Of a stretch of 64,000 bases of DNA, positions 1 to 64,000 are shown piece by piece. The first letter of the stretch is position 1. The number at the start of each line of letters is the position of its first letter. The DNA is taken from positions 2,212 through 66,211 of the forward strand of contig CALFAM010000153.1 in assembly GCA_937948815.1 (NCBI GenBank). Reading direction: 5' to 3'. The position numbers were made by a program, and so were the translations under genes. The notes under the pieces are model-generated. The model worked only from the letters and a program-made list of their open reading frames with translations, had not been told where the DNA came from and did not search any database. Source of the DNA: an uncultured bacterium (GTDB lineage: Bacteria; Acidobacteriota; Thermoanaerobaculia; Multivoradales; J023).

Positions 1-2151
1 TTCGTCGCGCTCTATCGCGAGGCGCGGTCGCAGGCCGCCGACCTTGCGCAGCGTTCGGGACTCGCCCGGGATGCCGTCAGCCAAGTGCTGTCCGGGATCC
101 AGGACCCGGCCCGCCTGGCCGATTTGGTGGCCGGCTACCTCGATCTTCCCGTGGCCGAACGCCAAGCCCTGCTCGAGACCCTGTCGGTCGAGGAGCGCTT
201 GCGCCGTGTGCTCATTCACATCGAGCGGCAGCTCAGTGTGATGGAGGCGCAGGAGGATCTGAAGAATCAGGTCCAGGAAGAGATTGGAGATCGGCAGCGG
301 GAGATTTACCTGCGCGAGCAGCTCAAGGCGATTCAGAACGAGCTGGGCGAAGGCGACGACAACGAAGAGGTCGACGAGCTGGCCGCCACCCTGGCTGCCC
401 TGCCCCTGCCCGCCGAGGCGCGCAAGGAGGTCGACCGTGAGCTGAAGCGGCTCGGGCGGATCAACCGCGAGGCCATGGAATACCAGGTGATCCGGACCTT
501 CCTCGAGACGGTCGCGGAGCTGCCTTGGGCGGAACGCAGCGACGAGCAGCTCGACATCGCTCTCGCTGGCGACGTGTTGGACGAGGACCACTACGGCCTC
601 GAGGACGTCAAAGAGCGGATTCTCGAATTTCTCGCCGTTCGCCAGCTGCGCTTGTCCCGGGCTGCCGAGGCCGAAGAGCCGGAGGCGGACGATGCGGTGG
701 CGGCCGAGGCGCAGCAGGGAGCGTCATCTGACGAGCCATCGGCTGGGGACGCTGACGCCGAAGCGGGCAAGAGCGACGATGCCCCGAATGCGCGCTCGAC
801 CAAGGGGCCGATCCTGCTCTTCACCGGCCCACCCGGCGTCGGCAAGACCTCGCTTGCGAAGTCGATCGCGCGTGCCATGGGCCGCGAGTACGTGCGTATC
901 TCCCTCGGCGGAGCGCGCGACGAGGCCGATATTCGTGGCCACCGGCGCACCTACGTCGGCGCCATGCCAGGGCGCATTATCCAGGGCATGAAGAACGCCG
1001 GTACCAAGAACCCGGTCTTCCTGCTCGACGAGATCGACAAGCTGGGCGCTTCGTTCCATGGCGATCCGGCAGCTGCCCTGCTCGAAGTGCTCGATCCGGC
1101 GCAGAACGACTCCTTTACCGATCACTATCTGGGCCTGCCCTTCGATCTCTCGGAGGTGCTGTTCATCTGCACGGCGAACTTCGTCCAGAATCTCCCTGGG
1201 CCGTTGCTCGACCGCATGGAGATGGTCGAATTCGACGGCTACACCGAGGGCGAGAAGCTGAAGATCGCCGAGCAGTACCTGGTGCCGCGTCAGCTCGAGG
1301 AGAATGGCCTGGTCGCGGACGAGATCACCCTCACCAACGGGGCCCTCGGAAAGGTCATCACTGCGTATACGCGGGAGTCGGGCGTACGCCAGCTCGAGCG
1401 TGAGATCGGCCGACTGGCGCGCAAGGTGGCGCGCAAGATCGCCGCGCAGGAGGTGGAGCAGGTCGAGGTCGACCCGGAAATGGTCGGCGAGCTTCTCGGC
1501 CGCCCGAAGGTGCATCCGGAAGTGATGGCGGCGGCCGACCAGATCGGCGTGGCCACGGGCATGTACTACACACCCGCGGGCGGCGACATCATGTTCGTCG
1601 AGGTCCGCGGCATGAAGGGCAAGGGAAATCTGAGGCTGACCGGCCAGATGGGCGATGTGATGAAGGAGTCAGCCTACGCGGCATGGTCCTACGCCCGGGC
1701 AAATGCCGAATCGCTCGGTGTCGATCCGGAGGATTTCGAGCGCGACCTGCACATTCACGTGCCGGCGGGCGCGATTCCCAAGGACGGACCCTCGGCGGGC
1801 GTTGCCATGGCAACCGCTGTGGTGTCGAGCCTGTCCAGTCGGCCGGCCCGGCACGATGTCGCCATGACCGGCGAGATCACGCTGTCCGGGCGGGTGCTAC
1901 CGATCGGCGGCGTCAAGGAGAAGATCCTCGGCGGCGTTCGGGCTGGCATTCGGACCTTCATCCTGCCCAAGGCCAACGAGCGCGATCTCGAAGATCTGCC
2001 CCAGGAGGTGCGCGACGGCATCGAGGTCATGGCCGTCGCCGAGCTGAGTGAGGTGCTGAGCAAGGCCCTTCGCGACGCCAGCTTCCGCGGCGGTCGACTG
2101 GTCTTCGACGAAGACGGTCGTTCTGCGTCGCGTGGCCTGGTCGAGAACTAA
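1..2151 (+). CDS. lon: ATP-dependent Lon protease (5' end lies outside the window)
   Basis: Frame 1 is open from base 1 with no start in the window. Motifs: Walker [10 protein letters not shown], Lon proteolytic serine [14 protein letters not shown], downstream Lys in [10 protein letters not shown]. An acidic low-complexity insert precedes the Walker A. Stop is TAA 2149-2151. Confidence 0.95.
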
Positions 2152-2239
2152 CGAAACGATCCATCGGCGCGCTTGGCTTCTTGCGGGGTTCGTCCTCGCG
2201 AGGCCCGGCGCGCTTTTCCGTTGAGGAGGCTTGCCGTCC

Positions 2240-3217
2240 ATGCGTGCCGTCTTGCCCTACGACCCTCGCCAGCCAGCGTCAACGCCGCGCATCGGAGAGC
2301 TACCCGATCCCGTGGTCGGTCGGGACGAGGTGCTGATCCAGGTGCGGGCGACTGCGCTCAATCGGGCCGACCTCCTGCAGCTTCGCGGTCTGTATCCACC
2401 ACCGCCCGGCGAGAGCGAGGTGCCCGGGCTGGAGTGTGCGGGCGATGTCGTGGCGGTTGGCTCTTCGGTCGAAGGATGGTCCGTCGGTGACCGCGTAATG
2501 GCGCTGCTCGCGGGTGGCGGCCAAGCCGAGCGCGTCGCTTGTCCAGCAGGCCAGCTCATGCCCATTCCGCCGCAGCTGTCCTACACCGATGGCGCGGCGT
2601 TGCCGGAAGCCGCGCTCACGGCGTGGACCAACCTGGTGGTCGAAGGGCACCTGGAGAATGGCAAGTCGGTTCTGATCACGGGTGCCACGTCGGGCATCGG
2701 CACGTTTGCGGTTCAGCTCGCACGCTGCTGCGGCGCCGAGGTGGTCGCCGCCGGCCGTAGCCTCGAGCGGTTGGACCTCCTGCGGACGCTCGGCGCGACC
2801 CACTGCGTCGTGTTGGCGGATGGCATGCCCGAGGCTGTCCGCAACGCGACCGAGGGGCGTGGTGCGGATGTGGCGATGGATCTGGTCGGTGGTCGCTGGC
2901 TACCCGCGACCCTCGCATCCCTTGCTGACGGCGGTCGCCTGATCCTGGTCGGCTTGATGGCCGGGCGTCGGGCCGAGCTCGATCTCGGTGAGGTTCTGCG
3001 CCGCCGTCTGACGCTTCGTGGCTCCGTCCTGCGGAGCCGATCGCGCCATGAGAAGCGTGAGCTGGTTGCCGGCTTTCGTGCGTTTGCTGACGAGCGACTG
3101 GCGGACGGCAGCCTGATGCCGGTGGTCGACCACGTGGCTCCTTTCGACCGAATCGCCGCCGCCTACCAGCACATGGCCGACGGCAGCCAGCTTGGGAAGA
3201 TCGTCATCGAATTCTGA
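2240..3217 (+). CDS. NAD(P)H:quinone oxidoreductase, zeta-crystallin/MDR family
   Basis: MRAVL... N-terminus. Motifs ALNRADLLQLRGLYPPPPG and the nucleotide-binding ITGATSGIGTFAVQLA are typical of Qor/PIG3-type MDRs. GAGGAGG lies at 2223-2229. The ORF track starts at TTG 2231; ATG 2240 is preferred. Confidence 0.85.
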   Translation: MRAVLPYDPRQPASTPRIGELPDPVVGRDEVLIQVRATALNRADLLQLRGLYPPPPGESEVPGLECAGDVVAVGSSVEGWSVGDRVMALLAGGGQAERVACPAGQLMPIPPQLSYTDGAALPEAALTAWTNLVVEGHLENGKSVLITGATSGIGTFAVQLARCCGAEVVAAGRSLERLDLLRTLGATHCVVLADGMPEAVRNATEGRGADVAMDLVGGRWLPATLASLADGGRLILVGLMAGRRAELDLGEVLRRRLTLRGSVLRSRSRHEKRELVAGFRAFADERLADGSLMPVVDHVAPFDRIAAAYQHMADGSQLGKIVIEF

Positions 3218-3240
3218 GCCCGGCGAGATCGACGCCAGCG

Positions 3241-5946
3241 CTATTCGGTGCGCAGGGTATCGACTGGATCGAGTCGGCTGGCGCGACGGGCCGGCAGGTA
3301 GACCGCAATCAGCGCGGCCAGGGCGAGGAGCAGCGCGGTCGTCCCGACGATCCGCAGATCGAATGTCTGGAGCTGGAAGAGGTAGCTCTCGAGGAAGCGT
3401 GCGCTGGCGCGCGCGCCGAACGTGCCGAACAGCAAGCCGGCCGCGGTGATCACGACGCCAGACCGGCCGAGCCACCGAAGGATCTGGCTGCGCCGGGCAC
3501 CGAGGGCCAGCCGCACCCCGATCTCACGGGTGCGTTCGGCTGCCAGTGAGCTCATCACGCTGTAGACGCCGATCAACGCCAGCAGCAGCGCCGAACCCGC
3601 AAACACCGTCAGGACACGCATGCGCAGCCGAGGCAGCGCGAGCTGGCGATCGAGTCGTGCGCCGAGGCTGGCGAGCCCGGTGACCGGGACCGCTGGGTCT
3701 ATGGCGCGGACCATGTCGGGGATCGCTGCAGCGAGCGCGGCAGTACCTGACTCGGTGCGCACCAACAGGCTTGCGAAAGGCCACTCCTCGCTGCCTTCCC
3801 CGAGTGGCTCGAAGACCATGGGGGCCATCGGTCGAACCAGGGAATAGGGGCGGATGTCGGGCACCACGCCGACGATCTCCAGGCTGCGCTTACGGTGATC
3901 CTGCCCGACGTCGATTGTGCGTCCGAGCGCGGCACTGGCCTCGCCGAAATGGGTCCTTGCCAGGGTGGCGTTGACCACCGCCACCCGCGACGGGCCGACC
4001 TCGTCCCGTGTCTGGAGTGTGCGACCGACCATGGCGCGGAGGCCGAGGAGCTCGAAGAAGCCGTCGCTCACCACCTGAACGTCGACCACCCGCGCATCCT
4101 CAGGGGTGGCGGGCTCCGGTGTGCCGGCCACCACGAGGCGCTCGCCGATGTGCCCGCCGCCGAAGGGCGCTGTGGCCGTGAACGCCACGTCGCGCGTGCC
4201 CGGGAGGGCGCGCAGCCGCTCTTCGGTAGCGCGAAAGAAGGCACGGCCCTTCTCCGTGGAGTCGTAGGCGTTGCCGAGTGCCGGGCGAAAAGTCAGCACC
4301 TGATGCGTATCGAGCCCGGTCTCGACAGCGCTGAGCCGCGCCAGGCTGATCGTCAAGAGGCTGGCACTGGAAAGCAGCATGGTGGCGAGCGCAATCTGCG
4401 AAACCGCCATGAGGGTGCGCAGCCGATGGCGGCGCGTGCCCCCCAGAATCCCACGACCCTCGCCGCCGAGGTGGCTGCCGGCCCGTGGTCGTGACGCACG
4501 CAGGGCGGGCAGCAGGCCGACAACGGCACCGACCGTCACGGAGAGCGCGAACGCAAAGGCAAACACCCACAGGTGGATGCCGGGGTTGCCGCCCCGGGGC
4601 AGCTGGTCGGAGGCGAGGGCCAGCAATCCGCGCTCGACCGCGACCATGACGACCAGGCCGAGCACACCACCGAGCAGGCCGAGGAGCACGGTTTCGGTCA
4701 GCACCAGTCGAATCAGCCGCGCGCGGTCCGCACCGAGGGCGGCACGCAGCGACATTTCGTGCTCACGGGCGGCGGCGCGGCCGAGCACCAGGTTTACGAC
4801 GTTGACGCAGCCGATGGCGAGCACGCCGGCAACAGCCAGCACGAAGAGCATCAACTGCGGCCGAATCTCGCCGACCAGGCTTTCGAGAAAGGGTTGGCTG
4901 GCCAGGCCGATCGTCCCCGATCGCCCCGGCGCGCCGGTTGGCACTTCGAGTCGAATCCCGCCGAGGCGTGCATGCGCAGCTTCCTCGTCTTCCTGGGGTT
5001 TCAACCTGCCAACCATCGACAAGTAATGAGAGGTCGGCTGTCTCGGCATGCCTGCCATCGACCGCCAGAAGCGAATCGCGGGGTCGGGAAAGACGAAACC
5101 CTGCGGCATGACGCCGACCACCTCGGTCGACTGCTCGCCGATCTCGATGAGCCGACCGACGACATGAGGGTCGCCGCCAAAGCGTTCCTGCCACAGGCCA
5201 TGGCTGAGCACCACGGTCGGGGCGGCCTCGGCAACATCGTCGTCGGTTTGTAGCAAACGACCGGTCGTCGGAGAGACACCGAGCGCGCGGAAGACCGCAG
5301 ACGAGGCGACCGCGCCGGTCATTCTCTCGGCGCCACTGCCGAGATCGACGGTCGACGAGCGAACGCTGTAGCCACCGAGACCCGTGGTCGCATCCTCGAT
5401 GTCGCGGATCGCCTCGAATACCGGATAGGACACCGAGCCGCGGGTGCGCCCGAGATCGGGCAAGAAGGCCTGCATGCTGACCAAACGGTCGCTCTCCGGA
5501 TAGGGCAACGGTGCCAGCAGTACGCCTTGGACGAGTCCAAAAATTGCGCTCGCGGCTCCGATTCCGATCGCCAGGGTCGCGGCAGCAGCGAGCGTCCAGC
5601 CGGGGCGGCGGCAGAGACTGCGGTAGGCGTGGCGGAGATCTCGGGTGAAGGAATCCATGGGGTGGCTCCGGGGAGGTTGCGGCCGAGAGACGGCTGGATC
5701 GATGATGCGATGCTGGTGCCGCAGGCGAGCCGCGACGCTGACGAGGTCGAGGATCGCTGCGGGCCAGAAACGCAGACCACCGAGGCGCCCTTGGAAGCGC
5801 TTCTCGCGGCGTTCCTCACGAAGATGGAGCACCAACTGGTGGCCGTAGCGATGCCGAAAACGGGTCGGCAAGAGTTGCAGCAGGATCGCGATCAGTGGTT
5901 TGGGCTGCAATCCCTCGGTGGACCGCTTGCTGGGCACGCGGCTCAT
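3241..5946 (-). CDS. Duplicated FtsX/MacB-type ABC permease (ADOP-like) with a PadR-associated N-terminal prefix
   Basis: The family-typical N-terminal segment MDSFTRDLRHAYRSLCRRPGWTLAAAATLAIG is preceded by a LLQLLPTRFRHRYGHQLV prefix. There are two MacB-like periplasmic/FtsX halves. ATG 5946 overlaps the PadR stop (ATGA at 5943-5946), so the longer 6120 start is rejected. Confidence 0.8.
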   Translation of the reverse strand: MSRVPSKRSTEGLQPKPLIAILLQLLPTRFRHRYGHQLVLHLREERREKRFQGRLGGLRFWPAAILDLVSVAARLRHQHRIIDPAVSRPQPPRSHPMDSFTRDLRHAYRSLCRRPGWTLAAAATLAIGIGAASAIFGLVQGVLLAPLPYPESDRLVSMQAFLPDLGRTRGSVSYPVFEAIRDIEDATTGLGGYSVRSSTVDLGSGAERMTGAVASSAVFRALGVSPTTGRLLQTDDDVAEAAPTVVLSHGLWQERFGGDPHVVGRLIEIGEQSTEVVGVMPQGFVFPDPAIRFWRSMAGMPRQPTSHYLSMVGRLKPQEDEEAAHARLGGIRLEVPTGAPGRSGTIGLASQPFLESLVGEIRPQLMLFVLAVAGVLAIGCVNVVNLVLGRAAAREHEMSLRAALGADRARLIRLVLTETVLLGLLGGVLGLVVMVAVERGLLALASDQLPRGGNPGIHLWVFAFAFALSVTVGAVVGLLPALRASRPRAGSHLGGEGRGILGGTRRHRLRTLMAVSQIALATMLLSSASLLTISLARLSAVETGLDTHQVLTFRPALGNAYDSTEKGRAFFRATEERLRALPGTRDVAFTATAPFGGGHIGERLVVAGTPEPATPEDARVVDVQVVSDGFFELLGLRAMVGRTLQTRDEVGPSRVAVVNATLARTHFGEASAALGRTIDVGQDHRKRSLEIVGVVPDIRPYSLVRPMAPMVFEPLGEGSEEWPFASLLVRTESGTAALAAAIPDMVRAIDPAVPVTGLASLGARLDRQLALPRLRMRVLTVFAGSALLLALIGVYSVMSSLAAERTREIGVRLALGARRSQILRWLGRSGVVITAAGLLFGTFGARASARFLESYLFQLQTFDLRIVGTTALLLALAALIAVYLPARRASRLDPVDTLRTE

Positions 5947-6296
5947 GGCGTGTCCCGGCTCAGGGCCAGCCCGCGGTTCCGCGCGTGGCGGACAATCGCG
6001 TCCATGCGTGCCAATTCGTGACGAAGAACCTGCCGGCCGGTGTCGGTCAGTCGATAGAAGCGCCAGCGCGAGGTCGCACCATCGTCCGTGTCCGAAGGTG
6101 GATCGACCTCTTCGATCCATCTGCGCTGGTCGAGTCGGTGCAAGGCCTCGTAGAGGGTGGCGGCACGCATTCGTGTGCGCCCCTCGGTCCGCTCCTCGAT
6201 GACATGCTTGATGCCATAGCCATGGGCTGGACCATCGAGCAGCGAGAGCAAGATCTCGACCGCGGCGGGTGGCAAGGGTTTGCGATCGGTGGCCAT
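5943..6296 (-). CDS. PadR family transcriptional regulator
   Basis: LSLLDGPAHGYGIKHVIEERTEG...TLYEALHRLDQRRWIEE is a PadR winged-HTH signature. The gene is translationally coupled to the downstream permease. Start is ATG 6296 (MATDRK) or ATG 6326. Confidence 0.85.
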   Translation of the reverse strand: MATDRKPLPPAAVEILLSLLDGPAHGYGIKHVIEERTEGRTRMRAATLYEALHRLDQRRWIEEVDPPSDTDDGATSRWRFYRLTDTGRQVLRHELARMDAIVRHARNRGLALSRDTP

Positions 6297-6406
6297 GGTT
6301 TTCTCGTTGCGGTGCGCGTTGTGCAAGCCTTGTCGGTTTCCGATGATCGGCTACCGTACTATGGTACGTGTTGGTCCGCCGCGGGTTTCAGCGATAGTCT
6401 GCCGCC

Positions 6407-7111
6407 ATGGCAAACGAACGAGTAGCGATCATCACCGCCGCCGGGCGAGGCATGGGTGCAGCCTGCGCCGAGGAGCTGCACCGAAAGGGATACAAAGTCG
6501 CGCTGCTCTCGACTTCCGAGGCAGCGCGCAAGCTGGCCTATCGCCTGGACGGAATCGGTTTGCGCGGGTCGGTCGTCGTCCCCGGCGATCTCGAGAAGCT
6601 GGTGCAGGAAACCCTCGACACCTGGGGGCGCATCGACGCCGTGGTCAACAACACGGGTCATCCGCCGAAGGGTGAGCTGCTCGAGCTCGAGGATGCCGAC
6701 TGGCACGCGGCTCTCGACCTCGTGGTGCTCAACGTCGTGCGCATGGCGCGCCTGGTGACGCCAACCATGGTCGAGCAGGGGCACGGTGCGTTCGTCAATA
6801 TTTCAACCTTCGCCGCCTTCGAGCCCGAGCCGGCCTTTCCGCTCTCCGCGGCGCTGCGGGCGGCACTCGGCAGCTTTGCCAAGCTCTACGCCGATCGCTA
6901 CGCCAAGCACGGAATCCGGATGAACAACGTGCTTCCTGGATTCATCGACAGCTATCCCGAGGACGCGGCCACGGTCGCGCGGATTCCGATGGGGCGCTTC
7001 GGAACGGTCGAAGAGGTCGCCAAGACCGTCGCCTTCCTGCTCTCCAGCGACGCTGGCTACGTGACGGGCCAGAACGTCCGCGTCGATGGCAGCCTGACGC
7101 GCTCCGTCTAG
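6407..7111 (+). CDS. Short-chain dehydrogenase/reductase family protein (atypical catalytic motif)
   Basis: Rossmann motif VAIITAAGRGMGAA, then NNTG and IRMNNVLPG. Where YxxxK is expected the sequence reads S-A-A-L-R. Confidence 0.8.
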   Translation: MANERVAIITAAGRGMGAACAEELHRKGYKVALLSTSEAARKLAYRLDGIGLRGSVVVPGDLEKLVQETLDTWGRIDAVVNNTGHPPKGELLELEDADWHAALDLVVLNVVRMARLVTPTMVEQGHGAFVNISTFAAFEPEPAFPLSAALRAALGSFAKLYADRYAKHGIRMNNVLPGFIDSYPEDAATVARIPMGRFGTVEEVAKTVAFLLSSDAGYVTGQNVRVDGSLTRSV

Positions 7112-7134
7112 GCTGCTGTGACGACCGGGGCAGC

Positions 7135-8391
7135 ATGAGCTGGAACAGCTGGGCACTCGCCGTGCTGGCAGCCTTGGTGGCTGCGTACCTGGTGGACCTG
7201 ATCGCGGATGTGCTGCACTGGCGCTCCACGCGTGACCGACCGCCGCCACGGCTCGCCAATCTCTACGACACGGGCGACTATCAGAAGTCTCAGGCACACG
7301 CGCGTGCCAGCACCCTGGCGGGAATCGTCCGCGGCACGGTCGAGCTGGCGGCTGTGCTCGGGTTCTGGTTTGCCGGCGGCTTCGGGTGGCTGGATCAGCT
7401 CGTCGCGGCATGGGGCCTCCCAATGCCCTGGGACGGACTGCTATTCCTGGGGCTGATGGTCGTCGGGCAACTCGCGCTTTCCCTGCCGTTCTCGATCTGG
7501 GACACCTTTTGGCTCGAAGCGCAGTTCGGCTTCAACCGCACCAGCGTGCGCACCTTCGTGCTCGACGGCCTCAAGACGCTCGTACTGATGGCCCTGCTCG
7601 GTGCGCCATTCGCCGCGCTGGTCCTGATCTTCTTCACCCGCGCCGGTAGCCACGGGTGGTGGATGGCCTGGCTGGTCGCATCGGTGGCGAGCGTGATCAT
7701 GCAGCGCCTGATGCCGCGCTTTGTCCTGCCCCTCTTCTTGCGCTTCGAGCCCCTGCCCGACGGCAGCTTGCGGCAGGCGATCGAGCGTTGGGCGCGCCAG
7801 GTCGGTCTTCGCCTGGACGGGCTCTTCGTGGTCGACGGCTCGCGCCGGTCCAGTCGGGCGAACGCCTTTGTCTCCGGCTCGGGTCGGAGCGCGCGCATTG
7901 CGCTTTTCGACACCTTGGTCGATCGCATGCCCGAGGATGAAACCGTGGCCGTATTGGCCCACGAGGTCGGACACGATCGGCTCGGTCACATCACGAAAGG
8001 CACCGTGCTCGCCATCGTGCACCTGGGCGCGATGTTCTTTCTGCTCGGTGTCGTGCTCGCGCAGGCAGGGCTGTACCAAGCCTTCGGCACCGCGCCATCA
8101 GCCCATGCCGGACTGGTCTTCTTCGCGTTGCTCGCGCGCCCCGCCGAGCTCATCTTGGGTGCAGCGTCGGGTGCGTTGTCGCGACGATTCGAATTCGAAG
8201 CGGATCGCTACGCTGCCGAGTCTGCGGGTGCCGCGCCGATGATTCGTGCGCTCGAGTCCCTGGGCCGCGACAACCTCGTCAACCTCACGCCACACCCATT
8301 TCGGGTTGCGCTCTACGACAGCCACCCACCCCTCGCTGAGCGAATTGCGGCGCTAGATCGATCGATCCAATCGGAGATTCCGATTCGATAG
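7135..8391 (+). CDS. M48 family zinc metalloprotease (Ste24/CAAX-protease-like, multi-pass membrane)
   Basis: Several N-terminal TM segments, the HEVGH zinc motif in AVLAHEVGHDRLGH, and a C-terminal FEFEADRYA...HPPLAERI typical of M48A. Confidence 0.85.
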   Translation: MSWNSWALAVLAALVAAYLVDLIADVLHWRSTRDRPPPRLANLYDTGDYQKSQAHARASTLAGIVRGTVELAAVLGFWFAGGFGWLDQLVAAWGLPMPWDGLLFLGLMVVGQLALSLPFSIWDTFWLEAQFGFNRTSVRTFVLDGLKTLVLMALLGAPFAALVLIFFTRAGSHGWWMAWLVASVASVIMQRLMPRFVLPLFLRFEPLPDGSLRQAIERWARQVGLRLDGLFVVDGSRRSSRANAFVSGSGRSARIALFDTLVDRMPEDETVAVLAHEVGHDRLGHITKGTVLAIVHLGAMFFLLGVVLAQAGLYQAFGTAPSAHAGLVFFALLARPAELILGAASGALSRRFEFEADRYAAESAGAAPMIRALESLGRDNLVNLTPHPFRVALYDSHPPLAERIAALDRSIQSEIPIR

Positions 8392-8519
8392 CGCGTGGTC
8401 GCACCGCGCGCCTTTCCGCGCTCCTGTCTTCGTTTCTCGGTTCCAGGTTGCCTTGCGCTGGCAGCAGTCGATGGTGACGATCGTGCCATCGAACCGAGGT
8501 GCTGCGTGCATCAGGTGGT

Positions 8520-8641
8520 GAGCCACGAATCTACGCTATCGTTAGATTTATGAAGATATGGCTTTTAATATCGAGAAACGTGTGGAGTTGTTAAAAAGAA
8601 ATTCGATAGAAGACTTCCGTATGAGCTAGCGGAGGTTCGCG
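8520..8641 (+). promoter_or_regulatory. AT-rich upstream region of the PKS operon with a candidate sigma70-like promoter and RBS
   Basis: There is a sharp drop in GC relative to the flanks. Candidate promoter: TTAGAT (8542-8547), 17-nt spacer, TTAATA (8565-8570). GGAGG at 8631-8635 lies 6 nt before ATG 8642. Confidence 0.35.
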
Positions 8642-11600
8642 ATGAGCGCCGGACCGACGATCCCAGGATGCATGCACGCCGACCTCGAGACGCTCGTTGA
8701 GCTGCTTCGAGAGCGAGCTCGGCAGGGCCCGGAACAGCTTGCCATGCGCTTTCTCCTCGATGGAGAAAGCGAGGTTGCCGAGGTCAGCTACGCCGAGCTG
8801 GACGCGCGAGCACGGGCGATTGCCGCACACCTCCAAGCGCGCGCCCCCCAGGGCGAGTGCGTGCTGCTGCTCATGCCACCGGGGCTCGACTATGTGGCGT
8901 CGTTCTTCGGCTGCCTCTATGCCGGGGTGATTGCCGTACCGGCCTACCCACCGTTGAGCAAGCGCCAGATGGGGCGTGTTCAGGAGGTCGTGAACGACTG
9001 CGGTGCCGACCAGGCCCTGACCACGAGCTCCCTACTGCGCAAGGTCACCTCGCTCGAAGGCGACCTCTCGTGGACCGCGGTCGATACGCTTCCTTCCTCG
9101 CAGGCCGATGCTTGGCGCGCGCCGGCGATCAGGCCCGATACCCGAGCGTTCTTGCAGTACACCTCGGGATCCACGTCGCAGCCCAAGGGCGTCATCCTCA
9201 GCCACGCGAACCTGCTGCACAACTCGCGCTGCATCCACACCTGCTTCGACCACAATGCCGCCAGCCGCGGCGTGATCTGGCTTCCGCCCTACCACGACAT
9301 GGGCTTGATCGGCGGCATCATCCAGCCGGTCTACGGTGGCTTTCCGGTCACCTTGCTGGCGCCGGTCAGCTTTCTGCAGCGCCCCTTTCGATGGCTCGAG
9401 GCGATCAGCCGCTACCAGGCGACGACCAGCGGCGGTCCCAACTTCGCGTTCGAGCTGTGCGTGGCGCGTGCGCAGATGCAGCCGGAGCAGCTTTCGGATC
9501 TGGATCTCTCGTCCTGGGACCTGGCGTTCATCGGCGCCGAGCCGACGCAGCGCGCAACCATCGATCGATTCGCCGACACGTTTGCCGGCTGCGGATTCCG
9601 CCGCGAAGCTTTCTACTCCTGCTACGGCCTGGCGGAGGCCACGCTGATTGCAACCGGCGGTGCCAAGCCGACGCCGCCGGTCGTCGGCCGCTTCTCCGCC
9701 GAAGCGCTGCGCGACGGTCGGTCGTGCGTACCGGCCGCGGGCGAATCGGCGCGCGCCCTGGTCGGTTGTGGCGTCGCGGTGGAAGACACGGAAGTGGCCA
9801 TTGTCGACCCGCAGAGGAAGCGTCGAATGGCCTCCGGCTCGGTCGGCGAAATCTGGTTGCGCGGTCCGAGCATCTCGCAAGGCTACTGGCAGCGCCCGGA
9901 GGTCAGTGCGGCGGTCTTCGGGGCTGAGATCGAGGCCGAGGGCACCGCCGCCGGCCCCTACATGCGCACGGGTGACCTCGGCTTTCTCGATGATGGCGAG
10001 CTCTTCGTCACGGGGCGCATCAAAGACCTGATCATCGTCCGCGGTGCCAACCACCATCCCCAGGACATCGAGCTCACGGTCTGGCAGAGCGGCGAGGGGC
10101 TGCGCGCCGGCAGTGGTGCCGCCTTCTCGGTCGAGCGCGACGGCGAGGAGCGACTGGTCCTCGTGCAAGAGCTGGATCGCCAGATCCGCCGGCCCGATGT
10201 CGACGCCATCGCTGGTCGGGTGCGCGAAGCGATCGCCGAGCAACACGGTCTCGAGCTCGACACACTGGTGCTGATCCGCGCTGCTTCGATCAGCAAGACC
10301 TCGAGCGGCAAGATCCAGCGCCATGCGTGTCGCCAAGCCTTCCTCGAGGGGGCGCTGCGCGAGGTCGGGCGCTGGAACGCGAAGCCTTCCACCTTGGACG
10401 CCGCTGAGGAAGGCGCGGCAGGCGCCAGGGATGCCCGTGAAACCAGAAGCTCCCGTGAAACCGGCGGCTCTGAGCGCGGCTTCCAGCCCGCCATGCCGGC
10501 CGATCGCGCGTCGGCACGTGTCCGGGACGCGTTGCTGAGTTGGTTGGTCAGCGAGGTCGCGGCGGTCGCCCGGGTGGCGCCGGAGTCCGTGGATCCGCAG
10601 GCGCCTTTGGCGCGTTTCGGCCTGACGTCCAAAGACGTCGTGGCGCTCTCGGGCCGCCTCGAAGAGCGACTCGGGCGGCGGTTGTCACCGACCCTGGCGT
10701 TCGACTATCCGACGATCGAAGCACTGGCCGATCACCTGACGCAGCTTCCCGCGGGTCCGTCGGCCAAAGGCGGTGCCGCGGCAGGTCCGCCGACGGACGA
10801 TGTAGCAACCGTTGCTGAGCCAACCGCAGGAGAAGCCGCACCGATCGCGGTTGTTGGGTTGGGCTGTCGATATCCGCGAGCGGACGGCCCGGACGCCTTC
10901 GCCCGACTGCTGATCGAAGGTGTCGATGCTGTCAGCGAGGTGCCCGATGGTCGCTGGGAAGACGCGCGGGGCCTGACCACCCAATGTGGTGGCTTCCTTT
11001 CAGACGTGCGTTCGTTCGACGCCGACTTCTTCTCGGTGACGCCACGCGAAGCGCGCCACATGGACCCACAGCAGCGGCTGATGCTCGAGGTTGCGTGGGA
11101 GGCTCTCGAGCATGCCGGCATCGCTCCGGAGAGCTTGCGCGGCAGCCGTACGGGTGTTTTTGTCGGCATCAGCACCAGCGACTATGCCCGCCTGCTGTCG
11201 CGGGTACCCGGCCAGATCGACGGCTACGCGGGCACGGGCATGGCGCTGAGCATCGCGGCCAACCGGCTCTCTTTTCTGCTCGATCTGCGCGGTCCGAGCA
11301 TGGCGGTCGACACGGCATGCTCGTCGTCGCTCGTCGCGCTCCATCTCGCGTCCTCCAGCCTCCGGCACGGCGAATGCGACCTCGCCCTGGTCGCCGGCGT
11401 CAACCTGATGCTGGAATCCGATCTGACCACCGCACTTTCGGCTGCCGACATGATGGCGCCTGGCGGCCGCTGCCGCACCTTCGATGCCGCCGCCGACGGC
11501 TATGTGCGGGGCGAGGGATGCGGCGTCGTGGTGCTCGAGCGGCTGTCGGCGGCGCAGGCTCGGGGCGACCGAATTCTCGCCCAGGTTCGCGGCACGGCGA

Positions 11601-14600
11601 TCAATCAAGACGGCCGCAGCAACGGCCTCACCGCCCCCAGCGGGCCGGCCCAGCAAGCCGTTCAACGTGCAGCCCTGGAAGGCGCGGGCATTCGAGCCTC
11701 CGCGATCGGCTACATCGAAGCCCACGGCACCGGTACGCCACTCGGTGATCCGATCGAGATCGATGCGCTCAAGGTCGTCTACGGCGGAGAGGACGGACAG
11801 CCGCCGTGTGCAATCGGCTCGGTCAAGACCAACCTCGGCCATCTCGAAGCGGCCGCGGGTCTCGCTGGGTTGATCAAGGCGGTGCTGGCCCTCGAGCGTG
11901 AGGTGATTCCGCCGAATCTCCACCTCGAGACGCTGAATCCGCACATCGACCTGGCGGGAACGCGGTTGCACCTACCTACTGCGCCCGTGCCCTGGCCGCG
12001 AGGAGAGCGCCCACGCCTGGCCGTCGTCAGCTCGTTCGGATTCGGAGGCACCAACTGCCACGTCGTGCTCGAGGAAGCGCCGGCGCAGGCAACGGCGGAC
12101 GCGATCCGCTCCGCGAGCCCGCCGGAGCCGGTTCCTCGCCGCCCGGCACGCCTCCTGACCCTTTCGGCGCGCAATGCGCCCGCGCTCGAAGCCCTGGCCG
12201 CACGGGTCGCGGAACGCTTCGAGGAAGCTGACGCACCGGATCTGGCCGATGCTGCCTGGACGCTCCAGACGGGGCGCTCGCACTTCGCGCATCGACTGGC
12301 CGTGGTTGCGGGCAACGCTGCCGAGGCAGCGGCTTCGCTGCGGCGCGCCGCGCAAGGGCAAGCTGTGTCTCGAGACGCTGGGTCTCGAGACGCTGGGTCT
12401 CGAGGGATTGCTCCCTACAGCGGGCGTCCGAAGGTGGCATTCTTGTTCACCGGCCAGGGTTCGCAATATGTCGGCATGGGGCGCGCGCTCTACGAGACGC
12501 AGCCCACTTTCCGCGCTGCGCTGGACCAATGCGCCGAGGTCGTGGATTCCCTGCTTCCGAGCCCGCTGCTGGCCTCGATCTTCGACGCAGCGGCCAGCGA
12601 AGACGCGCTGGCCGATACCGCGCTGGCCCAGCCTGCGCTCTTCGCGATTTCCTTCGCGCTGAGCACGCTGTGGCGCTCGTGGGGCATCGAGCCGGACGCG
12701 GTGCTCGGGCACAGTGTCGGTGAATACGCGGCGGCCCAGGCCGCGGGAGTGATGGATCTGCCGACCGCGGCCCGGCTGGCCGCGATCCGTGGGCGCCTGA
12801 TGGCGAGCGTACCGGACGGCGGAGCGATGCTCTCGGTCACCGCTGGCGAAGCGGGCGTGGCCGCGGTGATTGCCGACCACGGCGACGACACGGTGGCCAT
12901 CGCCGCGATCAACGGGCCAGACGCGACCGTCGTGTCGGGAAGCCGGGCGGGAGTCGATGCGGTGCAGTCCGCACTCGAAGCCGCTGGCACGAAGACCCAA
13001 GCGCTGCGCGTGTCTCATGCCTTCCACTCGCCGCTCATGGACCCCATGCTGGACGACTTCGAGCGTGAAGCGTCGGCTCATTCGTTCGCCACACCTCGCT
13101 TGCCCATGGTGTCCAACGTGTCGGGGGCGTGGGCCGGTGAAGAAGTCGCCAGCGCGTCCTACTGGCGGCGCCATGCACGCGCGCCGGTCCGCTTTGCGGA
13201 TGGCATGCAGGTGTTGCTCGATGAAGGCTACGAGACCTTGATCGAGATCGGCCCGCACCCCGTGCTGCTCGGCATGGGCCGAGCCTTGCCCGGCGCGAGC
13301 GGGCACTGGCTGCCGAGCCTGCGACGCGGCCGGCCGCCTTGGTCACAGCTCCTCGATACCTTGGGGAAGCTGTATGTAGCTGGCCATCGTCCGGACTGGG
13401 CCGCCCTCCAGGGCGACGAGAAGCGCCGGAAGGTGGCGATGCCGACCTACCCGTTCCAGCGCCAGCCCTACTGGATCATGCTGGAAGGTGAAGCGCGATC
13501 TCGGGCACACGCATCGGAGTTGGGCGACAGCCATGCCACCGGCCTGGTGAGTCGCCGCATTCCCATGGCGCGCTCGGGGGACGCCTACTTCGAAATCTGT
13601 GTGGCCCAAGACGCTCCGAGCTTCCTCGCCGACCACCGCGTCGCGGGGCGCGTGGTGCTCCCGGCCGCCGCTTTTCTCGAGCTTGCCTCACAAGCCGCTG
13701 GGCAGCTTGCCGGCCGAAGCGCCCGCCTGCCCGTGATCACCTTGGAAGATCTGGGCTGGGAGCAGCCCCTCGAGCTGACCGGTCGCGGCAGCCGGGTGCA
13801 GGTCGTGGTTTCCCCCGAGGACAACGCGGCCGGGCGGCCCTTCGAGATCCTCTCCCAAGCACTGAACGAAGCCGATCCGGGGGAAGGCCCAGACGACGAG
13901 CCCAAAAAAGAAGCCTGGCGCCTCCACGTCCGCGGCCGAATCATCCAGCGTGTTGCCGCCGACACGCCCGTTCCTGCCGAGCACGATGACGGCACGCTCG
14001 AAGCGCTTCGTGACCGCTGCACCGAGGCCGTCGAGGTCGACGATGTCTACCGCCGCTTCGACGCGATCGGCCTGGCGTACGGGCCCGCCTTCCGTGGTCT
14101 CGTCGACGTTTGGCGCGGTGACGATCACGACGTCCTCGCCCGCCTTCGCCTGCCGCCGGGCGCGGGGTCCTCGTCCGGCGTCCGTCTACACCCGGTCTTG
14201 CTCGACGCTGGCCTGCAACTTTTCGGTGCCGCCTATGCCGGCGTCGACGACGACCTCTTCCTGCCCTTCGGCCTCGACAGCATCGTGGTCGAGGGCACGC
14301 TCGACGGCGAGATCTGGGCCCACGGTCGCCTCGAGCCCGAACGGGCGGGCAGTGGCATCTTGACCGGCGACTTGAACCTCTACGATGTCCGCGGCCGCCT
14401 TCTAGCTCGCCTGCGTGGCCTGGCGCTGCGCCGCACGCCGCGGGCCGGCTTCGAGCAGTTACTCGGGGCCCAGCCCCAACATGACGACCGTCGCCATGAC
14501 CGGCTCTATCGCCTGCGTTGGGCCGACGCCCCCCAGCTCGATCCACCGACGCCGTCCGAGTCGGCGTGGGCTGGCACCTGGTGGATCTTCTCGGACCGCA

Positions 14601-17496
14601 GCAATCTCGGAGCACGGCTTGCCGAGCGGATCGGCGCGCGTGGCGGGCGGGCCTGGGTCGTCGAGCCCGGCCCCTATCGCGCCTCCGCCAGCGCGACGGA
14701 CGAACCGTGCCGCGTCGATCCGGAACGTCCCGACGACTTCCGCCGCCTGGCCCAGGACACCACAGAGGACGATCAGCCGCTCGCCGGCGTCGTCTACCTG
14801 TGGAGTCTCGACGGCGCCGAGGATCCGTTGTCGGGTGGCCTGCGAAGTACCGCCGGCCTGCTGCATGTGGCACAAGCCCTGGTCGACGACGCCGTGACGC
14901 GATCGCCGAGGCTGTGGATCCTGACCCGTGGCGCCGACGGGTCGTCTGGTGTCGGATTGTGCGGCGCGCCCCTGTGGGGTCTGGCGCGTACAGTCGGCCT
15001 CGAGCACCCCGAGCTGGCAACCACCTTGATCGATCTGGCGCCGCACGACGGTGAGGCTGCCTCGGGTCGGGCCGAAGAAGAAGCCGAGCACGTTTGCCGA
15101 GAGATGCTCTCAGGATCGGCAGAGCCCCAGGTCGCCTGGCGCGACGGCGTTCGCCGTGTGGCGCGCCTGGTCCGCGCCGAAGCGGCCGTGGATCCGGCAG
15201 GTGGCGGTGGCCGTGCACTGGCCCTGCCGGCCGATCGCGCCTGGCGGCTCGACGTCGACGAACGCGGCGCGCTCGATGCCCTGCGCGTGCGCCCGGTGCC
15301 GCGGACGGCACCGGCTGCCGGGGAGATCGAGATCGAAGTCCGCGCCGGGGGCCTCAACTTCCGCGACGTGCTCAACGTCCTCGGGCTCTATCCGGGCGAT
15401 GCCGGGTTGCTGGGCAACGAGTGTGTCGGTGAAGTGCGAGCCGTGGGTGCGGGTGTCGAGACCTTCTCTCCCGGCGATCGCGTCTTGGCGATTGCTTCAG
15501 GCGCGTTCGCCCGCTACGTGACCACATCGGCGAACCTGGCCGCGCGCGTGCCCGAGCGCCTGAGCGATGTCGAAGCGGCGACGCTCCCGATCACTTTCCT
15601 CACCGCATCCTACGCCCTCGAGCGCCTGGCGAAGATCCAGCCGGGCGAGCGGGTGCTGATCCACGCGGCTGCCGGCGGTGTCGGCATGGCAGCGGTTCAG
15701 ATCGCGCGCCGGGCCGGTGCCGAGATCTTCGCCACAGCAAGCCCAGGAAAGTGGTCGGTGCTCGAAGCCTGCGGTGTCCGTGCACCAATGAGCTCCCGGA
15801 CCCTCGATTTCGCAGAGCAGGTTCGCGCTCGCACGGGCGGCGAAGGCGTCGACGTGGTGCTGAACTCGTTGGCAGAGGACTTCATTCCCGAGAGTCTTTC
15901 CCTCGTGCGCGCAGGCGGACGGTTCCTGGAAATCGGGAAGCGCGGCATCTGGAGCTCCGAGAAGGTCGCCGCCGCCCATCCGGAGATCGGCTACCACGTG
16001 ATTGCGCTCGACGAGCTGTGTGAAGCGGAGCCGGAGACCATCCGCGACCAGCTTTCGGTGGTGATCGCAGCCTTCGAACACGGTGACTACGAGCCCCTTC
16101 CCCATCGCGTCTTCCCGGTCGCCCAGGCCGTGGAGGCCTTCCGCTACATGGCCCAGGCAAAGCATGTGGGCAAGGTCGTACTGACGCCGGAGGCTGCCGA
16201 CGGCACAACCGCCCTGACCGACGAGGCGACGCCCCTGCTGCGGCCGGAGGCGAGCTATTTGGTTACCGGGGCTAGCGGCGGCATCGGCGTTCGCCTTGCG
16301 GTGTGGCTGGTCGAACAGGGCGCGCGGCACCTGGTTCTGCTCAGCCGGCGCGCGCGTGGCGAATGGCCTGACGACGCGCTTCGAGCGGTCGACGCGCTCG
16401 CCGCCGATGTCGAGATCCGGGCCGGCGACGTGACCGATCGTGACCAGATGGCACGCCTGATGGCTGCGTTTGGCGACCGCCTGCCGCCGCTGCGTGGCGT
16501 GTTTCATGCTGCCGGCCTGCTCGACGATGGCGTGCTCACCGAACAGCGCTGGCCACGTTTCGCCGCCGTGCTTGCGCCCAAGGTGACCGGCGCCTGGCAC
16601 CTCCACCAGCTCACCCAAGCCCAGCCGCTCGACCACTTCGTGCTCTTCTCGTCCATCGCTTCGGTGCTCGGATCGCCGGGTCAGACGAGCTATGCGGCCG
16701 GCAACGCCTTTCTCGACGCCTTGGCGCGCCATCGCCATCTCGAGGGTTTGCCCGCCATGAGCATCAACTGGGGACCGTGGGATGAGGTCGGGATGACCGC
16801 TGCATGGCGGGCGCCAGACCAGGCACGTGCGGAAGCGCAAGGGATTCGGTTGCTGTCGCCAAGCGCCAACTTGGCGCAGCTCGGCACGCTGCTGGCCTCG
16901 GCGACAGCGGGCGGTTCAGATCCCTCGGCCTCATCGGCGCGGGCGCAGCACATGGTCGCCGACATCGACTGGACGCGCCTCGTCGGCCAACTTTTCCCAG
17001 CGGGCGCACCGCCCCTTCTTGCCGGACTGACCACGGTGGCTGTGCCCGGTGCGACGCCCGAGATCGTCCGCCAGCTTCGAGCCGCCCCCACGGGACGACG
17101 ACAGGACATGCTGGGCGATCATCTGCGAACCCAGATCGAGCGGGTGGTCGGCGGCGCGGTCGACCTGAGCGATCCCCGTCGCCCGCTCCAGGAGCTCGGT
17201 TTCGACTCCCTGATGGCCGTCGAGTTGCGCAATGTGTTGAGCAGCAGCCTGGGGCAGCCGCTGCCGGCGACGCTGTTGTTCAAATACCCGACCCTCGAGG
17301 CGATCACAGGCCATCTGCTCGCGTTGCTCGGTCTGGCCGAGCCGGAAGGATCCCGTGCGGCGTCCGAGCTCACGGAGCCGTGGTCCGCGGGAGACGGGCC
17401 GGCGGCCGCGGGCGACACCGATGACGATATCGACGAAGGGGAGCTCGCGGCCTTGCTGGCGGCGGAGCTGAGCGAGCTGAAATTGGAGAGGGGAGC

Positions 17497-17500
<4 letters not shown>
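8642..17500 (+). CDS. Type I PKS, loading plus module 1: FAAL-ACP-KS-AT-DH-ER-KR-ACP
   Basis: 2952-aa ORF. Motifs in order, with approximate nt positions:
- FAAL: [14 protein letters not shown] and FadD32-like [13 protein letters not shown] (8.7-10.4 kb)
- ACP: [11 protein letters not shown] (~10.62 kb)
- KS: DTACSSS / [11 protein letters not shown] / [10 protein letters not shown] (10.84-12.09 kb)
- AT: GHSVGEY plus HAFHS, malonyl type (12.43-13.48 kb)
- DH: [31 protein letters not shown] (13.5-14.4 kb)
- ER: [27 protein letters not shown] (15.2-16.2 kb)
- KR: [24 protein letters not shown] (16.25-16.8 kb)
- ACP: [11 protein letters not shown] (~17.2 kb)
The stop overlaps the next start (ATGA 17497-17500). 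Confidence 0.95.
12367..12404 (+). repeat. 15-bp in-frame tandem repeat (GTCTCGAGACGCTGG, about 2.5 copies) in the KS-AT linker
   Basis: Read directly: 12367-12381 and 12382-12396 are identical, and 12397-12404 is a partial third copy. It encodes [14 protein letters not shown] second small in-frame repeat (CGAACACCG x2 plus a partial copy, 37999-38020, encoding ANTANTAN) lies in the last PKS gene. Confidence 0.9.
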
Positions 17501-21693
<4,193 letters not shown>

Positions 21694-21706
21694 AAATGCG
21701 AGGTAT

Positions 21707-22135
21707 TCAAGGGCGATGGTCGGCAGTCGGTATCGTGTCCAGCCGCTCGCGAAGCCGGGCTTCTCCGCCCCCGGCCAAGCCGTTGATCCGGAATACCTCC
21801 TTGCCATCACGAAAGAGTGCGACCAGGGGGAGCGATCCTACCCGGAAGGCTTCGCGCATCGCTCGGTCCGGGAAGATGAAACGGTCGACGTCGATCTTGA
21901 CCACGCGGAGGCGGTCGGCATAGTCGCGAGCAACTTGTTGCATGGCCGGCAACTGCCGGCGGCAAGACATTCACCAGTCAGCGTAAAAATCGACAAGAAG
22001 AAATCCCTTCTGATTTGCCACGGCTTCCACCGCGACCTTCCGGTCGAGCTCGACGATGACGGTGTCTTCTGCCACGGGGGCCGAAGTAAAAAGGTTCAGA
22101 GAAGAAACGAGCAATACGGTAGCGATCAGATGCAC
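21707..22135 (-). CDS. Thioredoxin-fold selenoprotein (in-frame UGA = Sec at 21971-21973; active site W-U-M-S-C) with an N-terminal hydrophobic signal-like segment
   Basis: ORFs 21971-22195 and 21707-21970 share a frame and are separated only by TGA. The joined translation reads ...KGFLLVDFYADW-U-MSCRRQLPAMQQVARDYADRLRVVKIDVD...GSLPLVALFRDGKEVFRI. That is a complete Trx fold, including the cis-Pro region. GTG 22135 is preceded by GAGGAGG (22140-22146) and gives (M)HLIATVLLVSSLNLFTSAP. An alternative upstream start is ATG 22195. Confidence 0.8.
21938..21965 (-). promoter_or_regulatory. Candidate bacterial SECIS hairpin downstream of the thioredoxin UGA
   Basis: The minus-strand RNA reads UUGC-C-GCCGGC-AGUU-GCCGGC-CAU-GCAA. 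It has a 6-bp GC upper stem with a G/U-containing tetraloop and a 4-bp lower stem. The upper stem starts 10 nt after the UGA. Spacing and shape resemble the hairpin after the selD UGA in this window. Confidence 0.6.
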
Positions 22136-22507
22136 GGAACCTCCTCGTTGAAAGTTGTTATCGGTGTGCGTCAGAGAAGATGGGAGACGAAGCACGGAGG
22201 ATCTTCGAGCGAAGCATCACGCGCTGCGGCTGCGCTCGGAAATCCAGTAGGACCTTCTTTCCACGCGAAAGTTCTCGGAGGGCATCGAAAATCTTCTCGC
22301 GAGTGGCGTGGTTTTTCGATAGTGAGATGTGCTGTGGCGAACATGCGTTTATTGAAGGTTTTTCAATGGCCAAGCTGGGAAACCATCGATCAGGCTGATA
22401 GCATGGTAACAGTGTTCAATAGGGACGAGAGGGATCCGACTCGTCGATAAAACTTGCTGGTAACGATGCGGGGCCTCCTGGTCCTCGCGCACGGCGGAGG
22501 TGTGCCG

Positions 22508-25500
22508 ATGATTCGTTTCAGCATCATGTTTTTCTCCGCCAATGCGGAGACGCTTGGCGACGACAAATACCGCCTCGTCGTTGATGCTGCGACCTTCGCA
22601 GATCAGCACGCTTTCGAAGCTGTGTGGGTGCCCGAGCGGCACTTCGGCCTGTTGGGTGGTCTCTATCCCAACCCATCCGTGCTGCAGTCGGCATTGGCGG
22701 TCGCGACGGATCGGATTGCACTGCGTGCAGGGAGCGTCGTCTCGCCGCTGCACAACCCTATTCGAATCGCCGAAGAATGGTCCATGGTCGACAACCTCTC
22801 CGCGGGGCGTGTCGGACTCTCCTTTGCATCCGGCTGGAACCCTACTGATTTTGCACTGGCGCCAGAGCGCTACGAGCGGCGTCGCGATCTGCTGTACGAA
22901 GACCTCGAGACCGTGCAGCGTCTGTGGCGAGGGGAAGCCATCGAGGTCACCAAGGGCGGTGGCGCCTCGACCACGGTGGAGATCTATCCGAAGCCCGTTC
23001 AGGATGAGCTTCCCGTATGGATCACCGCAGCCCGCAGTCCGGAGACCTTCGAGCGTGCCGGCACCTTGGGCGTCAATGTTCTGACGCATCTCCTGGATCA
23101 AGACGTCAGTGGGTTGGCCGAGAAGATCACCATCTATCGCGACGCGCTGGCCGCCGCCGGGCACGATTCGCGTGCAGGCCGCGTCACAACAATGCTGCAT
23201 ACCTTCGTCCAGCCTGATGAGGCCGTTGCACGCGACGTCGCTCGGGATCCTTACTGTGCCTTCTTGAAGTCCAACATTCCACTGCTCAAGGGGCTTGCCG
23301 AGAGCCGTGATCAGACGGTCGATCTCGATGCGTTGTCTCCGGTCGAGCAGGACGACTTCGTACGGTTTCTTTATCAACGGTTCGCCAGTGCTCGAGCACT
23401 GATCGGGTCGCCTGAATCATGTTTGCCGCTGGTCGCGTCACTGCAAGAGATCGGTGTCGATGAGATCGCTTGTCTGCTCGACTTTGGACCCTCCAATGAC
23501 GACGTCATGTGCGGACTCCCGTCACTCCACCAACTTGCGACGGCGAGCGCTCTGGAGCTCAGAGCGGATGCTCCCTCCGAGGCGATGCCCGCTCCCGTGG
23601 TCGGTGTGACGAAGACCGTTCGCGACCGGTGCGATCGCGTTCTGGCGCCAGACGCATTCGCGCGGCAACTGGCTGCCGTAGGTCTCGAGTCGGCTCGCCA
23701 GATCCTGCCGAACATTGCGCTGAATGGGGCCGAGGCGCTGGCCGAGATCGAAGGCAGCCCGGTCCTGCATCGCCGGAAGCCGCTCGATCCCGCACTCCTC
23801 GAGACGTGTGCCGAGGCCGCACAACTCGTCGCTCCCGAGATCTTCGAGGATCGAGCTCCGCGCCTGGTTTCGCATATTGGGGCGCTCCGAGATGTGGTGC
23901 CGGATGCTGCCATTCGCTATCTACACGTTGTTCGCGTCGAGCCGGGGCAATTTCAGGTCGAGATCCGCTTTCTGGACGCGGCTGAGCGGGTGGTTGGGCG
24001 GCTGGGGTCGGTCCGCCTGCGCAAGCTCGGCAGGCCGCCGGTCGCTCTCATGGCGGCGGCGGGCGACGCCTCGAGCTTGTACTACGAGATGGCCTGGGAG
24101 GTCTGCCCCGCGGCTGCAGATCGAACATCGGTAGCTGCGACTGGCCGCGGCTGGTGCATCGTCGGTGACCGGAGTCCACTGGGTGCCAGCCTGGCGGAAG
24201 CGCTGCGGCGGACCGGTCGGAGTTGTCGCCTGATCGAGCCGGGATCGCTCCCGGAATTCTGGGCCCGACAGGATGCGGACCGCCTGGTGGGTCAGCTGTC
24301 GGAGGACGCCGAGAGCCCGAGCCATCTCGTCTACCTGCCGACCCTGGACGCACCAGTGGACCAGGCGACGAGTATCTCTTCGCTCCGACAGGCTCAGGCC
24401 ATCGGGCCGACAGCCGCGCTGCTGCTGATGCAAGCGCTGGTCGAGCGAGGAGGGGTCAAGGCGCCGAAGCTCTACCTGGTGACCCGCGCCGCGCATGCCG
24501 TCGGCGAGCAGAAGGTACCGCTTTCATCGATTCAGTCGACACTCTGGGGGCTCGGAAAGACCTGTGCCATGGAGCATCCGGAGATCTGGGGCGGTCTGGT
24601 CGACCTGGATCCGAAGGGCGACGAGCAGGCCAACACGGAGGCGCTGCTCGAAGCGCTCTTGGCGGCCGATGGCGAAGATCAGGTCGCCTTCCGCGGCGGG
24701 CAACGCTTCGTCGCACGGCTGGCGCGACGCCGTACGCCGCATCCTGCCGCACCGCCTGTCCGCCACGACGGCACCTATCTGGTCACCGGCGGCCTGTGGG
24801 GAGTCGGCCTGGAGGTATCCCGCTGGTTGCTCTCGAATGGCGCTGGTGCGCTGGTGCTCGTCGGCCGGAGTGCGCTGCCGCCCGAAGATACGTGGGACTC
24901 GCTCGAGCCAGGCACACGTGCTGCCGAGCTGGCCGGCGCGCTGCGAGGGCTGCGCAGCAACGGCGGCGACGTGCGCTACGAAGTGCTGGACGTCACCGAT
25001 GAGCCCGCGCTCGTCGCCCTGCTGGGGCAGTTGAGCGAGACAGAGAAGCCGCTGCGCGGCGTCGTGCACGCGGCCTCTGTGTGGCGGGACCGCAACGGCG
25101 AAACCCTGATACGCCCCATCCTGCAGAGCGACGCGGCCGCACTGGAGCTGGTGTTTCAGCCCAAAGTGCTCGGTACCTGGCTTCTCCACCAGCATACGAA
25201 GGAGCTTGCCCTCGATTTCTTCTGCCTGTTCTCCTCCGCGGCTTCGCTGACCGGTTCCGCGGGCCAAGGGAGCTACGCGGCGGCGAGTGGATTCTTGGAC
25301 ACCCTGGCGCACGAGCGTGCGCGCCTCGGGCTTCCCGCCCTGGCCATCAACCTCGGCCCGGTCTCTGACGCCGGCTTTGGTGCGACGAGTGAGGGGCTCA
25401 AGGTTCATACCTACTGGGAGTCCAACGGTCTGGCACGGGTGTCGCCGCCGCAGGTTCTGGAGGCGCTCGGTGCCTTGACCCAGGACGGTTCGCCGCAGGC

Positions 25501-26053
25501 GGGCTTCATGCGTTTCGACTGGCAGGCCATCGCACGCTTCTTCCCGGCGCTCTACGAAGCGCCTTGGGCGAGTCGGCTCGTCGAAGCCGTCGCGGTCACG
25601 GAGCAGCCCTCGGCGTTCCTCGGTGAGCTTCGCGCGGCGCCCGCTTCCGAGCAGATCAGCCTGGTGATTCGACAGCTTCAGCATCGTGTCGCGGAAGTGA
25701 TGGGGATGGAGGGACCCAAGCTGCCACCAACTCACAAGAAGCTGTTCGACATGGGGGTCGACTCCCTGATGTCGATTGAGCTGAAGGGGCGCCTGCAGGC
25801 GGATTTCGAGGCGGAGATTCCGATCACGGCGGTCTTCAACTATCCGACCATCGATGCGCTCGGGGGCTACGTGGCGAGCCAGGTTCTCGGGCTCGATCAG
25901 CCCGACGAGAGCGAAGGTGGCGTGGTGAGCGCTGCGGAGGACGTCGGGGCAGTGGACGCGGCGCTCAAACACGTCCATGAGATATCGGACGAGGAAGTCG
26001 ACCGATTGCTAGCAGCCAAGACCGCCGAGCTCACCCATCAATCGCAGCATTGA
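22508..26053 (+). CDS. Type I PKS, second part of module 2: luciferase-like monooxygenase (LLM) domain, C-terminal half of a degenerate DH-like fold, KR, ACP
   Basis: ATG 22508 has GGAGG 7 nt upstream; the ORF-track start 22454 is rejected.
- LLM: FSIMFFSA...AVWVPERHF...NPIRIAEEWSMVDNLSAGRVGLSFASGWNPTDF (natural-product LLM type, ~22.5-23.5 kb)
- ~23.6-24.04 kb: a DH second-hotdog-like segment with LDPALLETCAEAAQ in place of HPxLLDxxxQ
- KR: YLVTGGLWGVG, YAAASGFLD
- ACP: MGVDSLMSIEL. Confidence 0.9.
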   Translation: MIRFSIMFFSANAETLGDDKYRLVVDAATFADQHAFEAVWVPERHFGLLGGLYPNPSVLQSALAVATDRIALRAGSVVSPLHNPIRIAEEWSMVDNLSAGRVGLSFASGWNPTDFALAPERYERRRDLLYEDLETVQRLWRGEAIEVTKGGGASTTVEIYPKPVQDELPVWITAARSPETFERAGTLGVNVLTHLLDQDVSGLAEKITIYRDALAAAGHDSRAGRVTTMLHTFVQPDEAVARDVARDPYCAFLKSNIPLLKGLAESRDQTVDLDALSPVEQDDFVRFLYQRFASARALIGSPESCLPLVASLQEIGVDEIACLLDFGPSNDDVMCGLPSLHQLATASALELRADAPSEAMPAPVVGVTKTVRDRCDRVLAPDAFARQLAAVGLESARQILPNIALNGAEALAEIEGSPVLHRRKPLDPALLETCAEAAQLVAPEIFEDRAPRLVSHIGALRDVVPDAAIRYLHVVRVEPGQFQVEIRFLDAAERVVGRLGSVRLRKLGRPPVALMAAAGDASSLYYEMAWEVCPAAADRTSVAATGRGWCIVGDRSPLGASLAEALRRTGRSCRLIEPGSLPEFWARQDADRLVGQLSEDAESPSHLVYLPTLDAPVDQATSISSLRQAQAIGPTAALLLMQALVERGGVKAPKLYLVTRAAHAVGEQKVPLSSIQSTLWGLGKTCAMEHPEIWGGLVDLDPKGDEQANTEALLEALLAADGEDQVAFRGGQRFVARLARRRTPHPAAPPVRHDGTYLVTGGLWGVGLEVSRWLLSNGAGALVLVGRSALPPEDTWDSLEPGTRAAELAGALRGLRSNGGDVRYEVLDVTDEPALVALLGQLSETEKPLRGVVHAASVWRDRNGETLIRPILQSDAAALELVFQPKVLGTWLLHQHTKELALDFFCLFSSAASLTGSAGQGSYAAASGFLDTLAHERARLGLPALAINLGPVSDAGFGATSEGLKVHTYWESNGLARVSPPQVLEALGALTQDGSPQAGFMRFDWQAIARFFPALYEAPWASRLVEAVAVTEQPSAFLGELRAAPASEQISLVIRQLQHRVAEVMGMEGPKLPPTHKKLFDMGVDSLMSIELKGRLQADFEAEIPITAVFNYPTIDALGGYVASQVLGLDQPDESEGGVVSAAEDVGAVDAALKHVHEISDEEVDRLLAAKTAELTHQSQH

Positions 26054-26054
26054 C

Positions 26055-29000
26055 ATGAGCAGTACCGAAGCATTCGTACGCGAGCTCACGCAGCTTTCTC
26101 CCAAGCGGTTGCAGCTGCTTTGCCTCGAGATGCGAGAACAGCTCGACGCTGCGGATCGCGATCGGCGGGAACCGATCGCGATCGTCGGCCTCGGTTGCCG
26201 CTTCCCCGGCGGCGTTCGCGACTCCGAGTCGTTCTGGAAGCTGCTTGCCAATGGCGTGGATGCGACCGGCGAGGTTCCAGCCGACCGCTGGGACATGAAC
26301 GGTTTCTACGACACCGATCCGCTCGCGGTCGGCAAGATGTGTACGCGTCGTGGAGGCTTTCTGACCGATATCGATCAGTTTGATCCGACGTTCTTCGACA
26401 TCACGCCGCGAGAAGCCGAGAACATCGACCCGCAGCAACGTTTGCTTCTCGAGGTCACCTGGGAAGCGCTGGAGCACGCGGGTCAGGTGCCTTCGCAGTG
26501 GGGCAGTCGGCGCGTCGGTGTCTATGTCGGGATCACCCTCGAAGACTATGCGCGGGTGCAGATGCGCACCAACGACCCGACCTCGATCAATGCCTACACC
26601 GGCACGGGTATGACCACCAGCGTGGCGGCTGGTCGCCTCAGCTACGTCTTGGGATTCCAGGGACCGAGCTTTGCGCTGAACACCGCGTGCTCGTCGTCGT
26701 TGGTCACGGTTCATCTTGCCGCGCAGAGCCTGCGTCGCGGCGAATGCGAGATGGCGGTTGCCGGCGGCGTCAACCTCATGCTCTCTCCGGATTCGAGCAT
26801 TTTCCTGAGCGCGGCGCAGGCGCTCTCGCCGGACGGGCTGTGCAAAACCTTCGACGCCCGTGCCGATGGCTACTCGCGGGCCGAAGGCTGCGGCATGGTC
26901 GTGCTGAAGCGCCTTCGTGACGCGATCGCGGATGGTGATCGCGTGCTCGCGACGATTCGCGGTTCGGCGATCAACCACGACGGCCACAGCAGTGGGCTGA
27001 CCGTGCCGTACGGCCCTGCGCAGGTAGCGGTGATTCGGACTGCCCTCGAAGACGGCGGCGTGCGGCCGGACGAGATCAGCTACATCGAAGCGCACGGAAC
27101 GGGCACACCCCTCGGTGATCCGATCGAGGTGCAGTCCCTGGCCGAAGTCATGGGCGCGGGTCGCACGGCCGAGAATCCCCTCGTGCTCGGCTCGGTCAAG
27201 ACGAACTTCGGCCACGCTGAATCTGCGGCGGGAATTGCCGGCTTGATCAAAGTCGTTCTGGCCATGCAGCATCGCGAGCTGCCGCCTCACCTTCATTTCG
27301 AGCAACCCAATCCGCATCTTGGTCTGGATGAGGCGTCGTTTCGCATCCAGACGTCGCTCGCGCCCTGGCAGCCGGCGGGCGATCGCCGCTTGGCTGGCGT
27401 GAGCTCGTTTGGACTGAGTGGAACCAACGCTCATGTCGTGCTCGAAGAAGCGCCCGCGCGCCCTCGCCCGACGCGTGAGCGCCGCCGGCCCCAGCATCTC
27501 TTTCTCCTCTCCGCGGCCCGTCCCGAAATCTTGCCACGCATGGCGGAGCGTGCTGCCGACCACATCGAGCGTCACGACGAGATCGACGTCGGCGATGCCT
27601 GCTTCACGGCCAGCACCGGGCGCACCCACTTCGATCACCGTTTCGCTGCGGCAGTGAGCTCGCGCGATGCGTTGGTCCAGAGCCTTCGCCGTGTCGCGGC
27701 TGGAGAACCTGCGCCGCGGACCTGGCATCGTGCGGTCGACGCGCTCGAGGCTCCGCGAATCGCCTTCCTGTTCACCGGCCAGGGCGCCCAGCGCAAGGAC
27801 ATGGGGCGCCAGCTCTTCGACACGCAGCCGACGTTTCGGCGCACACTCGAGCGTTGCGACGAGATCCTGTCGCCGCTGTTGGGCCAGTCGATGCTGTCGG
27901 TGCTGTATGCGGCCGATGGGGGCGCGGATGAAGGTGCCAGCCGAATCCACGAGACAGCGTTGGCACAGCCGGCGCTCTTTGCCGTCGAATATGCCCTTGC
28001 CGAGATGCTCGGGTCTTGGGGGGTGAGGCCAGCTGCGCTCCTGGGCCACAGTGTTGGCGAGTATGTCGCCGCCTGTGTGGCAGGTGTTTTTTCGCTCGAA
28101 GATGCCTTGCGCATCCTTGCCGAACGTGGGCGCTTGATGCAGGCCCTCGAGGGCGACGGCGCGATGGTCAATGTCTTCGTACCGGAGGCGACGGCGCGGC
28201 AAGCGATCGAAGGCCACCGAGAGCATGTGTCGATTGCGGCGATCAACGGTCCGGCGAGCACGGTGCTCTCCGGTGACCGCGCGGTACTCCAGGCAGTCGT
28301 CGGGGCGTTTGGTGATCGCCATCGCTGGCTCGAGGTCTCCCACGCCTTTCATTCACCTCAGGTCGAGCCGATGCTCGACGCGTTCGAGCGGCTGCTTGCC
28401 ACCATCGACCTGTCGGCTCCGGCCATTCCCCTGATCTCCAACCTCACCGGCCGCGTGGTCGAGCCCGAAGAGATCGTTCAGCCGTCGTATTGGCGTCAGC
28501 ACGTCCGTTCGCCCGTGCGCTTCATGGACGGCATCGCGAGCTTGCATGTCCACCGCTGCACGACCTTTCTCGAGCTGGGCCCGAGCCCGGTCTTGCTCGG
28601 GTTGGGTCGACGGTGCCCGGGCGCGGATGCGGCGGCCTGGCTACCGACCTTGCGCCCGGCCAAGACCGACTGGGATCAGATACTCGAAAGCGTCGCTCAG
28701 CTGCACACTGCCGGTGTCGAGATCGACTGGCAAGCGTTCGATCGTGACGAACCGAGTCGCCGGGTTTCGTTGCCGTCCTACCCATGGAAGCGGCGTCGGT
28801 TTTGGTTGCGCGGCGCCGTCCCCATTTCTCGCCTCGAAATCGGGATGGAGCCGGCCCTGGATCACGCACGCGCCCATCCGGACGAACCGTCAACCGAAAC
28901 GGCGTCGGGCGAGCATTCCGAGCCGGCACCGAGCTTGTACTACGAGATCGTCTGGGAAAAGTCTGAGCTCCCAGCGCACGGTCAAGGGCTGCTGGAGGGA

Positions 29001-30935
29001 CCTTCGTGGCTCGTTCTCGGCGACGCGGACGGCCTCGGGCCGAAGCTCGTGAAGGCGCTCGACGCTCAGGGCGCTCACGCCGTCTGCGAGCCTCTCTTCG
29101 AGGGGACAACTAACGGCGCCTTGACGACGCGGCAAGCGCTCGAACAGCATCTCCGCGCCTCGGTCGAACGCCATGTTCGACCCTCCGAGAGCGGGTCCCG
29201 TTGCCAGCATGTCGTCTATCTCGGCGCACTGGAGGCAAGTCTCAGCCCGCCGTCCCGCACGGCGTCGGTGGCATCGGGAGATCCCTACGCGGCGCTGGCA
29301 GGCGCGATCGTGCTGCTGCAGCGTCTCGCCGCGGAACGTCTCGACCCCGCGCCACGCCTGTGGGTCGTGACATCTGGCGCCCAGGCGGTTGCCGCCGAAG
29401 CTCGCGGCCTCGAGCCACTCCAGTCGACGTTGTGGGGCCTGGGCCGCACCTGTGCCTTCGAACGCCCCGATCTCTGGGGCGGTCTCGTCGACCTGGATCC
29501 CGTGGAGCGTGGCACCGGTGCGGCGCAGCGCCTGGCAGCATCCTTACGGGCGGGTGACAAGGAAGATCAGGTCGGATTCAGGGGGGACGAGCGCTACGTC
29601 GCGCGTGTCCTTCGCGCCCCGATGCCCGAGCCCGAAGCGGAAGAGAGCAAAGCCGAGTCGCTCGAGATTCGGTCCGATGGCGATTACCTGATCACCGGCG
29701 GGCTCAAAGGTCTCGGATACGAGGTCGCACGCTGGCTGGTCGACCGCGGGGCGCGTTTCCTCACCCTGCTCGGCCGAAGCAAGCTGCCAGAACGGAGTAC
29801 CTGGGATCGTTTGACTGACGCGAACCCACGCTGGGTCGATGCGATCGGCCGTATTCGCGCACTCGAGGAAGCAGGTGCCAGTGTCGAGTATGCCTCTGTC
29901 GATATTGGCGACGAGGCTCGGGTTCGCGCCTACCTTGCCCAGCGCGCTCACGACGGCCGGCCGCCCGTGCGAGGCGTCGTGCATGCTGCGGCCGTGTGGG
30001 CGGATGCCGAGGGCCACGGTGTCATCGGACCGTTGGAGCAGATTCAACTGTCCTCGGTCGATGATGTGCTCTCGCCCAAAGTCGAAGGTGGCCGCATTCT
30101 GGAGCGGCTACTGGACCCGAAAGAGGTCGACTTCTTCCTGCTCTTCTCGTCTGTCGCGGCGCTGATGAGCTCCTTCGGGCAGGGTGTTTATGCCGCGGCC
30201 AATGCCTACCTGGACACACTGGCCTGGGATCTCGGTTCCCGCCCCGGTTGCAAGGCCCTGGCGATCAACTTGGGGCCGGTCGCGGACGCTGGGTTTGGGA
30301 TGTCCGAAGAAGGCCTTCGGATCAACAAGGACTTCGAACGACTCGGCATCCGCACCTTGCCGGTCGCGCGCGTGATGGCGGCTCTCGATCATCTTTTCGC
30401 GCAGGACGTGCCGCAGCTCGCGATGGTCGATCTGGAGTGGCAACGCATCCAGCAGGTCTACGGAGGCATGCTCCGCTCACCCTTGACGCGTCATCTCCTA
30501 CCTTCCCAGCCCGATCGTGCCGAAGGCCCTGGACTCCTCGAGCAGCTCGACGAGCGGGAGCCCACGGAGCAGCATGAGTTGGTGTCGACCTGGCTTCAAG
30601 GCGAGATCGTCGTGCTGATGGGTTTCGACGAGTCCGAGACGCCGACCAAGGACCAAGGCTTGTTCAAGATCGGCATGGACTCGCTCTTGGCCGTCGAGCT
30701 GAAGCATCGCATTCGCAACGAGCTCAGGCGGGATTTTCCGATCACGGCTGTCTTCGATCACCCAACCATCGACGAGCTCACATCCTTCCTGCTCATCGAT
30801 GTGCTCGGCCTCGAACCGCAAGGGAACCACGGTGACGCTGGCATCCCAGGTGACGTGGACATCCTGGATCAGATCGACCAGCTGTCCGAGGAAGAGGCAG
30901 AAGCGCTGCTCGCTCAGCAAACCGGAAGCCCTTGA
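26055..30935 (+). CDS. Type I PKS module 3: KS-AT-KR-ACP
   Basis: 1626-aa ORF starting 1 nt after the previous stop.
- KS: NTACSSS / [11 protein letters not shown] / [10 protein letters not shown]
- AT: GHSVGEY plus HAFHS
- KR: [20 protein letters not shown] (no LDD motif)
- ACP: [11 protein letters not shown]
There is a helical N-terminal docking-like segment. Confidence 0.95.
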
Positions 30936-30938
30936 GGC

Positions 30939-33900
30939 ATGGACGCCTACGCCAAGAAGATCGCCGGATACTCGAAGGCGCACCTTTCGCTCCTGTGCCT
31001 GGAGCTAAAGAAGCGACTCGACGCCGCCGAGGGTGCAGCCACCGAACCGATCGCGATCGTTGGCATGAGCTGCCGGTTTCCGGGCGGTGCAAACAGTCCC
31101 GATGCGTACTGGCAGCTTCTGCGTCAAGGTCGAGACGCGATCGCGCCGATTCCCGAGGGGCGCTGGGATCAGGATAGCTACTACGATGCCGATCCCGACG
31201 CCACCGGCAAGATGTACTGCCAGTACGGAGGTTTCCTGGACGAGCTGGATGGTTTCGAGCCCCAGCTCTTCAACATCTCACCTCGCGAAGCGTCGAGCCT
31301 CGATCCGCAGCACCGCATCCTGCTGGAGCTCACGTGGGAGGCTCTCGAGGACGCCGGCCAGGATCCGACCTCGTTGCGCGGCACCCGCACGGGTGTCTTT
31401 GTGGGTTTCGGCAGCGACGACTTCACCAAGAACCAGCTACTCGATCTCCCTCCCGAGCGTTTCGATATCTACCTCGGCACCGGTGGTGGCTATTGCTACG
31501 GCGGCGGCCGCCTCTCGCATACCTTGGGGCTCAATGGCCCCAACGTCTCGCTGGAGACTGCCTGCTCGTCCTCGCTGGTCGCACTGCACCTCGCCTGCCA
31601 GAGCCTGCGGATGGGCGAGTGCCCGCAAGCGATTGCTGGTGGCGTGCACCTGTGGATGTCGCCGGTGGGTGGAATCTTTCTTTCGAAAGTCCGTGCACTC
31701 GCTCCCGATGGCCGCTGCAAGACGTTCGATTCTCGAGCCGATGGATTCGTACGGGGCGAGGGTGGCGGTGTCGTGGTCCTCAAGCGACTTTCGGATGCGA
31801 AGCGAGACGGTGATCAGATCCACGCCGTTATTCGTGCATCGGCGATCAATCACGACGGTCCATCGAGTGCGCTGACTGTCCCCTACGGCCCCGCACAGCA
31901 GGCCGTCATCGAGACTGCCCTACGACAGGCCAAGGTCCAGCCACACGAGATTGGCTACGTCGAGGCACACGGCACCGGAACACCCCTCGGCGATCCCATC
32001 GAAGTCCGTTCCCTGGCGAAAGTGCTCGGCCGTGCGGCAGGCCGCTCGGCCGACAACCCCTTGGTCATCGGTTCCGTGAAAACCAATTTTGGTCATCTCG
32101 AGGCCGCTGCGGGCATCGCGGGCGTGTTGAAGGTGGTTCTTGCGCTCAAGCGGGAAGTGATTCCGCCGCATCTCCACTTTCGCCAGGCGAACTCGGAGAT
32201 CTGCCTCGAAGATGGTCCCTTCATCGTGCCGACGGAGTCGATCTCGTGGGGCCGGGGAAGCCGCAAGCGTCTGGCTGGTGTGAGCTCCTTCGGCATGAGC
32301 GGGACCAACGCACATGCCATCCTCGAAGAAGCGCCACGAGCCATCGATGGAAACGGGGACTCCGGCCGTCCGGCGCATCTTTTGACCCTGCGCGCCCGCA
32401 GCGAAGCCGCTCTACGGCAGCTCGCCACGCGCTACGCCGACCATCTGTCCGAGCACCCCTCTCTGCCCTTGCAAGATGTCTGCGCGACAGCGAATACCGG
32501 CCGAACGGCGTGGCCGTGGCGCCTGGCGGCCGTTGCCGATTCTGGACGAGAGCTCGGCGAAAAGCTTCGTGCCCTTGCTGCTGATGAGCCATCCCGCGAT
32601 GTCGTACGAGGGCAAGCGGCTCCTCGCCAAGCGCCGAAAGTCGCTTTTCTCTTTCCGGGCCAGGGCGCTCAGCGCGTGGGAATGGGACGGGAGCTCTACG
32701 AAGCCGAGCCAGCATTTCGCCAGGCCATCGACGAGTGCGACGGCTACCTGAGGCCGTACCTCGATCGATCGCTGCCGGCCATGCTTCGTGATGAGGATGC
32801 TCCGCTCGACGAGACGGCGACCACCCAGCCCGTTCTCTTCGCCCTTGGCTACGCGCTGGCTGCCATGTGGCAGCACTGGGGCATTCGCCCCGACGCGGTG
32901 TTGGGGCACAGCGTGGGCGAATACGTTGCCGCCTGTGTCGCCGGTAGCCTGTCGCTCGAAGATGCCGCAACGCTGATCGCGGAGCGCGGCCGCCTGATGC
33001 AAGCCTTGCCTGCGGATGGCGGCATGGTCGCGGTTCTTGCGTCTGCCGAGCAGGTCGAGCCCTTGCTGCGGCCCGTTGCCTCGCAGGTCTCGCTTGCCGC
33101 GGTCAACGGCCCGCGAAGCGTGGTGCTCTCGGGGCTGCGCACTACGCTCGAGCGGCTCTGCCGCGAGCTCGCCGCTCGCACCATCCAGAGCCGCTGGCTG
33201 CCGGTCTCCCACGCCTTCCACTCGCCCCTGATGGATCCGATCCTCGACACCTTCGAGGAGCTGGTTGCGAGCCGAAAGCTCGGCAAGCCCAAGCTGCCAC
33301 TGATCTCGAACCTGAACGGTCGTCCGGTGGATGACGAGATCATGCAGCCCAGCTACTGGCGGCGGCACGCTAGGGAGTGCGTGCGGTTCGCGGATGGTCT
33401 GAGCTGTCTCGCGAATCAGGGTTTCGAGATCTTTCTCGAGTGCGGCCCCGCCTCGACCTTGCTCGGCATGGGGCGGAAGTGTCTGCCCGCGAAAGAGGGC
33501 ACGTGGCTCCCATCGATGCGAGCGGAAGCGCCCTGGCACGGCACGCTCCGCACGCTCGGAGCGCTCTACGCCAAGGGGGCCGACGTCTCCTGGTCTCGAT
33601 TCCACGGTGACGCCTGGCAACGCCGTTCCCTGCCGACCTACCCCTTCGAACGGCGGCGCTACTGGCTCGATCTCGATATGCAACGGCCACAGCCGAAGAT
33701 CGTCCTCGAGCAGGAGGGGCGCCAGGATCCGGAGCTCGGTCCGGTGATCGACGAGCTCTTCTCGGCGTGGGGAGGCGACGGCGTGATGGCGATCAATCGT
33801 CGCGTCACCTCTCCGTGGCTCCTGCTGACACCCGCTCGGAAGAGTCTGTTCTGTTTCAACCAGCGCCGCGAAGCCCTACTGGTCACGAGCTACGTCGGAC

Positions 33901-36900
33901 CACCCGCCGCTCGTGAGAGCTCGATCGAATATCTCCTCCGCTACACGCGCTCGCGAGAGCTAGACCTGACGCTCTTCGTCCACGGCCATCATGCCGAATC
34001 CCTGGCTCGGATGGGCCTTTCGACCACGCCCGTCGGGGTTTGGCAAACGCTCGCCGATACGCGTTCGTTCGACCTTCATGGGGGTCGAATGAAGCGGCTG
34101 CGTTCCAAATTCAATGCGTTCGATCGCACCGGTCAGGGCCGTGTGGACGAATGCCGCGTCGGCGACGATTCCCGGGTCGATCAACAGATCGTCGAGATGA
34201 TCGGCCACTGGGTGAAGCGAAAGGGGCGAAAGGCACCGTTTGTTTCAGAGCTCGAGAGGCAGATTCGATCAGGCGCACTCCATCCTGGGCATCGCCTATT
34301 CCTGGTCTACGCCACCAACGATCTCGAGAGCGTCATCCTCCTGTCGCCGATCCCGCAAAAGAATGGCCATCTCATGGATCTCGAGTTCTACCGTCAAGAT
34401 GTACGCCCTGGAGCGCTCGAGTTCGGCATCGTTCGCATTCTCGAATTGCTTCGGGCTGAAGGCTCGACCTATCTCAGTCTGGGCTCGACCTTCGGAACGC
34501 AGCTCTCCGCGCACGAGAACGAGGACCCCGAGGTCGCCGCTCTCCTGGGTGCCCTGCACGACCAAGGCCTCCTCAACGAAGATGGAAATTTCGAGTTCAA
34601 GAAGAAGTTCGCTCCCGCGATCGAGCCGTTTTACATCAGCCGTCTCAAGGGTGCTGGTACGGCTTCGATCGCGACCGTTCTTGCCATGCTTTCCGGAAAG
34701 GAAGGGGGTGACTTCGACGGCGTGGTTGCTGACCCATCCGATGATTCGCCCAAAGCCCTCGCCCCCCATGCTGACGAGCGCGATCAGAACGCGCTCGAAA
34801 GGGAGACATTTCACCCCTTGCTGGGCAACCGCCTTTCCCTCGCGGTCCGAGATGTGGTCTTTCATGCGGTCCTGAGCACCGATCTTCCCCACCTCGCCTT
34901 TCTCGGCGAACACCGGGTTTTCGAACGGATCGTGCTTCCCGGCGCCGCCTACATCGAGACGGCGCTGGCCGGTGCCGAGCACGTCCTCGGTGCCCGACCC
35001 TGCGTGCTCGAAGATCTGCATCTTCAGGAGGCCCTCGTCCTGCGCGACGAGGAGCGCCTGGACGTTCAAACCATTTTCGCGCGAGATTCCGCCGGGGCCC
35101 TGACCTTCCAAGTCTCCAGCGCTCGGCGCAAGGATGAAAGCGGTGAGTGGATCGTGCACGGGAGTGGCCGGGTCACGTTGACGGAAAGTGCTGAAGCGCT
35201 TGCGGAATCCGCCAAAGAGTCGCTACCCACGTTGCGCGAGCGATGCACGGACAGCGTTGACATCGAGAGCTTCTATCGAGTCGCGAGCACTCATGGGATC
35301 GCGTACGGGCCCTCGTTTCGATGCATCGAGGAGTTGTGGAGTGGTGAGGGTGAAGCACTGGGGCGGGTCGTGCTGCCCGATAGGCTTGCGGAAGCAGGTT
35401 CGCGTTTCGTGGTACATCCGGTGCTCCTCGATGCCTGCCTTCAGTTTCCTGGCATCGCATGGGTGAGCCTTCGGGGAGAGGCCGAGCCGGGAATCAACTA
35501 CCTTCCCTTCCGCCTCGGACGCTTTTGTCAGTATCGCCCATGGTGCCGTGAGCTGTGGAGCCACGTCCGTATCCGACCCGTCGCCGACGAACGACCGGAA
35601 TCTCTGGTCATGGACGTCAGCCTTTTCGATCGGCAGGGGAACCGAGTCGCAGAGCTGAGCGAATTCGCGGCTCGCCGGACCAGTCGCGATGTGATGCGGC
35701 TCCTGCTTCGTGACGACGCTGAAGATCTCTTGTACGAGATGCGTTGGCAGCCCGCAGCACGGCACGCGAAGGGCGAGTCGGACCGCTCAGCAGCCGGCCG
35801 ACGTGACGTGGCGGAAGTGAGAACGCCGGAAGTCGGCGCGTGGCTCGTTACCACGGATACGGATGGGCTTGGCGACCTCGTGGCAGATGCGCTCGCAGCG
35901 CGGGGTGCTGAAGTCGTGGTCGTTCGACCGCCACCGATCGGTGCAAGCTCCGAGTGTCTTGCCGCGGCTGAGGCAGACGACGCAGCGGAGTTTCGAAAGA
36001 TTTTTCGAGAGGCTGCCCGTCAGTCGGCAGATACCACGTTTGGCATTGTCCACTGCTGCAGCTCGAGTGCAGACATCGACTTCGAAAGCGAAAGCCAGTG
36101 GGTGATTCGAGACGCTCAGAACCGAGGCAGTCGACGTCTCCTCGCCATTCTCGACGAGCTGAGCGCTGCAGGCGTTGCGGCCGATGGCGCGAAAGTCTGG
36201 TGTGTCACACGCAATGCGCAGCCCATTCATGGTGGAGCGGTCGACCCGTCGCTCGCACCGCTATGGGGTCTCGGCCGAACGATCGCGCAGGAGCATCCCG
36301 AGCTGTGGGGAGGGATGGTCGATTTGCCACCCACGGCGGGTCGTGAAGAGACGGGACGACTGGCTGGAGAGCTACTCCGTGGCGACGGGGAAGATCATGT
36401 GGCGTTCCGTGGCAACGAGCGTCTCGTGGCGCGTTTGACAGCGTGCGATGCAGCGCAGCCAACCTCTGGATCATTGGCCTTCCGCGCCAATGCGACGTAT
36501 CTCGTCACCGGCGGGCTCGGAGGCCTCGGCTTGACGGTCGCGCGCTGGCTCGTGGACCGCGGTGCCCGCCACCTTGCACTTCTCGGCCGGACCGGAAACG
36601 ACACCGGGACGGCGAGTGCTGATCTTGCGTCCCTTCGAGAGGCCGGCGCGAGCCTGGTCATTCTCAAGGCCGACTGCTCGCAGAAGGATGCGCTCGCCAG
36701 CGCTATCGAAGAGATCCATCAGTCGCAACCGCCGCTACGGGGTGTGTTCCACGCCGCGGGCGTTCTGGCCGACGCTCTCTTGCAGCATCAAACCTGGCCT
36801 CAGTTCCGTGAGGTAATGGCGCCGAAGATCGATGCCTCGTGGCATCTACACTCCCTCACGCGCGACATACCACTCGACTACTTTGTTCTCTTCTCCTCGG

Positions 36901-38930
36901 CAGCGTCGCTGCTCGGGGCCGCCGGGCAAGGGAACTATGCTGCTGCCAACGCCTTCTTGGACGGGCTTGCCCACTACCGTCATGCATTGAATCTACCGGC
37001 GACCACCATCAACTGGGGCCCCTGGAGCGAAGTCGGTATGGCTGCCGCGCTCGGAAGTCAGGTCGAGAGTCAGAAGGCAGAGCGAGGTCTGGGAACCATC
37101 TCACCTGCCGAGGGCTGCCGGATCTTGGAGCAGATCCTGATCAAGAGACCTGCTCAGGTGGGTGTCGTGCGTGCAGACTGGGACCTTCTGCTCCGTTCAC
37201 CGGCTGCTGCGCTGCGTCAGACCTCCTTGTTTCGGGACTGGGACGCGGCACGATCGAATGGGGTTGCTGGGTCCAAGGTCGAAGAATTCGAAGGACTCTC
37301 CGAAGGAAATCGGGTCGAGCGTCTCGGAAATTACCTCACCGAGCAGCTTGCCCGGGTCCTGGGACTCGAGTCGAGCGAAGTTCGTCGGGATGCGCCGCTG
37401 ATGTCGATGGGATTCGACTCGCTGATGGGGCTCGAGCTTCGGGAACAAGTGGAGTCTGATCTGGGGGTGACCCTCCCCATGGTCAACATTCTACGTGGCG
37501 ATCATGTGGATGACTTCGCCCTGCACCTTGCTCGCGCGCTCGAGGGGCCTGCGCCGGGCGACATGCTTTCACCAGCCGGTCGGCCCCCACAAGTGTTATC
37601 GGCCGCGCGGCCGAATGAAGAGCCCGGGCCAGGGCTCTTCGACATCGAGCTATCAGCCTCCTTGGTTCAGCCAGACACGGGACTGACCGTTCGCCTGGCA
37701 CCCGCCGAGTGGCCAGCGAAGAGGCAGTCGGTGCGCGTCGAGGTGTCGCTGACGCTACGAGATGATCAAGGCGACGAGCTGCGACCGATCGGCACTGCCT
37801 CCATCGACCGTCCAGAGGCTCGGGAGTTCCATCTGGATACCCAGATGCTCGAGAACGGCATTTATCTGATCGACTACGTGTTGACGAGTGCGGAGGGAAA
37901 GGTGCTGGTGCAATTGTGGCGCCGCTTTGCCGTTCAGCATGGGGTGAATGCGCGTCTTGCACGCCTTCGAGAGAGACTCGAGCAGGTACCAGAACCAGCG
38001 AACACCGCGAACACCGCGAATGCAGCGCGAGCAACCGTTGCCGAGATCCTCAGCCTGCTGAGTCAGGCGCAAGAGATCTATTTGGCACGCAATGGTGAGA
38101 CGGACACGCCAAAGGCGAGTCAAGCGAGAGGGCTGAACCGACAGCTCAAGACACGCCTTCCATTCGAAGCCGCCGAACAGCTCGACCTCGCCGAGAACAT
38201 CGTCACTGCGCTTCACGACCAAATCGATCCGTTCGAATGCCTGCGTGGCGATCTCCGACTGTCACTCCGTTCGGCGGCCGACGGGGCAATCGTTCCCTAT
38301 CGCCTCTACGTGCCGGACGCATTCGAGCTCGGAGCGTCGTGGCCGCTGGTTATCCTGCTCCATGGAATCCTGGGCGACGAGTGCTCCTTCTTCGAGCTCG
38401 AAAATGGGCAGTGCAAGCGGCTCGCCGAACGCAATAGCTGCATCCTGCTCGCACCGGCCGGACGTGGGCCGGGTGGAAGCCACAACGAGCGAACGAGCTC
38501 GGACCTCTTCGAGATGACGCGGCAGGCGCGAGAGATTCTTCAACTCAGAGAAGCGCCCATCTACCTTGCTGGACACTCGATGGGAAGTGAGTGGGCATGG
38601 AAGATCGGGTTTGGGCATTCCGAGCGCATTGCCGCCCTCGGGCTCATTTCAGGCGTGCCGATCTATGAGGAGGCCGCGGAGCTCGTCGGCCGCTCGCCGA
38701 CCCTGCCCGTGCGCCAGTACCACGGCGTACGGGATCCAATCTCGAAGATCGATGTCGCTCGGCGAATTGCGACACTTGCGGACTCGACCCTGCTCGACTA
38801 CCAGTTCGTGGAGTACGCTGACCGCGCCCATCATGATGTGGCCGAGTTGGCCATGGTCGAGATTTTCGAGTTCTTCGTCATGCATTCCATCAAGGCAACC
38901 CAGACCGCCAAGGAACCCGTCGAGGATTGA
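30939..38930 (+). CDS. Type I PKS module 4 plus release: KS-AT-[DUF2156/MprF-C-like]-DH-KR-ACP-[unknown ~250 aa]-alpha/beta hydrolase
   Basis: 2663-aa ORF.
- KS: ETACSSS / [11 protein letters not shown] / [10 protein letters not shown]
- AT: GHSVGEY plus HAFHS
- ~33.7-34.7 kb DUF2156-like: FDLHGGRMKRLRSKFNAFDRTG, MDLEFYRQDVRPGALEFGIV, NFEFKKKFAPAIEPFYISR
- DH: FHPLLGNRL, LGEHRVFERIVLP, YGPSFRCI, HPVLLDACLQ
- KR: YLVTGGLGGLG, YAAANAFLD
- ACP: MGFDSLMGLEL
- C-terminal hydrolase: PLVILLHG, GHSMGS (38569-38586), HGVRDPI, ADRAHH. Confidence 0.93.
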   Translation: MDAYAKKIAGYSKAHLSLLCLELKKRLDAAEGAATEPIAIVGMSCRFPGGANSPDAYWQLLRQGRDAIAPIPEGRWDQDSYYDADPDATGKMYCQYGGFLDELDGFEPQLFNISPREASSLDPQHRILLELTWEALEDAGQDPTSLRGTRTGVFVGFGSDDFTKNQLLDLPPERFDIYLGTGGGYCYGGGRLSHTLGLNGPNVSLETACSSSLVALHLACQSLRMGECPQAIAGGVHLWMSPVGGIFLSKVRALAPDGRCKTFDSRADGFVRGEGGGVVVLKRLSDAKRDGDQIHAVIRASAINHDGPSSALTVPYGPAQQAVIETALRQAKVQPHEIGYVEAHGTGTPLGDPIEVRSLAKVLGRAAGRSADNPLVIGSVKTNFGHLEAAAGIAGVLKVVLALKREVIPPHLHFRQANSEICLEDGPFIVPTESISWGRGSRKRLAGVSSFGMSGTNAHAILEEAPRAIDGNGDSGRPAHLLTLRARSEAALRQLATRYADHLSEHPSLPLQDVCATANTGRTAWPWRLAAVADSGRELGEKLRALAADEPSRDVVRGQAAPRQAPKVAFLFPGQGAQRVGMGRELYEAEPAFRQAIDECDGYLRPYLDRSLPAMLRDEDAPLDETATTQPVLFALGYALAAMWQHWGIRPDAVLGHSVGEYVAACVAGSLSLEDAATLIAERGRLMQALPADGGMVAVLASAEQVEPLLRPVASQVSLAAVNGPRSVVLSGLRTTLERLCRELAARTIQSRWLPVSHAFHSPLMDPILDTFEELVASRKLGKPKLPLISNLNGRPVDDEIMQPSYWRRHARECVRFADGLSCLANQGFEIFLECGPASTLLGMGRKCLPAKEGTWLPSMRAEAPWHGTLRTLGALYAKGADVSWSRFHGDAWQRRSLPTYPFERRRYWLDLDMQRPQPKIVLEQEGRQDPELGPVIDELFSAWGGDGVMAINRRVTSPWLLLTPARKSLFCFNQRREALLVTSYVGPPAARESSIEYLLRYTRSRELDLTLFVHGHHAESLARMGLSTTPVGVWQTLADTRSFDLHGGRMKRLRSKFNAFDRTGQGRVDECRVGDDSRVDQQIVEMIGHWVKRKGRKAPFVSELERQIRSGALHPGHRLFLVYATNDLESVILLSPIPQKNGHLMDLEFYRQDVRPGALEFGIVRILELLRAEGSTYLSLGSTFGTQLSAHENEDPEVAALLGALHDQGLLNEDGNFEFKKKFAPAIEPFYISRLKGAGTASIATVLAMLSGKEGGDFDGVVADPSDDSPKALAPHADERDQNALERETFHPLLGNRLSLAVRDVVFHAVLSTDLPHLAFLGEHRVFERIVLPGAAYIETALAGAEHVLGARPCVLEDLHLQEALVLRDEERLDVQTIFARDSAGALTFQVSSARRKDESGEWIVHGSGRVTLTESAEALAESAKESLPTLRERCTDSVDIESFYRVASTHGIAYGPSFRCIEELWSGEGEALGRVVLPDRLAEAGSRFVVHPVLLDACLQFPGIAWVSLRGEAEPGINYLPFRLGRFCQYRPWCRELWSHVRIRPVADERPESLVMDVSLFDRQGNRVAELSEFAARRTSRDVMRLLLRDDAEDLLYEMRWQPAARHAKGESDRSAAGRRDVAEVRTPEVGAWLVTTDTDGLGDLVADALAARGAEVVVVRPPPIGASSECLAAAEADDAAEFRKIFREAARQSADTTFGIVHCCSSSADIDFESESQWVIRDAQNRGSRRLLAILDELSAAGVAADGAKVWCVTRNAQPIHGGAVDPSLAPLWGLGRTIAQEHPELWGGMVDLPPTAGREETGRLAGELLRGDGEDHVAFRGNERLVARLTACDAAQPTSGSLAFRANATYLVTGGLGGLGLTVARWLVDRGARHLALLGRTGNDTGTASADLASLREAGASLVILKADCSQKDALASAIEEIHQSQPPLRGVFHAAGVLADALLQHQTWPQFREVMAPKIDASWHLHSLTRDIPLDYFVLFSSAASLLGAAGQGNYAAANAFLDGLAHYRHALNLPATTINWGPWSEVGMAAALGSQVESQKAERGLGTISPAEGCRILEQILIKRPAQVGVVRADWDLLLRSPAAALRQTSLFRDWDAARSNGVAGSKVEEFEGLSEGNRVERLGNYLTEQLARVLGLESSEVRRDAPLMSMGFDSLMGLELREQVESDLGVTLPMVNILRGDHVDDFALHLARALEGPAPGDMLSPAGRPPQVLSAARPNEEPGPGLFDIELSASLVQPDTGLTVRLAPAEWPAKRQSVRVEVSLTLRDDQGDELRPIGTASIDRPEAREFHLDTQMLENGIYLIDYVLTSAEGKVLVQLWRRFAVQHGVNARLARLRERLEQVPEPANTANTANAARATVAEILSLLSQAQEIYLARNGETDTPKASQARGLNRQLKTRLPFEAAEQLDLAENIVTALHDQIDPFECLRGDLRLSLRSAADGAIVPYRLYVPDAFELGASWPLVILLHGILGDECSFFELENGQCKRLAERNSCILLAPAGRGPGGSHNERTSSDLFEMTRQAREILQLREAPIYLAGHSMGSEWAWKIGFGHSERIAALGLISGVPIYEEAAELVGRSPTLPVRQYHGVRDPISKIDVARRIATLADSTLLDYQFVEYADRAHHDVAELAMVEIFEFFVMHSIKATQTAKEPVED

Positions 38931-38934
38931 AACC

Positions 38935-39993
38935 ATGAACGAAGCTCAACTCGCTGCGGAAAGCCGTCTCGAAAAGCACCAAGCGGAGGCGGAAGAGGCC
39001 GAGCCGAAGAAGGCCGGCGAACAGGCAAGTAGCGGGCATTCGCACGCCCGGATCGAAAAGCCCAAGACGCTGCTCGGCAAGGTGCTCTCGGTCGGTGCAT
39101 TTCCATTTGCCCTGACGGCGGTCTTCTGTGGCTACTTCTACGCATTGGAAAAGGGCTACAACCTCGCCGTCTCGATCACGGTGCTCGCCTTTCTGAATCT
39201 CGTGTTCGTCATGTTTCTCGAGAAGATCTTGCCACACACGTATCGTTGGAAGATTCGGTGGCAAGCGCTCAAGACGGACATTCTGCACGTCGTCTTCTCC
39301 GACCGCATCAATTACCTGGTGTTCGAGCTCTTGCTGGGCGGTGTGCTTCTCTGGATATCGCTGAAGGTGTCCGAGCTTTTCAACTACGCACTGTGGCCTT
39401 CGCAGTGGCCGCTTCTGCTGCAACTTCCGTTGACTTGCCTCGTCGCAGAGTTCTTTCACTACTGGTGGCACCGCGCATCGCACGAGTTCGAGTGGATCTG
39501 GAAGTTCCATGCGACCCACCACAGTTCTGAGCACATGTACTTTCTGGCCGCGGCGCGGTTCCATCCCTTCGACAACCTCATGGCCCACGCCGTGCAGATG
39601 TTTCCGCTGGTCGCGCTTGGCGTCCCCAAGGAAACTTTGGCCCTCTACATGCTATTCGTCAGCGTGCAAGGGCCATTTGGGCACGGCAATGTTTCCATTC
39701 GTCTCGGCCCGCTCAACTATCTGTTTGCTGTTGCCGAGGTTCATCGTTGGCATCATTCGCAGAACCTCCAGGATGCGAACTCGAACTACGGGGGTGGAAT
39801 CATCTTTTGGGATCTCGTTTTCGGAACATTCAATCTGCCCAAGGATCGGGAACATCAGCCTGATGATCTCGGCTTGGTCGACATGCCGCGCTTTCCCCAG
39901 AACTATGTGGGTCAGCTGGCGTCACCCTTCCGATGGGGAAAGCTCACCAAAGACGATCCAGAGGGTGGGAAATATCACGGGCGGCGAAGGTAG
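38935..39993 (+). CDS. Fatty acid hydroxylase / sterol desaturase superfamily membrane di-iron enzyme
   Basis: ATG 38935 lies 4 nt after the PKS stop. Multiple TM segments and three His boxes (HYWWHRASH, HATHHSSEH, HRWHHSQ). The ORF-track start 38566 is rejected because it overlaps the PKS. Confidence 0.85.
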   Translation: MNEAQLAAESRLEKHQAEAEEAEPKKAGEQASSGHSHARIEKPKTLLGKVLSVGAFPFALTAVFCGYFYALEKGYNLAVSITVLAFLNLVFVMFLEKILPHTYRWKIRWQALKTDILHVVFSDRINYLVFELLLGGVLLWISLKVSELFNYALWPSQWPLLLQLPLTCLVAEFFHYWWHRASHEFEWIWKFHATHHSSEHMYFLAAARFHPFDNLMAHAVQMFPLVALGVPKETLALYMLFVSVQGPFGHGNVSIRLGPLNYLFAVAEVHRWHHSQNLQDANSNYGGGIIFWDLVFGTFNLPKDREHQPDDLGLVDMPRFPQNYVGQLASPFRWGKLTKDDPEGGKYHGRRR

Positions 39994-40021
39994 AGTCCTC
40001 GCGTTTCCGGCGCCTGGGCGT

Positions 40022-40852
40022 TCAGGCTTCGCTCGATCTCGGCCCTCGCAACCGGTACGAGAGCACCTTGGAAGGTCTCATGGCCGGGGGAAGATGGCGA
40101 AGGAGACGAAATAGGCCGAGGCGTGGCTCCGACTGTTTGCAGTACTGCCACTCCTCGAGCAGCGCGATGCCTTCTCCCCAGGTTTCGACTTCCCGTCCTC
40201 TGCTCACGCCCCATTGGAAGCGAAGACCCATCGGGCCAACCGTCGGATGAAGTCGGCTGAGCAAGACTTCGAGTGGCGAGATCGCGGTGAAAATAAGCTG
40301 AGAACCCGGAAAGCGGCGATTGAGACTCGAGATGAGCCACCGAACCTGTTGTTCCTCGAGATACATCAGAACGCCTTCGGCGATGAAGACGATCGACTCA
40401 GGCGCGTGACCCTCGAGCGATTTCATCCACGATTCGTCCAAGATCGAAGAGGCAACGAAGGTTCGGCACGGTTCTTCGTCCAACAGCCTTCGGCGTAGGG
40501 AAATGACATCCGTGAAGTCGATGTCGACCCAAGAGGTAGAGCCCTGATGGACGCGCTCGAAGCGTGTATCAAGGCCGCAGCCGAGCGTTACGACCAACGT
40601 CTCGGGCTGCACGGCCAGAGCTTGTTGAAGCAACGAGTCGATCTTCTGTGTACGCAGTGCGATGACCGTGTTGTAGAGATCCTGCTTGGCAAGTCGAGAG
40701 AAGTCGTAATCGATGCGACCAATCAGTTGTACGGCCTTGGCATCGGTCACGATCGGCCGGTCTCGCTCAGATTCGAGCGCCCGGCTGAAGAGCGGAAGGA
40801 GCAGTGTCTCGGAAACGCCCTGCAGATCTGCTTTGTGACCGTTCTCGTTCAT
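40022..40852 (-). CDS. Class I SAM-dependent O-methyltransferase, TcmP / leucine carboxyl methyltransferase family
   Basis: LQGVSETLLLPLFSRALE...VVTLGCGLDTRFERV...WVDIDFTDVISLRRRLL matches the LCM/TcmP pattern. ATG 40852 is preceded by GGAAGGAA. The gene is convergent with the hydroxylase. Confidence 0.8.
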   Translation of the reverse strand: MNENGHKADLQGVSETLLLPLFSRALESERDRPIVTDAKAVQLIGRIDYDFSRLAKQDLYNTVIALRTQKIDSLLQQALAVQPETLVVTLGCGLDTRFERVHQGSTSWVDIDFTDVISLRRRLLDEEPCRTFVASSILDESWMKSLEGHAPESIVFIAEGVLMYLEEQQVRWLISSLNRRFPGSQLIFTAISPLEVLLSRLHPTVGPMGLRFQWGVSRGREVETWGEGIALLEEWQYCKQSEPRLGLFRLLRHLPPAMRPSKVLSYRLRGPRSSEA

Positions 40853-41837
40853 TTCCTTCCTCGTTCCGACGGGGCTGTGCAGGGAAAATTTACGCGGTGC
40901 GCGTAGCGGTTTGGGCGGTGTCCTGCTGAGATGGACGGGAAAGGATGCGGAAGCATTGCGTTTCTCAGGGCGCGACCCGCGGGTGTGCAAGCGCGGCGAG
41001 CGCCTTTGCCTCGACAGTCTATTCTATTCAAAGAACTCGCTTGGGCCAGGCAATGAACGATTCGTGTGCTCTCGCGAGCAGATCCCGACGCTTGAGCGGT
41101 GCGGGCCGGTGCGATGGATCCCCGTTGTTTGGGTTGAGCGACCATTTCGCCGAAGTCGGCATGCCGAGCAACCCGACGCTGGCTTGGGACGGTCGATTCT
41201 CCGCGATGCCGTGCGACTGATGAGCGCGGAGGCCGAAATACCCGCGACTTGGGTTGTGGTGCGAAAACGCGCTATAATTGAAAAGAGGTACATGATGTTC
41301 AGTTGTGTGCCGTGTCCGGGTCGAGATGAATTCATTGAGGTTGTCGTCCGTTGCGAGCACTCGGCTTCTCGCGGTATGGCTTCTTGGTTGACACAGCTCA
41401 GTGCTCGGTGGCCAGTGTCGTGGCAGGGAGTCGCTGCGGACCGTCGCGCTGTTTCTTGACAGAGTGGAAGCCGGAAGCTACTCGAAACGTAGCTTCTAGA
41501 AGAGTCTGAGGTAGCAAGGCATCTTGAGGACAAGGTCGAGTTCCTTGTGATGTCATTCTCGCATTGGCCTACGGTCGGTTTCGAAACGAAGGGCGTATTC
41601 TTCTTCCCATTTAGGGGCCTTCCCGTCTCGGGGTCAGGCGAAAGCGCCCACGTCTTGATCGCAGATCGGCGTTTGCGAGGGGTGCCTTCGTCGTCAAGAG
41701 CGACAATCGCAGGCCAGGTGAATCGAGATGTCTCCGCGCTCCTCGGAGCGCACTCGGCTTGCGCGTGTTTCGTCCGCGCGCGCTCCAATGGCTGAGCTCA
41801 TGATGTCTGCCCCTGGTCTTCCACGAGGCGAAAGATC

Positions 41838-42752
41838 ATGACGTCAGCCGTCGAGCTTCGATTGCTAGAGATTTTCTATCATGTCTACAACATGCGTAGC
41901 TTTTCGAAGGCTGCGCAGCACCTTGGCCTTAGTCAGCCCACGATCAGCGGCCATATCAAGGCAGTGGAGAGCCATTTCGGCGTACCGCTATTCGATCGCA
42001 AGGGCCGTACAATCGAAGCCACGGACGCTGGTCATCTGCTCTATCGAAAATGTGAAGGCTTGATCGAGCTCCAAGGAGCAGCGAGCGATGCCATGGATCG
42101 CTTTCTGAACCACTTCGAAGGGAGGCTCCACCTGGGCGCCAGCAATATTCCAGGTGAGTACTTTCTACCGCCGATTCTGAGCCGCTTTCGTCAACGCTTT
42201 CCGCAGATTCAGGTCACGCTGCACATCCAAGGGACGCAACCCACGCTTGCAAAGGTCGTGTCCGGGGAAGTGAGCGCCGGTTTCATAGGTGGCCTTCCCT
42301 ATGGCGAACAGGTTCACTCGGTGCGGTTTGCTTCGGATGAGCTGGTGGCGGTTTGTTCACCCGCGTTCGGTGAGCACGCCTCGATCACCTCTTTGACTGC
42401 GGAGCAGCTCCGGGAGACGGACTTTGTCGCGCGCGAGCCAGGATCGGGCACTCGGTCGGCAATGGATCGAAGGCTCCAAGAGATCGGCGTTCGCTATGAC
42501 GACCTCCGGATTGTTGCCGAGCTCGGTAGCAATACCGCCGTGCTCGAAGCCGTGCGGGCGGGGATCGGCATGTCTATCGTCTCTTCATTGTGCGTATCGC
42601 GGGAGCTATCGTCGGGCGTGCTTCAGGCCATTCCGCTCGAAGGATTGCCGCCGCTCGAGCGGAACTTCTTTCGGGTGCACGCCCGCCATCGAACGCTGTC
42701 ACCGCTGGTCGAGGCATTCTTTGGCTTTGTGGACGAGCAAAAGAGGGCCTGA
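41838..42752 (+). CDS. LysR family transcriptional regulator
   Basis: N-terminal HTH LRLLEIFYHVYNMRSFSKAAQHLGLSQPTISGHIKAVE, followed by a LysR substrate-binding domain of the expected length (304 aa). Confidence 0.9.
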   Translation: MTSAVELRLLEIFYHVYNMRSFSKAAQHLGLSQPTISGHIKAVESHFGVPLFDRKGRTIEATDAGHLLYRKCEGLIELQGAASDAMDRFLNHFEGRLHLGASNIPGEYFLPPILSRFRQRFPQIQVTLHIQGTQPTLAKVVSGEVSAGFIGGLPYGEQVHSVRFASDELVAVCSPAFGEHASITSLTAEQLRETDFVAREPGSGTRSAMDRRLQEIGVRYDDLRIVAELGSNTAVLEAVRAGIGMSIVSSLCVSRELSSGVLQAIPLEGLPPLERNFFRVHARHRTLSPLVEAFFGFVDEQKRA

Positions 42753-42759
42753 GTCGCCC

Positions 42760-44277
42760 GTGGCGAAGCTCGGCGTCGAACGAACTGCCGTTGCTGCCAC
42801 AATGGTCTTTGGCGTGAGCCCGATCCTCGGGGTCGCGGCCGCGGTTTCGACAGATGGGCCGCTCTCCGGTGTCGCGCTGGCCCTGCGTGCGGCAGCCTGT
42901 GGGCTGGCGGCGGTGGTTGTCGTACGGCTGATCGCTCGACGGTTGCCCGAGGGCCTCGATGGGCTGGCGCGGCAAGCGCCCAAGAAGTGCGCACTCTGGC
43001 TCTTGCTGGCATTGGTTGCGACTCTGCAGATCGCCCGCGTCAGTGTGTTCATGGTGGATCCCGCCGCGAGGTGGGCGTCGGCCTTCCCGCCTAGCGAGGA
43101 GGCGGCTCGGCACACCTGCCTGAGTGCGTACGTTTATGCGGCCGAGCTCCATCGGCGTGGAGACGACGCTGCGGTCTACCAACGCGCGACCTATCGTGAC
43201 CCGACCGCCCAGACCGACATCGGCAACCTTGCACCGTATCTGGGCGATGCCTTCCTGTATCCAGCGCCGTTCCTGGTGGTCGCGCGTGGTCTCCTGGCAG
43301 TCAGTCCAGATTTTCTTGTCATTCGTAGCGTCTGGTTCGTCTTGAATATCTTGGTATTCATGGCAGGTGCTCTGGCGCTGGCAGCGTGGATCGGTGGGCG
43401 TACGGGCCTCCGCGTGGGTTTCTTGCTTCCGGCCGCGCTCATGGCCATTCCGACGCTTCTCAATTTCCAGTTTGGGCAAGTCCATCTGGTGACCCTCGTC
43501 GGCGCCACGCTGGCAATGGCCTTGTTCGCGACGCGGTACGACAAACTGGGCGGTCTCTTGCTGGGCGCGGCGATTCTCGTCAAAGTGTTTCCCGCGATTT
43601 TGTTGCTCTATCTGGCGTTCCAGCGCCGCTGGCGACCGGTGATCGCCACCATCGCCATGCTTGTCGTGTTGACCGCCACGAGCATGGCAATTCTGGGTAC
43701 AGAGCTGTTCACCCATTACGTGTATCGCGCCGTCGACATTGGCATGGGTGCCGGTATTCCTTCGACGTCGGTGACGGCCTTGGCCAATGACATCGGAATC
43801 TTCCGGGTCGCCGAGAAGCTCGCATTCCTGGGTGTCGTGCAGCAGGGCAACGGGTTGGGCTCGGCGCTTCTGTGGGCCTACACGGCAGTCCTCGGCGTGA
43901 TGGCCTGGTGCGCGGCAAAGCCGCGTGGGCGGCAGGCCGCAAGCCGACACGAACGCGCCCTGATCTGGCTCGGCCTCTTGGCGCTGGCTTCGCTTCGCGC
44001 GCCTGTAGCGCCTTCGGCCTATATCGCCACCAGCGGAATCTGGATTCTGAGCTTGCTCGCGGCCCGAGTCGGGCCGCGTCGGCTCAGTTTGATGGTGGCG
44101 GCGGGCGCTGCTTGGCTGCTGCTGCAAGGGTTGCCGGGCGCGCCATCCCCCAAGCTTCTGATCATGCTCTCGTTCTTGCCACAGCTCGTCTTCGTAGGGG
44201 TCGCGATGGTTGCGATCTTCATCCTCAGCCAAGCGCGATCAGAAACGGCTTCCTTGGGCTTGAATCAATCGGTTTGA
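42760..44277 (+). CDS. Polytopic membrane protein, DUF2029 / GT87-like (GT-C fold) putative glycosyltransferase
   Basis: About 12 hydrophobic segments. The first-loop region reads ...VYQRATYRD...LGDAFLYPAPFLVVARGL, resembling the DUF2029 F-x-Y-P-P pattern. Start is GTG 42760 or ATG 42802. The 42424 start is rejected because it overlaps LysR. Confidence 0.55.
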   Translation: MAKLGVERTAVAATMVFGVSPILGVAAAVSTDGPLSGVALALRAAACGLAAVVVVRLIARRLPEGLDGLARQAPKKCALWLLLALVATLQIARVSVFMVDPAARWASAFPPSEEAARHTCLSAYVYAAELHRRGDDAAVYQRATYRDPTAQTDIGNLAPYLGDAFLYPAPFLVVARGLLAVSPDFLVIRSVWFVLNILVFMAGALALAAWIGGRTGLRVGFLLPAALMAIPTLLNFQFGQVHLVTLVGATLAMALFATRYDKLGGLLLGAAILVKVFPAILLLYLAFQRRWRPVIATIAMLVVLTATSMAILGTELFTHYVYRAVDIGMGAGIPSTSVTALANDIGIFRVAEKLAFLGVVQQGNGLGSALLWAYTAVLGVMAWCAAKPRGRQAASRHERALIWLGLLALASLRAPVAPSAYIATSGIWILSLLAARVGPRRLSLMVAAGAAWLLLQGLPGAPSPKLLIMLSFLPQLVFVGVAMVAIFILSQARSETASLGLNQSV

Positions 44278-45683
44278 TCGGCCGAGGCTTGAAGATCGCG
44301 CAGACGTTGGGCGATCATGGCGACTTCATCGTCATGAATGGTTCGGGCGTCGAGTGTCAAGGCGTCGTCGACGCGACGCATGACGATGGCGGGGTCGCCG
44401 AGGCGCATTTTGCTCGCCAGCGATTCGATTGACCCTTGGTGCGGTGTCAGTTTCACGCCCCAGCTATCCAGCTCGCGTGTCGGCAGCGCGCCGCTTCCTG
44501 CCTGAGAACGACACGGAACGAGTGCAGAATCGACATGCTCGATTGGCGCGAGCTGCTCCGCCAGGCGAGCTGCGCGCTTCTTGATGGTCGCGGCGTCAGC
44601 GAGCAGATTTCGCAAGGTCGGAATCTCCGCAAGTGCGCGCGATGTTCCTTGCCGGTAGAGGTCGAGTGTGGCTTCCAGGGCCGTGTAGATGAATCGGCTC
44701 GGCCGCATGGCGCGGAACATCTGGTGGTCGCGACAGCGTCCGACGGCTTCGCGACTACCTGCGATGATTCCAGCTTGCGGCCCGCCGAGAAGTTTGTCGC
44801 CGCTGAAGCAAACCAGATCGACGCCTGCTGTGAGGGCTGCTTGTACGGAAGGCTCGTCATGGATTCCATGCTCGGCAAGCTCGATCAAGCTACCCGAGCC
44901 CATGTCATAAACCACGGGCACGCCCAGCGGTCGTGCGATCGCAACCATTTCCTCGAGTGAAACTTCCTTGGTAAAGCCTTGCACGCGATAGTTCGATGTG
45001 TGCACCTTGAGAATCATGCCGGTCTCTTCATTCAGACGGTTGGCATAATCTCGAACATGGGTGCGGTTGGTGGTGCCAACTTCGACCAGGATTGCGCCGC
45101 TCTCGCGCATGATGTCCGGGACTCGGTATGAGCCACCGATCTCGACCAGCTCACCCCTTGACACCAGAACGGGCTTTTCGCGGGTGAGGGCGGCCAAAAT
45201 GATGAGCGTGGCAGCAGCGTTGTTGTTGACGATCGTTGCCGCTTCGCATCCGGTCAGCTCACGAATAAGTGCTGCACAACCTTCGTCGCGACCACCGCGT
45301 TGCCCCGTTTCGAGATCGAGCTCCAGTTTCTGGGAGCGGATCGATAGCTCGGCAACGCGTTTGGCGGCGACGTCAGCAAGCGGGGAACGTCCCAAGCCCG
45401 TGTGCATCACGACGCCGGTCGCATTGATCACATGCCGGTAGTACGGACGTCGGCGCTCGGCTAATCCTTGCTCGAGGGCACTGGCAACGCGATCAACCGC
45501 CAACTCCTCTTCGCAAAGATCGCCGCGGATTCCCCGGGCGCGCAGCTGGTCGAGAATCACACGGGTTTCAGCGACGATCTCGCGGTGTGTGAATGACTCG
45601 GAGAGCTTCTCGATCCTGGGGTGTGCGAGGAGCAGATCAGTCTTCGGAAGTTTTCGAAGCAGCGCGTGAGCGGGGGTATTCAT
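44265..45683 (-). CDS. selA: L-seryl-tRNA(Sec) selenium transferase
   Basis: 472 aa. SelA-typical N-terminus LLRKLPKTDLLL...; the PLP-domain segments NNNAAATLIILAAL and FSGDKLLGGPQAGII contain the PLP lysine context. The gene is divergent from tRNA-Sec. Confidence 0.92.
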   Translation of the reverse strand: MNTPAHALLRKLPKTDLLLAHPRIEKLSESFTHREIVAETRVILDQLRARGIRGDLCEEELAVDRVASALEQGLAERRRPYYRHVINATGVVMHTGLGRSPLADVAAKRVAELSIRSQKLELDLETGQRGGRDEGCAALIRELTGCEAATIVNNNAAATLIILAALTREKPVLVSRGELVEIGGSYRVPDIMRESGAILVEVGTTNRTHVRDYANRLNEETGMILKVHTSNYRVQGFTKEVSLEEMVAIARPLGVPVVYDMGSGSLIELAEHGIHDEPSVQAALTAGVDLVCFSGDKLLGGPQAGIIAGSREAVGRCRDHQMFRAMRPSRFIYTALEATLDLYRQGTSRALAEIPTLRNLLADAATIKKRAARLAEQLAPIEHVDSALVPCRSQAGSGALPTRELDSWGVKLTPHQGSIESLASKMRLGDPAIVMRRVDDALTLDARTIHDDEVAMIAQRLRDLQASADQTD

Positions 45684-45835
45684 GATGGTTGAATTCTAGT
45701 GTAGGGGCCGGAAGCAGGCAATTCGTTTGACTTCCTGTCGAGCAGGAGCTCAGGAATGGTGAGCGAAGCTTCGGTCGATCGCTACGGCGAAGATTTCTGA
45801 TGACGAAAAGTTCTTGTTAATCGGTAGAGATCAGC

Positions 45836-45864
45836 TTGTTGCGTGGTTGTTTTCTCACTATAAT
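45836..45864 (+). promoter_or_regulatory. Candidate sigma70-type promoter of tRNA-Sec
   Basis: TTGTTG (45836-45841), 17-nt spacer, TATAAT (45859-45864). The mature tRNA 5' end lies 10 nt downstream. Confidence 0.55.
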
Positions 45865-45873
45865 GATCAGGAC

Positions 45874-45972
45874 GGAAGCGTCAGAAAGTCGGTGCTTTCC
45901 GCGGTCTTCAAAACCGTTGTCTCGGGCCTCTGCGGTCCGGGGGGTGGGTTCGATTCCCATACGCTTCCGCCA
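45874..45972 (+). tRNA. selC: tRNA-Sec (anticodon UCA)
   Basis: Hand-folded, 99 nt:
- 8-bp acceptor stem GGAAGCGU/ACGCUUCC
- 6-bp D stem GAAAGU/GCUUUC with a 4-nt loop
- anticodon loop CU-UCA-AA
- long variable arm CGGGCC-UCUGC-GGUCCG
- T arm GUGGG-UUCGAUU-CCCAU
- discriminator G and encoded CCA
It is close in layout to E. coli selC. Confidence 0.93.
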
Positions 45973-46196
45973 CGCTCAACTCAAGACAGTTATGGCCGTG
46001 CAGCAGCCCAGTGCCTGCGGGTATTCGAGGCGACCTGTGACTCTCGAGTACTGAAGCTCGAGCTTCACGTCCTTCAACCGACGGCGGCAATGGTGGGGCC
46101 CTTCGGGTTGACGTCGGTTTCAGGGTATGATGGCCCTGTTTCAGGGGGCCATCTGATCGTCTCGGTCAACGCTCGAATCAGCTTGGAGCAGGAATC

Positions 46197-47261
46197 ATGT
46201 CTCTTCTGGGTCGTTTCAAGAAGAATACGCTCACCAGTCTGTCCAAAACCTGCGGTTGAGCGGCCAAACTGAGCCCGGTCGGGCTCGGCGAGCTGCTACA
46301 GAAACTGCCCAAGAACGAGGATGCCAATCTCCTCGTTGGCTTCAGCACCAGCGATGATGCAGCCGTCTATCGGGTGTCCGATACGCTTGCCATGGTCATG
46401 ACCGCGGACATCATCACGCCACCGGTGGATGACCCGGTCATCTTTGGCCAGATTGCCGCCGCCAACTCGCTGAGCGATGTCTATGCGATGGGCGGCCGGC
46501 CGGTGGCATGTCTCAATCTGGTGGGTTTTCCAGCCGACAAGCTCGGGCCGGAAGTCCTGGAAGGCATGATCGCTGGCGCGCTTAGCAAGATCACCGAGGC
46601 CGGCGCAGTCCTGGCGGGCGGACATACGATCGAAGATGACGAACCCAAATTTGGGCTGTCGGTCAACGGTCTCGTTCATCCCGATCAGTACTGGCCGAAC
46701 GCTGGGGCGCGTCCCGGTGACGGGTTGATCCTGACGAAGCCCATTGGCAGCGGCGTGCTCTTCAACGCGAACCTGAAGGGTGGTGTGTCGGATGAAGCGT
46801 TGGCATTTTGCATCGAGACGCTGACGACGCTCAACAAGGTTGCGGCGGAAACCCTGGCGGACTTTGATGTCCATGCCGCGACGGACGTCACCGGTTTTGG
46901 CCTGGCCGGTCACGGTCTCGAGATGGCCAAAGGCTCCGATGTGACGATCCGCCTCGCGGTCGCCGATCTTCCGATCATGCCAGAGGCTCTCGAAGCCTAC
47001 GAAAGTGGCGTCACCACTGGTGTGAATGCAAGCGTGTGGCAGCTCGTCGGCGAGCACCTTACCTTCGAGCGTGACTTCGCCCATGCGCAAAAGGAAATTC
47101 TCGTGGATCCCCAGACGAGCGGCGGACTGCTCGTGTCGATCCCGGGAGATCAGATCGAGGCGGCGCTCGCCGCGCTTCACGAGGCTGGCGTGGCGGCTGC
47201 CGCGAAAGTCGGTGTGGTCGAAGCCAAGACGGCGGACCAGACGTTCTTGGTCGCCTATTGA
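46197..47261 (+). CDS. selD: Selenide, water dikinase (selenophosphate synthetase), Sec-containing form with in-frame UGA at 46257-46259
   Basis: ATG 46197 has GGAG 8 nt upstream. Translation reads MSLLGRFKKNTLTSLSKTCG-U-AAKLSPVGLGELLQKLP, continuing into the tracked ORF (46374-47261) with SDVYAMGGRP and AGGHTIEDDEPKFGLSV. The UGA sits at the position of the catalytic Cys/Sec in the glycine-rich N-terminal loop. Confidence 0.9.
46271..46286 (+). promoter_or_regulatory. Candidate bacterial SECIS hairpin of selD
   Basis: GAGCCC-GGUC-GGGCUC starts 11 nt after the UGA. The GGUC apical loop matches the loop sequence of the E. coli fdhF SECIS as I recall it. Flanking GCC/GGC can extend the stem. 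Confidence 0.6.
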
Positions 47262-47478
47262 GGTCCGAAGATCGTGTTGTGCCGCAAGCACGTATGTGCC
47301 GAGCACAACCGTTGCGACACCAACGGCACGCCCCAGGATCCCGTGTCTTGCGTGGGGATGCGATTGCAATCACTGTGATCGCCGGTCGAGAAACATGCCT
47401 GCCCGCGACAACGCCTGTCCGAACCGGTGGCGCTCGCCACGGGCACGCTTTCCCGTAGGTTGTAAGGAGACAGGAACA

Positions 47479-48393
47479 ATGAAGCTCGGAAGGATGTTGG
47501 TACTGCTGGTCGTTGTGGCGTTCATGGTTGCGTGTGGCGGAGCGGCCGATTCCGGAGCTCCAGCGGAGAGCGACGGTGGTCAAGAGGCGCCGCAGAGCGT
47601 GCTTCGCTTCTCGGCGATTCCAGATCAGAACAGCACGGAGCTGAACGAGAAATTCCAGCCCTTGGCAAGCTACCTCAGCGACAAGCTCGGCGTGCCGGTG
47701 GAGTATGTTTCCTCGCGGGACTACCAGGCTTCGGTCGAGGCGTTCAAGAACGAGGACATTCATCTGGCCTGGTTCGGTGGCTTGACGGGGGTCCAGGCGC
47801 GCAATGCTGTGGCAGGCGCACGGGCGATTGCCCAGGGTGCTGCCGATCCACAGTATTACTCGTACTTCATTGCCTCCAAAGACTCGGGTCTCGAGCGTTC
47901 AGATGAGTTTCCGGAGGCGATCAGCAAGATGACCTTCACCTTCGGATCGGAGAGCTCGACGAGCGGGCGCCTGATGCCGGAGTACTTCATCAAGCAAGCG
48001 ACCGGCAAGACGCCGGGCGAGTTCTTCGATGAGCCTTTTGGCTTCTCCGGTAGCCACGACAAGACGGTGGAGTTGGTCGAGACCGGGCAGTACCAGGCTG
48101 GCGTGGTCAACTACAAGGTCTACAACCGCCGGGTCGAGGAGGGCAAGACCGACCCCGATGCGGCGCGGATCATCTGGCAGACGCCCTACTACGCGGACTA
48201 CAACTGGACCGCTCATCCGAAGCTCGACGAGGTCTTCGGCGCCGGCTTTGTCGATCGCTTGCAGGAGGCCCTGATCGGCATTGAAGATCCGGCGTTGCTT
48301 GCGGCACTGCCCCGTGAGCGCATGATTCCGGCGACCAATGAGGAATTCGAGGGGATTCGCCTGGTGGCGGTCGAACTCGATATGCTGCGCTAA
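47479..48393 (+). CDS. ABC transporter substrate-binding lipoprotein, PhnD (phosphonate/phosphite-binding) family
   Basis: AAGGAGA RBS. Signal peptide plus lipobox MKLGRMLVLLVVVAFMVAC-GG. LRFSAIPDQNSTELNEKFQPLASYLSDKLGVPVEYV and WFGGLTGVQA are PhnD-like. Confidence 0.85.
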   Translation: MKLGRMLVLLVVVAFMVACGGAADSGAPAESDGGQEAPQSVLRFSAIPDQNSTELNEKFQPLASYLSDKLGVPVEYVSSRDYQASVEAFKNEDIHLAWFGGLTGVQARNAVAGARAIAQGAADPQYYSYFIASKDSGLERSDEFPEAISKMTFTFGSESSTSGRLMPEYFIKQATGKTPGEFFDEPFGFSGSHDKTVELVETGQYQAGVVNYKVYNRRVEEGKTDPDAARIIWQTPYYADYNWTAHPKLDEVFGAGFVDRLQEALIGIEDPALLAALPRERMIPATNEEFEGIRLVAVELDMLR

Positions 48394-48536
48394 CGCCTGC
48401 GCCCGAAACCTCTCGGCGAGCGGACGAGTCTCTCGGCGGTTGGCATGCACCGGCCCGCGAGCGGGTAGCCTCAAGTGCGTGCTTGTCGCCGGGAGGGTCA
48501 AGTTTGTTAGACGAGACATCGATCGGAGGGGAGATC

Positions 48537-49322
48537 GTGTCCCGAGAGTGCCAGACCGGAGCCCGATTCGAGCTGCGCGATCTCGAGGTCGACTACGGCT
48601 CGACCCGCGCGCTCGCTGGTGTGTCCCTCCGAGTCGAAGCGGGTGAGCAGATCGCGTTGGTCGGCCCGAGCGGCGCAGGTAAGACGACGCTACTCAGCGT
48701 CCTGAACGCGACGGTCCGCCCGACCGGCGGCACGATCGAGGTGAATGGCGCCGATCTCACGGCCTATTCCGTTCGCGAGCTGCGCCGCGCTCGTTCGGAG
48801 ATCGCCTTCGTCCACCAGGGCCTCAACCTCATCCCCAACATCCGGGTATTGCACAATGTGCTGAGCGGCCGCATGGGTCGCCAGTCCTTTCTCGGCTCGC
48901 TCTTCTCCATGCTGTTTCCTGGCCGCAAGCGGGTGGAGGCAGTGCACGAGATCCTCGACCGCGTTGGCATTCCCGACAAGCTCTACGGTTACACCCATCG
49001 GCTCTCGGGCGGCCAGCAGCAGCGGGTGGCAATTGCCCGCGCGCTCTACCAGAACTGCCGGGCGATTCTGGCCGACGAGCCGGTGGCGAGTGTCGACCCG
49101 GCGCGCGCGCGCGACTTGGTCGTCCTGCTGACATCAATCGCGCGGGAGAATGGGCTGACGCTGGTGATGAGCCTGCACAACCTCGAGCTGGCGCAGCGCT
49201 ACTTTCCTCGCCTGGTCGGGCTGCGCCAAGGTGAGCTGGCCTTCGATGCACCGACGTCCGACGTTTCCAGCGAGCAGCTTCAAGCGCTCTACGATCTCTC
49301 TGCCTCGCAGGTCGTCGCGTGA
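48537..49322 (+). CDS. ABC transporter ATP-binding protein, PhnC-like
   Basis: GTG 48537 follows GGAGGGGAG. Motifs: Walker A GPSGAGKTT, signature LSGGQQQRVAIARAL, Walker B ILADEPVASVD, and the PhnC-type segment VLHNVLSGRMG. Confidence 0.9.
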   Translation: MSRECQTGARFELRDLEVDYGSTRALAGVSLRVEAGEQIALVGPSGAGKTTLLSVLNATVRPTGGTIEVNGADLTAYSVRELRRARSEIAFVHQGLNLIPNIRVLHNVLSGRMGRQSFLGSLFSMLFPGRKRVEAVHEILDRVGIPDKLYGYTHRLSGGQQQRVAIARALYQNCRAILADEPVASVDPARARDLVVLLTSIARENGLTLVMSLHNLELAQRYFPRLVGLRQGELAFDAPTSDVSSEQLQALYDLSASQVVA

Positions 49323-50203
49323 GCCAGGCAGTCGCGGCTCTGTCGCGACCGCGTGGCGGGCGAGGCGTAGCGCTGCTGAGTATCTTGGTCGCCGGCGTGG
49401 TGGCCTTCTTTTCCCTGGGGTTGGATCTTCGCGACCTGATTCCCGACCGGGGCGGCCTGACGGTCCTGGGCAAGTTCTTCTCGCGCGCCCTCAGTCCGGC
49501 GCTGACCTACGAGGCGAGCTTCGTCCCCGAGGGTACACAGCCGCTCCTGCTCAAAGCGATCGGCTCCGTTTTCAAGACCGTTCTCTTCGCTGCGGCTGGC
49601 CTGGGCCTGGCATTGCTACTCGGTGTCGTGCTCGGCTTCTTCGCCTCGAATGCTTGGTGGGTTGGGGACGTTTCGGGCAATCGAAACCCCATCTTCCGCT
49701 GGGTCCGCCGCAGCATGCTGCCGGTGGTCTTCGTCTCCGCGCGGGTGTTGATCGCTGTGATGCGGTCGATTCACGAACTGTTGTGGGCTACGTTGTTCCT
49801 GGCCGCATTCGGTCTCAGCGACACCACTGCCGTGCTCGCGTTGGCGATTCCGTACGGCGGCATGCTCGCCAAGGTCTTCTCCGAGATCGTCGACGAGGCG
49901 CCTCGTGACACGGTGTTGGCGCTCAAGGGGCTGGGCGCGTCGCCGCTTCAGGTCTTTTTCTTCGGCTTGGTCACGCGTGCCGCGCCGGATCTCTTGGCCT
50001 ATCTTTTCTATCGCTTCGAATGCGCGGTGCGCGCGTCCGCGATTCTCGGCTTCTTCGGCTACCCGACCCTCGGCTACTACCTGGCGGCCTCGTTCGAGAA
50101 CCTGCACTATGGCGAGGTGTGGACGTATCTCTACGTGCTCATCGCACTGGTGTCGCTTCTCGACTGGTGGTCGAGTGCTTTTCGGCGGAGCTTGGCCACG
50201 TGA
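49319..50203 (+). CDS. ABC transporter permease, PhnE-like (1 of 2)
   Basis: Multi-TM protein with a BPD-transport type EAA-like loop (ALKGLGASPLQVFFFGLV). Its start overlaps the ATPase stop. Confidence 0.85.
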   Translation: MSQAVAALSRPRGGRGVALLSILVAGVVAFFSLGLDLRDLIPDRGGLTVLGKFFSRALSPALTYEASFVPEGTQPLLLKAIGSVFKTVLFAAAGLGLALLLGVVLGFFASNAWWVGDVSGNRNPIFRWVRRSMLPVVFVSARVLIAVMRSIHELLWATLFLAAFGLSDTTAVLALAIPYGGMLAKVFSEIVDEAPRDTVLALKGLGASPLQVFFFGLVTRAAPDLLAYLFYRFECAVRASAILGFFGYPTLGYYLAASFENLHYGEVWTYLYVLIALVSLLDWWSSAFRRSLAT

Positions 50204-51165
50204 GCACGGATCCGAAGGACACCGGTGGCTCGACCACGACGGCGCCCGGTTCGACCAGGTGGCAGCAGATCACGACTCTGCGCCGTCAGCGGCCACGCCG
50301 ACGATTTGCCACCCGCAGCCTCGCCTTGCTCTTAGCCCTGCTCGTCGGCGCCTGGTTCGTTGGCAATTTCCATCTCGACGATCTCATCGCGACCAAGCGC
50401 ATCGAGAATCTTCGCCGTTTCGCCAACGAAGTGACGCCGTATCCGCTCCAGGGGCAGCCGTTCGATCTCGGCACCGCGCTCACCTGGGCGCACGAGATCA
50501 TGATGGAGAAGGGGTGGTCTGGTGCGGGCAAGACGCTCGCGATCTCGGTGCTGGCGATCGTCCTGGCGGGTTTGTTCAGCAGCACGCTGTCCTTCTTCGG
50601 AACCCGTACGTTGGTCTCCCCCGAGCCGTTCATCACCAGCCTCCGGCCGCCGTCGAAGATACGTGCCGCGGGGTGGCGCGCCGTCGTGGGCTTCACCCGT
50701 GCGACGTTCGTCGTCGCACGATCGATCCCCGCCTATCTCTGGGCCTTCTTGCTGGTGTCGATGCTCGGCCCGACTGCTTGGCCCGCGGTCTTGGCCCTGG
50801 CGCTCCACAACACGGGCATCCTCGGCAAGCTCACGGCGGAGGTCAACGAGAACCTCGACGCCAAGCCTCTCGCGGCGTTGCGTGGCATGGGCGCTTCCCG
50901 TTCACAGATCGCGCTCTTCGGAATGATCCCGCTCACCCTGCCTCGGTTCTTGCTGTTCTTCTTCTACCGGTGGGAAACCTGTGTGCGCCAAGCCACGGTG
51001 CTCGGGATGCTCGGGATCGTCTCGCTGGGCTTTTGGATTCAGGACGCGCGCGCCCGCAACTACTACGACGAGATGGTTCTTCTGATTTTGGCCAGTGTGG
51101 TGCTCGTGCTGGTCGGTGACGTGGTCTCCATCGCTATGCGTGAGCTGATCCGTCGCCGCTCATGA
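50200..51165 (+). CDS. ABC transporter permease, PhnE-like (2 of 2)
   Basis: GTG 50200 overlaps the preceding stop (GTGA). The loop ALRGMGASRSQIALFGMIP is paralogous to the first permease. Confidence 0.85.
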   Translation: MSTDPKDTGGSTTTAPGSTRWQQITTLRRQRPRRRFATRSLALLLALLVGAWFVGNFHLDDLIATKRIENLRRFANEVTPYPLQGQPFDLGTALTWAHEIMMEKGWSGAGKTLAISVLAIVLAGLFSSTLSFFGTRTLVSPEPFITSLRPPSKIRAAGWRAVVGFTRATFVVARSIPAYLWAFLLVSMLGPTAWPAVLALALHNTGILGKLTAEVNENLDAKPLAALRGMGASRSQIALFGMIPLTLPRFLLFFFYRWETCVRQATVLGMLGIVSLGFWIQDARARNYYDEMVLLILASVVLVLVGDVVSIAMRELIRRRS

Positions 51166-51908
51166 GCCGAGAAATCCGCGTCCCGTTTGGCTTCGAGCCC
51201 GATCTTCTCCCCGGAACCCTGATCCGGCGCTACAAGCGCTTCCTCGCCGATGTCCGCTTCCCAGATGGGCATGAGGAGACCGTGCACTGCGCCAATCCGG
51301 GCGCCATGCTTGCCTGTGCCGAACCCGGGCGCCCGGTCCTGGTGTCAGACTCGCAAAACCCCAAGCGCAAGCTGCGCCTGACCCTCGAGATGATCCGCAT
51401 GGGACGGACCTGGGTGGGCGTCAACACGAGTCGGCCCAACCAGGTCGTGGGCGCCCTGCTCGACGCCGGACGCCTGCCCGAGCTCGACGGCTATAGCCAC
51501 GTCGAGCGCGAGGTCACCTGCGCGGACAGCCGTCTCGACTTCCGACTTCGTTCCACGGAAGCGGCTCGGCGGGGCCATCCACCGGCCTGCTGGGTCGAGG
51601 TCAAGAACGCGACCTGGCGGGTTCCCGGAGCGGAGCGCCATGCCGCATTCCCCGATGCGACGACGACGCGGGGGCGCCGCCACCTCGAGTCCCTTGCCGG
51701 GCGCGTTGCCGTGGGAGAGCGCGCCGTGATCCTCTTCCACATCGGGCGCAATGACGTTCGCCGCTTTCGTCCGGCCGACGAGATCGATCCAGCCTATGGC
51801 GAGACGCTACGGCAGGTCGCCGGAGCGGGGGTCGAGGTGCTCGCCTACCGCTTTCGCTACGGCCCAAGCGGCATCTGGCTCATGGGGCGCTTGCCGGTGG
51901 ATCTCTAG
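51162..51908 (+). CDS. sfsA: SfsA family protein (sugar fermentation stimulation protein A homolog)
   Basis: GTLIRRYKRFLADV...HCANPGAM...EVKNATW...FPDATTTRGRRHL is the SfsA signature. ATGA overlaps the permease stop. Confidence 0.9.
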   Translation: MSREIRVPFGFEPDLLPGTLIRRYKRFLADVRFPDGHEETVHCANPGAMLACAEPGRPVLVSDSQNPKRKLRLTLEMIRMGRTWVGVNTSRPNQVVGALLDAGRLPELDGYSHVEREVTCADSRLDFRLRSTEAARRGHPPACWVEVKNATWRVPGAERHAAFPDATTTRGRRHLESLAGRVAVGERAVILFHIGRNDVRRFRPADEIDPAYGETLRQVAGAGVEVLAYRFRYGPSGIWLMGRLPVDL

Positions 51909-52138
51909 GCAGCCCTCCCGACCGGTGACCCGTCACCGCAAGGCTCGGCGGTGCCAGGGCACGTTGCTGTGGATCCGAGTCGGCGAGGGGCGAAAATGCC
52001 GCGAAGCCGAGTTGCCGAGGAGCAGGTTCGGACCGCCCTTCGCCTGGGGCCGCAGAGGCGGTATGCTCGGCCCAACGTACGACCGATTCAGATTGAACGA
52101 CGACCGATACGACGCGCTGCGAGCGCGGTCAGCGAGGA

Positions 52139-53704
<1,566 letters not shown>

Positions 53705-53747
53705 TCTACCCTCCCTTCGAGACGTAGCGGGTTCGCCAACCGCACTG

Positions 53748-53778
53748 GGCCTCACAGCCGAAAGGTTGTGGGGCCTTT
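53748..53778 (+). terminator. Candidate intrinsic terminator after the AbgT gene
   Basis: GGCCUCACAGCC-GAAA-GGUUGUGGGGCC forms a 12-bp stem including 2 G-U pairs, with a GNRA-type loop. It is followed by only a short UUU tract. Confidence 0.5.
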
Positions 53779-53829
53779 GCCCGTGTGGGGCTCCTGCTGG
53801 CCCCGAGTGCCGAATGAAGGATGCACAGG

Positions 53830-53873
53830 AATTGACCGGTCGACCAGTTTTTTAATTGACCGGTCGGCCAGTT
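53830..53873 (+). promoter_or_regulatory. Two tandem 20-bp near-identical boxes (candidate TetR operators) upstream of the TetR-RND operon
   Basis: AATTGACCGGTCGACCAGTT (53830-53849) and AATTGACCGGTCGGCCAGTT (53854-53873) differ at 1 position, are spaced 24 bp apart, and each is partly palindromic around GGTCGACC/ACCGGT. They end 18 nt before ATG 53891. Confidence 0.45.
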
Positions 53874-53890
53874 GACACTAAGCTGGCATC

Positions 53891-54547
53891 ATGTCTGTCT
53901 CCCCGACTCCTTTTCCGAATCCGACGTCGACCGAGGGCGAGCCCAAGCGACGAGATCCAGAGGCCACCCGGCGCGCCATTCTCGACGCGGCAGAAGCTCT
54001 CTTCCTCGAGCACGGCATGGCGGATACGCCGATCAGCCGAATTGCCCGCGATGCCGGCGTCACCAAGAGCCTCATTCATCACCACTTCGGCTCCAAGGAA
54101 GCTCTCTGGGAGGAGATCAAGCGCCGGCGGTTCGCGGGCTATTTCGATGTCCAGCGCGCGCTGCTCGAGGCTGGCCCTGGCTCTCTGGAGCTGTTGCGCG
54201 AATCGACGATCGCCTTCTTCCGCTTCTTGCAGGCAGACCCGGCTGCTGTGCGATTCATGACCTGGCGGGCCATCGAGGAGGATGGTTTGCTGCTCGATCA
54301 GGAAGCCGATCTCTACGAGCTCGGGATGGCGCGCGTTCGCGAGGCCCAAGCGGCAGGGGAGCTGCGCGCTGACATTGCGCCGATCGCGATCGTCAAGGGT
54401 TTCCTCGGGCTGTGCCTGAGCTGGTTTCAGACTCGCAAGATGACCATGCGCTTGTTCGATGACGGCGTCGACCCCGAGGAGATCGACGCCCAGTACCTGG
54501 AAGGCGTGCTACGCCTCTTCTTCGAAGGTGTAATCCCTCATGAATGA
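53891..54547 (+). CDS. TetR/AcrR family transcriptional regulator
   Basis: N-terminal HTH RRAILDAAEALFLEHGMADTPISRIARDAGVTKSLIHHHFGSKEALW. Confidence 0.9.
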   Translation: MSVSPTPFPNPTSTEGEPKRRDPEATRRAILDAAEALFLEHGMADTPISRIARDAGVTKSLIHHHFGSKEALWEEIKRRRFAGYFDVQRALLEAGPGSLELLRESTIAFFRFLQADPAAVRFMTWRAIEEDGLLLDQEADLYELGMARVREAQAAGELRADIAPIAIVKGFLGLCLSWFQTRKMTMRLFDDGVDPEEIDAQYLEGVLRLFFEGVIPHE

Positions 54548-55697
54548 CGATGCCACGCGGAGCCGCACCGAACACCCACCCCGTCTCCTCCCGCCGCGGA
54601 TCTTCACCGCGCTCGCCGCCGTGCTCGCATTGGTCACCGTCGGCCATCTCGCCGGTGGCGAAGAAGAAGCCGATTCCGAGGTCCGGCATCCGGTCTCCAA
54701 GCGGGTGCGGGTCGAGACCGCTCGGGCGGCGGGTGAAAGCCCGGCCATTTGGTTCCCGGGTGTGGCCCGCGCCCAGCGTCGAAGCCGGGTCGCCTTTGCG
54801 CTCGCCGGCCGGCTCACCTCCCGCGGCCCGTCGCTGGGCGACCATGTTTCCAAGGGTGCTGTCCTCGCCCGTCTGGACGCGCGCAAGCAAAGTCTCGCCC
54901 TCGATGCGGCCCGCGCCTCGCAGGCTGAAGCCACCGTGCGCAAGGCCGAGGCGATTCGCGACCGCGACCGCGTGGCCCGCTTGGTGGCCGACGGCGCGGC
55001 CACGACCGAGGAGCTCGAATCGCTTCAGGCTGTGGTCGATGCGATGGTTGCGGTGGTCGATGCTGCTGCCGCGCGCGTCGGGGATGCCGAGCGGCAGCAG
55101 GGCGAAACCGTGCTGCGGGCCCCTTTCGCCGGCACTGTGACCGCGGTGTTCGCCGAGCCGGGTGAGTTTCGCTCCGTTGGCCAGCCCATCCTCGAGCTGT
55201 CCGGGGATGGCGCGGTCGAAGTGGAGCTGGCCGTCCCCGAATCGCTGATCACCGGACTGTCGCCAGGTACCGAGGTGGCGGTCCGCAAGCCCGCGCAGGC
55301 AGCGAGCGTGGAAGCTGGGCGCATTCTGACCATCGGCTCGGCCAGCGGCCGGGCGCGGGCGCTCTTTCCCGTCCTCGTCTCACTCGACGACAGCACCCTG
55401 GCCGGCACCAGCATCGAGGTCTCGCTGCGTCCCGAGTCCGCGTCGCCGGAGGCATCGGTCGCGGATGATGTGATCGTTCCGATCGATGCGGTGGTCGATC
55501 CCTCGGGACGCCAACCCGTGGTCTTTCGCTTGCACGAGAAGGATGGCGGCGCGCGCGTCGAGCGGGTGCCCGTGGCGATCGGGGTCCTGGTCGACGGCTG
55601 GGTGACCGTGCGCGGAAGCTTGGCGGCCGGTGATCGAGTCGTGGTCGCGGGCCAGCGCGGCCTTCTGCACGACGATGTGGTGGAGCCAGTACCGTGA
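54540..55697 (+). CDS. Efflux RND transporter periplasmic adaptor (MFP/HlyD family)
   Basis: N-terminal TM anchor, an alpha-hairpin coiled-coil region (ARASQAEATVRKAEA...), and beta-barrel segments (VLRAPFAGTVTAV). The start overlaps the TetR stop. Confidence 0.85.
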   Translation: MNDDATRSRTEHPPRLLPPRIFTALAAVLALVTVGHLAGGEEEADSEVRHPVSKRVRVETARAAGESPAIWFPGVARAQRRSRVAFALAGRLTSRGPSLGDHVSKGAVLARLDARKQSLALDAARASQAEATVRKAEAIRDRDRVARLVADGAATTEELESLQAVVDAMVAVVDAAAARVGDAERQQGETVLRAPFAGTVTAVFAEPGEFRSVGQPILELSGDGAVEVELAVPESLITGLSPGTEVAVRKPAQAASVEAGRILTIGSASGRARALFPVLVSLDDSTLAGTSIEVSLRPESASPEASVADDVIVPIDAVVDPSGRQPVVFRLHEKDGGARVERVPVAIGVLVDGWVTVRGSLAAGDRVVVAGQRGLLHDDVVEPVP

Positions 55698-58600
55698 GCA
55701 TGCTCTCGTCCCTGCTCGCGCGCCGGCGTCTGATCGTCGCGACGGCATTGCTGATGGCGGCAGCCGGAATCGCATCGTGGTTCACGATGCCGCGCGAAGA
55801 GGATCCCCAATTTCCTTTCCGTGACGGCAACGTCATCGTGCGCTTTCCAGGTGCTGACGCTGCCACTGTCGAACGGCTGGTGGTCGAGCCGATCGAGGAG
55901 CGGCTCGTCGAGGTGGAGGAAATCCGCCAGGTCGTGTCGACGGCGCGGGCCGGCGTCGCCGTGATCGCCCTCGAGCTCCTCGAGTCGATCTACGACACCG
56001 ACACGGCCTGGGATCACGTCCGCGAAGCGCTCGATGAAGCCGAGAACGAGTTTCCAGGCGGGGCCTCGGAAGCCGTCCTCGACGATGAGATCACCCGGCA
56101 AGACGCGATCGTGCTCGCCCTGGTCGGCTCACCCGACCTCATGGCTCTGCGCGATGCCGCGGAGACCGTGCGCGATGCCTTGTTGCAGGTCGATGGCGTA
56201 CGGGAGATCCAGCGGGTCGCAGATCCGGGAGAGCAGATCACCATTGCCTACGAGGACGTCACGGCACGCCAGCTCGGGATCGATCCACTCTCCCTGGGCA
56301 GCATGGTCGCTGGACGGAGCCGCATCGTGCCAGGTGGTCAGGTGCGACTCGGGAGCAAGACCGCCACCCTTCGGCCGCAGACGGACTTCACATCGCTGCA
56401 AGAAATCGCGGCGACGCCGATCGTTCTCCATTCGGGTGCAGCGATCCCGCTAGGCGCCCTCGGGCCCGTCCGCTACGGTCCCATCGAACCCGCTCGCGAG
56501 CGTATGTTCTACCGCGGTGAGCGGGCGGTCGGACTCGGAATCGTGCCGCAGCAGAGTATCGACCTCGTCGCCTTCGGCCGCACGATCCGCGAGCGTCTCG
56601 AGCGGGTCGCGCCAGAGATCGCGCCGCTGCGCGTCGAGGAGGTGTCGTTCCAGCCGGATCAGGTCGACGGGCGCCTGGCCGATCTCGGCCGGTCCTTGCT
56701 GTTCTCGATCGCCGTCGTCTCGCTCGTTCTGGTGCTCGCGATGGGCCCCCGCCTCGGCCTGGTGGTGGTCGTGATCGTGCCCTTGGTGACGTTCGCCTCG
56801 ATCGCGCTCTTTGCCGCGACGGGCGGCATCCTCCACCAGATCTCGATCGCCGCCCTGGTCATCGCGCTCGGCATGCTGGTCGACAACGCCATCGTGGTCG
56901 CCGAGAACATGCAGTACCGGATCGATCAGGGAGACTCGCGCCGCATGGCTTCCATCAGCACGGTTCGGGAGCTGGCGCTGCCCTTGGGCACCGCGACCGG
57001 CACGACCCTGGCGGCCTTTGTCCCGATGCTGATCTCGAGTGGACCGACTGCCGACTTCACACGTGCGATTCCAACCCTGATCATGCTGACCCTCAGCATC
57101 AGCTACCTGTTCGCGGTGATGGTGACGCCGGTCATCGGAGAGCTCGTCTTGCGCCCGCACCGGAGCCGCCCTGAGGGGGACGGCCGTAGGACGCTCTGGA
57201 TTCGCAGAATCGCGTCACTTTCGGTGCGCCGAGCGGGCTGGGTCCTGGTCGCGGGCGCGCTCCTGATCGGGCTCAGCATGGTCGCAGCCGGTTTCGTGCC
57301 CGCACAGTTCTTTCCCTCCGCGGATCGCGCTCTGGCCGTCGTCGAGCTGGAGCTTCCCGAGGGCACGCATCTCGATGAGACCACCGAGGTTGCCGCCAGG
57401 CTCGAACGAGCGCTTGCGGCCCTCGAAGAGACCGGAACCATCACGACTTTCATCGGACGGTCGGTCCCGCGTTTCTACTACAACCTCACGCCGTTCCCGT
57501 CGAGTCCGCACCTGGCCCAGATGATCGTCGAGACCACGGACCTTCCGGCAGTCGAGACCGTGATTGCGGCCAGCCGCGATCTGGCCCGCCTGCATGTTCC
57601 GGGGGCGTCGGTGGTGGCCCGCCGGTTGGAACAGGGTCCACCGATCGATGCCCCGATCGAGATCCGGCTGACGGGCGACGACCTCGGTGACCTGGTCGAT
57701 GCTGCGGACGTGGTCCTGGCGGCGCTGCGCGATCAGCCAGGAGCGCGAGACGTTCGACACGATGGCGGGCTCGGTGTTCCGACGCTGACCTTCGCCATCG
57801 ACGACGCCGCAGCCGGGCGCCGTGGCCTGGCCCGGGAAGACGTCGCTGTCGCCATGATCGGGCGGACGCTCGGGACCGTGATCGGACAGTACCGGGCGGG
57901 CGATGATCCGGTGCCGATCGTGTTGCGTTCGGCTGCCGGCGAGCGGTTCGCCGCAGGCAACCTGGCGGCCGTCGACATCACTTCGCCCGACGGTACGCCG
58001 GTGTCTCTTGCCGAGGTTGCCCAGCCGAAGGTCACCTGGCAGCCAGCCGCGATCTACCACCGAGACGGCGTACGCGAAGTCCGGGTCTACTCGCAGCTCG
58101 CCGCCGGGGTGACGTTCAGCGAGGTACTCGATGGCTTCCGTCCCCAGATCGAGACGAGCGAGCTGCCCGAAGGTGTCGAGCTGGTTTATGCCGGCGAGGC
58201 GGCCGAGTCGGGCCGCGCCAACACGGCGATCCTCCGAGCATTGCCCCTGGGCACCATCCTCCTGCTCTTCTTCCTGCTCGCCGAGTTCAACTCCTTCCGG
58301 CGGGTCGCGATCGTGCTCTCGACCGTACCGCTGGCCGCGGTGGGTGTGGTTCCCGGCTTGCTCATCTCCGGGGAGGCCTTCGGATTCATGTCGGTGCTCG
58401 GAGTGTTCTCGCTGGTCGGGATCGTGGTCAACAACGCGATCGTGCTGATCGACCGTGTGGAGCGTCGCCGTGCGGAAGGCGCGTCACTCGAGCTCGCGCT
58501 CGAAGACGCGGTGGTCCGCCGGACGCGGCCGATTCTGCTCACCATGGTGACCACGGTTGCCGGCCTGATGCCCCTCGCGCTGTCGGAGACCAGCCTCTGG

Positions 58601-60130
58601 CCGCCGCTCGCCTGGGCGATGATCTCCGGCTTGATCGCATCGACTTTCCTGACGCTCTTGGTCGTGCCGGCGCTCTACAAGGTGCTGTTCTCGATCGGCC
58701 GCGGCGATTGGGCCCGTGGCCGCGTGGCGCACGAGGCCACGGCCGTGGTGATGGTGCTTGGCCTCCTGGCTGGGCTCGCGCCGCGGCCGGCCAGCGCCCA
58801 ACCGGGGCAAGAAGCGTCTGTCGAGCAAATCCTGCTGCTCTCGCTCGACCGGGCGATGGCGCGAGCAGCTTCGCGGCCGGAGGCCACGCGCGCCACGGAA
58901 GAGGGGCGCGCGGCTGCACTGGCGGCCGAAGCCACCGCGCGTTTCGCACGCCGGCCCGTGGTCAACGTCCACGGCGACGTGACGGCCCGCGATCGCGAGT
59001 TCGATTTCACCACACCCCTCGGGGCGCTGACGCTGGGTGAGCAGGTGTCGCAGGCATTGGTAATCGACGTTGTCCAGCCGGTCTACGATCCCGGTCGTGT
59101 GCGGCATGCGCCGGCGGCGTCCGCGGCCCGCGAGCAGTCGGCCGCTGCCGTCCGGTCGCGTACGATCGCGACGCTGCGCGCGGAGGCCGCCGATCGCTAC
59201 CTGGCGGTCCTATCAGTCGATGCTCGGAAACAGGCCCTCACGACCTTTGTCGAGAGTCTTCGCAGCACTCGGGCCGTGATCGAGAAGCGGGTGGAGGCCG
59301 GCCGCGCCCTGCGCGTCGACCTGCTCAAGATTCAGCTCGATCTCGAGAATGCCCTGCTGGATCTGCGCACCCTCGGGCGCGCGCGGCAGGTGGCGCTGGT
59401 CGCCCTGGCACGCGCGGTCGGGCACGATGGGCCGGTCGATGTCGAGCCCCTGGACCGCATCGACCCGGCTGGCACGGCGGGCAACGAGCTGCCAACCGTC
59501 CACGAGCTACTACCGGCTGCCCTGGACCTTCGCGCCGATCTTCGAGCCGTGCTCGCCGAAGCCCAGGCGTTCGGATTCGATGCGTCGCGCCTGCGGGCCG
59601 AGAAACGACCCGTACTCGACGCACAGGCCAACTTCACGGCAACGGAAGGCGACCCCTTCCGTCCCACGGCGCTGACCACGGGTGCCTTGGTCGTGCGCTG
59701 GCGGCCGTTTGCCGGCGGCTCGCGTCGGCCGCAGATCGAGGCCCTCGAAGCGCGGCGCAAGGCCTTGACATCCGAGGCGGAGGCGATCCGCAAGGGAGTT
59801 GCCCTCGAGCTGGAGCAGAGCTTGGCGCGTCTTGCCGATGCCCGCGATGCGTTCGATGTGCGTGCCCAGGGCGTGGCGTTGGCCACCGAGGCCCTCCGGG
59901 TGGAGCGTTCGCGCCACGAGGCCGGCCGGATCACCATCAATGATCTGTTGGCCGCCGAAGCTGCGCTGCGCGATCAAGAAACCGCCCATGAGCTAGCACG
60001 GCTGGAAGCGGTCGCAGCTGAAGTTGCATTGGATCTCGCCCGCGGTGCCCTCGCCGCCCGTGTCGCCCCGGCCGTACCGAGCAACGATCGCCCGCACGAT
60101 GCGTCGGGGTCGGACCCGCCCGCGCGCTAG
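55694..60130 (+). CDS. RND efflux permease (AcrB/HAE-like, ~1020 aa) continuing in frame into a TolC-like outer membrane factor (~460 aa)
   Basis: One uninterrupted 1478-aa ORF. The RND part runs from MSMLSSLLARRRLIVA... to ...TFLTLLVVPALYKVLFSIGRG. Next comes WARGRVAHEATAVVMVLGLLAGLAPRPASA-QP, which looks like a signal peptide. It is followed by two OEP-type repeats (e.g. RYLAVLSVDARKQALTTFVESLRSTRAVIEKRVEAGRALRVDLLKIQLDLENA). Confidence 0.85.
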   Translation: MSMLSSLLARRRLIVATALLMAAAGIASWFTMPREEDPQFPFRDGNVIVRFPGADAATVERLVVEPIEERLVEVEEIRQVVSTARAGVAVIALELLESIYDTDTAWDHVREALDEAENEFPGGASEAVLDDEITRQDAIVLALVGSPDLMALRDAAETVRDALLQVDGVREIQRVADPGEQITIAYEDVTARQLGIDPLSLGSMVAGRSRIVPGGQVRLGSKTATLRPQTDFTSLQEIAATPIVLHSGAAIPLGALGPVRYGPIEPARERMFYRGERAVGLGIVPQQSIDLVAFGRTIRERLERVAPEIAPLRVEEVSFQPDQVDGRLADLGRSLLFSIAVVSLVLVLAMGPRLGLVVVVIVPLVTFASIALFAATGGILHQISIAALVIALGMLVDNAIVVAENMQYRIDQGDSRRMASISTVRELALPLGTATGTTLAAFVPMLISSGPTADFTRAIPTLIMLTLSISYLFAVMVTPVIGELVLRPHRSRPEGDGRRTLWIRRIASLSVRRAGWVLVAGALLIGLSMVAAGFVPAQFFPSADRALAVVELELPEGTHLDETTEVAARLERALAALEETGTITTFIGRSVPRFYYNLTPFPSSPHLAQMIVETTDLPAVETVIAASRDLARLHVPGASVVARRLEQGPPIDAPIEIRLTGDDLGDLVDAADVVLAALRDQPGARDVRHDGGLGVPTLTFAIDDAAAGRRGLAREDVAVAMIGRTLGTVIGQYRAGDDPVPIVLRSAAGERFAAGNLAAVDITSPDGTPVSLAEVAQPKVTWQPAAIYHRDGVREVRVYSQLAAGVTFSEVLDGFRPQIETSELPEGVELVYAGEAAESGRANTAILRALPLGTILLLFFLLAEFNSFRRVAIVLSTVPLAAVGVVPGLLISGEAFGFMSVLGVFSLVGIVVNNAIVLIDRVERRRAEGASLELALEDAVVRRTRPILLTMVTTVAGLMPLALSETSLWPPLAWAMISGLIASTFLTLLVVPALYKVLFSIGRGDWARGRVAHEATAVVMVLGLLAGLAPRPASAQPGQEASVEQILLLSLDRAMARAASRPEATRATEEGRAAALAAEATARFARRPVVNVHGDVTARDREFDFTTPLGALTLGEQVSQALVIDVVQPVYDPGRVRHAPAASAAREQSAAAVRSRTIATLRAEAADRYLAVLSVDARKQALTTFVESLRSTRAVIEKRVEAGRALRVDLLKIQLDLENALLDLRTLGRARQVALVALARAVGHDGPVDVEPLDRIDPAGTAGNELPTVHELLPAALDLRADLRAVLAEAQAFGFDASRLRAEKRPVLDAQANFTATEGDPFRPTALTTGALVVRWRPFAGGSRRPQIEALEARRKALTSEAEAIRKGVALELEQSLARLADARDAFDVRAQGVALATEALRVERSRHEAGRITINDLLAAEAALRDQETAHELARLEAVAAEVALDLARGALAARVAPAVPSNDRPHDASGSDPPAR

Positions 60131-60768
60131 CGAAGTGTCACGATGCCGTGTGGTGTGTCGAGGGTGGCGATCAGCGCAGGTTGGGGACCGGCCGAGAGCT
60201 GCAGGTCGACGCCGAGCGCGGTCAGGGCGTGTCGCACGCGTTCCGGTTCCGGATGCTCGGCCCGCAGGTCGACAAGGGTGCAGCCGTCTGGTGTCGAGCG
60301 TGCGGGGTGCTCGCAATCTTGCCAGTCGATCAGGAACGGAACGATGCCGAGGAAGATGTCGGGCCCGCGCCAGGCCAGGCGCCACGCGAGGCGCTGGCCG
60401 TCGGGCCGCAGCCGTTCCAGAGACTCCGCCGGGCCTGGGTCATAGCCGGCCCGGCGCGCGCGGGCGAGCACAGCGTCGAGATCACGGACCACGATCGCCC
60501 AGGCGATGTTCCTGGGCTTCGGCAAGCCCGCGACCAGGCGGCCCCGTTGCGCGTCCGGATCGCCCGCGGGGTCAGCGGCGATCAGCTCGAGATAGCTGGA
60601 CGCGCCCAGGCCGATAAGCGCGTTGTGGGTGCCGCCGGTAGCATGCCGGCCACCGATGGTTGCCGTGACGCCACAGCGGCGAGCAATATCTTGGGTCAAC
60701 GCATCCAAGGGCAAGGCCCCGCCGAACATCAAGTGGTCGAAGCCTTCGGGTATGTGAGGCGTTCTCAT
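60127..60768 (-). CDS. VOC family protein (Glyoxalase-like domain)
   Basis: FDHLMFG...IGGRHATGGTHNALIGLGASSYLELIAADP matches the Glyoxalase_3-type pattern. 213 aa. Confidence 0.72.
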   Translation of the reverse strand: MRTPHIPEGFDHLMFGGALPLDALTQDIARRCGVTATIGGRHATGGTHNALIGLGASSYLELIAADPAGDPDAQRGRLVAGLPKPRNIAWAIVVRDLDAVLARARRAGYDPGPAESLERLRPDGQRLAWRLAWRGPDIFLGIVPFLIDWQDCEHPARSTPDGCTLVDLRAEHPEPERVRHALTALGVDLQLSAGPQPALIATLDTPHGIVTLR

Positions 60769-61214
60769 GGCTCGTCGCCCGGATCGTCTTCCCGTATCTC
60801 GTCGGTGCGGGGATCGTGGTCGAGATCGGACGTCGACGGTAGGGCACCTTCCGCGAGCTCGGCGCTGGAGGCGTCTTCGAGCAGCGCCACAGCATCTTGC
60901 GCGTGCCGTGACGGCACACGCACCACGGCACCGACGCCGTGGCGGAACGGTCCTTTGCCGAAAGCTCCGAGCGGAAACAGGCTCATCGCCTCGTCGCCTT
61001 GGACGAGGTGCGGAATGTCGGCCCCGTCGAGGAGAGACTTGGCGATCGCCAAAAGACCTGGGTTGGTCGTTTCCAGCACGGCTACCAGCCGCGATGCCTC
61101 GTCCGTGGCGCCAGGGTCACAGTGCGCACAAAGCGAGTCGGCCGGGGCCGATGATGGGAGGGGCGCTCCGCACTGGGAGCAGGAAGGCGGTGTCGTGGGA
61201 GACATGCTCTGCAT
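60765..61214 (-). CDS. Small protein with an N-terminal CxxC...CxxC zinc-ribbon and a DUF2007-like domain
   Basis: CSQCGAPL...CAHC, followed by LVAVLETTNPGLLAIAKSLLDGADIPHLVQGDE...VVRVPSRHAQDAVALLED (DUF2007 pattern). The stop overlaps the start of the VOC gene. Confidence 0.5.
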   Translation of the reverse strand: MQSMSPTTPPSCSQCGAPLPSSAPADSLCAHCDPGATDEASRLVAVLETTNPGLLAIAKSLLDGADIPHLVQGDEAMSLFPLGAFGKGPFRHGVGAVVRVPSRHAQDAVALLEDASSAELAEGALPSTSDLDHDPRTDEIREDDPGDEP

Positions 61215-61423
61215 GGTAGCAGCGGGAACCGAAGCCCGCCCCGCGCCGTCGAAACTTCCAGAGAATGCCTGCGTAGCTGTGGAGCACGGGGTGAGAGCGC
61301 GGTTCCGTAAAGACCGAGACGGAAGATGTAAGGGGCCGCTGTTTGAATCGTTTATCTTGTGGACATCGGCGCTACTGCGCGCCTCCCGGCGATGGCAACC
61401 CGCAACCTGGACCGAGGCTGACT

Positions 61424-62635
61424 ATGACGCGTTTCAATTTCCATCTGTTTGCTTCCCTGATCGCAGCTTTCGCGCTGCTGGTGACCTTGTCTGGCTGCAC
61501 GGGCACCGGCGAGGCGCTCGAGAACGAGTCCTCGGAGAATTCGTCCGAAAACCAGGAGACGACGCTCGAAAAGGATCCGGAAGAAGAGCTCGTACCTGTT
61601 GAAGCGGCCTCGATCGAACGAGGCTCGATCGAGGCGGTGTTGCGCTTCTCGACCAACCTGGAGGCGGAAACAGAGGTCCAGGTCTTCTCCGAGGCGTCGC
61701 GGCAAGTCGTCGAGCTGCTCGTCGAGGAAGGCGATTCGGTTCGTCAGGGCCAACTCTTGGTCCGGCTGAAAGACGACGAGCAGAAGAGCGCGCTCGCCAA
61801 GGCCGAGATCCAGTACGAGAATGCGGCCCGCGAGCTTCGGCGGCAGAAGAATCTGTTCGAGAAGGAGCTGATCAGCGAGAAGGCGTTCAATGACGCCACC
61901 TTCGAGGTCGAACAACTTCAGATCAGCATCGACGACGCCAAGCGTGAGCTTTCCTATACAGAAGTGCGGGCGCCGATCAGTGGCGTCATCACCCAGCGCA
62001 TGGTGAATCGCGGCGACACCTTGACCATGAATCAACATCTGTTCGACATCGTCGACTTCGAGTCGATCGTTGCCCGTGTTTTCGTACCGGAGAAAGAGGT
62101 GCCGCGCCTGGCGGTGGGCCAGAAGGCGCGTCTGTTCGCCACGCCGCTCGGTGCGGATGGCCGCGTTGGTCGCGTGATGCGCATCGCCCCGGTCGTCGAC
62201 TCGCGAAGCGGCACCGTGAAGACCACAGTGGCCATTCCGCGCATCCAGGGCCTGCGCCCGGGCATGTTCGTCGAGGTGGAGCTGGTGACCGAGGTCCACC
62301 CGGATGCGCTGCTGATTCCGAAGCGCGCCATCGTCTACGACAACGATCAAGCGTTTCTCTTCCGGGTGGTCGCCAATGACGACCGTGGCGACGGCGACGA
62401 TCTGGAGGTCGGCAGTAAGGCCGAGTTCAAGGCCGAGCGTGTCCTGATCCAGGCCGTGCTCGAGGATCGCGACTTCGTGGAGCCTGCAGCAGGCGTGCTG
62501 GAGCCGGGTGACCGGGTGGTCACCGCTGGACAGGCGGGCCTCAAGGACGGTGCGGGCGTACGGATGCTGGGCGAAGCGGCTGGTGAGCCTGCTGGCGACA
62601 CGGAAGCAGAAGCCTCCGCGGAGGAAGCGGCGTGA
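61424..62635 (+). CDS. Efflux RND transporter periplasmic adaptor lipoprotein (MFP)
   Basis: Lipobox in MTRFNFHLFASLIAAFALLVTLSGC. Also a coiled-coil hairpin and the motif YTEVRAPISGVITQRMV. Confidence 0.87.
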   Translation: MTRFNFHLFASLIAAFALLVTLSGCTGTGEALENESSENSSENQETTLEKDPEEELVPVEAASIERGSIEAVLRFSTNLEAETEVQVFSEASRQVVELLVEEGDSVRQGQLLVRLKDDEQKSALAKAEIQYENAARELRRQKNLFEKELISEKAFNDATFEVEQLQISIDDAKRELSYTEVRAPISGVITQRMVNRGDTLTMNQHLFDIVDFESIVARVFVPEKEVPRLAVGQKARLFATPLGADGRVGRVMRIAPVVDSRSGTVKTTVAIPRIQGLRPGMFVEVELVTEVHPDALLIPKRAIVYDNDQAFLFRVVANDDRGDGDDLEVGSKAEFKAERVLIQAVLEDRDFVEPAAGVLEPGDRVVTAGQAGLKDGAGVRMLGEAAGEPAGDTEAEASAEEAA

Positions 62636-64000
62636 GCGACAAAGAACGCACGGATGCCGCCGAGGCATCCGGCGCGCCGAGCACCTTCTCCACTGGCCGG
62701 CCCGTCGCCGTGTTGATGGTCTTCTTGGCGGCTGTGGTCTTCGGCCTGCTCTCGTACGATCGGCTGCCGATCACCCTGATGCCGGAGCTCAGCTATCCGA
62801 CCGTCACGGTACGCACCGAGTACACGGGCGCTGCGCCGGAGGAAGTCGAGAACGACATCAGCCGGCCGATCGAGGAAGCCCTCGGCGTCATCGGTGGCCT
62901 GCGCCGGATCTCGTCGATCAGCCGGGCGGATCTCTCGGACGTGGTGCTCGAATTCTCGTGGGACACGAAGGTCTCCGACGCCACCCAGGACATCCTCGAG
63001 CGTCTCGACCAGGTGTTCTTGCCGGACGGTGCAGAGCGCCCGCTGATTCTGCACTTCGATCCGGCCCTCGATCCGGTCCTGGAGCTCTCGCTTGCCGGCC
63101 AGGGTGATCGATTCGACGGCGAAGAAGGCCTGCGTCGCCTGCGCCGCCTGGCCGATTTGCAGATCAAGCGCGCCCTCGAGCCGATCAAGGGAATCGCCGC
63201 GGTACGCGTTCGCGGCGGACTGGAAGAGGAAATTCACGTTCTGATCGACGACGAGAAGCTGGCGCGAACGGGCCTCTCGATCGATCAGGTGATCAACCGC
63301 CTGAGCTCAGAGAACATCAACGTTGCCGGTGGAACGATCAAGGAAGGGCGCACCGAGTACATGGTGCGTACGCTCAACGAGTACCAGAACCTGGCGCAGA
63401 TCGGCGAGACGATCATCGCGCGTCCCTCGGGCCGGGAGGTGCGGATCAAGGATGTCGCAACGGTGCGCTGGGGGCACAAAGAACGCGAGATTCTCACCCA
63501 TACGGATGGTGGTGAGAGCGTCCAGATCGACATCTTCAAGGAGGCTGACGCGAACATCGTGGCCCTTGCCACTCGGGTGCGCAACCGCCTCGGCGACTTC
63601 GACCCTGACAAGGCCGACGAGGAAACGACGGTCGCCGAGAGCCCACGCGGACCGCCGGGCGCAGGCCGTGGCCGAGGAGGAGACGAGGAGCGCCCCGAGG
63701 TCGGCTTGGCCGAGGAGCTCTATCGCGCCGAGGGCGCCTTCCTCAGCGTGGTTGCAGACCGTTCGCTGTTCATCGAGTCGTCGATTTCCGAGGTACGCAA
63801 CACCGCGCTCTTTGGCGGCCTGCTAGCGATCGTCGTGCTGGCGCTCTTCCTGCGCAACGCATGGTCGACGTTCATCATCGGCGTGTCCATTCCGATCTCG
63901 TTGCTGATCACCTTCGCGCCGCTCAACCTGCTCGGCGTCTCCCTCAACATCATGTCCCTCGGTGGCCTGGCGCTCGGCGTCGGCATGCTGGTGGACTCGT
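62632..64000 (+). CDS. RND efflux permease, AcrB/HAE family (3' end outside the window)
   Basis: Not in the ORF track because there is no stop in the window. Own translation from GTG 62632 (GTGA overlap with the MFP stop) gives MSDKERTDAAEASGAPSTFSTGRPVAVLMVFLAAVVFGLLSYDRLPITLMPELSYPTVTVRTEYTGAAPEEVENDISRPIEEAL, a typical RND N-terminus. The frame is open to base 64000. Confidence 0.9.
   Translation, partial: MSDKERTDAAEASGAPSTFSTGRPVAVLMVFLAAVVFGLLSYDRLPITLMPELSYPTVTVRTEYTGAAPEEVENDISRPIEEALGVIGGLRRISSISRADLSDVVLEFSWDTKVSDATQDILERLDQVFLPDGAERPLILHFDPALDPVLELSLAGQGDRFDGEEGLRRLRRLADLQIKRALEPIKGIAAVRVRGGLEEEIHVLIDDEKLARTGLSIDQVINRLSSENINVAGGTIKEGRTEYMVRTLNEYQNLAQIGETIIARPSGREVRIKDVATVRWGHKEREILTHTDGGESVQIDIFKEADANIVALATRVRNRLGDFDPDKADEETTVAESPRGPPGAGRGRGGDEERPEVGLAEELYRAEGAFLSVVADRSLFIESSISEVRNTALFGGLLAIVVLALFLRNAWSTFIIGVSIPISLLITFAPLNLLGVSLNIMSLGGLALGVGMLVDS

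Follow-up and report, generated by a model that had tools for sequence, protein, structure and literature searches.

What kind of molecule is made by a FAAL-primed PKS that carries rare tailoring domains inside its own modules? The locus that raises this question lies within a window of 64,000 nucleotides (the whole stretch of DNA that we analysed) and consists of five large PKS genes followed by tailoring genes. With some confidence, we read it as a functional FAAL-primed cis-AT type I PKS, organised in two operons, that makes a long-chain, lipid-like polyketide. Because two rare tailoring domains are built in (a flavin oxygenase and an MprF-like transferase), the product is most likely a modified long-chain lipid that has not yet been described. 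The original prediction did not recognise the domain string as a characterised pathway, and our full-text literature search, which found no characterised pathway matching the locus, is consistent with this.

The assembly line and its relatives

The five PKS genes lie on the + strand between positions 8642 and 38930, and their domain order is confirmed by Pfam, NCBIfam and motif checks. The first gene, pks1 (8642..17500), encodes an AMP-binding/FAAL domain, PP-binding, KS, AT, DH, ER, KR and PP-binding, in this order, that is, FAAL-ACP loading and module 1 (KS-AT-DH-ER-KR-ACP). Module 2 is divided between two proteins. Its front half (KS-AT-DH and a second, degenerate PKS_DH_N) is encoded by pks2 (17497..21693), whose start shares an ATGA overlap with the pks1 stop, and its back half (LLM, degenerate DH C half, KR and ACP; Pfam, TIGR04020) by pks3 (22508..26053). 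The pks3 reading frame opens at 22454, and alignment with relatives makes the ATG at 22508 the probable true start. Module 3 (KS-AT-KR-ACP) is encoded by pks4 (26055..30935), whose product exactly matches a called-gene protein on record. Module 4 (KS-AT-DUF2156-DH-KR-ACP-X-hydrolase) is encoded by pks5 (30939..38930), whose product is identical to the library protein P0122. The four-module, FAAL-primed string that had been predicted is correct in every detail.

The PKS domain calls cannot be due to chance, because their Pfam E-values range from 1e-10 to 1e-100. All five reading frames (1181–2952 aa) are free of stop codons, their starts and stops are coupled, and the motifs of all KS, AT, KR and ACP domains are intact. 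GHSVGEY and HAFHS occur in all four ATs, and TACSSS, HGTGT and NxGH in all four KSs, so the predicted malonyl type of the ATs and the retention of the KS Cys-His-His residues both hold. In pks1 the DH has HxxxGxxxxP, the ER has GGVG, and the KR is of the B type since it carries LDD. With these KS residues, an AT (GHSxG) in each module, the ACP serine and collinear modules, the locus belongs to the modular cis-AT type I PKSs, and it is a real and probably functional one.

The best NCBIfam matches of the FAAL domain are FAAL families (PRK05850, 447 bits; FadD32, 429 bits), with scores under the full-length cut-offs because the FAAL is one domain of a larger protein. As expected of FAAL loading, an ACP comes next, after an AMP-dom_DIP2-like C-terminal lobe (Pfam). 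In L002, L092, L095, L128 and L154, a FAAL immediately precedes LLM modules. The predicted fatty acid starter would be adenylated and loaded on ACP0, and four malonyl-specific modules would lengthen the chain by eight carbons. Module 1 would carry out full reduction (DH-ER-KR), while module 3 would leave a hydroxyl. Domain order and motifs support the earlier proposal of a FAAL-loaded starter, four malonyl extensions and graded reduction. The window gave no tblastn match for a type II TE, a PPTase, an NRPS C domain, a thioester reductase, an MMPL or an Aminotran_5; the absence of NRPS, PPTase and type II TE had been noted before.

The cluster is not a one-off, as it is syntenic in L004 (a soil metagenome contig), L023 (a Myxococcota MAG and the nearest PKS relative) and L166 (a diverged relative). 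L004 has the order KS-AT-DH_N / LLM-DH_C-KR-ACP / KS-AT-KR-ACP / KS-AT-DUF2156-DH-KR-ACP, followed by TR / LCM / LysR. In L023 module 3 is missing, the order is otherwise the same, and PMT_2 and LCM are present in addition. L166 has the tail order of the window, at 62–86% amino acid and about 72% DNA identity.

Release, tailoring genes and the class of product

The C-terminal end of pks5 is unusual for a PKS. An X region of about 240 aa (37536..38258, + strand), which has no Pfam or NCBIfam match and is conserved in L166 only, is followed by an alpha/beta hydrolase of the esterase type (38271..38903, + strand; GHSMG, with Asp and His present). Its best structural relative by sequence is LC-Est1C (PDB 3WYD, E 1.4e-22), there are weak matches to PHB-depolymerases/esterases, and none of the 15 homologues found is fused to a PKS. 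A canonical C-terminal TE was rejected, as PF00975 reached only E 0.09 and 13 bits. We presume from these matches that the fused LC-Est1-type esterase is the off-loading domain; it would free the acid, or a delta-lactone via the C-5 hydroxyl. Release by an esterase-type hydrolase rather than by a PKS TE is a connection that the original prediction missed.

The genes that follow are those that had been predicted: Pfam bears out a hydroxylase, a TcmP-type methyltransferase, a LysR regulator and a GT-C-like protein. The membrane di-iron FA_hydroxylase (38935..39993, + strand; PF04116, 98 bits) has its ATG 4 nt after the pks5 stop, and its product exactly matches a protein on record. It is OlsE-like: against the NCBIfam OlsE equivalog it scores 168 bits (positions 4–284 of 293), below the cut-off of 475, and it is still a PF04116 member. 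The LCM/TcmP-type SAM methyltransferase (40022..40852, − strand) scores 65.3 bits against PF04072 (gathering 22.3) and 64 bits against TIGR00027, below the cut-off of 93.55. The LysR-type regulator (41838..42752, + strand; Pfam) is followed after 8 nt by a polytopic GT-C glycosyltransferase of the GT87 family (about 42760..44277, + strand; PF09594, 69.7 bits, gathering 25). Under LysR control, the methyltransferase, the OlsE-like hydroxylase and GT87 could tailor a membrane-associated, amino-lipid-like product.

How firmly do these genes belong to the pathway? The original prediction would have been refuted if the tailoring genes were not conserved together with the PKS, and the outcome is divided. 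The LCM methyltransferase is conserved with the PKS in L004, L023, L166 and L082, and LysR adjoins the cluster in L004 and L166. FA_hydroxylase and GT87, on the other hand, are conserved only in L166, a moderately diverged relative; the GT-C in the equivalent place in L023 is of another family (PMT_2), and L004 has no GT-C. A lipid product is plausible, and so is an envelope role, given the OlsE-like membrane hydroxylase, the GT-C enzymes and an MMPL in the clade-mate L167. The part of the prediction that places the lipid in the envelope is unproven.

The phthiocerol dimycocerosate / phenolic glycolipid pathway of mycobacteria joins the FAAL FadD26 to the modular PKS PpsA-E and includes an LLM-family ketoreductase, an O-methyltransferase, glycosyltransferases and MmpL7; the envelope lipid that it makes is O-methylated and glycosylated at a later stage. 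By this description the two systems are alike in that a FAAL passes a long fatty acid to collinear, reducing cis-AT modules and in that an enzyme of the LLM superfamily is involved. They differ in that our LLM is a MupA-type FMN oxygenase within a module, whereas the mycobacterial one is a free F420 reductase. Moreover, the window lacks partners like Mas or PapA5 as well as MmpL, its DUF2156 has no counterpart in the mycobacterial pathway, and its host is not an actinobacterium, going by nearest relatives.

One could also argue that the product diffuses as a specialised metabolite, such as a long-chain 6-alkenyl-5,6-dihydro-2-pyrone or a hydroxy-dienoic acid, and is no envelope lipid; FA_hydroxylase, GT87 and LysR would then be neighbours or optional tailoring genes outside the core. 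The domain order predicts a 5-hydroxy-2,6-dienoyl end, which is the classic precursor of an unsaturated delta-lactone. The patchy distribution of FA_hydroxylase and GT-C enzymes fits as well, and L004 and L023 end in a thioester reductase instead of the hydrolase, so that the end group is variable, as in secondary metabolism. However, FA_hydroxylase is translationally close to pks5, the order of FA_hydroxylase and GT87 is kept in L166 despite a DNA identity of only about 72%, and GT-C enzymes and MMPL are found again in three of the clade's four lineages. We regard a diffusible metabolite as a serious but rather unlikely alternative to an envelope lipid.

Two tailoring domains inside the modules

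The first built-in domain is the LLM of module 2 (about 22517–23536 in pks3, + strand; Bac_luciferase). It belongs to the MupA/Atu3671 family TIGR04020, with 480.9 bits against a curated cut-off of 244.45, and covers the profile over its full length (positions 1–340 of 341). The LLM sits inside a split dehydratase, whose N half is the second DH of pks2 (about 21268–21579, + strand) and whose C half (PS-DH, about 23612–24040, + strand) follows the LLM in pks3. By its residues this split DH is catalytically dead: in the N half His is replaced by Tyr and Gly by Asn, and in the C half the catalytic Asp is replaced by Glu, a loss that the original prediction had overlooked. L023 carries the same dead split DH within an otherwise intact cluster, which suggests a tolerated role as a scaffold. 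The halves would probably also serve as a docking interface between pks2 and pks3, a docking that we assume, as the split DH is dead. The first DH of pks2 is complete and retains its catalytic His and Asp, and module 2 has an intact DH and KR together with a MupA-family FMN monooxygenase.

MupA alpha-hydroxylates ACP-bound thioesters, a function established in this family for MupA only (PMC10952193). By analogy, the LLM would oxygenate the module-2 intermediate on-line, most likely by alpha-hydroxylation, which would correspond to C-6 of the final chain. Since the DH of module 2 is active, the substrate may instead be an enoyl thioester; alpha-hydroxylation would then no longer be the obvious reaction, and possible alternatives would be epoxidation and gamma-oxidation. 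Both enzymes are of the TIGR04020 family, which works on ACP-tethered polyketide thioesters, but MupA is free-standing and recruited in trans to the KS0 bimodule of a trans-AT PKS (PMC10952193), while our LLM is covalently inserted between dead DH halves, in a cis-AT elongating module split over two proteins.

The second built-in domain is the DUF2156 (LPG_synthase_C) of module 4 (33843..34637 in pks5, + strand; PF09924, E 8e-18). Its AF2 model (pLDDT 86.7) has an MprF/aaPGS-like tandem-GNAT fold, and the top 28 Foldseek matches are all aa-tRNA-dependent transferases: the TM-scores to aaPGS/MprF structures (5VRV, 4V35, 4V36, 7F47) are 0.66–0.73, and the fold also resembles FemX and Sbb17. Judging from an alignment of 10 cis-AT homologues, in which 42 columns are invariant, the domain is under selection. 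Among 150 matches listed, 25 are cis-AT proteins without SH and 92 are trans-AT proteins with SH; by this count the arrangement KS-AT-DUF2156-DH-KR-ACP recurs as a type of cis-AT module.

In the leinamycin DUF-SH system, the "DUF" is this same DUF2156, which is related to aminoacyl-tRNA-dependent chemistry; the original prediction made neither connection. Our domain is of the same family as the DUF of LnmJ and GnmT from leinamycin and guangnanmycin biosynthesis, which is proposed to make a Cys or thiocysteine adduct in LnmJ (PMC8479088). In both cases the DUF lies in a PKS beside an ACP-bound unsaturated or hydroxy intermediate, and trans-AT homologues match our domain at 28–38% identity. Yet the module described here is cis-AT, with an AT in every module of the line, a DH stands where the PLP-dependent SH (Beta_elim_lyase) would follow the DUF, and tblastn found homologues of neither SH nor Aminotran_5 within the window. 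Because both are absent, a Cys adduct, if formed, would escape cleavage to -SH or -SSH.

MprF/aaPGS enzymes aminoacylate a lipid hydroxyl with aa-tRNA as donor. The DUF2156 shares with them (PDB 5VRV, 4V35, 4V36, 7DUW) the tandem-GNAT catalytic fold (TM about 0.7) and the C-terminal motifs MDLEF and FKxKF. In contrast to MprF, it is embedded in a soluble PKS without the N-terminal flippase membrane domain, its identity is about 16–19%, its putative acceptor is an ACP-bound polyketide, and its use of tRNA is inferred. We know of no PKS DUF2156 for which tRNA dependence has been demonstrated. Nevertheless, the modelled fold suggests that the PKS DUF2156 is probably an MprF-like, tRNA-dependent transferase. 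Module 4, with its KR, DH and DUF2156, would then take an aminoacyl-tRNA, most likely Cys-tRNA, and place its amino acid on C-3 of the final intermediate. This may be a 3-hydroxy or a 2-enoyl intermediate, because the DH of module 4 is intact, and the amino acid should be retained because a C-S lyase partner is absent. Tandem tRNA-Cys genes lie within six acidobacterial DUF-SH clusters, all from one phylum and of the SH-containing trans-AT type. Should Cys-tRNA be the donor of the DUF2156 and the cysteine be retained whole, the product would be a cysteine-conjugated lipid, which would already be new.

Could the two domains instead be structural relics, and the product the plain hydroxy/enoyl fatty acid of the original, minimal reading? 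The DH that hosts the LLM is clearly degenerate, and the DUF2156 has no lyase partner in the window (tblastn). It is hard, however, to reconcile a relic with a full-length LLM that far exceeds its family cut-off, or with a DUF2156 that folds with high confidence and retains 42 invariant positions, including the motifs common to aaPGS. Furthermore, both module types recur widely. We consider relics improbable.

The sel locus and the antisense selenoprotein gene

The original prediction also missed two features near or inside the cluster. First, a sel locus directly adjoins it (44265..47261), with selA (44265–45683, − strand; TIGR00474, 531 bits), tRNA-Sec (45874–45968, + strand; RF01852, 67 bits; ARAGORN anticodon UCA) and selD (46197–47261, + strand), whose reading frame contains a TGA of its own and continues beyond it. 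The cluster of L167 contains a tRNA-Sec-like gene and selA and parallels this arrangement, and the sel locus is possibly linked to the PKS pathway. Second, 815 nt separate pks2 from pks3, and this space is occupied in antisense orientation by a thioredoxin-like gene (21707..22195, − strand). Its in-frame TGA (21971–21973) replaces the first Cys of WCxxC (W-U-M-S-C in translation), the match to the thioredoxin profile TIGR01068 extends across the TGA (66 bits, under the cut-off of 96.8), and a hairpin with a GU-containing loop begins about 12 nt 3' of it. No counterpart was found in the relatives, where the equivalents of pks2 and pks3 overlap. By this comparison the insertion is specific to the window's lineage, and with the antisense selenoprotein gene in place, pks2 and pks3 have lost the translational coupling that is kept in relatives.

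It is tempting to connect these features: in this clade without SH, the donor of the DUF2156 could be Sec-tRNA(Sec) instead of Cys-tRNA, with the sel genes supplying the pathway, the selenoprotein taking part and selenium ending up in the product. We think this doubtful; if true, the selenium-containing lipid or polyketide would be without precedent. Least probable is that the cluster is decaying or silent, as the lineage-specific insertion mid-cluster, the lost catalytic residues of the split DH and the lack of a nearby PPTase might suggest, for long stop-free reading frames and intact KS, AT, KR and ACP motifs speak against it, and L023 keeps an otherwise intact cluster around the same dead split DH.

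Domain order of the locus and its relatives

The locus is a member of a recurrent, uncharacterised family. Five large ORFs lie on the forward strand between positions 8642 and 38930 of the window (G+C about 65%), and Pfam matches the domain string of the original prediction exactly across them. The first gene, pks1 (8642-17500), encodes FAAL-ACP-KS-AT-DH-ER-KR-ACP and pks2 (17497-21693) KS-AT-DH followed by the N half of a second DH. The C half lies in pks3 (22508-26053), behind a MupA-family luciferase-like monooxygenase (LLM) and ahead of a KR and an ACP. KS-AT-KR-ACP makes up pks4 (26055-30935), and pks5 (30939-38930) consists of KS-AT-DUF2156-DH-KR-ACP, about 240 unassigned residues and an alpha/beta hydrolase. 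Because the E-values reach down to 1e-100, this pattern is not due to chance.

All four ATs carry the predicted GHSVGEY and HAFHS motifs, which by the established AT rule means malonyl extender units, and the Cys-His-His motifs are present in every KS. KR1 (LDD) and KR5 (LAD) have a B-type appearance, KR3 and KR4 have a common insertion and keep Lys, Ser and Tyr, and the A-type Trp is absent from all four. As was also predicted, tblastn across the whole window finds no type II thioesterase, PPTase or NRPS (the last searched as its C domain); nor does it find a thioester reductase, MMPL protein or class-V aminotransferase there. As far as domain content can tell, the locus starts from a fatty-acyl unit and extends it four times with malonyl, with the corresponding reduction pattern.

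The same modules recur elsewhere. A soil metagenome contig (L004) carries KS-AT-DH_N / LLM-DH_C-KR-ACP / KS-AT-KR-ACP / KS-AT-DUF2156-DH-KR-ACP, then a thioester reductase, an LCM methyltransferase and LysR; L086, an 84% relative in the comparison with L004, ends 2.6 kb upstream. The closest genome match is a Myxococcota MAG (L023, DUF2156 identity 49%), which has the same order minus the middle module, then a reductase, a PMT_2 GT-C protein and LCM. A diverged relative, L166, shares the tail of the window locus (hydrolase, FA hydroxylase, LCM, LysR, GT87, selA) at 62-86% protein and about 72% DNA identity. By gene content, L004 and L023 release their chains reductively, unlike the window locus.

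Release, tailoring and the proposed product

The ATG of the di-iron fatty-acid hydroxylase lies only 4 nt after the pks5 stop, as close as had been proposed. The other genes expected downstream are also present: an LCM/TcmP-type methyltransferase (reverse strand), LysR and a GT87 GT-C protein, whose gene begins 8 nt past the LysR stop codon. The hydroxylase can be aligned along the whole length of the model for OlsE, the ornithine-lipid hydroxylase, at a score under the cut-off. The divergent LCM and LysR genes are about 1 kb apart (40853-41837), and this interval has no Pfam or Rfam match; its counterpart in L166 is not alignable as DNA, and both flanks are. Further along, after TetR and HlyD genes, an ORF of 1478 aa (55694-60130, forward strand) joins an AcrB-type RND pump (residues 7-997) to an outer-membrane efflux protein domain (1271-1447), an unusual fusion unless a stop or frameshift was missed.

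Judged by profile matches, the C-terminal hydrolase of pks5 is not a PKS thioesterase (PF00975, E 0.09). It belongs with the carboxylesterases, its nearest match being LC-Est1C (3WYD, E 1e-22), and retains Ser, Asp and His. Only 15 homologues were found, free-standing esterases that are too few and too partial to align, and none is PKS-fused. A single-sequence AF2 model of the tail comprising the unassigned residues and the hydrolase reaches a pLDDT of 38, too low for use.

From the domain order, the backbone would be a long saturated chain ending in a 5-hydroxy-2,6-dienoyl-type group. The LLM would oxygenate it near C-6, and DUF2156 would attach an amino acid at C-3, which should be kept, there being no lyase to remove it. 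Hydrolysis or lactonisation would then free the product, and its methylation, hydroxylation and perhaps glycosylation would follow at the membrane. On balance we think that this composite, from starter, extension and reduction through LLM oxygenation and DUF2156-dependent amino acid attachment to release and membrane tailoring, is moderately probable. If the product is indeed a membrane amino-lipid, then it would be a PKS-made counterpart to envelope remodelling of the MprF or ornithine-lipid type, and possibly a new lipid class.

One could also argue that the product is a diffusible metabolite and that the neighbouring genes are unrelated to it, which we consider possible, if doubtful. The expected co-conservation of the tailoring genes with the PKS genes held in part: it is firm for the LCM methyltransferase, and LysR and a GT-C protein recur, whereas the FA hydroxylase and GT87, and with them the fused hydrolase, occur among the relatives compared only in the lineage to which the window belongs.

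In logic, the closest system is probably the mycobacterial FadD26-Pps pathway to PDIM/PGL. In its parts, the locus comes nearest to the mupirocin MupA bimodule and to the leinamycin DUF-SH didomain, in which SH is a cysteine lyase (Beta_elim_lyase). In contrast to these, the window locus is cis-AT, its LLM is covalent and DH-hosted, and SH is missing. Since it lacks defining features of both systems, the locus is a variant rather than a member of either. It joins two module types, a MupA-type oxygenase within a split dehydratase and a lyase-less cis-AT KS-AT-DUF2156-DH-KR-ACP. Both are widespread in soil bacteria; in the full-text literature searched we found neither a description of this architecture nor, in the literature searched, studies of either module type.

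The oxygenase within a split dehydratase

Over its full length, the LLM belongs to the MupA/Atu3671 family, scoring 481 bits where the cut-off is 244. Around it, the His of HxxxGxxxxP is replaced by Tyr in the N half of pks2 and the catalytic Asp by Glu in the C half of pks3; on these residues, the split dehydratase is catalytically dead. No such loss affects the ordinary DHs of pks1, pks2 and pks5, which are intact. It is improbable, in our view, that domains of the locus are silent relics, and a cluster in decay is very improbable.

The arrangement KS-AT-DH_N / LLM-DH_C-KR-ACP, where the protein boundary separates the DH N half from the LLM, is found in L002, L003, L004, L023, L086, L087 (twice), L092 and L095, and direct FAAL priming is frequent in such modules. 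Most of these loci retain the His and Asp of the split DH, which are lost in the window and L023. The window is alone among the split-LLM loci compared in having an extra intact DH in the LLM module. We infer that the split double-hotdog provides the oxygenase with a scaffold and a means of docking. The enzyme would either carry out alpha-hydroxylation or oxidise an enoyl intermediate.

Two successive split LLM modules stand on one contig in L087 (4655-8311 and 11308-15204). Unsplit KS-AT-LLM-KR-ACP modules also exist, in L154 (8336-14155), L158 and L159; small HMMs detect no DH halves flanking the LLM in these. There, the next ORF carries another LLM beside NRPS-like adenylation domains.

DUF2156, tRNA genes and selenocysteine

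When 1.84 billion representatives were searched exhaustively with HMMER, the DUF2156 domain of pks5 (PF09924) gave 273 homologues, nearly all within megasynthases; this supersedes a word-indexed search that had returned one relative only. Among the 150 matches listed, 92 are AT-less and followed by Beta_elim_lyase, which is the leinamycin DUF-SH didomain (PMC3870968, PMC8479088), 25 are cis-AT KS-AT-DUF2156-DH-KR-ACP modules without lyase, and one is cis-AT with a fused class-V aminotransferase. A NifS-like Aminotran_5 gene lies regularly downstream in one cis-AT clade (L169, L170, L171, L006, L007, L048). The window's domain falls in the sister clade, with L023, L004 and L167, where this gene is missing. 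A minimal cluster is found in a Gammaproteobacteria MAG (L082, 44% GC, 1677-13117), with FAAL-ACP-KS-AT-DH-KR-ACP, free-standing DUF2156, Beta_elim_lyase, LCM methyltransferase and hydrolase. Its gene content points to a fatty acid with a 3-thio or 3-methylthio group as the predicted product, and this minimal set links the LCM methyltransferase with the chemistry of the DUF.

The catalytic role of the DUF was called still open in a 2021 paper on the leinamycin family (PMC8479088). Our AF2 model, built on ten cis-AT homologues (pLDDT 86.7), has only aminoacyl-tRNA-dependent transferases among its top 28 PDB neighbours (28/28), led by aaPGS/MprF catalytic domains at a TM of about 0.7 and next Sbb17/Sba18 and FemX. 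ARAGORN finds 28 tRNA genes in all fetched loci. Ten are tRNA-Cys, and these are confined to six trans-AT clusters of acidobacteria, each of which has one to three of them in tandem, separating its trans-AT genes from the gene for the DUF-SH megasynthase (tRNA-Cys(GCA) in L030, 6730-6805; L034, 7944-8157; L038, 9041-9266; L044, 8799-9100; L045, 3125-3200; L078, 6814-6889). These genes suggest that the leinamycin-type DUF may use Cys-tRNA; the loci are phylogenetically close to one another and hence represent few independent events.

In L167, a clade-mate of the window, a tRNA-Sec-family gene (9572-9667, Rfam 49.2 bits) comes next after the DUF2156 PKS gene; a canonical selA (10296-11825, passing the equivalog cut-off) and then TE, FAAL, PPTase and MMPL stand further along in this cluster. 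The tRNA has an aberrant anticodon loop, CUGCAAA plus GGG, with a possible GCA anticodon. The window offers a parallel, with selA, tRNA-Sec and selD at the cluster border and a selenoprotein gene inside. Given the fold match, tRNA-Cys in DUF-SH clusters and tRNA-Sec/selA beside the SH-less clade, aminoacyl-tRNA is a putative co-substrate, and the best-supported reading of sequence and model is that DUF2156 uses aminoacyl-tRNA, normally Cys-tRNA. No tRNA role for the PKS DUF is described in the full-text literature searched.

The sel locus directly adjoins the PKS cluster. The selA gene (44265-45683, reverse strand) overlaps the GT87 3' end by 13 nt. It passes the equivalog cut-off, as does the L167 copy, which rules out a disguised SH-type lyase. 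The tRNA-Sec (UCA; 45874-45968, forward) is the sole tRNA gene in the 64 kb. The forward-strand selD (46197-47261) is itself a selenoprotein (SKTCG-U-AAKLSP), reading through a TGA at 46257-46259; a mechanical ORF list holds only the post-TGA portion (46374-47261).

Within the cluster, the 815-nt gap between pks2 and pks3, whose counterparts overlap in all relatives, is occupied by an antisense thioredoxin-like gene (21707-22195, reverse strand). It has a signal-peptide-like N terminus and a TGA (21971-21973) at the first Cys of WCxxC (W-U-M-S-C), across which the thioredoxin profile match runs. A local hairpin with a GU loop lies downstream of this TGA and is all that fits a SECIS element; the 72-nt fold there is no better than shuffles (z -0.47). 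That Sec-tRNA is the donor for DUF2156 and the product contains selenium is distinctly unlikely; were selenium involved, a new field of selenium natural-product chemistry would open up. In Fulvivirga marina (L072), ARAGORN reports a pair of adjoining tRNA-like genes (7839-7991), both with unusual four-base anticodons, about 2 kb upstream of a DUF2156-SH PKS gene.

Follow-up and report, generated by a model that had tools for sequence, protein, structure and literature searches.

A predicted selenocysteine-containing, probably exported thioredoxin-fold protein encoded within a polyketide-synthase cluster of an uncultured bacterium

A Sec-containing thioredoxin, WP_010956703.1 (Trx, PF00085, UxxC), is among the experimentally verified bacterial selenoproteins (PMC13188914, PMC9312934). 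Surveys have also predicted 'Trx-like 1' (COG0526, UxxC) as well as Trx-like, thiol:disulfide-interchange, DsbA-like and TlpA-family selenoproteins (PMC2398784, PMC1088965, PMC13188914), and DsbA-like, DsbG-like, TlpA-family and thiol:disulfide-interchange selenoproteins have been tabulated (PMC13188914, PMC9312934). Signal peptides are present in the bacterial selenoproteins SaoB, SaoX and SaoC (bioRxiv 10.1101/2022.07.06.499078). Here we analyse a locus in a 64-kb stretch of DNA from an uncultured bacterium (the window, 64,000 nucleotides in all), which on sequence comparison is very probably one gene for a Sec-containing thioredoxin-fold thiol/selenol:disulfide oxidoreductase. The gene lies on the strand opposite to the surrounding polyketide-synthase (PKS) cluster.

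A single conserved frame across an in-frame UGA

A first-pass annotation of the window had proposed that two minus-strand open reading frames share one frame and are split by a TGA alone. The coordinates (21971-22195 and 21707-21970) and the translation bear this out, with the TGA at 21973-21971 as the sole separator and a read-through product containing ...FLLVDFYADW-U-MSCRRQLP.... The features of the gene are as follows.

21707..22135, minus strand: complete predicted selenoprotein gene, 142 codons including Sec55, supported by dN/dS on both sides of the TGA
22135-22133, minus strand: GTG start, preceded by a Shine-Dalgarno sequence
21725..22060, minus strand: thioredoxin-fold domain, residues about 26-137 (Pfam PF00085, TIGR01068, PDB 4wxt, homolog alignment)
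21971..21973, minus strand: in-frame UGA, predicted Sec55, which opens the U-M-S-C redox motif, kept in 7/7 distinct family sequences
21964-21962, minus strand: resolving Cys58
21709-21707, minus strand: terminal stop TGA

With U written as C, the Pfam Thioredoxin profile PF00085 matches residues 36-120 (56.8 bits against a gathering threshold of 23.5 bits, E=2.5e-15), thereby covering the fold, and solved thioredoxins align to residues 26-137 (PDB 4wxt, E=2.4e-16). Both alignments cross the UGA junction uninterrupted, in agreement with the earlier suggestion that the read-through product is a thioredoxin fold. W-U-M-S-C, at the N-terminal end of helix 1, aligns to WCGPC, whose first Cys is matched by U, and the SLP motif (Pro103, 21829-21827) aligns to the I-P-T cis-Pro motif, so that the active site and the cis-Pro of a thioredoxin are both in place. 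The homolog alignment also reveals a family-specific insertion, DVDR-FIFP-DR, in the domain. The product does not qualify as a canonical TrxA: it scores 66.7 bits with TIGR01068 (equivalog cut-off 96.8 bits), has U-M-S-C rather than CGPC and carries a hydrophobic N-terminal extension. GenBank-type gene calls retain the C-terminal 87-aa fragment alone (P0001), the public-database product of the locus is a 'thioredoxin' fragment of 87 aa (or 78 aa), and the same mis-annotation as a fragment recurs in 7/7 family clusters.

The locus was assessed against the criteria for bacterial selenoproteins of Zhang, Fomenko & Gladyshev (2005; PMC1088965) and the bSECIS model (PMC13188914). That set asks for at least two Cys homologs at the TGA, and in our alignment, which is clean at this position, the U column is Cys in 12/12 full-length homologs; together with the solved thioredoxins, these place the TGA exactly at the first Cys of WCxxC, where the first-pass annotation had put it. 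A second requirement of the set is a TGA shared by two or more different sequences whose flanks on either side are conserved as coding, and we found seven: the window gene and six distinct relatives from metagenomes (L001, L002, L165, L166, L167 and L168; 36-82% protein identity). All seven keep the TGA in frame, none of them ending at this position, and all retain DW-UGA-x-x-C-RRQLP. The composite motif TGGTGA-N6-TGYCGCCGGCAGTTGCCGG occurs at 8/8 family loci and at 0/160 generic thioredoxin loci. With dS at 0.7-2.6, dN/dS is 0.07-0.14 upstream and 0.07-0.17 downstream of the TGA; both halves of the gene are under strong purifying selection in a single frame.

Every member of the narrow family seen is the Sec form and no Cys-form member was detected (the representatives search used the 87-aa fragment as query). 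Genome and metagenome scans with a three-ortholog alignment yielded no new orthologs; they returned generic WCxxC thioredoxins only, at up to 47% identity, because the peptide patterns DFYADWC and VDFYADW are common. The family is tiny and apparently all-Sec.

The hairpin downstream of the UGA and the Sec-decoding genes

The first-pass annotation had also noted a GC hairpin ten nucleotides downstream of the UGA, likened it to the hairpin after the selD UGA, and placed selA and tRNA-Sec in the window. These elements were located as listed below.

21945..21964, minus strand: predicted bacterial SECIS element, UGCCGCCGGCAGUUGCCGGC, invariant over 20 nt, identified by conservation and bSECIS rules
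21960-21955, 21954-21951 and 21950-21945, minus strand: 5′ arm, loop AGUU and 3′ arm of the hairpin
44265..45683, minus strand: selA, L-seryl-tRNA(Sec) selenium transferase (Pfam SelA, E=1.7e-131)
45874..45972, plus strand: tRNA-Sec (selC), anticodon UCA (ARAGORN; Rfam RF01852, 67.2 bits)
46197..47261, plus strand: selD, selenophosphate synthetase, itself a selenoprotein gene (UGA at 46257-46259, KTCG-U-AAKLSP)
46269-46288, plus strand: SECIS-type hairpin of selD, CUGAGCCC-GGUC-GGGCUCGG, 17 nt from UGA to loop, -13.9 kcal/mol

The published bSECIS model sets four constraints, on loop, stem, spacing and energy (PMC13188914, Fig. 2). The hairpin GCCGGC-AGUU-GCCGGC (21960-21945) conforms to all four: its 4-nt loop has G at position 2 followed by U, its stem is 6 bp, it begins 10 nt after the UGA with 16 nt from UGA to loop, and its folding energy is -11.7 kcal/mol. 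The proposed extension of the stem by UUGC/GCAA is not conserved in orthologs, and we rejected it. Since the window is GC-rich and hairpins after 8% of all its 1424 TGA triplets pass the bSECIS rules, the hairpin alone is weak evidence, and its fold z-scores are modest (-0.8 to -2.7). The strong evidence for it, as far as sequences can tell, is conservation across relatives. Among amino-acid-invariant degenerate codons in the seven sequences, 5/6 columns in the hairpin use a single codon versus 0/17 elsewhere (Fisher p=1.8e-4), and the 20-nt stretch that is the longest invariant run among the three close orthologs falls on the hairpin. Thus, an RNA-level constraint sits directly after the TGA. 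Because the stem is invariant across the family sequences, with no compensatory changes, the constraint is not proven to act on structure rather than on sequence. The SECIS sequence is identical throughout the family, down to roughly 40% protein identity, and appears to force the peptide motif C-R-R-Q-L-P, in place of which the Cys homologs have C-K-x-M-A-P. A search of Rfam at the locus returned no RNA family at either the gathering or a permissive threshold; to our knowledge, Rfam does not cover bacterial SECIS elements as one family.

The Sec-decoding trait is represented in the 64-kb window by selA, selC and selD, 22-25 kb from the thioredoxin gene, while selB was not found within it. The nearest matches of the window SelA are in Acidobacteriota and Thermoanaerobaculia MAGs, with 57-59% identity only. 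The likeness of the two hairpins holds. The selD hairpin starts 9 nt after its UGA if the stem is taken as 8 bp and 11 nt after it if the 6-bp core is counted, and both genes combine the UGA with a short G+C-rich stem 9-11 nt on, a 4-nt loop with GU and 16-17 nt from UGA to loop. The proteins are unrelated and the stems differ (GAGCCC/GGGCUC in selD versus GCCGGC/GCCGGC), and both hairpins are presumably read by the same SelB.

Three readings that dispense with Sec have to be weighed against this evidence. The TGA lies one base from TGC and gene callers break the locus into two small ORFs, as would be expected if a TGC-to-TGA nonsense mutation had left a pseudogene or if the TGA were a sequencing or assembly error. 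However, the TGA recurs in seven distinct sequences from independent assemblies, which at 36-82% identity differ too much to be copies of one contaminant; both halves remain under purifying selection (dN/dS 0.07-0.17) at saturated dS, and the RNA-level constraint directly follows the TGA. To judge from these sequences, conservation effectively refutes the pseudogene or error reading, to which we assign almost no probability. A pair of small genes, one for a secreted peptide of 54 aa that stops at the TGA and one for a thioredoxin fragment of 87 aa starting from ATG 21970, would account for the ATG that directly follows the TGA in the window and in L001, and for the 87-aa product present in databases. 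In 5/7 sequences (L002, L165, L166, L167 and L168), however, the next codon is GGG or GGC and there is no ATG, GTG or TTG directly there, so restart at this point is impossible; the next start is at least 9 codons on, or absent. Moreover, neither piece is a complete fold, the fragment lacking strand beta1, helix alpha1 and the nucleophile, and the Pfam and PDB alignments are continuous over the junction. The next codon in these five sequences and the dN/dS of 0.07-0.17 on both sides speak against two separate functional genes, the outcome that would have told against the first-pass reading, and the two-gene arrangement is very improbable.

The third possibility is that the UGA is read without Sec, as Trp, Gly or Cys, through an alternative code or a near-cognate suppressor. 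UGA is reassigned in some uncultured bacterial lineages, and the absence of selB from the 64-kb window would fit such a reading. Against it, TGA ends 17/25 well-supported window genes, the selenoprotein gene among them, and is thus otherwise the main stop codon of the host; besides the one at issue, an internal TGA occurs in selD alone, at its canonical Sec codon; the window encodes both tRNA-Sec and selA; and reassignment would not need a conserved SECIS-type hairpin. Non-Sec decoding of this UGA is therefore highly unlikely.

The N-terminus and the PKS setting

Features upstream of the redox motif that bear on the start and the cellular location of the product are the following.

22140..22146, minus strand: Shine-Dalgarno sequence GAGGAGG, 4 nt before the GTG, with GAGGAG and AAGGAG as equivalents before GTG in L001 and L002
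22070..22135, minus strand: hydrophobic N-terminal segment, (M)HLIATVLLVSSLNLFTSAPVA, probable Sec-type signal peptide or membrane anchor (heuristic only)
22136..22453, no strand assigned: divergent intergenic region of low GC (0.52), flanked by the thioredoxin gene and the next PKS gene, presumably with the promoters of both
22454-26053, plus strand: next PKS gene (LLM-KR-ACP)

The GAGGAGG noted earlier upstream of GTG 22135 is indeed there (22146-22140). A start at GTG 22195 was rejected, as it has no RBS and the region upstream is poorly conserved. From GTG 22135 the N-terminus is hydrophobic and, judged heuristically, signal-like, as had been suggested, with a candidate cleavage site at TSA|PV or directly before ED. 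By the same heuristic, a signal-like segment with an h-region and a -3/-1 site is found in all family members with complete N-termini; in L002, L165 and L168 it is a canonical signal peptide, its n-region charged and its site of the AxA|acidic type, while in the window protein and in L001, from the RBS-supported start, the n-region has no positive charge. Tat export was rejected: L002 has T-R-R-I-L-A, and the twin arginine is missing in the other members. The protein is probably exported. The first-pass annotation regarded export as unusual for a bacterial selenoprotein, which overstates the case, since extracytoplasmic examples are documented, among them the Sao proteins and the DsbA-like, DsbG-like, TlpA-family and thiol:disulfide-interchange selenoproteins.

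The product could instead be a true selenoprotein that stays in the cytoplasm and works as an ordinary thioredoxin, with thioredoxin reductase as its reductant, its hydrophobic N-terminus being untranslated, mis-assigned or a peripheral helix that is not cleaved. Among families, its best matches are to cytoplasmic thioredoxins (TIGR01068, TrxA, TrxC), the window n-region from GTG 22135 has no net positive charge, and the experimentally characterised Sec-thioredoxin (Trx, PF00085, UxxC) is a conventional thioredoxin (PMC13188914, PMC9312934). Yet a conserved RBS and GTG precede the hydrophobic segment, which no relative with a complete 5′ end lacks and which in three of them has a textbook n-h-c layout and AxA before an acidic residue; in addition, the TIGR01068 score falls below the equivalog cut-off, and the active site reads U-[MG]-[SIR]-C where TrxA has CGPC. 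A cytoplasmic location is thus unlikely, though it is the most plausible of the alternatives.

In the exported-selenoprotein reading that we favour, translation would begin at GTG 22135, the hairpin at 21960-21945 would recruit SelB with Sec-tRNA(Sec) at UGA 21973-21971, and Sec would be inserted as the attacking residue of the U-x-x-C redox centre before the ribosome moves on to the real stop at 21707. The hydrophobic N-terminus would most likely lead the protein to the Sec translocon, and the mature domain would work outside the cytoplasm, either in the periplasm or membrane-anchored. There it may cycle between selenol/thiol and selenenylsulfide, reducing or isomerising disulfides in envelope substrates, with other oxidised sulfur or selenium species in these substrates as alternative targets.

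The description of the locus as an AT-rich island between PKS genes was partly right: GC is 0.60 in the thioredoxin gene and 0.52 in the upstream intergenic region, compared with 0.65-0.68 in the flanking PKS genes. A promoter and terminator scan of the region found nothing beyond chance and no convincing sigma-70 site. The same position in a split PKS module is kept in three orthologous, diverged clusters of one clade. The four more distant members adjoin MMPL/TetR/methyltransferase, F420H2-quinone reductase or PQQ dehydrogenase genes, not PKS genes, so the consistent co-occurrence across the protein family that would mark a PKS accessory enzyme was not found. The PKS location is not shared by the family as a whole and, because one clade only sits in a PKS cluster, a role in polyketide synthesis is unproven; the case for a functional link is so far synteny in that clade. 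A selenoprotein gene fixed in a split PKS module across three diverged clusters nevertheless raises the hypothesis of such a link. In its fullest form, the Sec-thioredoxin would be a working part of a polyketide-lipid pathway, kept at saturated synonymous divergence between the halves of the split PKS module, and could act outside the cytoplasm on the exported product or its carrier, in redox tailoring or in self-protection; the family would be obligately Sec-dependent and exported, with no Cys-form orthologs and with RRQLP dictated by the SECIS RNA. We consider this combined proposal speculative and doubtful. If true, this would be the first time that a PKS biosynthetic gene cluster is assigned a selenoenzyme.

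Comparison with described systems

Since UxxC thioredoxin-like and exported bacterial selenoproteins are both known already, the window gene adds one more. What it contributes is a thioredoxin subfamily from uncultured lineages that is small, apparently all-Sec and probably exported, a clear case of protein sequence constrained by an RNA signal, and a consequence for annotation: a real gene is mis-annotated as a fragment throughout the family clusters (n=7).

Like the verified Sec-thioredoxin WP_010956703.1, with which it was compared by description only, the window protein belongs to PF00085, has Sec at the first Cys of CxxC and has a SECIS within the coding sequence just after the UGA. It differs in having a signal-like N-terminal segment, two short insertions (FIFP and GG), a TIGR01068 score under the equivalog cut-off, and, across its family, U-[MG]-[SIR]-C followed by RRQLP with no GP-type centre. 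With 'Trx-like 1' and the Trx-like selenoproteins from surveys, several families of which are extracytoplasmic oxidoreductases, it shares the thioredoxin fold, UxxC and Sec/Cys pairs for which the wider superfamily is rich in Cys homologs. Unlike those, the window family has no detected Cys form and its SECIS sequence is identical family-wide; none of the selenoprotein-specific NCBIfam models scored above cut-off for the window protein.

In layout the window protein resembles TlpA, ResA, CcmG/DsbE and the C-terminal domain of DsbD, with a CxxC-type centre in a thioredoxin fold behind a signal peptide or membrane anchor, here a probable one. Profile matches to DsbD, TlpA, ResA and DsbE are weak (24-31 bits versus cut-offs of 123-330), and a DsbD/CcdA partner was not found within the 64-kb window. 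In contrast to these proteins, the window protein has its best match in classical thioredoxin, and its predicted nucleophile is Sec, not Cys.

The interrupted thioredoxin frame and its Sec/Cys pair

On the minus strand, GTG 22135 opens a frame that ends at the stop 21709-21707 and is interrupted once, by TGA 21973-21971; reading through this TGA yields (M)HLIATVLLVSSLNLFTSAPVAEDTVIVELDRKVAVEAVANQKGFLLVDFYADW-U-MSCRRQLPAMQQVARDYADRLRVVKIDVDRFIFPDRAMREAFRVGSLPLVALFRDGKEVFRINGLAGGGEARLRERLDTIPTADHRP. The gene lies within a modular type I PKS locus, and the features are as follows.

8642-17500: FAAL-ACP-KS-AT-DH-ER-KR-ACP PKS gene
17497-21693, plus strand: KS-AT-DH PKS gene
21960-21945, minus strand: hairpin GCCGGC-AGUU-GCCGGC, starting 10 nt past the UGA
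22146-22140, minus strand: GAGGAGG, 4 nt ahead of GTG 22135
22454-26053, plus strand: luciferase-like monooxygenase (LLM)-KR-ACP PKS gene
26055-30935: KS-AT-KR-ACP PKS gene
30939-38930, plus strand: KS-AT-(LPG_synthase_C-like)-DH-KR-ACP PKS gene
44265-45683: selA
45874-45972: tRNA-Sec
46197-47261, plus strand: selD, with UGA 46257-46259 and hairpin 46269-46288

The thioredoxin gene is tail-to-tail with the KS-AT-DH gene (gap, 13 nt) and head-to-head with the LLM-KR-ACP gene, with a 318-bp intergenic region (GC 0.52) between them. Since the gene itself has a GC content of 0.60 compared to 0.65–0.68 in the PKS genes, the 'AT-rich island' of the first-pass annotation is real but mild, and its centre is the intergenic region.

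Fold comparisons were run with U written as C in the read-through protein. Pfam Thioredoxin (PF00085) matched across the UGA junction (E=2.5e-15, residues 36-120), and the solved thioredoxin 4wxt aligned over residues 26-137 (E=2.4e-16) with U at the first Cys of WCGPC, a motif that also occupies the U column in 12 of the 12 aligned full-length homologs. The cis-Pro motif is retained as S-L-P. NCBIfam TIGR01068 matched at 66.7 bits, under its equivalog cut-off of 96.8 bits, and none of the selenoprotein-specific NCBIfam models matched the protein at its cut-off. The earlier proposals of one frame interrupted only by TGA, and of U at the nucleophilic Cys position of a thioredoxin fold, are thus borne out; on the suggested check against orthologs, full-length homologs have Cys at this column and the family retains the TGA.

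Conservation of the UGA and of the candidate SECIS hairpin

For close relatives, the protein database holds truncated products only: P0001 (87 aa) matches the post-UGA fragment of the window exactly, and P0002 and P0003 are 80% and 74% identical to it. The corresponding contigs (L001; L002 and L003; L004, identical to the window) have the same layout between the same two PKS genes, and all four keep the in-frame TGA. Identity to the window is 80% for the thioredoxin and 79–80% for the flanking PKS proteins in L001, and 73% and 68–69%, respectively, in L002. Such similar values indicate that the clusters are orthologs from related species, in which the small thioredoxin gene has been conserved as strongly as the PKS genes beside it.

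When the 87-aa fragment was run exhaustively with HMMER against 1.84 billion representatives, no further clusters of at least 50% identity emerged, but short proteins starting just past the CxxC position did. Their contigs are L165, L166 and L167, to which a later profile search added L168. In each of these four, an in-frame TGA has DW before it and G-[I/S/R]-C-RRQLP after it. When a profile of the post-UGA fragments was searched against 5.8 billion proteins, seven clusters scored at least 97 bits, all of them 71–87 aa long, and the next scores (53 bits) were those of ordinary full-length thioredoxins. This drop indicates that the family is small and that all detected members are of the Sec form; a word-indexed search of 5.8 billion proteins, within its limits, showed no Cys-form ortholog.

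The bacterial SECIS model specifies a loop of 3–9 nt with G within its first two positions, often followed by G or U, a stem of 4–16 bp, a UGA-to-loop distance of 16–37 nt and an MFE <= -7.5 kcal/mol (PMC13188914, Fig. 2). Both the thioredoxin candidate (loop AGUU, 6-bp stem, 16 nt, -11.7 kcal/mol) and the selD element (loop GGUC, 8-bp stem, 17 nt, -13.9 kcal/mol) fit, consistent with the resemblance noted in the first-pass annotation. Taken alone, this fit is weak evidence, because 8% of all 1424 window TGAs also pass these rules and the fold z-scores of the thioredoxin hairpin are just -0.8 to -2.7; its strength comes from conservation. The longest invariant run in the three close orthologs (20 nt) is located at the hairpin, and a 5-bp stem core plus loop is identical in the seven distinct family sequences (36–82% identity). 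Among amino-acid-invariant degenerate columns (n=7 sequences), a single codon is used in five of six inside the hairpin (CGC, CGG, CAG, TTG, CCG) versus 0 of 17 outside (Fisher p=1.8e-4). The composite motif TGGTGA-N6-TGYCGCCGGCAGTTGCCGG is present in all 8 family loci but absent from all 160 generic thioredoxin loci retrieved. There are no compensatory stem changes among the seven sequences, since the stem never varies, and no Rfam family matched the hairpin locus. After the active site (21945-21964, minus strand, and the same site in L001-L004 and L165-L168), C-R-R-Q-L-P is invariant in the Sec family, where Cys homologs have C-K-x-M-A-P; the sequences suggest that the RNA signal shapes the protein here. 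The rare Leu codon TTG is used in 7/7 sequences.

Decoding machinery and alternative readings

In agreement with the first-pass annotation, selA and tRNA-Sec accompany a UGA-bearing selD. They form one cluster (44265-47261) without selB, which was not found within the 64-kb window. SelD is a selenoprotein too (…KTCG-U-AAKLSP…), with a SECIS-type hairpin CUGAGCCC-GGUC-GGGCUCGG; the ORF listing has it only from 46374 onward, and its annotation is probably truncated as well. The window SelA is closest to those of Acidobacteriota and Thermoanaerobaculia MAGs (57–59% identity). The genes directly downstream of selD (47026-51119, plus strand) encode an ABC transporter of phosphonate type, with substrate-binding protein, ATPase and permeases.

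General reassignment of UGA is excluded, because TGA terminates 17 of the 25 supported window genes and is internal in thioredoxin and selD only. A pseudogene is ruled out by the conserved TGA and by purifying selection on both halves, with dN/dS (NG86) of 0.07–0.14 upstream of the TGA and 0.07–0.17 downstream (dS 0.7–2.6). Orthologs that end at the TGA, or two separate genes, had been named as refuting outcomes; the TGA is instead conserved in frame, and the codon after it is GGG in L002 and L003, so no second gene could start there. Very probably the locus is a genuine thioredoxin-fold gene with Sec decoding at its UGA, and by published criteria (PMC1088965) it ranks as a probable new selenoprotein gene.

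Genomic setting, export and relation to known selenoproteins

A PKS module looks split into KS-AT-DH and (LLM)-KR-ACP halves, with the thioredoxin gene at the split on the opposite strand, as also in L001, L002 and L003. The PKS genes are followed by a fatty-acid hydroxylase, an LCM methyltransferase and a GT87 glycosyltransferase. The gene at 30939-38930 (plus strand) carries a phosphatidylglycerol lysyltransferase C-terminal domain (PF09924, E=4.8e-16, residues 969-1233) between AT and DH, an unusual insertion in a modular PKS. Further along, TetR and HlyD-type genes precede an uninterrupted 1478-aa ORF (55694-60130, plus strand) with AcrB-type RND (PF00873, residues 7-997) and outer-membrane efflux (PF02321, 1271-1447) domains, either a true pump–outer-membrane-factor fusion or an assembly-joined pair.

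The four distant members have the following gene orders.

L165: MMPL, TetR, trx, class-I methyltransferase (stop/start overlap with trx)
L166: trx, F420H2-dependent quinone reductase, methyltransferase
L167: PQQ dehydrogenase, trx
L168: TetR, unknown, trx

None has PKS neighbours, and the PKS association is thus clade-specific synteny, not a family trait; a function of the thioredoxin in the polyketide pathway is very doubtful. Shortly downstream of trx, two of these loci have a class-I SAM methyltransferase (Methyltransf_11/25; L165 3261-3881, L166 776-1108), and TetR lies upstream in L165 and L168. The L165, L166 and L168 loci may be small redox or detoxification operons unrelated to PKS.

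Wherever the 5' end is complete, family members read from their RBS-supported starts have a hydrophobic N-terminal stretch, after which come a -3/-1 site and an acidic residue. Maximal 10-residue Kyte-Doolittle values of the family N-termini are 2.3–3.1 (E. coli TrxA, 1.6; DsbA, 2.7). Textbook signal peptides are seen in L002 (MTVSTRLRTTRRILATFFLLSLTLALA↓AE), L165 (…GLVALRGPAARA↓ED) and L168 (…LGLPGPVPAAA↓DD); the n-regions of the window and L001 are very short and uncharged. In L167 a signal-like ORF (MRHVRFAPGFALVIGILALACALP…, 1814-1997) and the UGA-bearing thioredoxin domain are offset by one base, through either an indel in the assembly or decay of this copy. Judged by this heuristic, the thioredoxin is probably exported or membrane-anchored, the likeliest reading. 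Its most defensible function would be the generic one of an extracytoplasmic selenol/thiol:disulfide oxidoreductase. That an exported selenoprotein would be unusual was an overstatement: SaoB, SaoX and SaoC are known precedents (bioRxiv 10.1101/2022.07.06.499078), and DsbA-like, DsbG-like, TlpA-family and thiol:disulfide-interchange selenoproteins have been listed (PMC13188914, PMC9312934).

UxxC thioredoxin (PF00085) is among the experimentally verified bacterial selenoproteins (PMC13188914, PMC9312934), and Trx-like proteins with a UxxC motif rank with the most abundant of those predicted (PMC2398784, PMC13188914, PMC9312934), with 321 Sec forms versus 7,880 Cys homologs of 'Trx-like 1' in GOS (PMC2398784). 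While UxxC thioredoxin selenoproteins are already known, the present family forms a distinct, rare, seemingly all-Sec subfamily, predicted to be exported. Unlike the aligned Cys homologs, which have WCGPC and C-K-x-M-A-P, it has U-x-x-C followed by RRQLP.

Follow-up and report, generated by a model that had tools for sequence, protein, structure and literature searches.

A predicted selenocysteine-containing thioredoxin encoded within a polyketide synthase locus, and its linkage to the selenocysteine-decoding genes in an accessory block of an acidobacterial genome

The window analysed here is a stretch of 64,000 nucleotides from a contig of an uncultured member of the Acidobacteriota; the host is a soil-type bacterium. 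A large part of it is taken up by a modular polyketide synthase (PKS), encoded on the forward strand by five megasynthase genes (positions 8630-38930) whose domains were assigned with Pfam. PKS1 (8630-17500) comprises a FAAL-ACP loading part followed by a KS-AT-DH-ER-KR-ACP module. PKS2 (17497-21693) encodes KS-AT-DH and opens a split module, the second half of which, a luciferase-like monooxygenase (LLM) of the MupA/Atu3671 type followed by KR and ACP, is encoded by PKS3 (22454-26053), a protein with thousands of homologues. PKS4 (26055-30935) exhibits the architecture KS-AT-KR-ACP, and PKS5 (30939-38930) the architecture KS-AT-(LPG_synthase_C-like)-DH-KR-ACP, followed by a stretch with no domain assignment and, at the C-terminus, by a weak, sub-threshold match to α/β-hydrolases. 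Two tailoring genes follow, one for an OlsE-like fatty-acid hydroxylase (FAH, PF04116; 38935-39993, forward strand) and one, on the reverse strand, for an LCM-type SAM methyltransferase (40022-40852, with a likely ATG at 40852 in an ORF that stays open to 40990). Such a FAAL-primed, highly reducing modular PKS should produce a hydroxylated, methylated long-chain lipid.

Between the two halves of the split module, on the reverse strand, lies a gene that we call trxU (21707-22135). It converges on PKS2, whose stop codon is at 21693, and is transcribed away from PKS3, which starts at 22454. It begins with a GTG codon 5 nt downstream of GAGGAGG and encodes a predicted exported, 142-aa thioredoxin-fold protein that carries a signal peptide and in which an in-frame UGA (21971-21973, reverse strand) occupies codon 55 within the motif W-U-M-S-C. 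The protein matches PF00085 with an E-value of 3e-12, the alignment spanning the UGA, and thioredoxins of the PDB with an E-value of 3e-16 across 107 residues; its score against TIGR01068 (66.7 bits) lies under the equivalog cut-off. A SECIS-like hairpin, GCCGGC-AGUU-GCCGGC (21941-21964, reverse strand), begins 10 nt past the UGA (13 nt if counted from the first base of the UGA) and is supported by folding and by its conservation in three lineages, in which 20 nt are invariant, with synonymous sites elsewhere saturated. The UGA and the protein sequence flanking it on both sides are conserved in this genome and in two metagenome lineages (L026 and L027/L028), the 30 residues preceding the UGA being ~85% conserved and W-U-x-S-C being present in all three, and the dN/dS ratio among them is 0.04-0.10 with dS >1. 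On this comparative evidence trxU is a real, selected selenoprotein gene, with selenocysteine (Sec) predicted at U55. The divergent region between trxU and PKS3 (22136-22453) is AT-rich and contains two blocks, TTATCAGCC and TATCGAAAAA, that are conserved in the three-lineage alignment; the GC content of trxU together with this region (21694-22453) is 0.56. In the public protein collection TrxU is present only as fragments of 78-87 aa; gene callers split trxU at the UGA, so that tools for mining biosynthetic gene clusters (BGCs) miss it.

Beyond the methyltransferase gene, two further genes precede selA. The first encodes LysR_Se, a LysR regulator associated with selenium metabolism (41838-42752, forward strand; NF040786, 265 bits against a cut-off of 250), and is located 1.5 kb from selA. 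The second, tightly coupled to it, encodes a GT87 membrane glycosyltransferase (PF09594; 42760-44277, forward strand, with an uncertain start at 42721-42802), homologues of which were found in only 4 of 40 relatives, at no more than 37% identity, and in neither congener. The coupling of LysR_Se to this non-selenium accessory gene hints at more than passive linkage. The Sec genes proper comprise selA for selenocysteine synthase (44265-45683, reverse strand; PF03841, E 1.7e-131), selC for tRNA-Sec with the anticodon UCA (45874-45972, forward strand; ARAGORN, and Rfam RF01852 with 67 bits) and selD for selenophosphate synthetase (46197-47261, forward strand), itself with a Sec (UGA) codon at position 21 and a GGUC-loop hairpin. 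They are followed by an ABC importer operon (47479-51165, forward strand) encoding a lipoprotein substrate-binding protein (SBP), a PhnC-like ATPase and two PhnE-like permeases; its final stop codon overlaps the ATG of sfsA. To our knowledge, no assay of selenium-oxyanion transport exists for this importer family, TIGR04553. The SBP (~47479-48393) scores 311.5 bits against the TIGR04553 cut-off of 250, and NCBIfam labels the family 'putative selenate ABC transporter substrate-binding protein'; this is a 'hypothetical equivalog', named by gene neighbourhood, and transport of selenium oxyanions is accordingly putative. Thus, the four linked elements that the first-pass annotation had listed (the Trx gene, the PKS tailoring genes, selA/selC/selD and a transporter) are all present, with boundaries that differ by a few bases at most.

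The assembly contains one selA, one selD and one tRNA-Sec, although at 82% completeness a second sel set is possible. The selB gene is unlinked and stands alone on another contig (C367; 358.6 bits against a cut-off of 242), where its synteny is kept with the congener G001, so that selA, selB, selC and selD make up a full Sec-decoding set in this genome. TrxU had also been regarded as the only selenoprotein candidate other than SelD; this agrees with the window, in which a non-exhaustive look revealed no other, but not with the genome, which exhibits an in-frame UGA at known Sec positions in FdhA (contig C281) and in a DUF3179 protein (contig C180). The sel module is general-purpose and not dedicated to the PKS, as SelD itself, FdhA and the DUF3179 selenoprotein must draw on it as well.

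The PKS with the nested trxU, the LysR_Se-GT87 pair, selA, tRNA-Sec, selD and the TIGR04553 importer together form an accessory block of 42.8 kb (8392-51161), bordered by an M48-peptidase gene that ends at 8391 and by sfsA, which starts at 51162. In both same-genus genomes the M48 gene and sfsA are contiguous, with a gap of 15 nt in G002 and ~200 nt in G001, and since the same adjacency is found in three other genera (G003, G007 and G014), the empty site is the ancestral state. Positions 8392-51161 thus represent one derived insertion, which may have been assembled in one event or in two. No integrase or transposase was found among the Pfam-annotated genes of the block, no direct repeats flank it (both junctions have in common chance 9-mers only), and no tRNA attachment site was found at its border, the tRNA-Sec gene being internal. 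As a statement about linkage, the earlier suggestion of a co-inherited island is upheld by these data.

Orthologous PKS loci were recovered from two metagenome lineages (L026 and L027=L028), with PKS2 orthologues 79% and 69% identical, respectively, and in every one of them trxU occupies the same nested slot with its UGA intact. This indicates that trxU travels with the PKS, a point on which the earlier hypothesis is not refuted, with an ascertainment bias, because the loci were found via the Trx gene; besides, they may represent one closely related clade, in which case shared ancestry could explain the conserved order. The lineages that have both the PKS and TrxU come from ERR12725713 and from JGI 3300049258/SRR32234004. 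The Trx gene is absent from the more distant split-module PKSs, one in the same genome (C366) and two others (L147 and L148), and the 10-kb surroundings of the L148 locus lack selA, selD and tRNA-Sec alike.

Among the PKS-bearing lineages other than the window, L140 is the only one readable past the end of the PKS, the third lineage being readable to the PKS only. It displays the order PKS5 end-FAH-LCM-LysR_Se-GT87-selA, as in the window, with ~74% nucleotide identity at the junction and with protein identities of 66-86% on the PKS side (66% for the PKS5 C-terminus, 86% for FAH and 79% for LCM) and 60-86% on the sel side (86% for LysR_Se, whose L140 orthologue scores 262 bits, above the NF040786 cut-off). 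The junction between the PKS and the sel genes is conserved in this second lineage. On the other hand, the sel genes lie elsewhere in both same-genus genomes and in the 15 relatives whose selD loci were inspected, and this PKS is absent from these genomes; on whether the sel genes travel with the PKS the outcome is mixed. The sel module is family-wide among the relatives, where its PKS-free form includes selA, selC, LysR and selD, the last accompanied by the ABC operon in some cases only; none of the 15 selD loci has a PKS within ~10 kb, and a TIGR04553-type operon is found beside selD in six. The most complete of these sel loci (G012) contains selC-selA-LysR-SBP-ABC and selD inside 10 kb, and its LysR is 47% identical to LysR_Se of the window, while the SelA of the window is at most 60% identical to that of any GTDB relative. 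TIGR04553 is a rare family (4 of 400 genomes of the phylum), and in an unrelated MAG its ABC operon adjoins a related FAAL/LLM PKS, which hints at more than passive linkage.

The base composition of the block is mosaic. The 8.3-kb segment from FAH to selD has a GC content of 0.598, which corresponds to the 0.5th percentile of 4-kb windows of the genome, and FAH, LCM, LysR_Se, selA, selD and trxU are all atypically low in the same way; the block overall (0.644, 28th percentile) includes megasynthase genes of typical or high GC. The low-GC mosaic recurs in L140 and L026, and in the relatives the GC content of selD and selA is about equal to or above that of the surroundings. Vertical descent within the genus is not rejected in the trees of SelD and SelA (AU p 0.14 and 0.22), and they do not establish that the sel genes are foreign. 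Within the genus the sel genes are positionally labile, with three configurations and three SelA/SelD types in three genomes. Of shared promoter or regulatory motifs, none survived checking. One candidate, TCGARAAAC, was discarded: it was a post hoc choice and does not occur upstream of the SBP genes in 11 other loci.

We consider it moderately probable that the region is an accessory block whose parts are inherited together, with a dependence that runs one way: TrxU needs Sec decoding. A block of 42.8 kb would have been inserted between the ancestrally adjacent M48-peptidase gene and sfsA and then passed on whole within a small clade, which comprises this genome and, at the least, the ERR12725713 lineage. 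In PKSs of this type TrxU is probably a fixed component under selection. Its synthesis requires that its UGA be read as Sec, and hence selA, selC and selD as well as the unlinked selB; since the sel module is general-purpose, the coupling amounts to physical linkage with a dependence in one direction and not to a selenium pathway dedicated to the BGC. Being exported, TrxU cannot act on the cytoplasmic PKS assembly line; it would rather act as a periplasmic thiol/selenol-disulfide oxidoreductase, with an envelope protein or a lipid-connected envelope step as a possible target. Nothing indicates that selenium enters the polyketide.

An unlikely alternative is that the sel/ABC module and the PKS cluster are unrelated insertions into the same variable gap, and that a Trx selenoprotein near sel genes is a coincidence picked from many scanned windows. 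The gap is indeed variable: in G006 it holds an unrelated ECF-sigma/kinase insertion, and such independent occupation means that two separate hotspot insertions could explain the adjacency of the PKS and the sel genes, in line with the positional lability of the latter, with the lack of a mobile-element signature joining both halves and with the GC content of the megasynthase genes, unlike that of the sel half. However, the junction retained in L140, with similar divergence on both sides at ~74% nucleotide identity, implies that any coincidence predates the split of the two lineages, as it has been retained since. Besides, low GC is common to the sel genes, the PKS-side tailoring genes and trxU, and the coincidence would have had to hit the one BGC that requires Sec decoding.

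The linkage could, on the contrary, reflect a functional unit, i.e. a selenium-conditional lipid pathway, in which LysR_Se would sense selenium status and control one or more of GT87, trxU and the PKS operons, the exported Sec-thioredoxin would perform or protect a step in the periplasm that involves the lipid or the machinery tailoring it, and the need of the pathway would keep the sel genes and the importer adjacent. This would agree with a trxU that is conserved, strongly selected and nested in this PKS type only, with the translational coupling of LysR_Se to GT87, a gene outside the sel module of the family, which is kept in L140, with the low GC content common to FAH, LCM, LysR, selA, selD and trxU, with the rare TIGR04553 operon beside a related PKS in the unrelated MAG, and with how improbable it is, a priori, for the sole sel cluster to border the one BGC that carries a selenoprotein. 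Nevertheless, we regard it as unlikely, given that TrxU is exported and the PKS cytoplasmic, that selB is unlinked, that the sel module must serve FdhA, the DUF3179 protein and SelD too, that paralogous and related split-module PKSs work without a Trx gene, that no common promoter motif held up and that the L148 locus is devoid of nearby sel genes. The export of TrxU, the general-purpose sel module and the failed motif also bear on the other earlier suggestion, a possible selenol-based redox step tied to the product, so that the earlier interpretation is partly supported, on the side of linkage. A form of the functional unit in which the exported Sec-thioredoxin is needed to make, modify or preserve an envelope polyketide lipid, e.g. 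together with a periplasm-facing GT87, LysR_Se ties expression to selenium and the linkage is kept because the pathway fails without the sel genes and the importer, appears unlikely as well. Finally, it is hardly credible that SelD supplies selenophosphate for a selenium-bearing small molecule of the selenoneine (senABC) kind, as in the SelD-dependent selenometabolite clusters that Kayrouz et al. reportedly described in 2022: the sole support is the proximity of selD to a biosynthetic cluster, against which selD is flanked by selA and tRNA-Sec, a Sec-decoding context, all sizeable ORFs of the block have Pfam or NCBIfam assignments, none of the SenA or SenB type, and the SelD orthologues of 15 relatives reside in a like sel context without a BGC.

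Selenoproteins are rarely considered in natural-product biosynthesis, and a full-text literature search turned up no publication connecting a selenoprotein with a PKS cluster. In heterologous expression of such a cluster, TrxU would be missing unnoticed if the host could not decode Sec or lacked selenium. The linkage of the PKS to the only selA, selC and selD of the genome provides a natural test of whether Sec-decoding and Sec-dependent accessory genes travel together, and the order of the LysR_Se-GT87 pair and the TIGR04553 importer offers handles for two neighbourhood-based selenium annotations. Should the functional unit prove true, the cluster would be the first among polyketide clusters to require a selenoprotein; should the link be merely physical, it would still be a well-documented, lineage-specific insertion relocating an essential decoding trait.

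Zhang, Romero, Salinas and Gladyshev are said to have reported in 2006 that Sec-decoding genes are clustered and horizontally transferred with selenoprotein operons (fdhA, grd). The block resembles these cases in that the machinery is linked to a selenoprotein-encoding locus within a co-inherited accessory unit; it differs from them in that the partner is a secondary-metabolite PKS with a small accessory redox selenoprotein, and in that selB is missing from it, hence it is not self-sufficient. Selenium neighbourhoods known from comparative genomics combine selA/selB/selC/selD with LysR_Se/HrsM (Lin et al. 2015, as cited in PMC9312934). Compared with the neighbourhoods in that account, the sel module of the block has the same clustering of selA, selC, selD, LysR_Se and a PhnD-like ABC importer, but its selB is unlinked, its LysR_Se is coupled to GT87, and it abuts a 30-kb PKS cluster within a lineage-specific insertion.

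Selenoproteins with a UxxC motif in the PF00085 family are known, e.g. the thioredoxin of Treponema denticola, and so are exported Sec forms of Thioredoxin_2/DsbA/DsbG-like proteins (PMC9312934). TrxU shares with them the thioredoxin fold, Sec in place of the first Cys of CxxC, a downstream SECIS-type hairpin and the export. Unlike them, it belongs to a clade of three known members with the motif W-U-(M/G)-S-C and is embedded in a PKS. No close Cys-form orthologue of TrxU was found, the nearest thioredoxins being at most 51% identical, and its AGUU loop, in which the central GU is kept, contrasts with the GGUC(U) loops of the other three SECIS elements of the genome (selD, FdhA and DUF3179). 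As to the PKS, the bimodule responsible for α-hydroxylation in mupirocin biosynthesis contains an embedded luciferase-like monooxygenase of the MupA/Atu3671 type (PMC10952193). The PKS of the window likewise combines an LLM domain with KR-ACP in one module, and the family is widespread; in contrast to the mupirocin bimodule, it is a cis-AT, FAAL-primed line of the lipid type, its module is split over two genes, and its clade is unique in having a selenoprotein gene placed in that split.

The PKS genes and the sel genes of the window are, in terms of linkage, well supported as one co-inherited block. The window (65% GC) lies on contig C153 of a MAG with 371 contigs and 82% completeness, from a family whose genomes are large and rich in PKS genes. 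The inventory of the first-pass annotation proved correct, with all listed elements present, and a selenium-associated regulator (LysR_Se) and a GT87 glycosyltransferase are additions to it. Ordinary genes (Lon, Zn-ADH, a duplicated MacB/FtsX permease, SDR and an M48 peptidase) occupy positions 1-8391 and are followed by five co-oriented megasynthase genes at 8630-38930, with the domain orders FAAL-ACP-KS-AT-DH-ER-KR-ACP (PKS1), KS-AT-DH (PKS2), LLM-KR-ACP (PKS3; LLM, luciferase-like monooxygenase), KS-AT-KR-ACP (PKS4) and KS-AT-(LPG_synthase_C-like)-DH-KR-ACP (PKS5), the last with a C-terminal region that has only a weak hydrolase match. Next come an OlsE-like fatty-acid hydroxylase (FAH, 38935-39993), an LCM-type methyltransferase (40022-40852, minus strand), LysR_Se (41838-42752), which exceeds the cut-off of NF040786 ('selenium metabolism-associated'), the GT87 gene (start at 42721-42802, end at 44277) tightly coupled to it, selA (44265-45683, minus strand), tRNA-Sec (45874-45972), selD (46197-47261, with UGA as codon 21) and an ABC importer reaching to 51165, whose lipoprotein substrate-binding protein (SBP) passes TIGR04553 ('putative selenate ABC transporter'). 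Beyond them lie sfsA, with its ATG at 51162, then AbgT, TetR and an RND system.

The gene trxU lies between PKS2 and PKS3 on the other strand. It is a frame of 143 codons (21707-22135) with a GTG start 5 nt after GAGGAGG, and its product combines a thioredoxin fold with a hydrophobic, signal-like N-terminal stretch; a TGA occupies the exact place of the first Cys in WCxxC (W-U-M-S-C). In a collection of 5.8 billion proteins its close relatives are only two, fragments of 78-87 aa that start just past the TGA. The identical in-frame TGA and the upstream frame were found in metagenome contigs of two other lineages (L026 and L027=L028), with VELDRK...LLVDFYADW conserved. The segment TGCCGCCGGCAGTTGCCGGC on the 3' side of the TGA is identical across the three lineages and folds as GCCGGC-AGUU-GCCGGC; the hairpin comprises 20 nt without substitutions, while third positions elsewhere are altered in nearly all codons, with dS >1 and dN/dS of 0.04-0.10. 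These ratios indicate strong purifying selection and, together with the invariant hairpin, are the signature of a UGA that is translated by means of a SECIS element. Judged by this conservation, trxU is a real selenoprotein gene, and TrxU requires Sec decoding; a pseudogene or a chance stop codon is ruled out by dN/dS and because the sequence is conserved to either side of the UGA. The hairpins of selD and of two other selenoprotein genes of this genome, FdhA and DUF3179, have GGUC(U) loops, lie at a distance from the UGA matching that in trxU and are similar in stem position and length; compared with the selD hairpin (46257-46300), the SECIS-like loop of trxU (AGUU, 21945-21960) keeps only the central GU.

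The Trx gene was found to travel with the PKS: in all three lineages it is located between orthologous KS-AT-DH and LLM-KR-ACP genes, in the opposite orientation, at loci with 63-80% identity to the window. Because these orthologous loci had been located via the Trx gene itself, the reverse test was run from the side of LLM-KR-ACP, a very large family with 2748 matches at E ≤1e-80. In the nearest non-orthologous clusters (the more distant LLM split-module loci L147 and L148 and a paralogous PKS on contig C366 of the same genome; ~48-58% identity to the window in the PKS3/LLM part) the halves of the split module overlap and leave no intervening gene. The C366 paralogue (C366:382-19943), ordered ...ER-KR-ACP / KS-AT / LLM-KR-ACP / KS-AT-KR-ACP, is 52-58% identical to the window PKS3 in its LLM part and has no Trx gene at the split. 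Orthologues of TrxU or of the window PKS were found neither in 40 relatives, including two congeners, nor in 400 genomes sampled from the phylum; a scan of species-genome contigs with a Trx alignment, in which one of the patterns had Cys at the Sec position, returned only generic thioredoxins of at most 45% identity, and a scan of metagenome contigs with the PKS5 C-terminus returned no relative. Since the non-orthologous split modules and the sampled genomes are without it, the Trx gene is a specific and stable trait of one small PKS clade and not of LLM split modules generally.

That the PKS and Trx genes travel with the sel genes held only in part: their junction recurs in another lineage, but relatives carry the sel module without the PKS. 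The recurrence is seen in L140, a contig of the ERR12725713 lineage with ~74% nucleotide identity to the window, which is the sole contig extending beyond an orthologous PKS end and shares its sample with L026. Its order is PKS5 end-FAH-LCM-LysR_Se-GT87, then the C-terminus of selA, and its proteins match those of the window at 66-86% identity in the PKS part and 60-86% in the sel part; by contrast, no GTDB relative has a SelA more than 60% identical to that of the window, and the window LysR is 47% identical to the copy in the relative G012. The start of the GT87 gene is only a few bases from the stop of LysR_Se (with an 8-nt overlap in L140, 5074-5081), and this accessory gene, which is not itself a selenium gene, appears to share a transcript with the selenium-associated regulator. 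In the family, Sec-type selD is present in about 20 of 23 genomes; the same ABC operon adjoins selD in six of the relatives' 15 selD loci, G012 has selC-selA-LysR-SBP-ABC plus selD inside 10 kb, and PKS-like matches within ~10 kb of selD were found at none of these 15 loci. The 847-bp spacer between the LCM and LysR_Se genes (40991-41837) is without an assigned ORF, carries a palindrome, GAAGCTAC...GTAGCTTC, and does not align with its 592-nt counterpart in L140; it is possibly the seam joining the two halves of the block.

Comparison with the congeners reveals that positions 8392-51161 (42.8 kb) are a single derived insertion, which holds the whole sel module together with the PKS. The equivalents of window 6422-8352 and 51190-51904 are 15 nt apart in G002, and in G001 those flanks are ~200 nt apart, followed by collinear AbgT, TetR, HlyD and RND. 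M48 and sfsA also lie side by side in three further relatives (G003, G007 and G014), and the empty site is therefore ancestral. The sel genes of the congeners are dispersed elsewhere and are of other types: SelA of G002 belongs to a different clade, and SelD of G001 is a long fused protein of the Cys type (743-aa ORF) without UGA. Selenium genes are unusually labile in this family. SelA in the relatives (loci L180-L209) forms three deep clades that do not follow genus boundaries, with two of them in the genus of the window, and SelD in the family is either Sec-type or long fused Cys-type. The 'co-inherited island' of the first-pass annotation is accordingly well supported as linkage, by the L140 junction and the single insertion, but features of a mobile element are missing, as neither integrase, transposase nor flanking repeats were found in the block. 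The M48-sfsA gap of G006 (L210, G006:C35:27000-34000) contains an unrelated 3.9-kb insertion with an ECF sigma factor and a TPR Ser/Thr kinase, which suggests that the gap is an insertion hotspot and may be open to double insertion. At the right edge of the block the start of sfsA and the stop codon of the last permease gene overlap (ATGA, 51162-51165), so that this edge is apparently coupled in translation to a housekeeping gene.

The GC content of the segment from FAH to selD is 0.598, the 0.5th percentile of 4-kb windows, and that of the trxU region is 0.56, with typical or high values in the megasynthase genes; in the relatives, selD and selA have GC about equal to, or above, that of their surroundings. 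This hints at a common foreign origin of the small genes on either side of the junction. The window SelD does not pair with that of the congener in the SelD tree but branches outside all of the family's sequences (genus monophyly, AU p 0.14), and the SelA tree places the window SelA in an unresolved group (AU p 0.22). As these trees reject neither vertical descent nor monophyly of the genus, no horizontal transfer is claimed for the sel genes.

The sel module is not dedicated to the PKS cluster. The Sec trait is ancestral and general in the genus, because selB is unlinked, there is a single set of sel genes (one selA, one selD and one tRNA-Sec in the assembly), and FdhA and DUF3179 are encoded elsewhere; in this genome, three of the four Sec-trait genes happen to sit in the block. 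selB stands by itself on contig C367, flanked by genes for a histidine kinase and a CHAT/TPR protein, an arrangement kept in G001. On contig C281 (~3400-7200, minus strand), far from the sel genes, lies a canonical selenoprotein gene, that of the NAD-type formate dehydrogenase alpha subunit FdhA; its UGA is in ...HQCAAT-U-HAPTV, and its hairpin has a GGUCU loop. The minus strand of contig C180 encodes a membrane protein of the DUF3179 family (PF11376, E 7.5e-68), with an in-frame UGA in VVATY-U-LLCHTG and a hairpin CCACACC-GGUCU-GGUGUGG 11 nt downstream of it. It was the sole credible candidate left by a genome-wide scan for Sec/Cys paralogues after a filter on codon-position GC, a scan that is very noisy in a GC-rich genome and does not give a complete selenoproteome. 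FdhA and DUF3179 (UxxC/T, predicted) are both known selenoprotein families (table in PMC9312934).

A rival to linkage alone is a functional unit, in which TrxU and LysR_Se would belong to a selenium-conditional lipid pathway. A signal-like N-terminal segment is present on TrxU in all three lineages, and the protein would act as a periplasmic selenol/thiol oxidoreductase. ACP-bound intermediates are out of its reach, so any connection with the lipid would have to be in the envelope, where the membrane hydroxylase, a periplasm-facing GT87 or the product itself are candidate partners. The functional-unit reading is kept alive by the coupling of LysR_Se to GT87, which is accessory and does not occur in the sel modules of the family, and by a single case in an unrelated MAG (L148/L211; GCA_965187385.1, contig CBCYZT010000414.1), in which a TIGR04553 ABC operon (SBP, 330.9 bits) is directly beside a related FAAL/LLM PKS. 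No selA, selD or tRNA-Sec was found within 10 kb at that locus, and the transporter family occurs in only 4 of the 400 phylum genomes, never adjoining a PKS; the adjacency is either a second independent case or a coincidence. Between the PKS and sel promoters, shared 12-mers (one mismatch) are at chance level. TCGARAAAC occurs four times in the block (8571, 22311, 39213 and 47386; 0.7 expected), three of these in promoter-like spacers (upstream of PKS1, between trxU and PKS3, and upstream of the SBP gene). As a shared regulatory motif it was rejected, being a post hoc find, only partly conserved in L026/L027 and absent upstream of 11 other TIGR04553 genes. A selenometabolite (sen-type) cluster was rejected because of the gene content. 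Compared with co-inheritance as linked genes, selenium-dependent lipid chemistry at the locus seems the less likely reading.

A literature search turned up no PKS cluster that has a selenoprotein gene among its conserved members, and none of this kind linked to Sec genes. Earlier comparative studies have described sel genes linked to selenoenzyme operons. The individual components have all been described, namely Sec-thioredoxins, LysR_Se/HrsM, sel gene clusters and selenium transporters defined by their neighbourhood (PMC9312934; NCBIfam), and LLM domains in PKS modules are known as alpha-hydroxylases (PMC10952193).

Follow-up and report, generated by a model that had tools for sequence, protein, structure and literature searches.

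The terminal polyketide synthase (PKS) gene of the window, the 64,000-nucleotide stretch of DNA analysed here, encodes a complete DUF2156/LPG_synthase_C domain with a tandem-GNAT fold between its AT and DH domains. Its sequence places it in a branch of PKS-embedded DUF2156 domains that includes the 'DUF' of leinamycin-type DUF-SH didomains. Fold, family membership, conservation and the recurring architectures with their neighbouring genes are direct results of the analysis, and we infer from them that the domain is active, that it works on the ACP-bound beta-position, which amino acid it uses and that it depends on tRNA; the reading that we tentatively prefer is the addition of an amino acid at the beta-position, with a donor that is probably tRNA-borne.

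Identity of the domain between AT and DH

The terminal PKS has the domain order KS-AT-DUF2156-DH-KR-ACP, followed by ~240 aa and an alpha/beta-hydrolase (Pfam; Table 1). The insert between AT and DH comprises 380 aa, which divide into a folded domain of ~332 aa and a 39-aa acidic linker. PF09924 matches the whole protein with 59.1 bits (E 4.8e-16) and the excised piece with 64 bits (E 1.6e-17; profile positions 32-296 of 298), well over the Pfam gathering cut-off of 27.5 bits, and a profile built from 18 domains recovers MprF, LpiA, AlaPGS and LysPGS from the PDB almost at full length (E 9e-20 to 3e-13). The AlphaFold2 model is complete and confident (pLDDT 91.6, pTM 0.89); its 17 best Foldseek matches in the PDB are all synthase domains of aaPGS/MprF (best E 1e-18; TM values reaching 0.73 (query) and 0.79 (target)), followed by the aminoacyl-tRNA-dependent Sbb17/Sba18 and FemX (E 1e-11 to 1e-10). 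Profile and structure comparison thus confirm the in-line PF09924 domain that a sequence-only reading had proposed for the final module. The three motifs picked in that reading are the most conserved of the family (alpha(+) helix, D-L-E-F-Y strand, FKxKF), and the peptides quoted for them all lie in the gene frame (FDLHGGRMKRLRSKFNAFDRTG at nt 34068-34133, HLMDLEFY...LGSTF at nt 34368-34493, NFEFKKKFAPAIEPFYISR at nt 34587-34643); its start at 33680 is out of frame, and the insert is longer than the ~340 aa given.

Table 1. Features of the terminal PKS gene and its surroundings (positions in the window)
Feature	Position (nt)	Strand	Residues (aa)	Evidence and remarks
Upstream assembly line	8642..30935	+		FAAL-ACP-KS-AT-DH-ER-KR-ACP; KS-AT-DH; LLM-KR-ACP; KS-AT-KR-ACP (Pfam)
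Terminal PKS gene	30939..38930	+	2663 in total	ORF list, translation, Pfam
KS domain	31044..32180	+	36-414	PF00109 + PF02801
AT domain	32646..33527	+	570-863	GHSVGE, HAFHS motifs; PF00698 at 1.2e-65
YPFERRRYWL, end of post-AT linker	33639..33668	+	901-910	Located by translation
DUF2156/LPG_synthase_C tandem-GNAT domain	33696..34691	+	920-1251	Pfam, PDB profile, AF2, Foldseek, conservation
Pfam core of DUF2156 domain	33843-34637	+	969-1233	
Basic alpha(+) helix GRMKRLRSKFNAFDRTG	34083..34133	+	1049-1065	Between GNAT I and GNAT II; model helix 139-155
MDLEFY strand	34374..34391	+		Carries invariant D1147 and E1149
FKKKFAP	34596..34616	+		Carries invariant K1221, K1223 and subclade changes E1219, K1222, A1225
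Acidic low-complexity linker, DUF2156 to DH	34692..34808	+	1252-1290	39 aa; pLDDT falls at model end
DH domain	34809..35690	+		HPLL start, HRVFERIVLP, GIAYGPSF, DACLQ; PF21089 + PF14765, motif survey
FHPLLGNRL, DH start	34809-34835	+	1291-1299	
KR domain	36492..37031	+		PF08659 at 2.8e-70
ACP	37332..37529	+		PF00550
C-terminal extension of terminal PKS	37530..38927	+		~240 aa, then esterase-like alpha/beta-hydrolase (GHSMG)
Fatty-acid-hydroxylase-family gene	38935..39993	+		Nearest named family: ornithine-lipid hydroxylase OlsE
LCM-family SAM methyltransferase	40022..40990	-		Kept in related clusters L027, L031, L035
SelA (L-seryl-tRNA(Sec) selenium transferase)	44265..45683	-		PF03841; NCBIfam selA 530.7 bits, cut-off 267.9
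tRNA-Sec (UCA)	45874..45972	+		Divergent from selA; ARAGORN, fold

The C-terminal extension gives weak Abhydrolase and PHA-depolymerase matches and no family match for the first ~240 aa; no counterpart of the extension was found in related loci. The esterase-like domain is presumed to be the off-loading domain.

Family architectures and the probable site of action

With a threshold of E < 1e-30, an exhaustive search recovered 147 protein clusters, almost all of them megasynthases. Most have a trans-AT architecture (class B), ACP-PF09924-PF01212 PLP lyase, which is the leinamycin 'DUF-SH' didomain; the second architecture (class A), to which the window belongs, is the cis-AT layout KS-AT-DUF-DH-KR-ACP (~28 clusters). 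The domain is no orphan, nor is it an undescribed PKS domain type: DUF2156 domains inside PKSs, LnmJ among them, were tabulated in 2013 (PMC3870968), and the leinamycin DUF-SH didomain contains this 'DUF' (PMC8479088, PMC7618002). No published description of the cis-AT KS-AT-DUF-DH-KR-ACP layout was found, and the AT-DUF-DH arrangement without a fused lyase appears to be new.

In these didomains, a Cys or thiocysteine adduct on the beta-carbon is the substrate that SH cleaves (PMC3870968, PMC8479088), and formation of the adduct has been proposed as the role of the DUF (PMC7618002). The sole function put forward for the family is thus a conjugate addition, of (thio)cysteine to the beta-carbon (PMC8479088, PMC7618002), and not an O-aminoacylation. 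Chemically, a Michael addition does not need a tRNA ester. The window domain shares 30-37% identity with leinamycin-type copies (E ~1e-50), and the DUFs of LnmJ, GnmT and WsmR belong to the same PF09924 sub-family, are likewise embedded in PKS modules and have the same invariant residues. Whereas these are located in trans-AT systems after the ACP(s), with a fused PLP thiocysteine lyase (PF01212) and then a TE or the next KS, the window domain is part of a cis-AT module and has no lyase fused or adjacent. In Acidobacteriota, the cis-AT layout is accompanied by an adjoining or fused class-V (desulfurase/lyase-like) PLP enzyme; eight class A loci contain an adjacent SufS/CsdA/SclA/EgtE-like gene of this class, and in P0007 it is fused. 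Neither a lyase nor a class-V PLP enzyme was found fused or adjacent in the myxobacterial subclade of the window.

A DH follows the DUF2156 domain in every copy of the window's class (n = 28), no member of this class is without DH and KR, and free-standing DUF genes adjoin free-standing PKS-type DHs. This constant DH argues for an action of the domain on the tethered chain at its beta-position, which we consider fairly probable. KS-(AT)-DUF-ACP modules without DH or KR also occur, so in-cis formation of an enoyl acceptor is not a general rule.

The position of the DUF in the place expected for an AT in KS-(degenerate AT)-DUF-ACP modules (P0043, P0051, L017) would suit a transfer at the carrier thiol or thioester carbonyl, either loading of the ACP from aminoacyl-tRNA or formation of an N-acyl amino acid from acyl-ACP in the style of OlsB or N-acyl-amino-acid synthases. 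GNAT-fold N-acyl amino acid synthases indeed work on acyl-ACP, and an OlsE-like hydroxylase is encoded directly downstream of the PKS. However, the AT of the window is intact, the chain in class B continues into further KS modules downstream of DUF-SH, so that the DUF cannot release it there, and release domains (R, esterase or C domain) are already part of the window's class, which makes such a transfer quite unlikely.

Conserved residues and the signature of the subclade

Eight residues (R1055, W1091, R1119, D1147, E1149, G1182, K1221 and K1223) are invariant in all 143 copies compared, which span very different megasynthases and free-standing proteins. The alpha(+) helix, the Asp conserved in MprF/aaPGS (aligned with D1147) and the FKxKF motif are likewise kept throughout, with at least four K/R in the helix of every copy (mean 5.6), suggesting that the domain is an enzyme rather than a linker. 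The idea of a non-catalytic relic that merely spaces KS-AT from the reducing domains draws on the lack of a known biochemical activity for any PKS-embedded copy and, in the window subclade, on the loss of the otherwise conserved R1225 and the absence of a partner lyase. It is highly improbable in view of the invariant residues, the confident and complete structure model, the co-variation of partners with the domain across loci, and the retention in the window copy of 37 of the 42 positions with a conservation of 85% or more in the family, with conservative changes at the others. From these patterns, the PKS-embedded domain is very probably an active enzyme.

Profile comparison shows that the conserved motifs of the PKS-embedded domains are those common to MprF, where they are located on the aminoacyl-tRNA side of the fold (PMC13534887, PMC8131360, PMC13219428); the alpha(+) helix of the transferases studied functions in tRNA binding (PMC8913301, PMC13219428, PMC6103681). 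The window subclade has an active-site signature of its own, which sets it apart from lyase-associated copies, including LnmJ, GnmT and WsmR: Q1219E, N1222K and the loss of R1225 in the FKxKF motif, plus Y1056S (FKKKFAP as against the family consensus QFKNKFRP and FKxKFxP in MprF). Because the changes sit exactly in this motif, the chemistry may differ from that of LnmJ-DUF.

Relation to aminoacyl-tRNA-dependent transferases

The best sequence and structure matches of the window domain, the C-terminal domains of MprF/aaPGS (PDB 4v34-36, 5vrv, 6lv0, 7duw), share the tandem-GNAT fold, alpha(+) helix, conserved Asp and FKxKFxP, but at only 15-18% identity, with the PKS family on a long branch. 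Unlike MprF, which acts on a membrane lipid, the window domain is without a flippase or membrane domain, and its presumed acceptor is an ACP-tethered chain. The same fold class includes the soluble aminoacyl-tRNA-dependent tandem-GNAT transferases of natural-product and cell-wall pathways (VlmA, DhpH/K, PacB, Orf11/Sbb17/Sba18, FemX) as well as ErdS/ErgS. They set a precedent for secondary metabolism that draws on tRNA chemistry (PMC12945691), and ErdS, which is fused to AspRS, needs both the alpha(+) helix and the residues for which binding of the CCA end is predicted (PMC13219428). By contrast with the window domain, they are discrete enzymes whose substrates are free small molecules or lipids, and none of them is in-line in a PKS. 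GNAT-superfamily domains in PKSs are also represented by the CurA-type loading domains, but these are single, N-terminal and malonyl-CoA-using rather than internal double GNATs of the DUF2156 family, and Pfam finds no CurA-type match in the window protein.

The sequence-only reading had suggested classical MprF chemistry, with the O-aminoacyl ester either kept or used as a leaving group by the DH. In its favour, the DUF2156 enzymes characterised all use aminoacyl-tRNA to esterify an alcohol (PG, DAG, ergosterol, hydroxylamine; PMC6103681, PMC8913301, PMC12945691), and fold and motifs are retained. The acceptor would be the beta-hydroxyl that the KR makes available or a hydroxyl remaining from module 4, and lipid-like neighbours such as the OlsE-like hydroxylase fit this chemistry. 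The HxxxE of the window DH (HRVFERIVLP), part of that argument, is present but no class feature: among 26 DHs following a DUF2156 domain, the position is G in 19 and E in 2, and 6 of 83 unrelated DHs also have HxxxE. The motif is idiosyncratic, and the suggested connection of an unusual DH with an aminoacyl leaving group falls away. Conceptual precedents for a hydroxyl that is activated for elimination, by analogy only, are the LanB-type glutamyl-tRNA-dependent dehydratases and the CurM sulfotransferase-TE; their folds are unrelated. The window DH retains the catalytic His and DxxxQ/H in the motif survey and looks catalytically competent, so such activation is not needed. A beta-hydroxyl ester would moreover block the ever-present DH, and the lyase of homologous DUF-SH modules requires a beta-carbon thioether and a free amino-acid moiety rather than an ester (PMC8479088), all of which renders ester formation unlikely.

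Gene neighbourhood and the origin of the donor

The upstream assembly line has an identical layout in L027, L031 and L035. The product of the hydroxylase gene downstream scores 167 bits against the OlsE family, under the cut-off of 475; together with membrane glycosyltransferase genes near the PKS, it hints at an amino-acid-bearing lipid product. The window selA and tRNA-Sec genes are located 5.3 kb beyond the PKS stop, past a LysR gene that marks the cluster edge in L031, and look canonical; a link to the PKS cluster is possible. The L030 locus, which contains a DUF of 47% identity, has two genes between its PKS and its TE/FAAL/PPTase genes that recall this pair: one is tRNA-Sec-like, but its anticodon arm is non-decoding, and the other is a selA equivalog, although the nearest relatives of this SelA are from ordinary selA-selD contexts. 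No tRNA, aaRS or SelA was found near most loci, and no SelA in the DNA covered for the closest clusters of the same type (L027, L031, L035).

The invariant donor-side motifs and the one relative with nested tRNA and SelA genes make tRNA dependence plausible, and we regard the chances of a tRNA-borne donor as evenly balanced. The scarcity of loci with tRNA, aaRS or SelA, the lack of SelA in the DNA covered for L027, L031 and L035 and the canonical window genes count against the preferred reading. tRNA is nowhere invoked in the leinamycin papers, and no paper pairing 'cysteinyl-tRNA' with leinamycin was found. It is possible, if doubtful, that free L-cysteine, L-thiocysteine or a thiol is conjugated to 2-enoyl-ACP without tRNA, the ancestral tRNA site now docking the ACP and its phosphopantetheine: the conserved basic helix, which suits acidic ACPs, could dock the ACP in place of tRNA, with the phosphopantetheine accommodated in the phosphate-binding loop. 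Such an addition agrees with the only proposal in the literature (PMC8479088, PMC7618002), with the rarity of tRNA and aaRS genes and with the invariable DH and KR of the window's class; it has, however, never been reconstituted, while excised SH domains work (PMC8479088), and both the invariance of all donor-side motifs that it shares with aminoacyl-tRNA transferases and the genes nested in L030 speak against such a change of the site.

Proposed reaction and product

For amino-acid addition at the beta-position, the recurring sulfur and selenium amino-acid partners (class B lyase, class-V genes, sel genes of L030 and the window) provide further support. The KS of module 5 would elongate the FAAL-primed lipid chain, and KR and DH would convert it to 3-hydroxy-ACP and then 2-enoyl-ACP. 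On this ACP-bound chain, the DUF2156 domain would perform the reaction assigned to LnmJ-DUF and join an amino acid to the beta-carbon by a nucleophilic side chain of Cys/Sec-type, with aminoacyl-tRNA in the conserved GNAT II/alpha(+)-helix site as the most likely donor. With no lyase fused or adjacent in this subclade, the adduct is probably retained, and the C-terminal esterase would free the chain as an amino-acid-bearing lipid. The OlsE-like hydroxylase and the LCM methyltransferase may modify this lipid further. If this reading is correct, the product would be a lipid-like polyketide bearing an amino acid.

Fold and setting of the inserted domain

The insert in the terminal polyketide synthase (PKS) of the window is a DUF2156/LPG_synthase_C tandem-GNAT domain. 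When excised, it matches PF09924 with 64 bits (E 1.6e-17; Pfam cut-off 27.5) over profile positions 32-296 of 298, and a single-sequence search of PDB sequences returned MprF synthase domains only. A profile of 18 PKS-embedded domains retrieved MprF, LpiA, AlaPGS, and LysPGS from the PDB at E values of 9e-20 to 3e-13, and ErdS at 1e-3. The AlphaFold2 model of the insert, built on the alignment of the same 18 domains (pLDDT 91.6, pTM 0.89), consists of two beta-sheet/helix repeats, i.e., a tandem GNAT; its best Foldseek neighbours are, in this order, the aaPGS/MprF synthase domains (E ~1e-18, TM ~0.7; query-normalised TM up to 0.73), Sbb17/Sba18, which are aminoacyl-tRNA-dependent peptide synthases, and FemX. 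The PF09924 assignment and the likeness to the C-terminal part of MprF proposed in a sequence-only reading are therefore borne out both by the Pfam search, which is above the curated threshold over most of the model, and by structure prediction and comparison.

The alpha(+) helix between GNAT I and GNAT II (GRMKRLRSKFNAFDRTG; predicted helix 139-155 of the model) carries six K/R in the 20-residue stretch aa 1047-1066 and aligns with the corresponding helix of MprF. D1147 in the D-L strand and K1221 and K1223 in the FKxKFxP motif (numbering of the window PKS protein) also align to MprF residues; by our own count, D1147 would correspond to D765 of PaAlaPGS. MprF proper combines an N-terminal membrane flippase domain with a membrane lipid acceptor, whereas the window domain is flanked by the AT and DH of a soluble PKS; no transmembrane region was found in the gene by translation and Pfam, which places the domain outside MprF proper.

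The PKS gene encodes 2663 aa, and the ORF call and its translation place the insert within it. Between the post-AT motif YPFERRRYWL and FHPLLGNRL, where the DH starts, lie 380 aa, not the ~340 aa estimated initially; they comprise a folded domain of ~332 aa and an acidic linker of 39 aa. The peptides by which the domain was first recognized all occur in the reading frame of the gene, but the coordinates assigned to it at that stage start out of frame.

Features of the window and of related loci (L) and proteins (P); aa, residues of the encoded protein
Feature	Locus	Position	Strand	Basis or remark
Split module (KS-AT-DH; LLM-KR-ACP)	window	17497-26053
Terminal PKS gene	window	30939..38930	+	ORF call, translation
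KS	window PKS	aa 36-414	+	Pfam
AT	window PKS	aa 570-863	+	Pfam
PF09924 LPG_synthase_C	window PKS	aa 969-1233	+	Pfam
DH	window PKS	aa 1292-1584	+	Pfam
KR	window PKS	aa 1852-2031	+	Pfam
ACP	window PKS	aa 2132-2197	+	Pfam
C-terminal ~240 aa without family match, then PHB-depolymerase/esterase-like alpha/beta-hydrolase (GHSMG)	window PKS	37530-38927	+	weak Pfam resemblance
Fatty-acid-hydroxylase-family gene directly past PKS stop	window	38935-39993		best named match OlsE, 167 bits vs cut-off 475
GT87 glycosyltransferase	window	42424-44277
selA equivalog	window	44265-45683	-	530.7 bits, cut-off 267.9
Canonical tRNA-Sec(UCA)	window	45874-45972	+	ARAGORN
RND transporter-OEP fusion	window	55694-60130
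PMT_2 glycosyltransferase	L027	15357-16874
Class-V PLP gene	L003	13644-15170		beside class A PKS
Class-V PLP domain fused to PKS C-terminus	P0007	aa 2193-2626
tRNA-Sec-like RNA (96-99 nt)	L030	9572-9667		Rfam tRNA-Sec, 49.2 vs 47 bits
selA equivalog	L030	10296-11825		546.6 bits vs cut-off 267.9
Operon SDR, acyl-CoA-ligase-like gene, orf399, DUF, DH, MBOAT	L112	6712-13488		also L008, L010, L011, L014, many soil contigs L072-L114

Distribution among polyketide synthases and relation to leinamycin

A word-indexed homologue search with the insert alone produced no matches, and the same search with the class alignment only four. The family census comes from HMMER, run exhaustively against 1.84 billion cluster representatives: 273 proteins scored E<=1e-3 and 147 E<=1e-30, and almost all are very long. 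The best 150 matches were annotated with domain queries derived from the window, and examples were confirmed by Pfam. Class B, with ~90 copies, has the trans-AT arrangement ACP-(ACP)-DUF-PF01212 beta-eliminating lyase, after which either a TE or the next KS comes. Class A comprises 28 near-full-length copies with the cis-AT arrangement KS-AT-DUF-DH-KR-ACP, including that of the window, where the DUF lies between the post-AT linker and a complete DH, followed by KR and ACP, with no ER. It is represented by 27 other cluster representatives and many genome and metagenome loci. A rough NJ tree has very short internal branches and places class A as basal grades to the DUF-SH clade, so that the AT-DUF-DH class is not claimed to be monophyletic. 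Two trans-AT PKSs of 6.1 kaa (P0002, P0003) contain two DUF2156 domains each, one internal, followed by a lyase-sized gap, and one C-terminal.

Less often, the DUF occurs in KS-(degenerate AT)-DUF-ACP proteins or as a protein of its own. Many soil contigs and Betaproteobacteria MAGs pair a free-standing DUF gene with a neighbouring PKS-type DH, likewise free-standing, in an operon that has no PKS nearby; in the Betaproteobacteria MAGs, the operon adjoins rpoD/dnaG.

Class B corresponds to the DUF-SH didomain of leinamycin, guangnanmycin, and weishanmycin. The sequence-only reading was not aware of a described PKS domain of this type, but it is the DUF of leinamycin synthesis, and a 2013 survey already lists LnmJ and its relatives as "...CP-CP-DUF2156-PLP3-ABHy" (PMC3870968). 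The SH domain is a characterised cysteine/thiocysteine lyase (PMC8479088), whereas the role of the DUF in making the beta-carbon (thio)cysteine adduct is still only proposed (PMC8479088, PMC7618002). The window DUF is 30-37% identical (E ~1e-50) to the ACP-(ACP)-PF09924-PF01212-TE/KS proteins, to which LnmJ is tied by its listed architecture, not by its own sequence. DUF-SH is a trans-AT system with the DUF located after an ACP and fused to a PLP-dependent SH domain (PF01212); in the window, by contrast, the AT acts in cis and the DUF precedes DH-KR-ACP, and neither PF01212 nor PF00266 was found in the PKS gene or the annotated ORFs of the window. The literature search found no account of class A or of DUF2156 in cis-AT PKSs, and the cis-AT AT-DUF-DH architecture, the alternative PLP partners, and the free-standing DUF+DH pairs all appear to be undescribed.

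Conservation of the putative donor site

R1055, W1091, R1119, D1147, E1149, G1182, K1221, and K1223 are invariant in all 143 near-full-length copies, and the helix between the GNAT halves has at least four K/R in every one of them (mean 5.6). The window copy keeps 37 of the 42 positions conserved at >=85%, and its changes are conservative. Judged by these residues, the window DUF is most probably an enzyme and not a spacer; a structural relic, which would hardly preserve eight invariant residues across the family, is highly improbable.

Three blocks are common to MprF and the DUFs of PKSs, namely the alpha(+) helix (G..MRRLRY vs GGKxxxLRQ), the D-L strand followed by a P-x-G loop, and FKxKFxP. 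In aaPGS, ErgS, and ErdS, the alpha(+) helix is required for the use of aminoacyl-tRNA (PMC8913301, PMC13219428, PMC6103681); ErdS also requires the residues predicted to bind the CCA end (PMC13219428), and the tRNA-facing surface is the most conserved part of MprF (PMC13534887, PMC8131360). It appears not to have been recognized explicitly that the whole DUF family keeps the donor site of aminoacyl-tRNA transferases, and no paper linking the PKS "DUF" to tRNA was found. A basic helix and a phosphate-binding loop could, however, serve equally well to dock an acidic ACP and its phosphopantetheine arm, so that conservation alone is no proof of tRNA use. Addition of a free amino acid to the beta-carbon by a DUF that docks the ACP with its basic helix would accommodate these features and is conceivable, if doubtful.

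The dehydratase following the insert

The sequence-only reading had drawn attention to an HxxxE motif in place of HxxxG in the DH and considered an aminoacyl ester as a decoration or a leaving group. The substitution is present in the window DH (HRVFERIVLP) but is not a trait of the class: of 26 DHs located after a DUF, 19 carry G and only two E, a residue also seen in 6 of 83 other DHs. HxxxE is thus rejected as a signature of DUF-following DHs. With its catalytic His and the Asp of DxxxQ/H retained, the window DH looks normal and can be explained with no recourse to an aminoacyl leaving group. The classical O-aminoacylation of a hydroxyl is suggested by the MprF-like fold, but the normal DH deprives it of its role in dehydration, and it is considered unlikely.

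Genomic context and subclades

The context survey covered 29 genome loci and 80 metagenome loci, plus several exact contexts. In eight class A loci of Acidobacteriota (Pyrinomonadaceae, Bryobacteraceae, and Thermoanaerobaculia; L002, L003, L004, L013, L018, L021, L025, and L028), a class-V PLP enzyme (PF00266, E ~1e-40) adjoins the PKS; SAM methyltransferase and P450 genes usually come after it. In one protein (P0007), the PLP enzyme is fused to the PKS. Among named families, SufS/CsdA (cysteine desulfurases), SclA (selenocysteine lyase), and EgtE (C-S lyase) come nearest, but no match reaches the respective cut-off, and all are too distant for an assignment as selenocysteine lyase or desulfurase. 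In classes A and B, the DUF is thus accompanied by PLP enzymes from two unrelated families of sulfur amino-acid chemistry, which favours a cysteine-type adduct or a sulfur-transfer logic for most members of the DUF family. For the products of the Acidobacteriota clusters, C-3 is predicted to bear a thiol or an S-methyl group.

The nearest relatives of the window are Myxococcota MAGs. Its myxobacterial subclade (43-48% identity) comprises the window, the Myxococcota MAG L027, L031/P0004, L035, L036/L037, and L030/P0005. These clusters have in common FAAL priming, a split LLM-KR-ACP module, reductive release (R fused or discrete), and an LCM methyltransferase. An adjacent or fused class-V PLP enzyme is absent from the window, L027, L031, L035, and the P0009/P0014 clusters. 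Compared with the lyase-associated DUFs, the subclade shows Y1056S (9/9), Q1219E/V, N1222K/R, loss of R1225, and L1233I/V. Three of these changes fall inside the FKxKF motif, which suggests that the donor or the chemistry may differ from that of the lyase-associated copies.

Within the subclade, the window PKS is unusual in its 240-aa region and esterase end, followed by an OlsE-like hydroxylase gene. Pfam detected no TE or R domain at its end, whereas all close relatives use a thioester reductase. OlsE is an ornithine-lipid hydroxylase, but the product of the window gene scores below the OlsE cut-off, and the gene is absent from related clusters. Of the accessory genes, the window and related loci share just those for the LLM-KR-ACP protein and the LCM methyltransferase; the esterase tail, the OlsE-like gene, GT87, and two hypothetical ORFs of the window have no counterpart there. 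In the split module, KS-AT-DH, whose protein has two PKS_DH_N matches, is separated from luciferase-like monooxygenase-KR-ACP, which the next protein carries; L027, L031, and L035 keep this arrangement. Membrane glycosyltransferases of the GT-C type lie just past the cluster methyltransferase in the window and in L027, which is consistent with an envelope-lipid product. A single ORF of 1478 aa in the window joins an AcrB-type RND transporter and an outer-membrane efflux protein (OEP) domain.

P0009 (NCBI GCA_018389385.1) and P0014 represent a third context, in which the module is part of an HMGS-cassette PKS/NRPS line before a free-standing C domain. In L118 (GCA_018389385.1, CP062698.1) and L119/L120, AT-DUF-DH-KR-ACP stands in such a beta-branching line, followed by free-standing C and A-KR-PCP; no PLP partner was found in this line.

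SelA and tRNA-Sec near the PKS genes

In the subclade member L030, a tRNA-Sec-like RNA lies within 40 nt downstream of a single-module PKS (ACP-KS-AT-DUF-DH-KR-ACP-R). Its acceptor, D, variable, and T arms are intact, but the anticodon arm has a 9-bp stem, a 6-nt loop, and G at the U34 position, which makes it non-decoding; ARAGORN made no assignment. A small membrane ORF, selA, and then TE, FAAL, PPTase, FMN dehydrogenase, and MMPL genes come next, so that the tRNA-Sec-like gene and selA are nested among the cluster's own genes. In the window, selA and a canonical tRNA-Sec lie 5.3-6.9 kb past the PKS stop.

Although the link is only putative, the lead is real, and nothing else in the genomic data hints directly that DUF domains are supplied with an amino acid carried on tRNA. 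Three observations speak against a functional link: no SelA was seen in the available DNA of L027, L031, and L035, the SelA of L030 has ordinary kin, and in the window PKS and selA are separated by a LysR gene, the kind of gene at which the cluster of L031 ends. A specialised paralogue in L030 is rejected, as its SelA passes the selA equivalog cut-off and is 63-67% identical to SelAs of ordinary selA-selD loci. Beyond these, the search for tRNA genes near DUF loci turned up only a tRNA-Met, syntenic in four Betaproteobacteria MAGs that are nearly identical, and one call in L016 that is probably false. No paper on SelA or tRNA-Sec in PKS clusters was found.

Proposed function and implications

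Taken together as one chain, the following steps are put forward tentatively. KR and DH would produce a 2-enoyl-ACP, to whose beta-carbon DUF2156 would couple an amino acid with a nucleophilic side chain, the step assigned to the DUF of LnmJ. The amino acid would be presented on tRNA, as the conserved motifs and the nested tRNA-Sec-like gene and SelA of L030 suggest. The absence of a lyase from the window subclade suggests that the adduct would be retained and released as an amino-acid-bearing lipid. Aminoacyl loading of the ACP, or N-acyl transfer, is quite unlikely. It is likewise a long shot that the PKS-embedded DUF2156 domains are true aminoacyl-tRNA-dependent enzymes adding a chalcogen amino acid to the growing polyketide, with a donor built on tRNA-Sec by SelA in the subclade (Sec-tRNA or a Cys/persulfide analogue) and a selenium- or sulfur-bearing amino-lipid as product; if true, an in-line PKS domain would for the first time carry out a tRNA-dependent step, and the C-S bond formation still missing from leinamycin-family chemistry would be accounted for.

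AT-DUF2156-DH modules can serve genome mining as markers of a rare family, with ~28 clusters at 50% identity in the 1.84 billion representatives searched. Myxococcota and Acidobacteriota carry the modules in FAAL-primed, lipid-like clusters, and one genome cluster has such a module in an HMGS-cassette PKS/NRPS setting; no assigned product was found for any of these. In C-S bond formation of the leinamycin family, the DUF has been a black box for about twenty years, with a role that is still "proposed" (PMC8479088, PMC7618002). The MprF-like fold with invariant donor motifs, a second, cis-AT architecture with desulfurase-like or SelA/tRNA partners, and the free-standing DUF+DH pairs make the question testable, so that an unsolved step in the incorporation of sulfur into polyketides can be approached directly by experiment. 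Should tRNA dependence hold, the DUF would be the first in-line PKS domain to tap the translation machinery and might open a way to polyketides that contain selenium.
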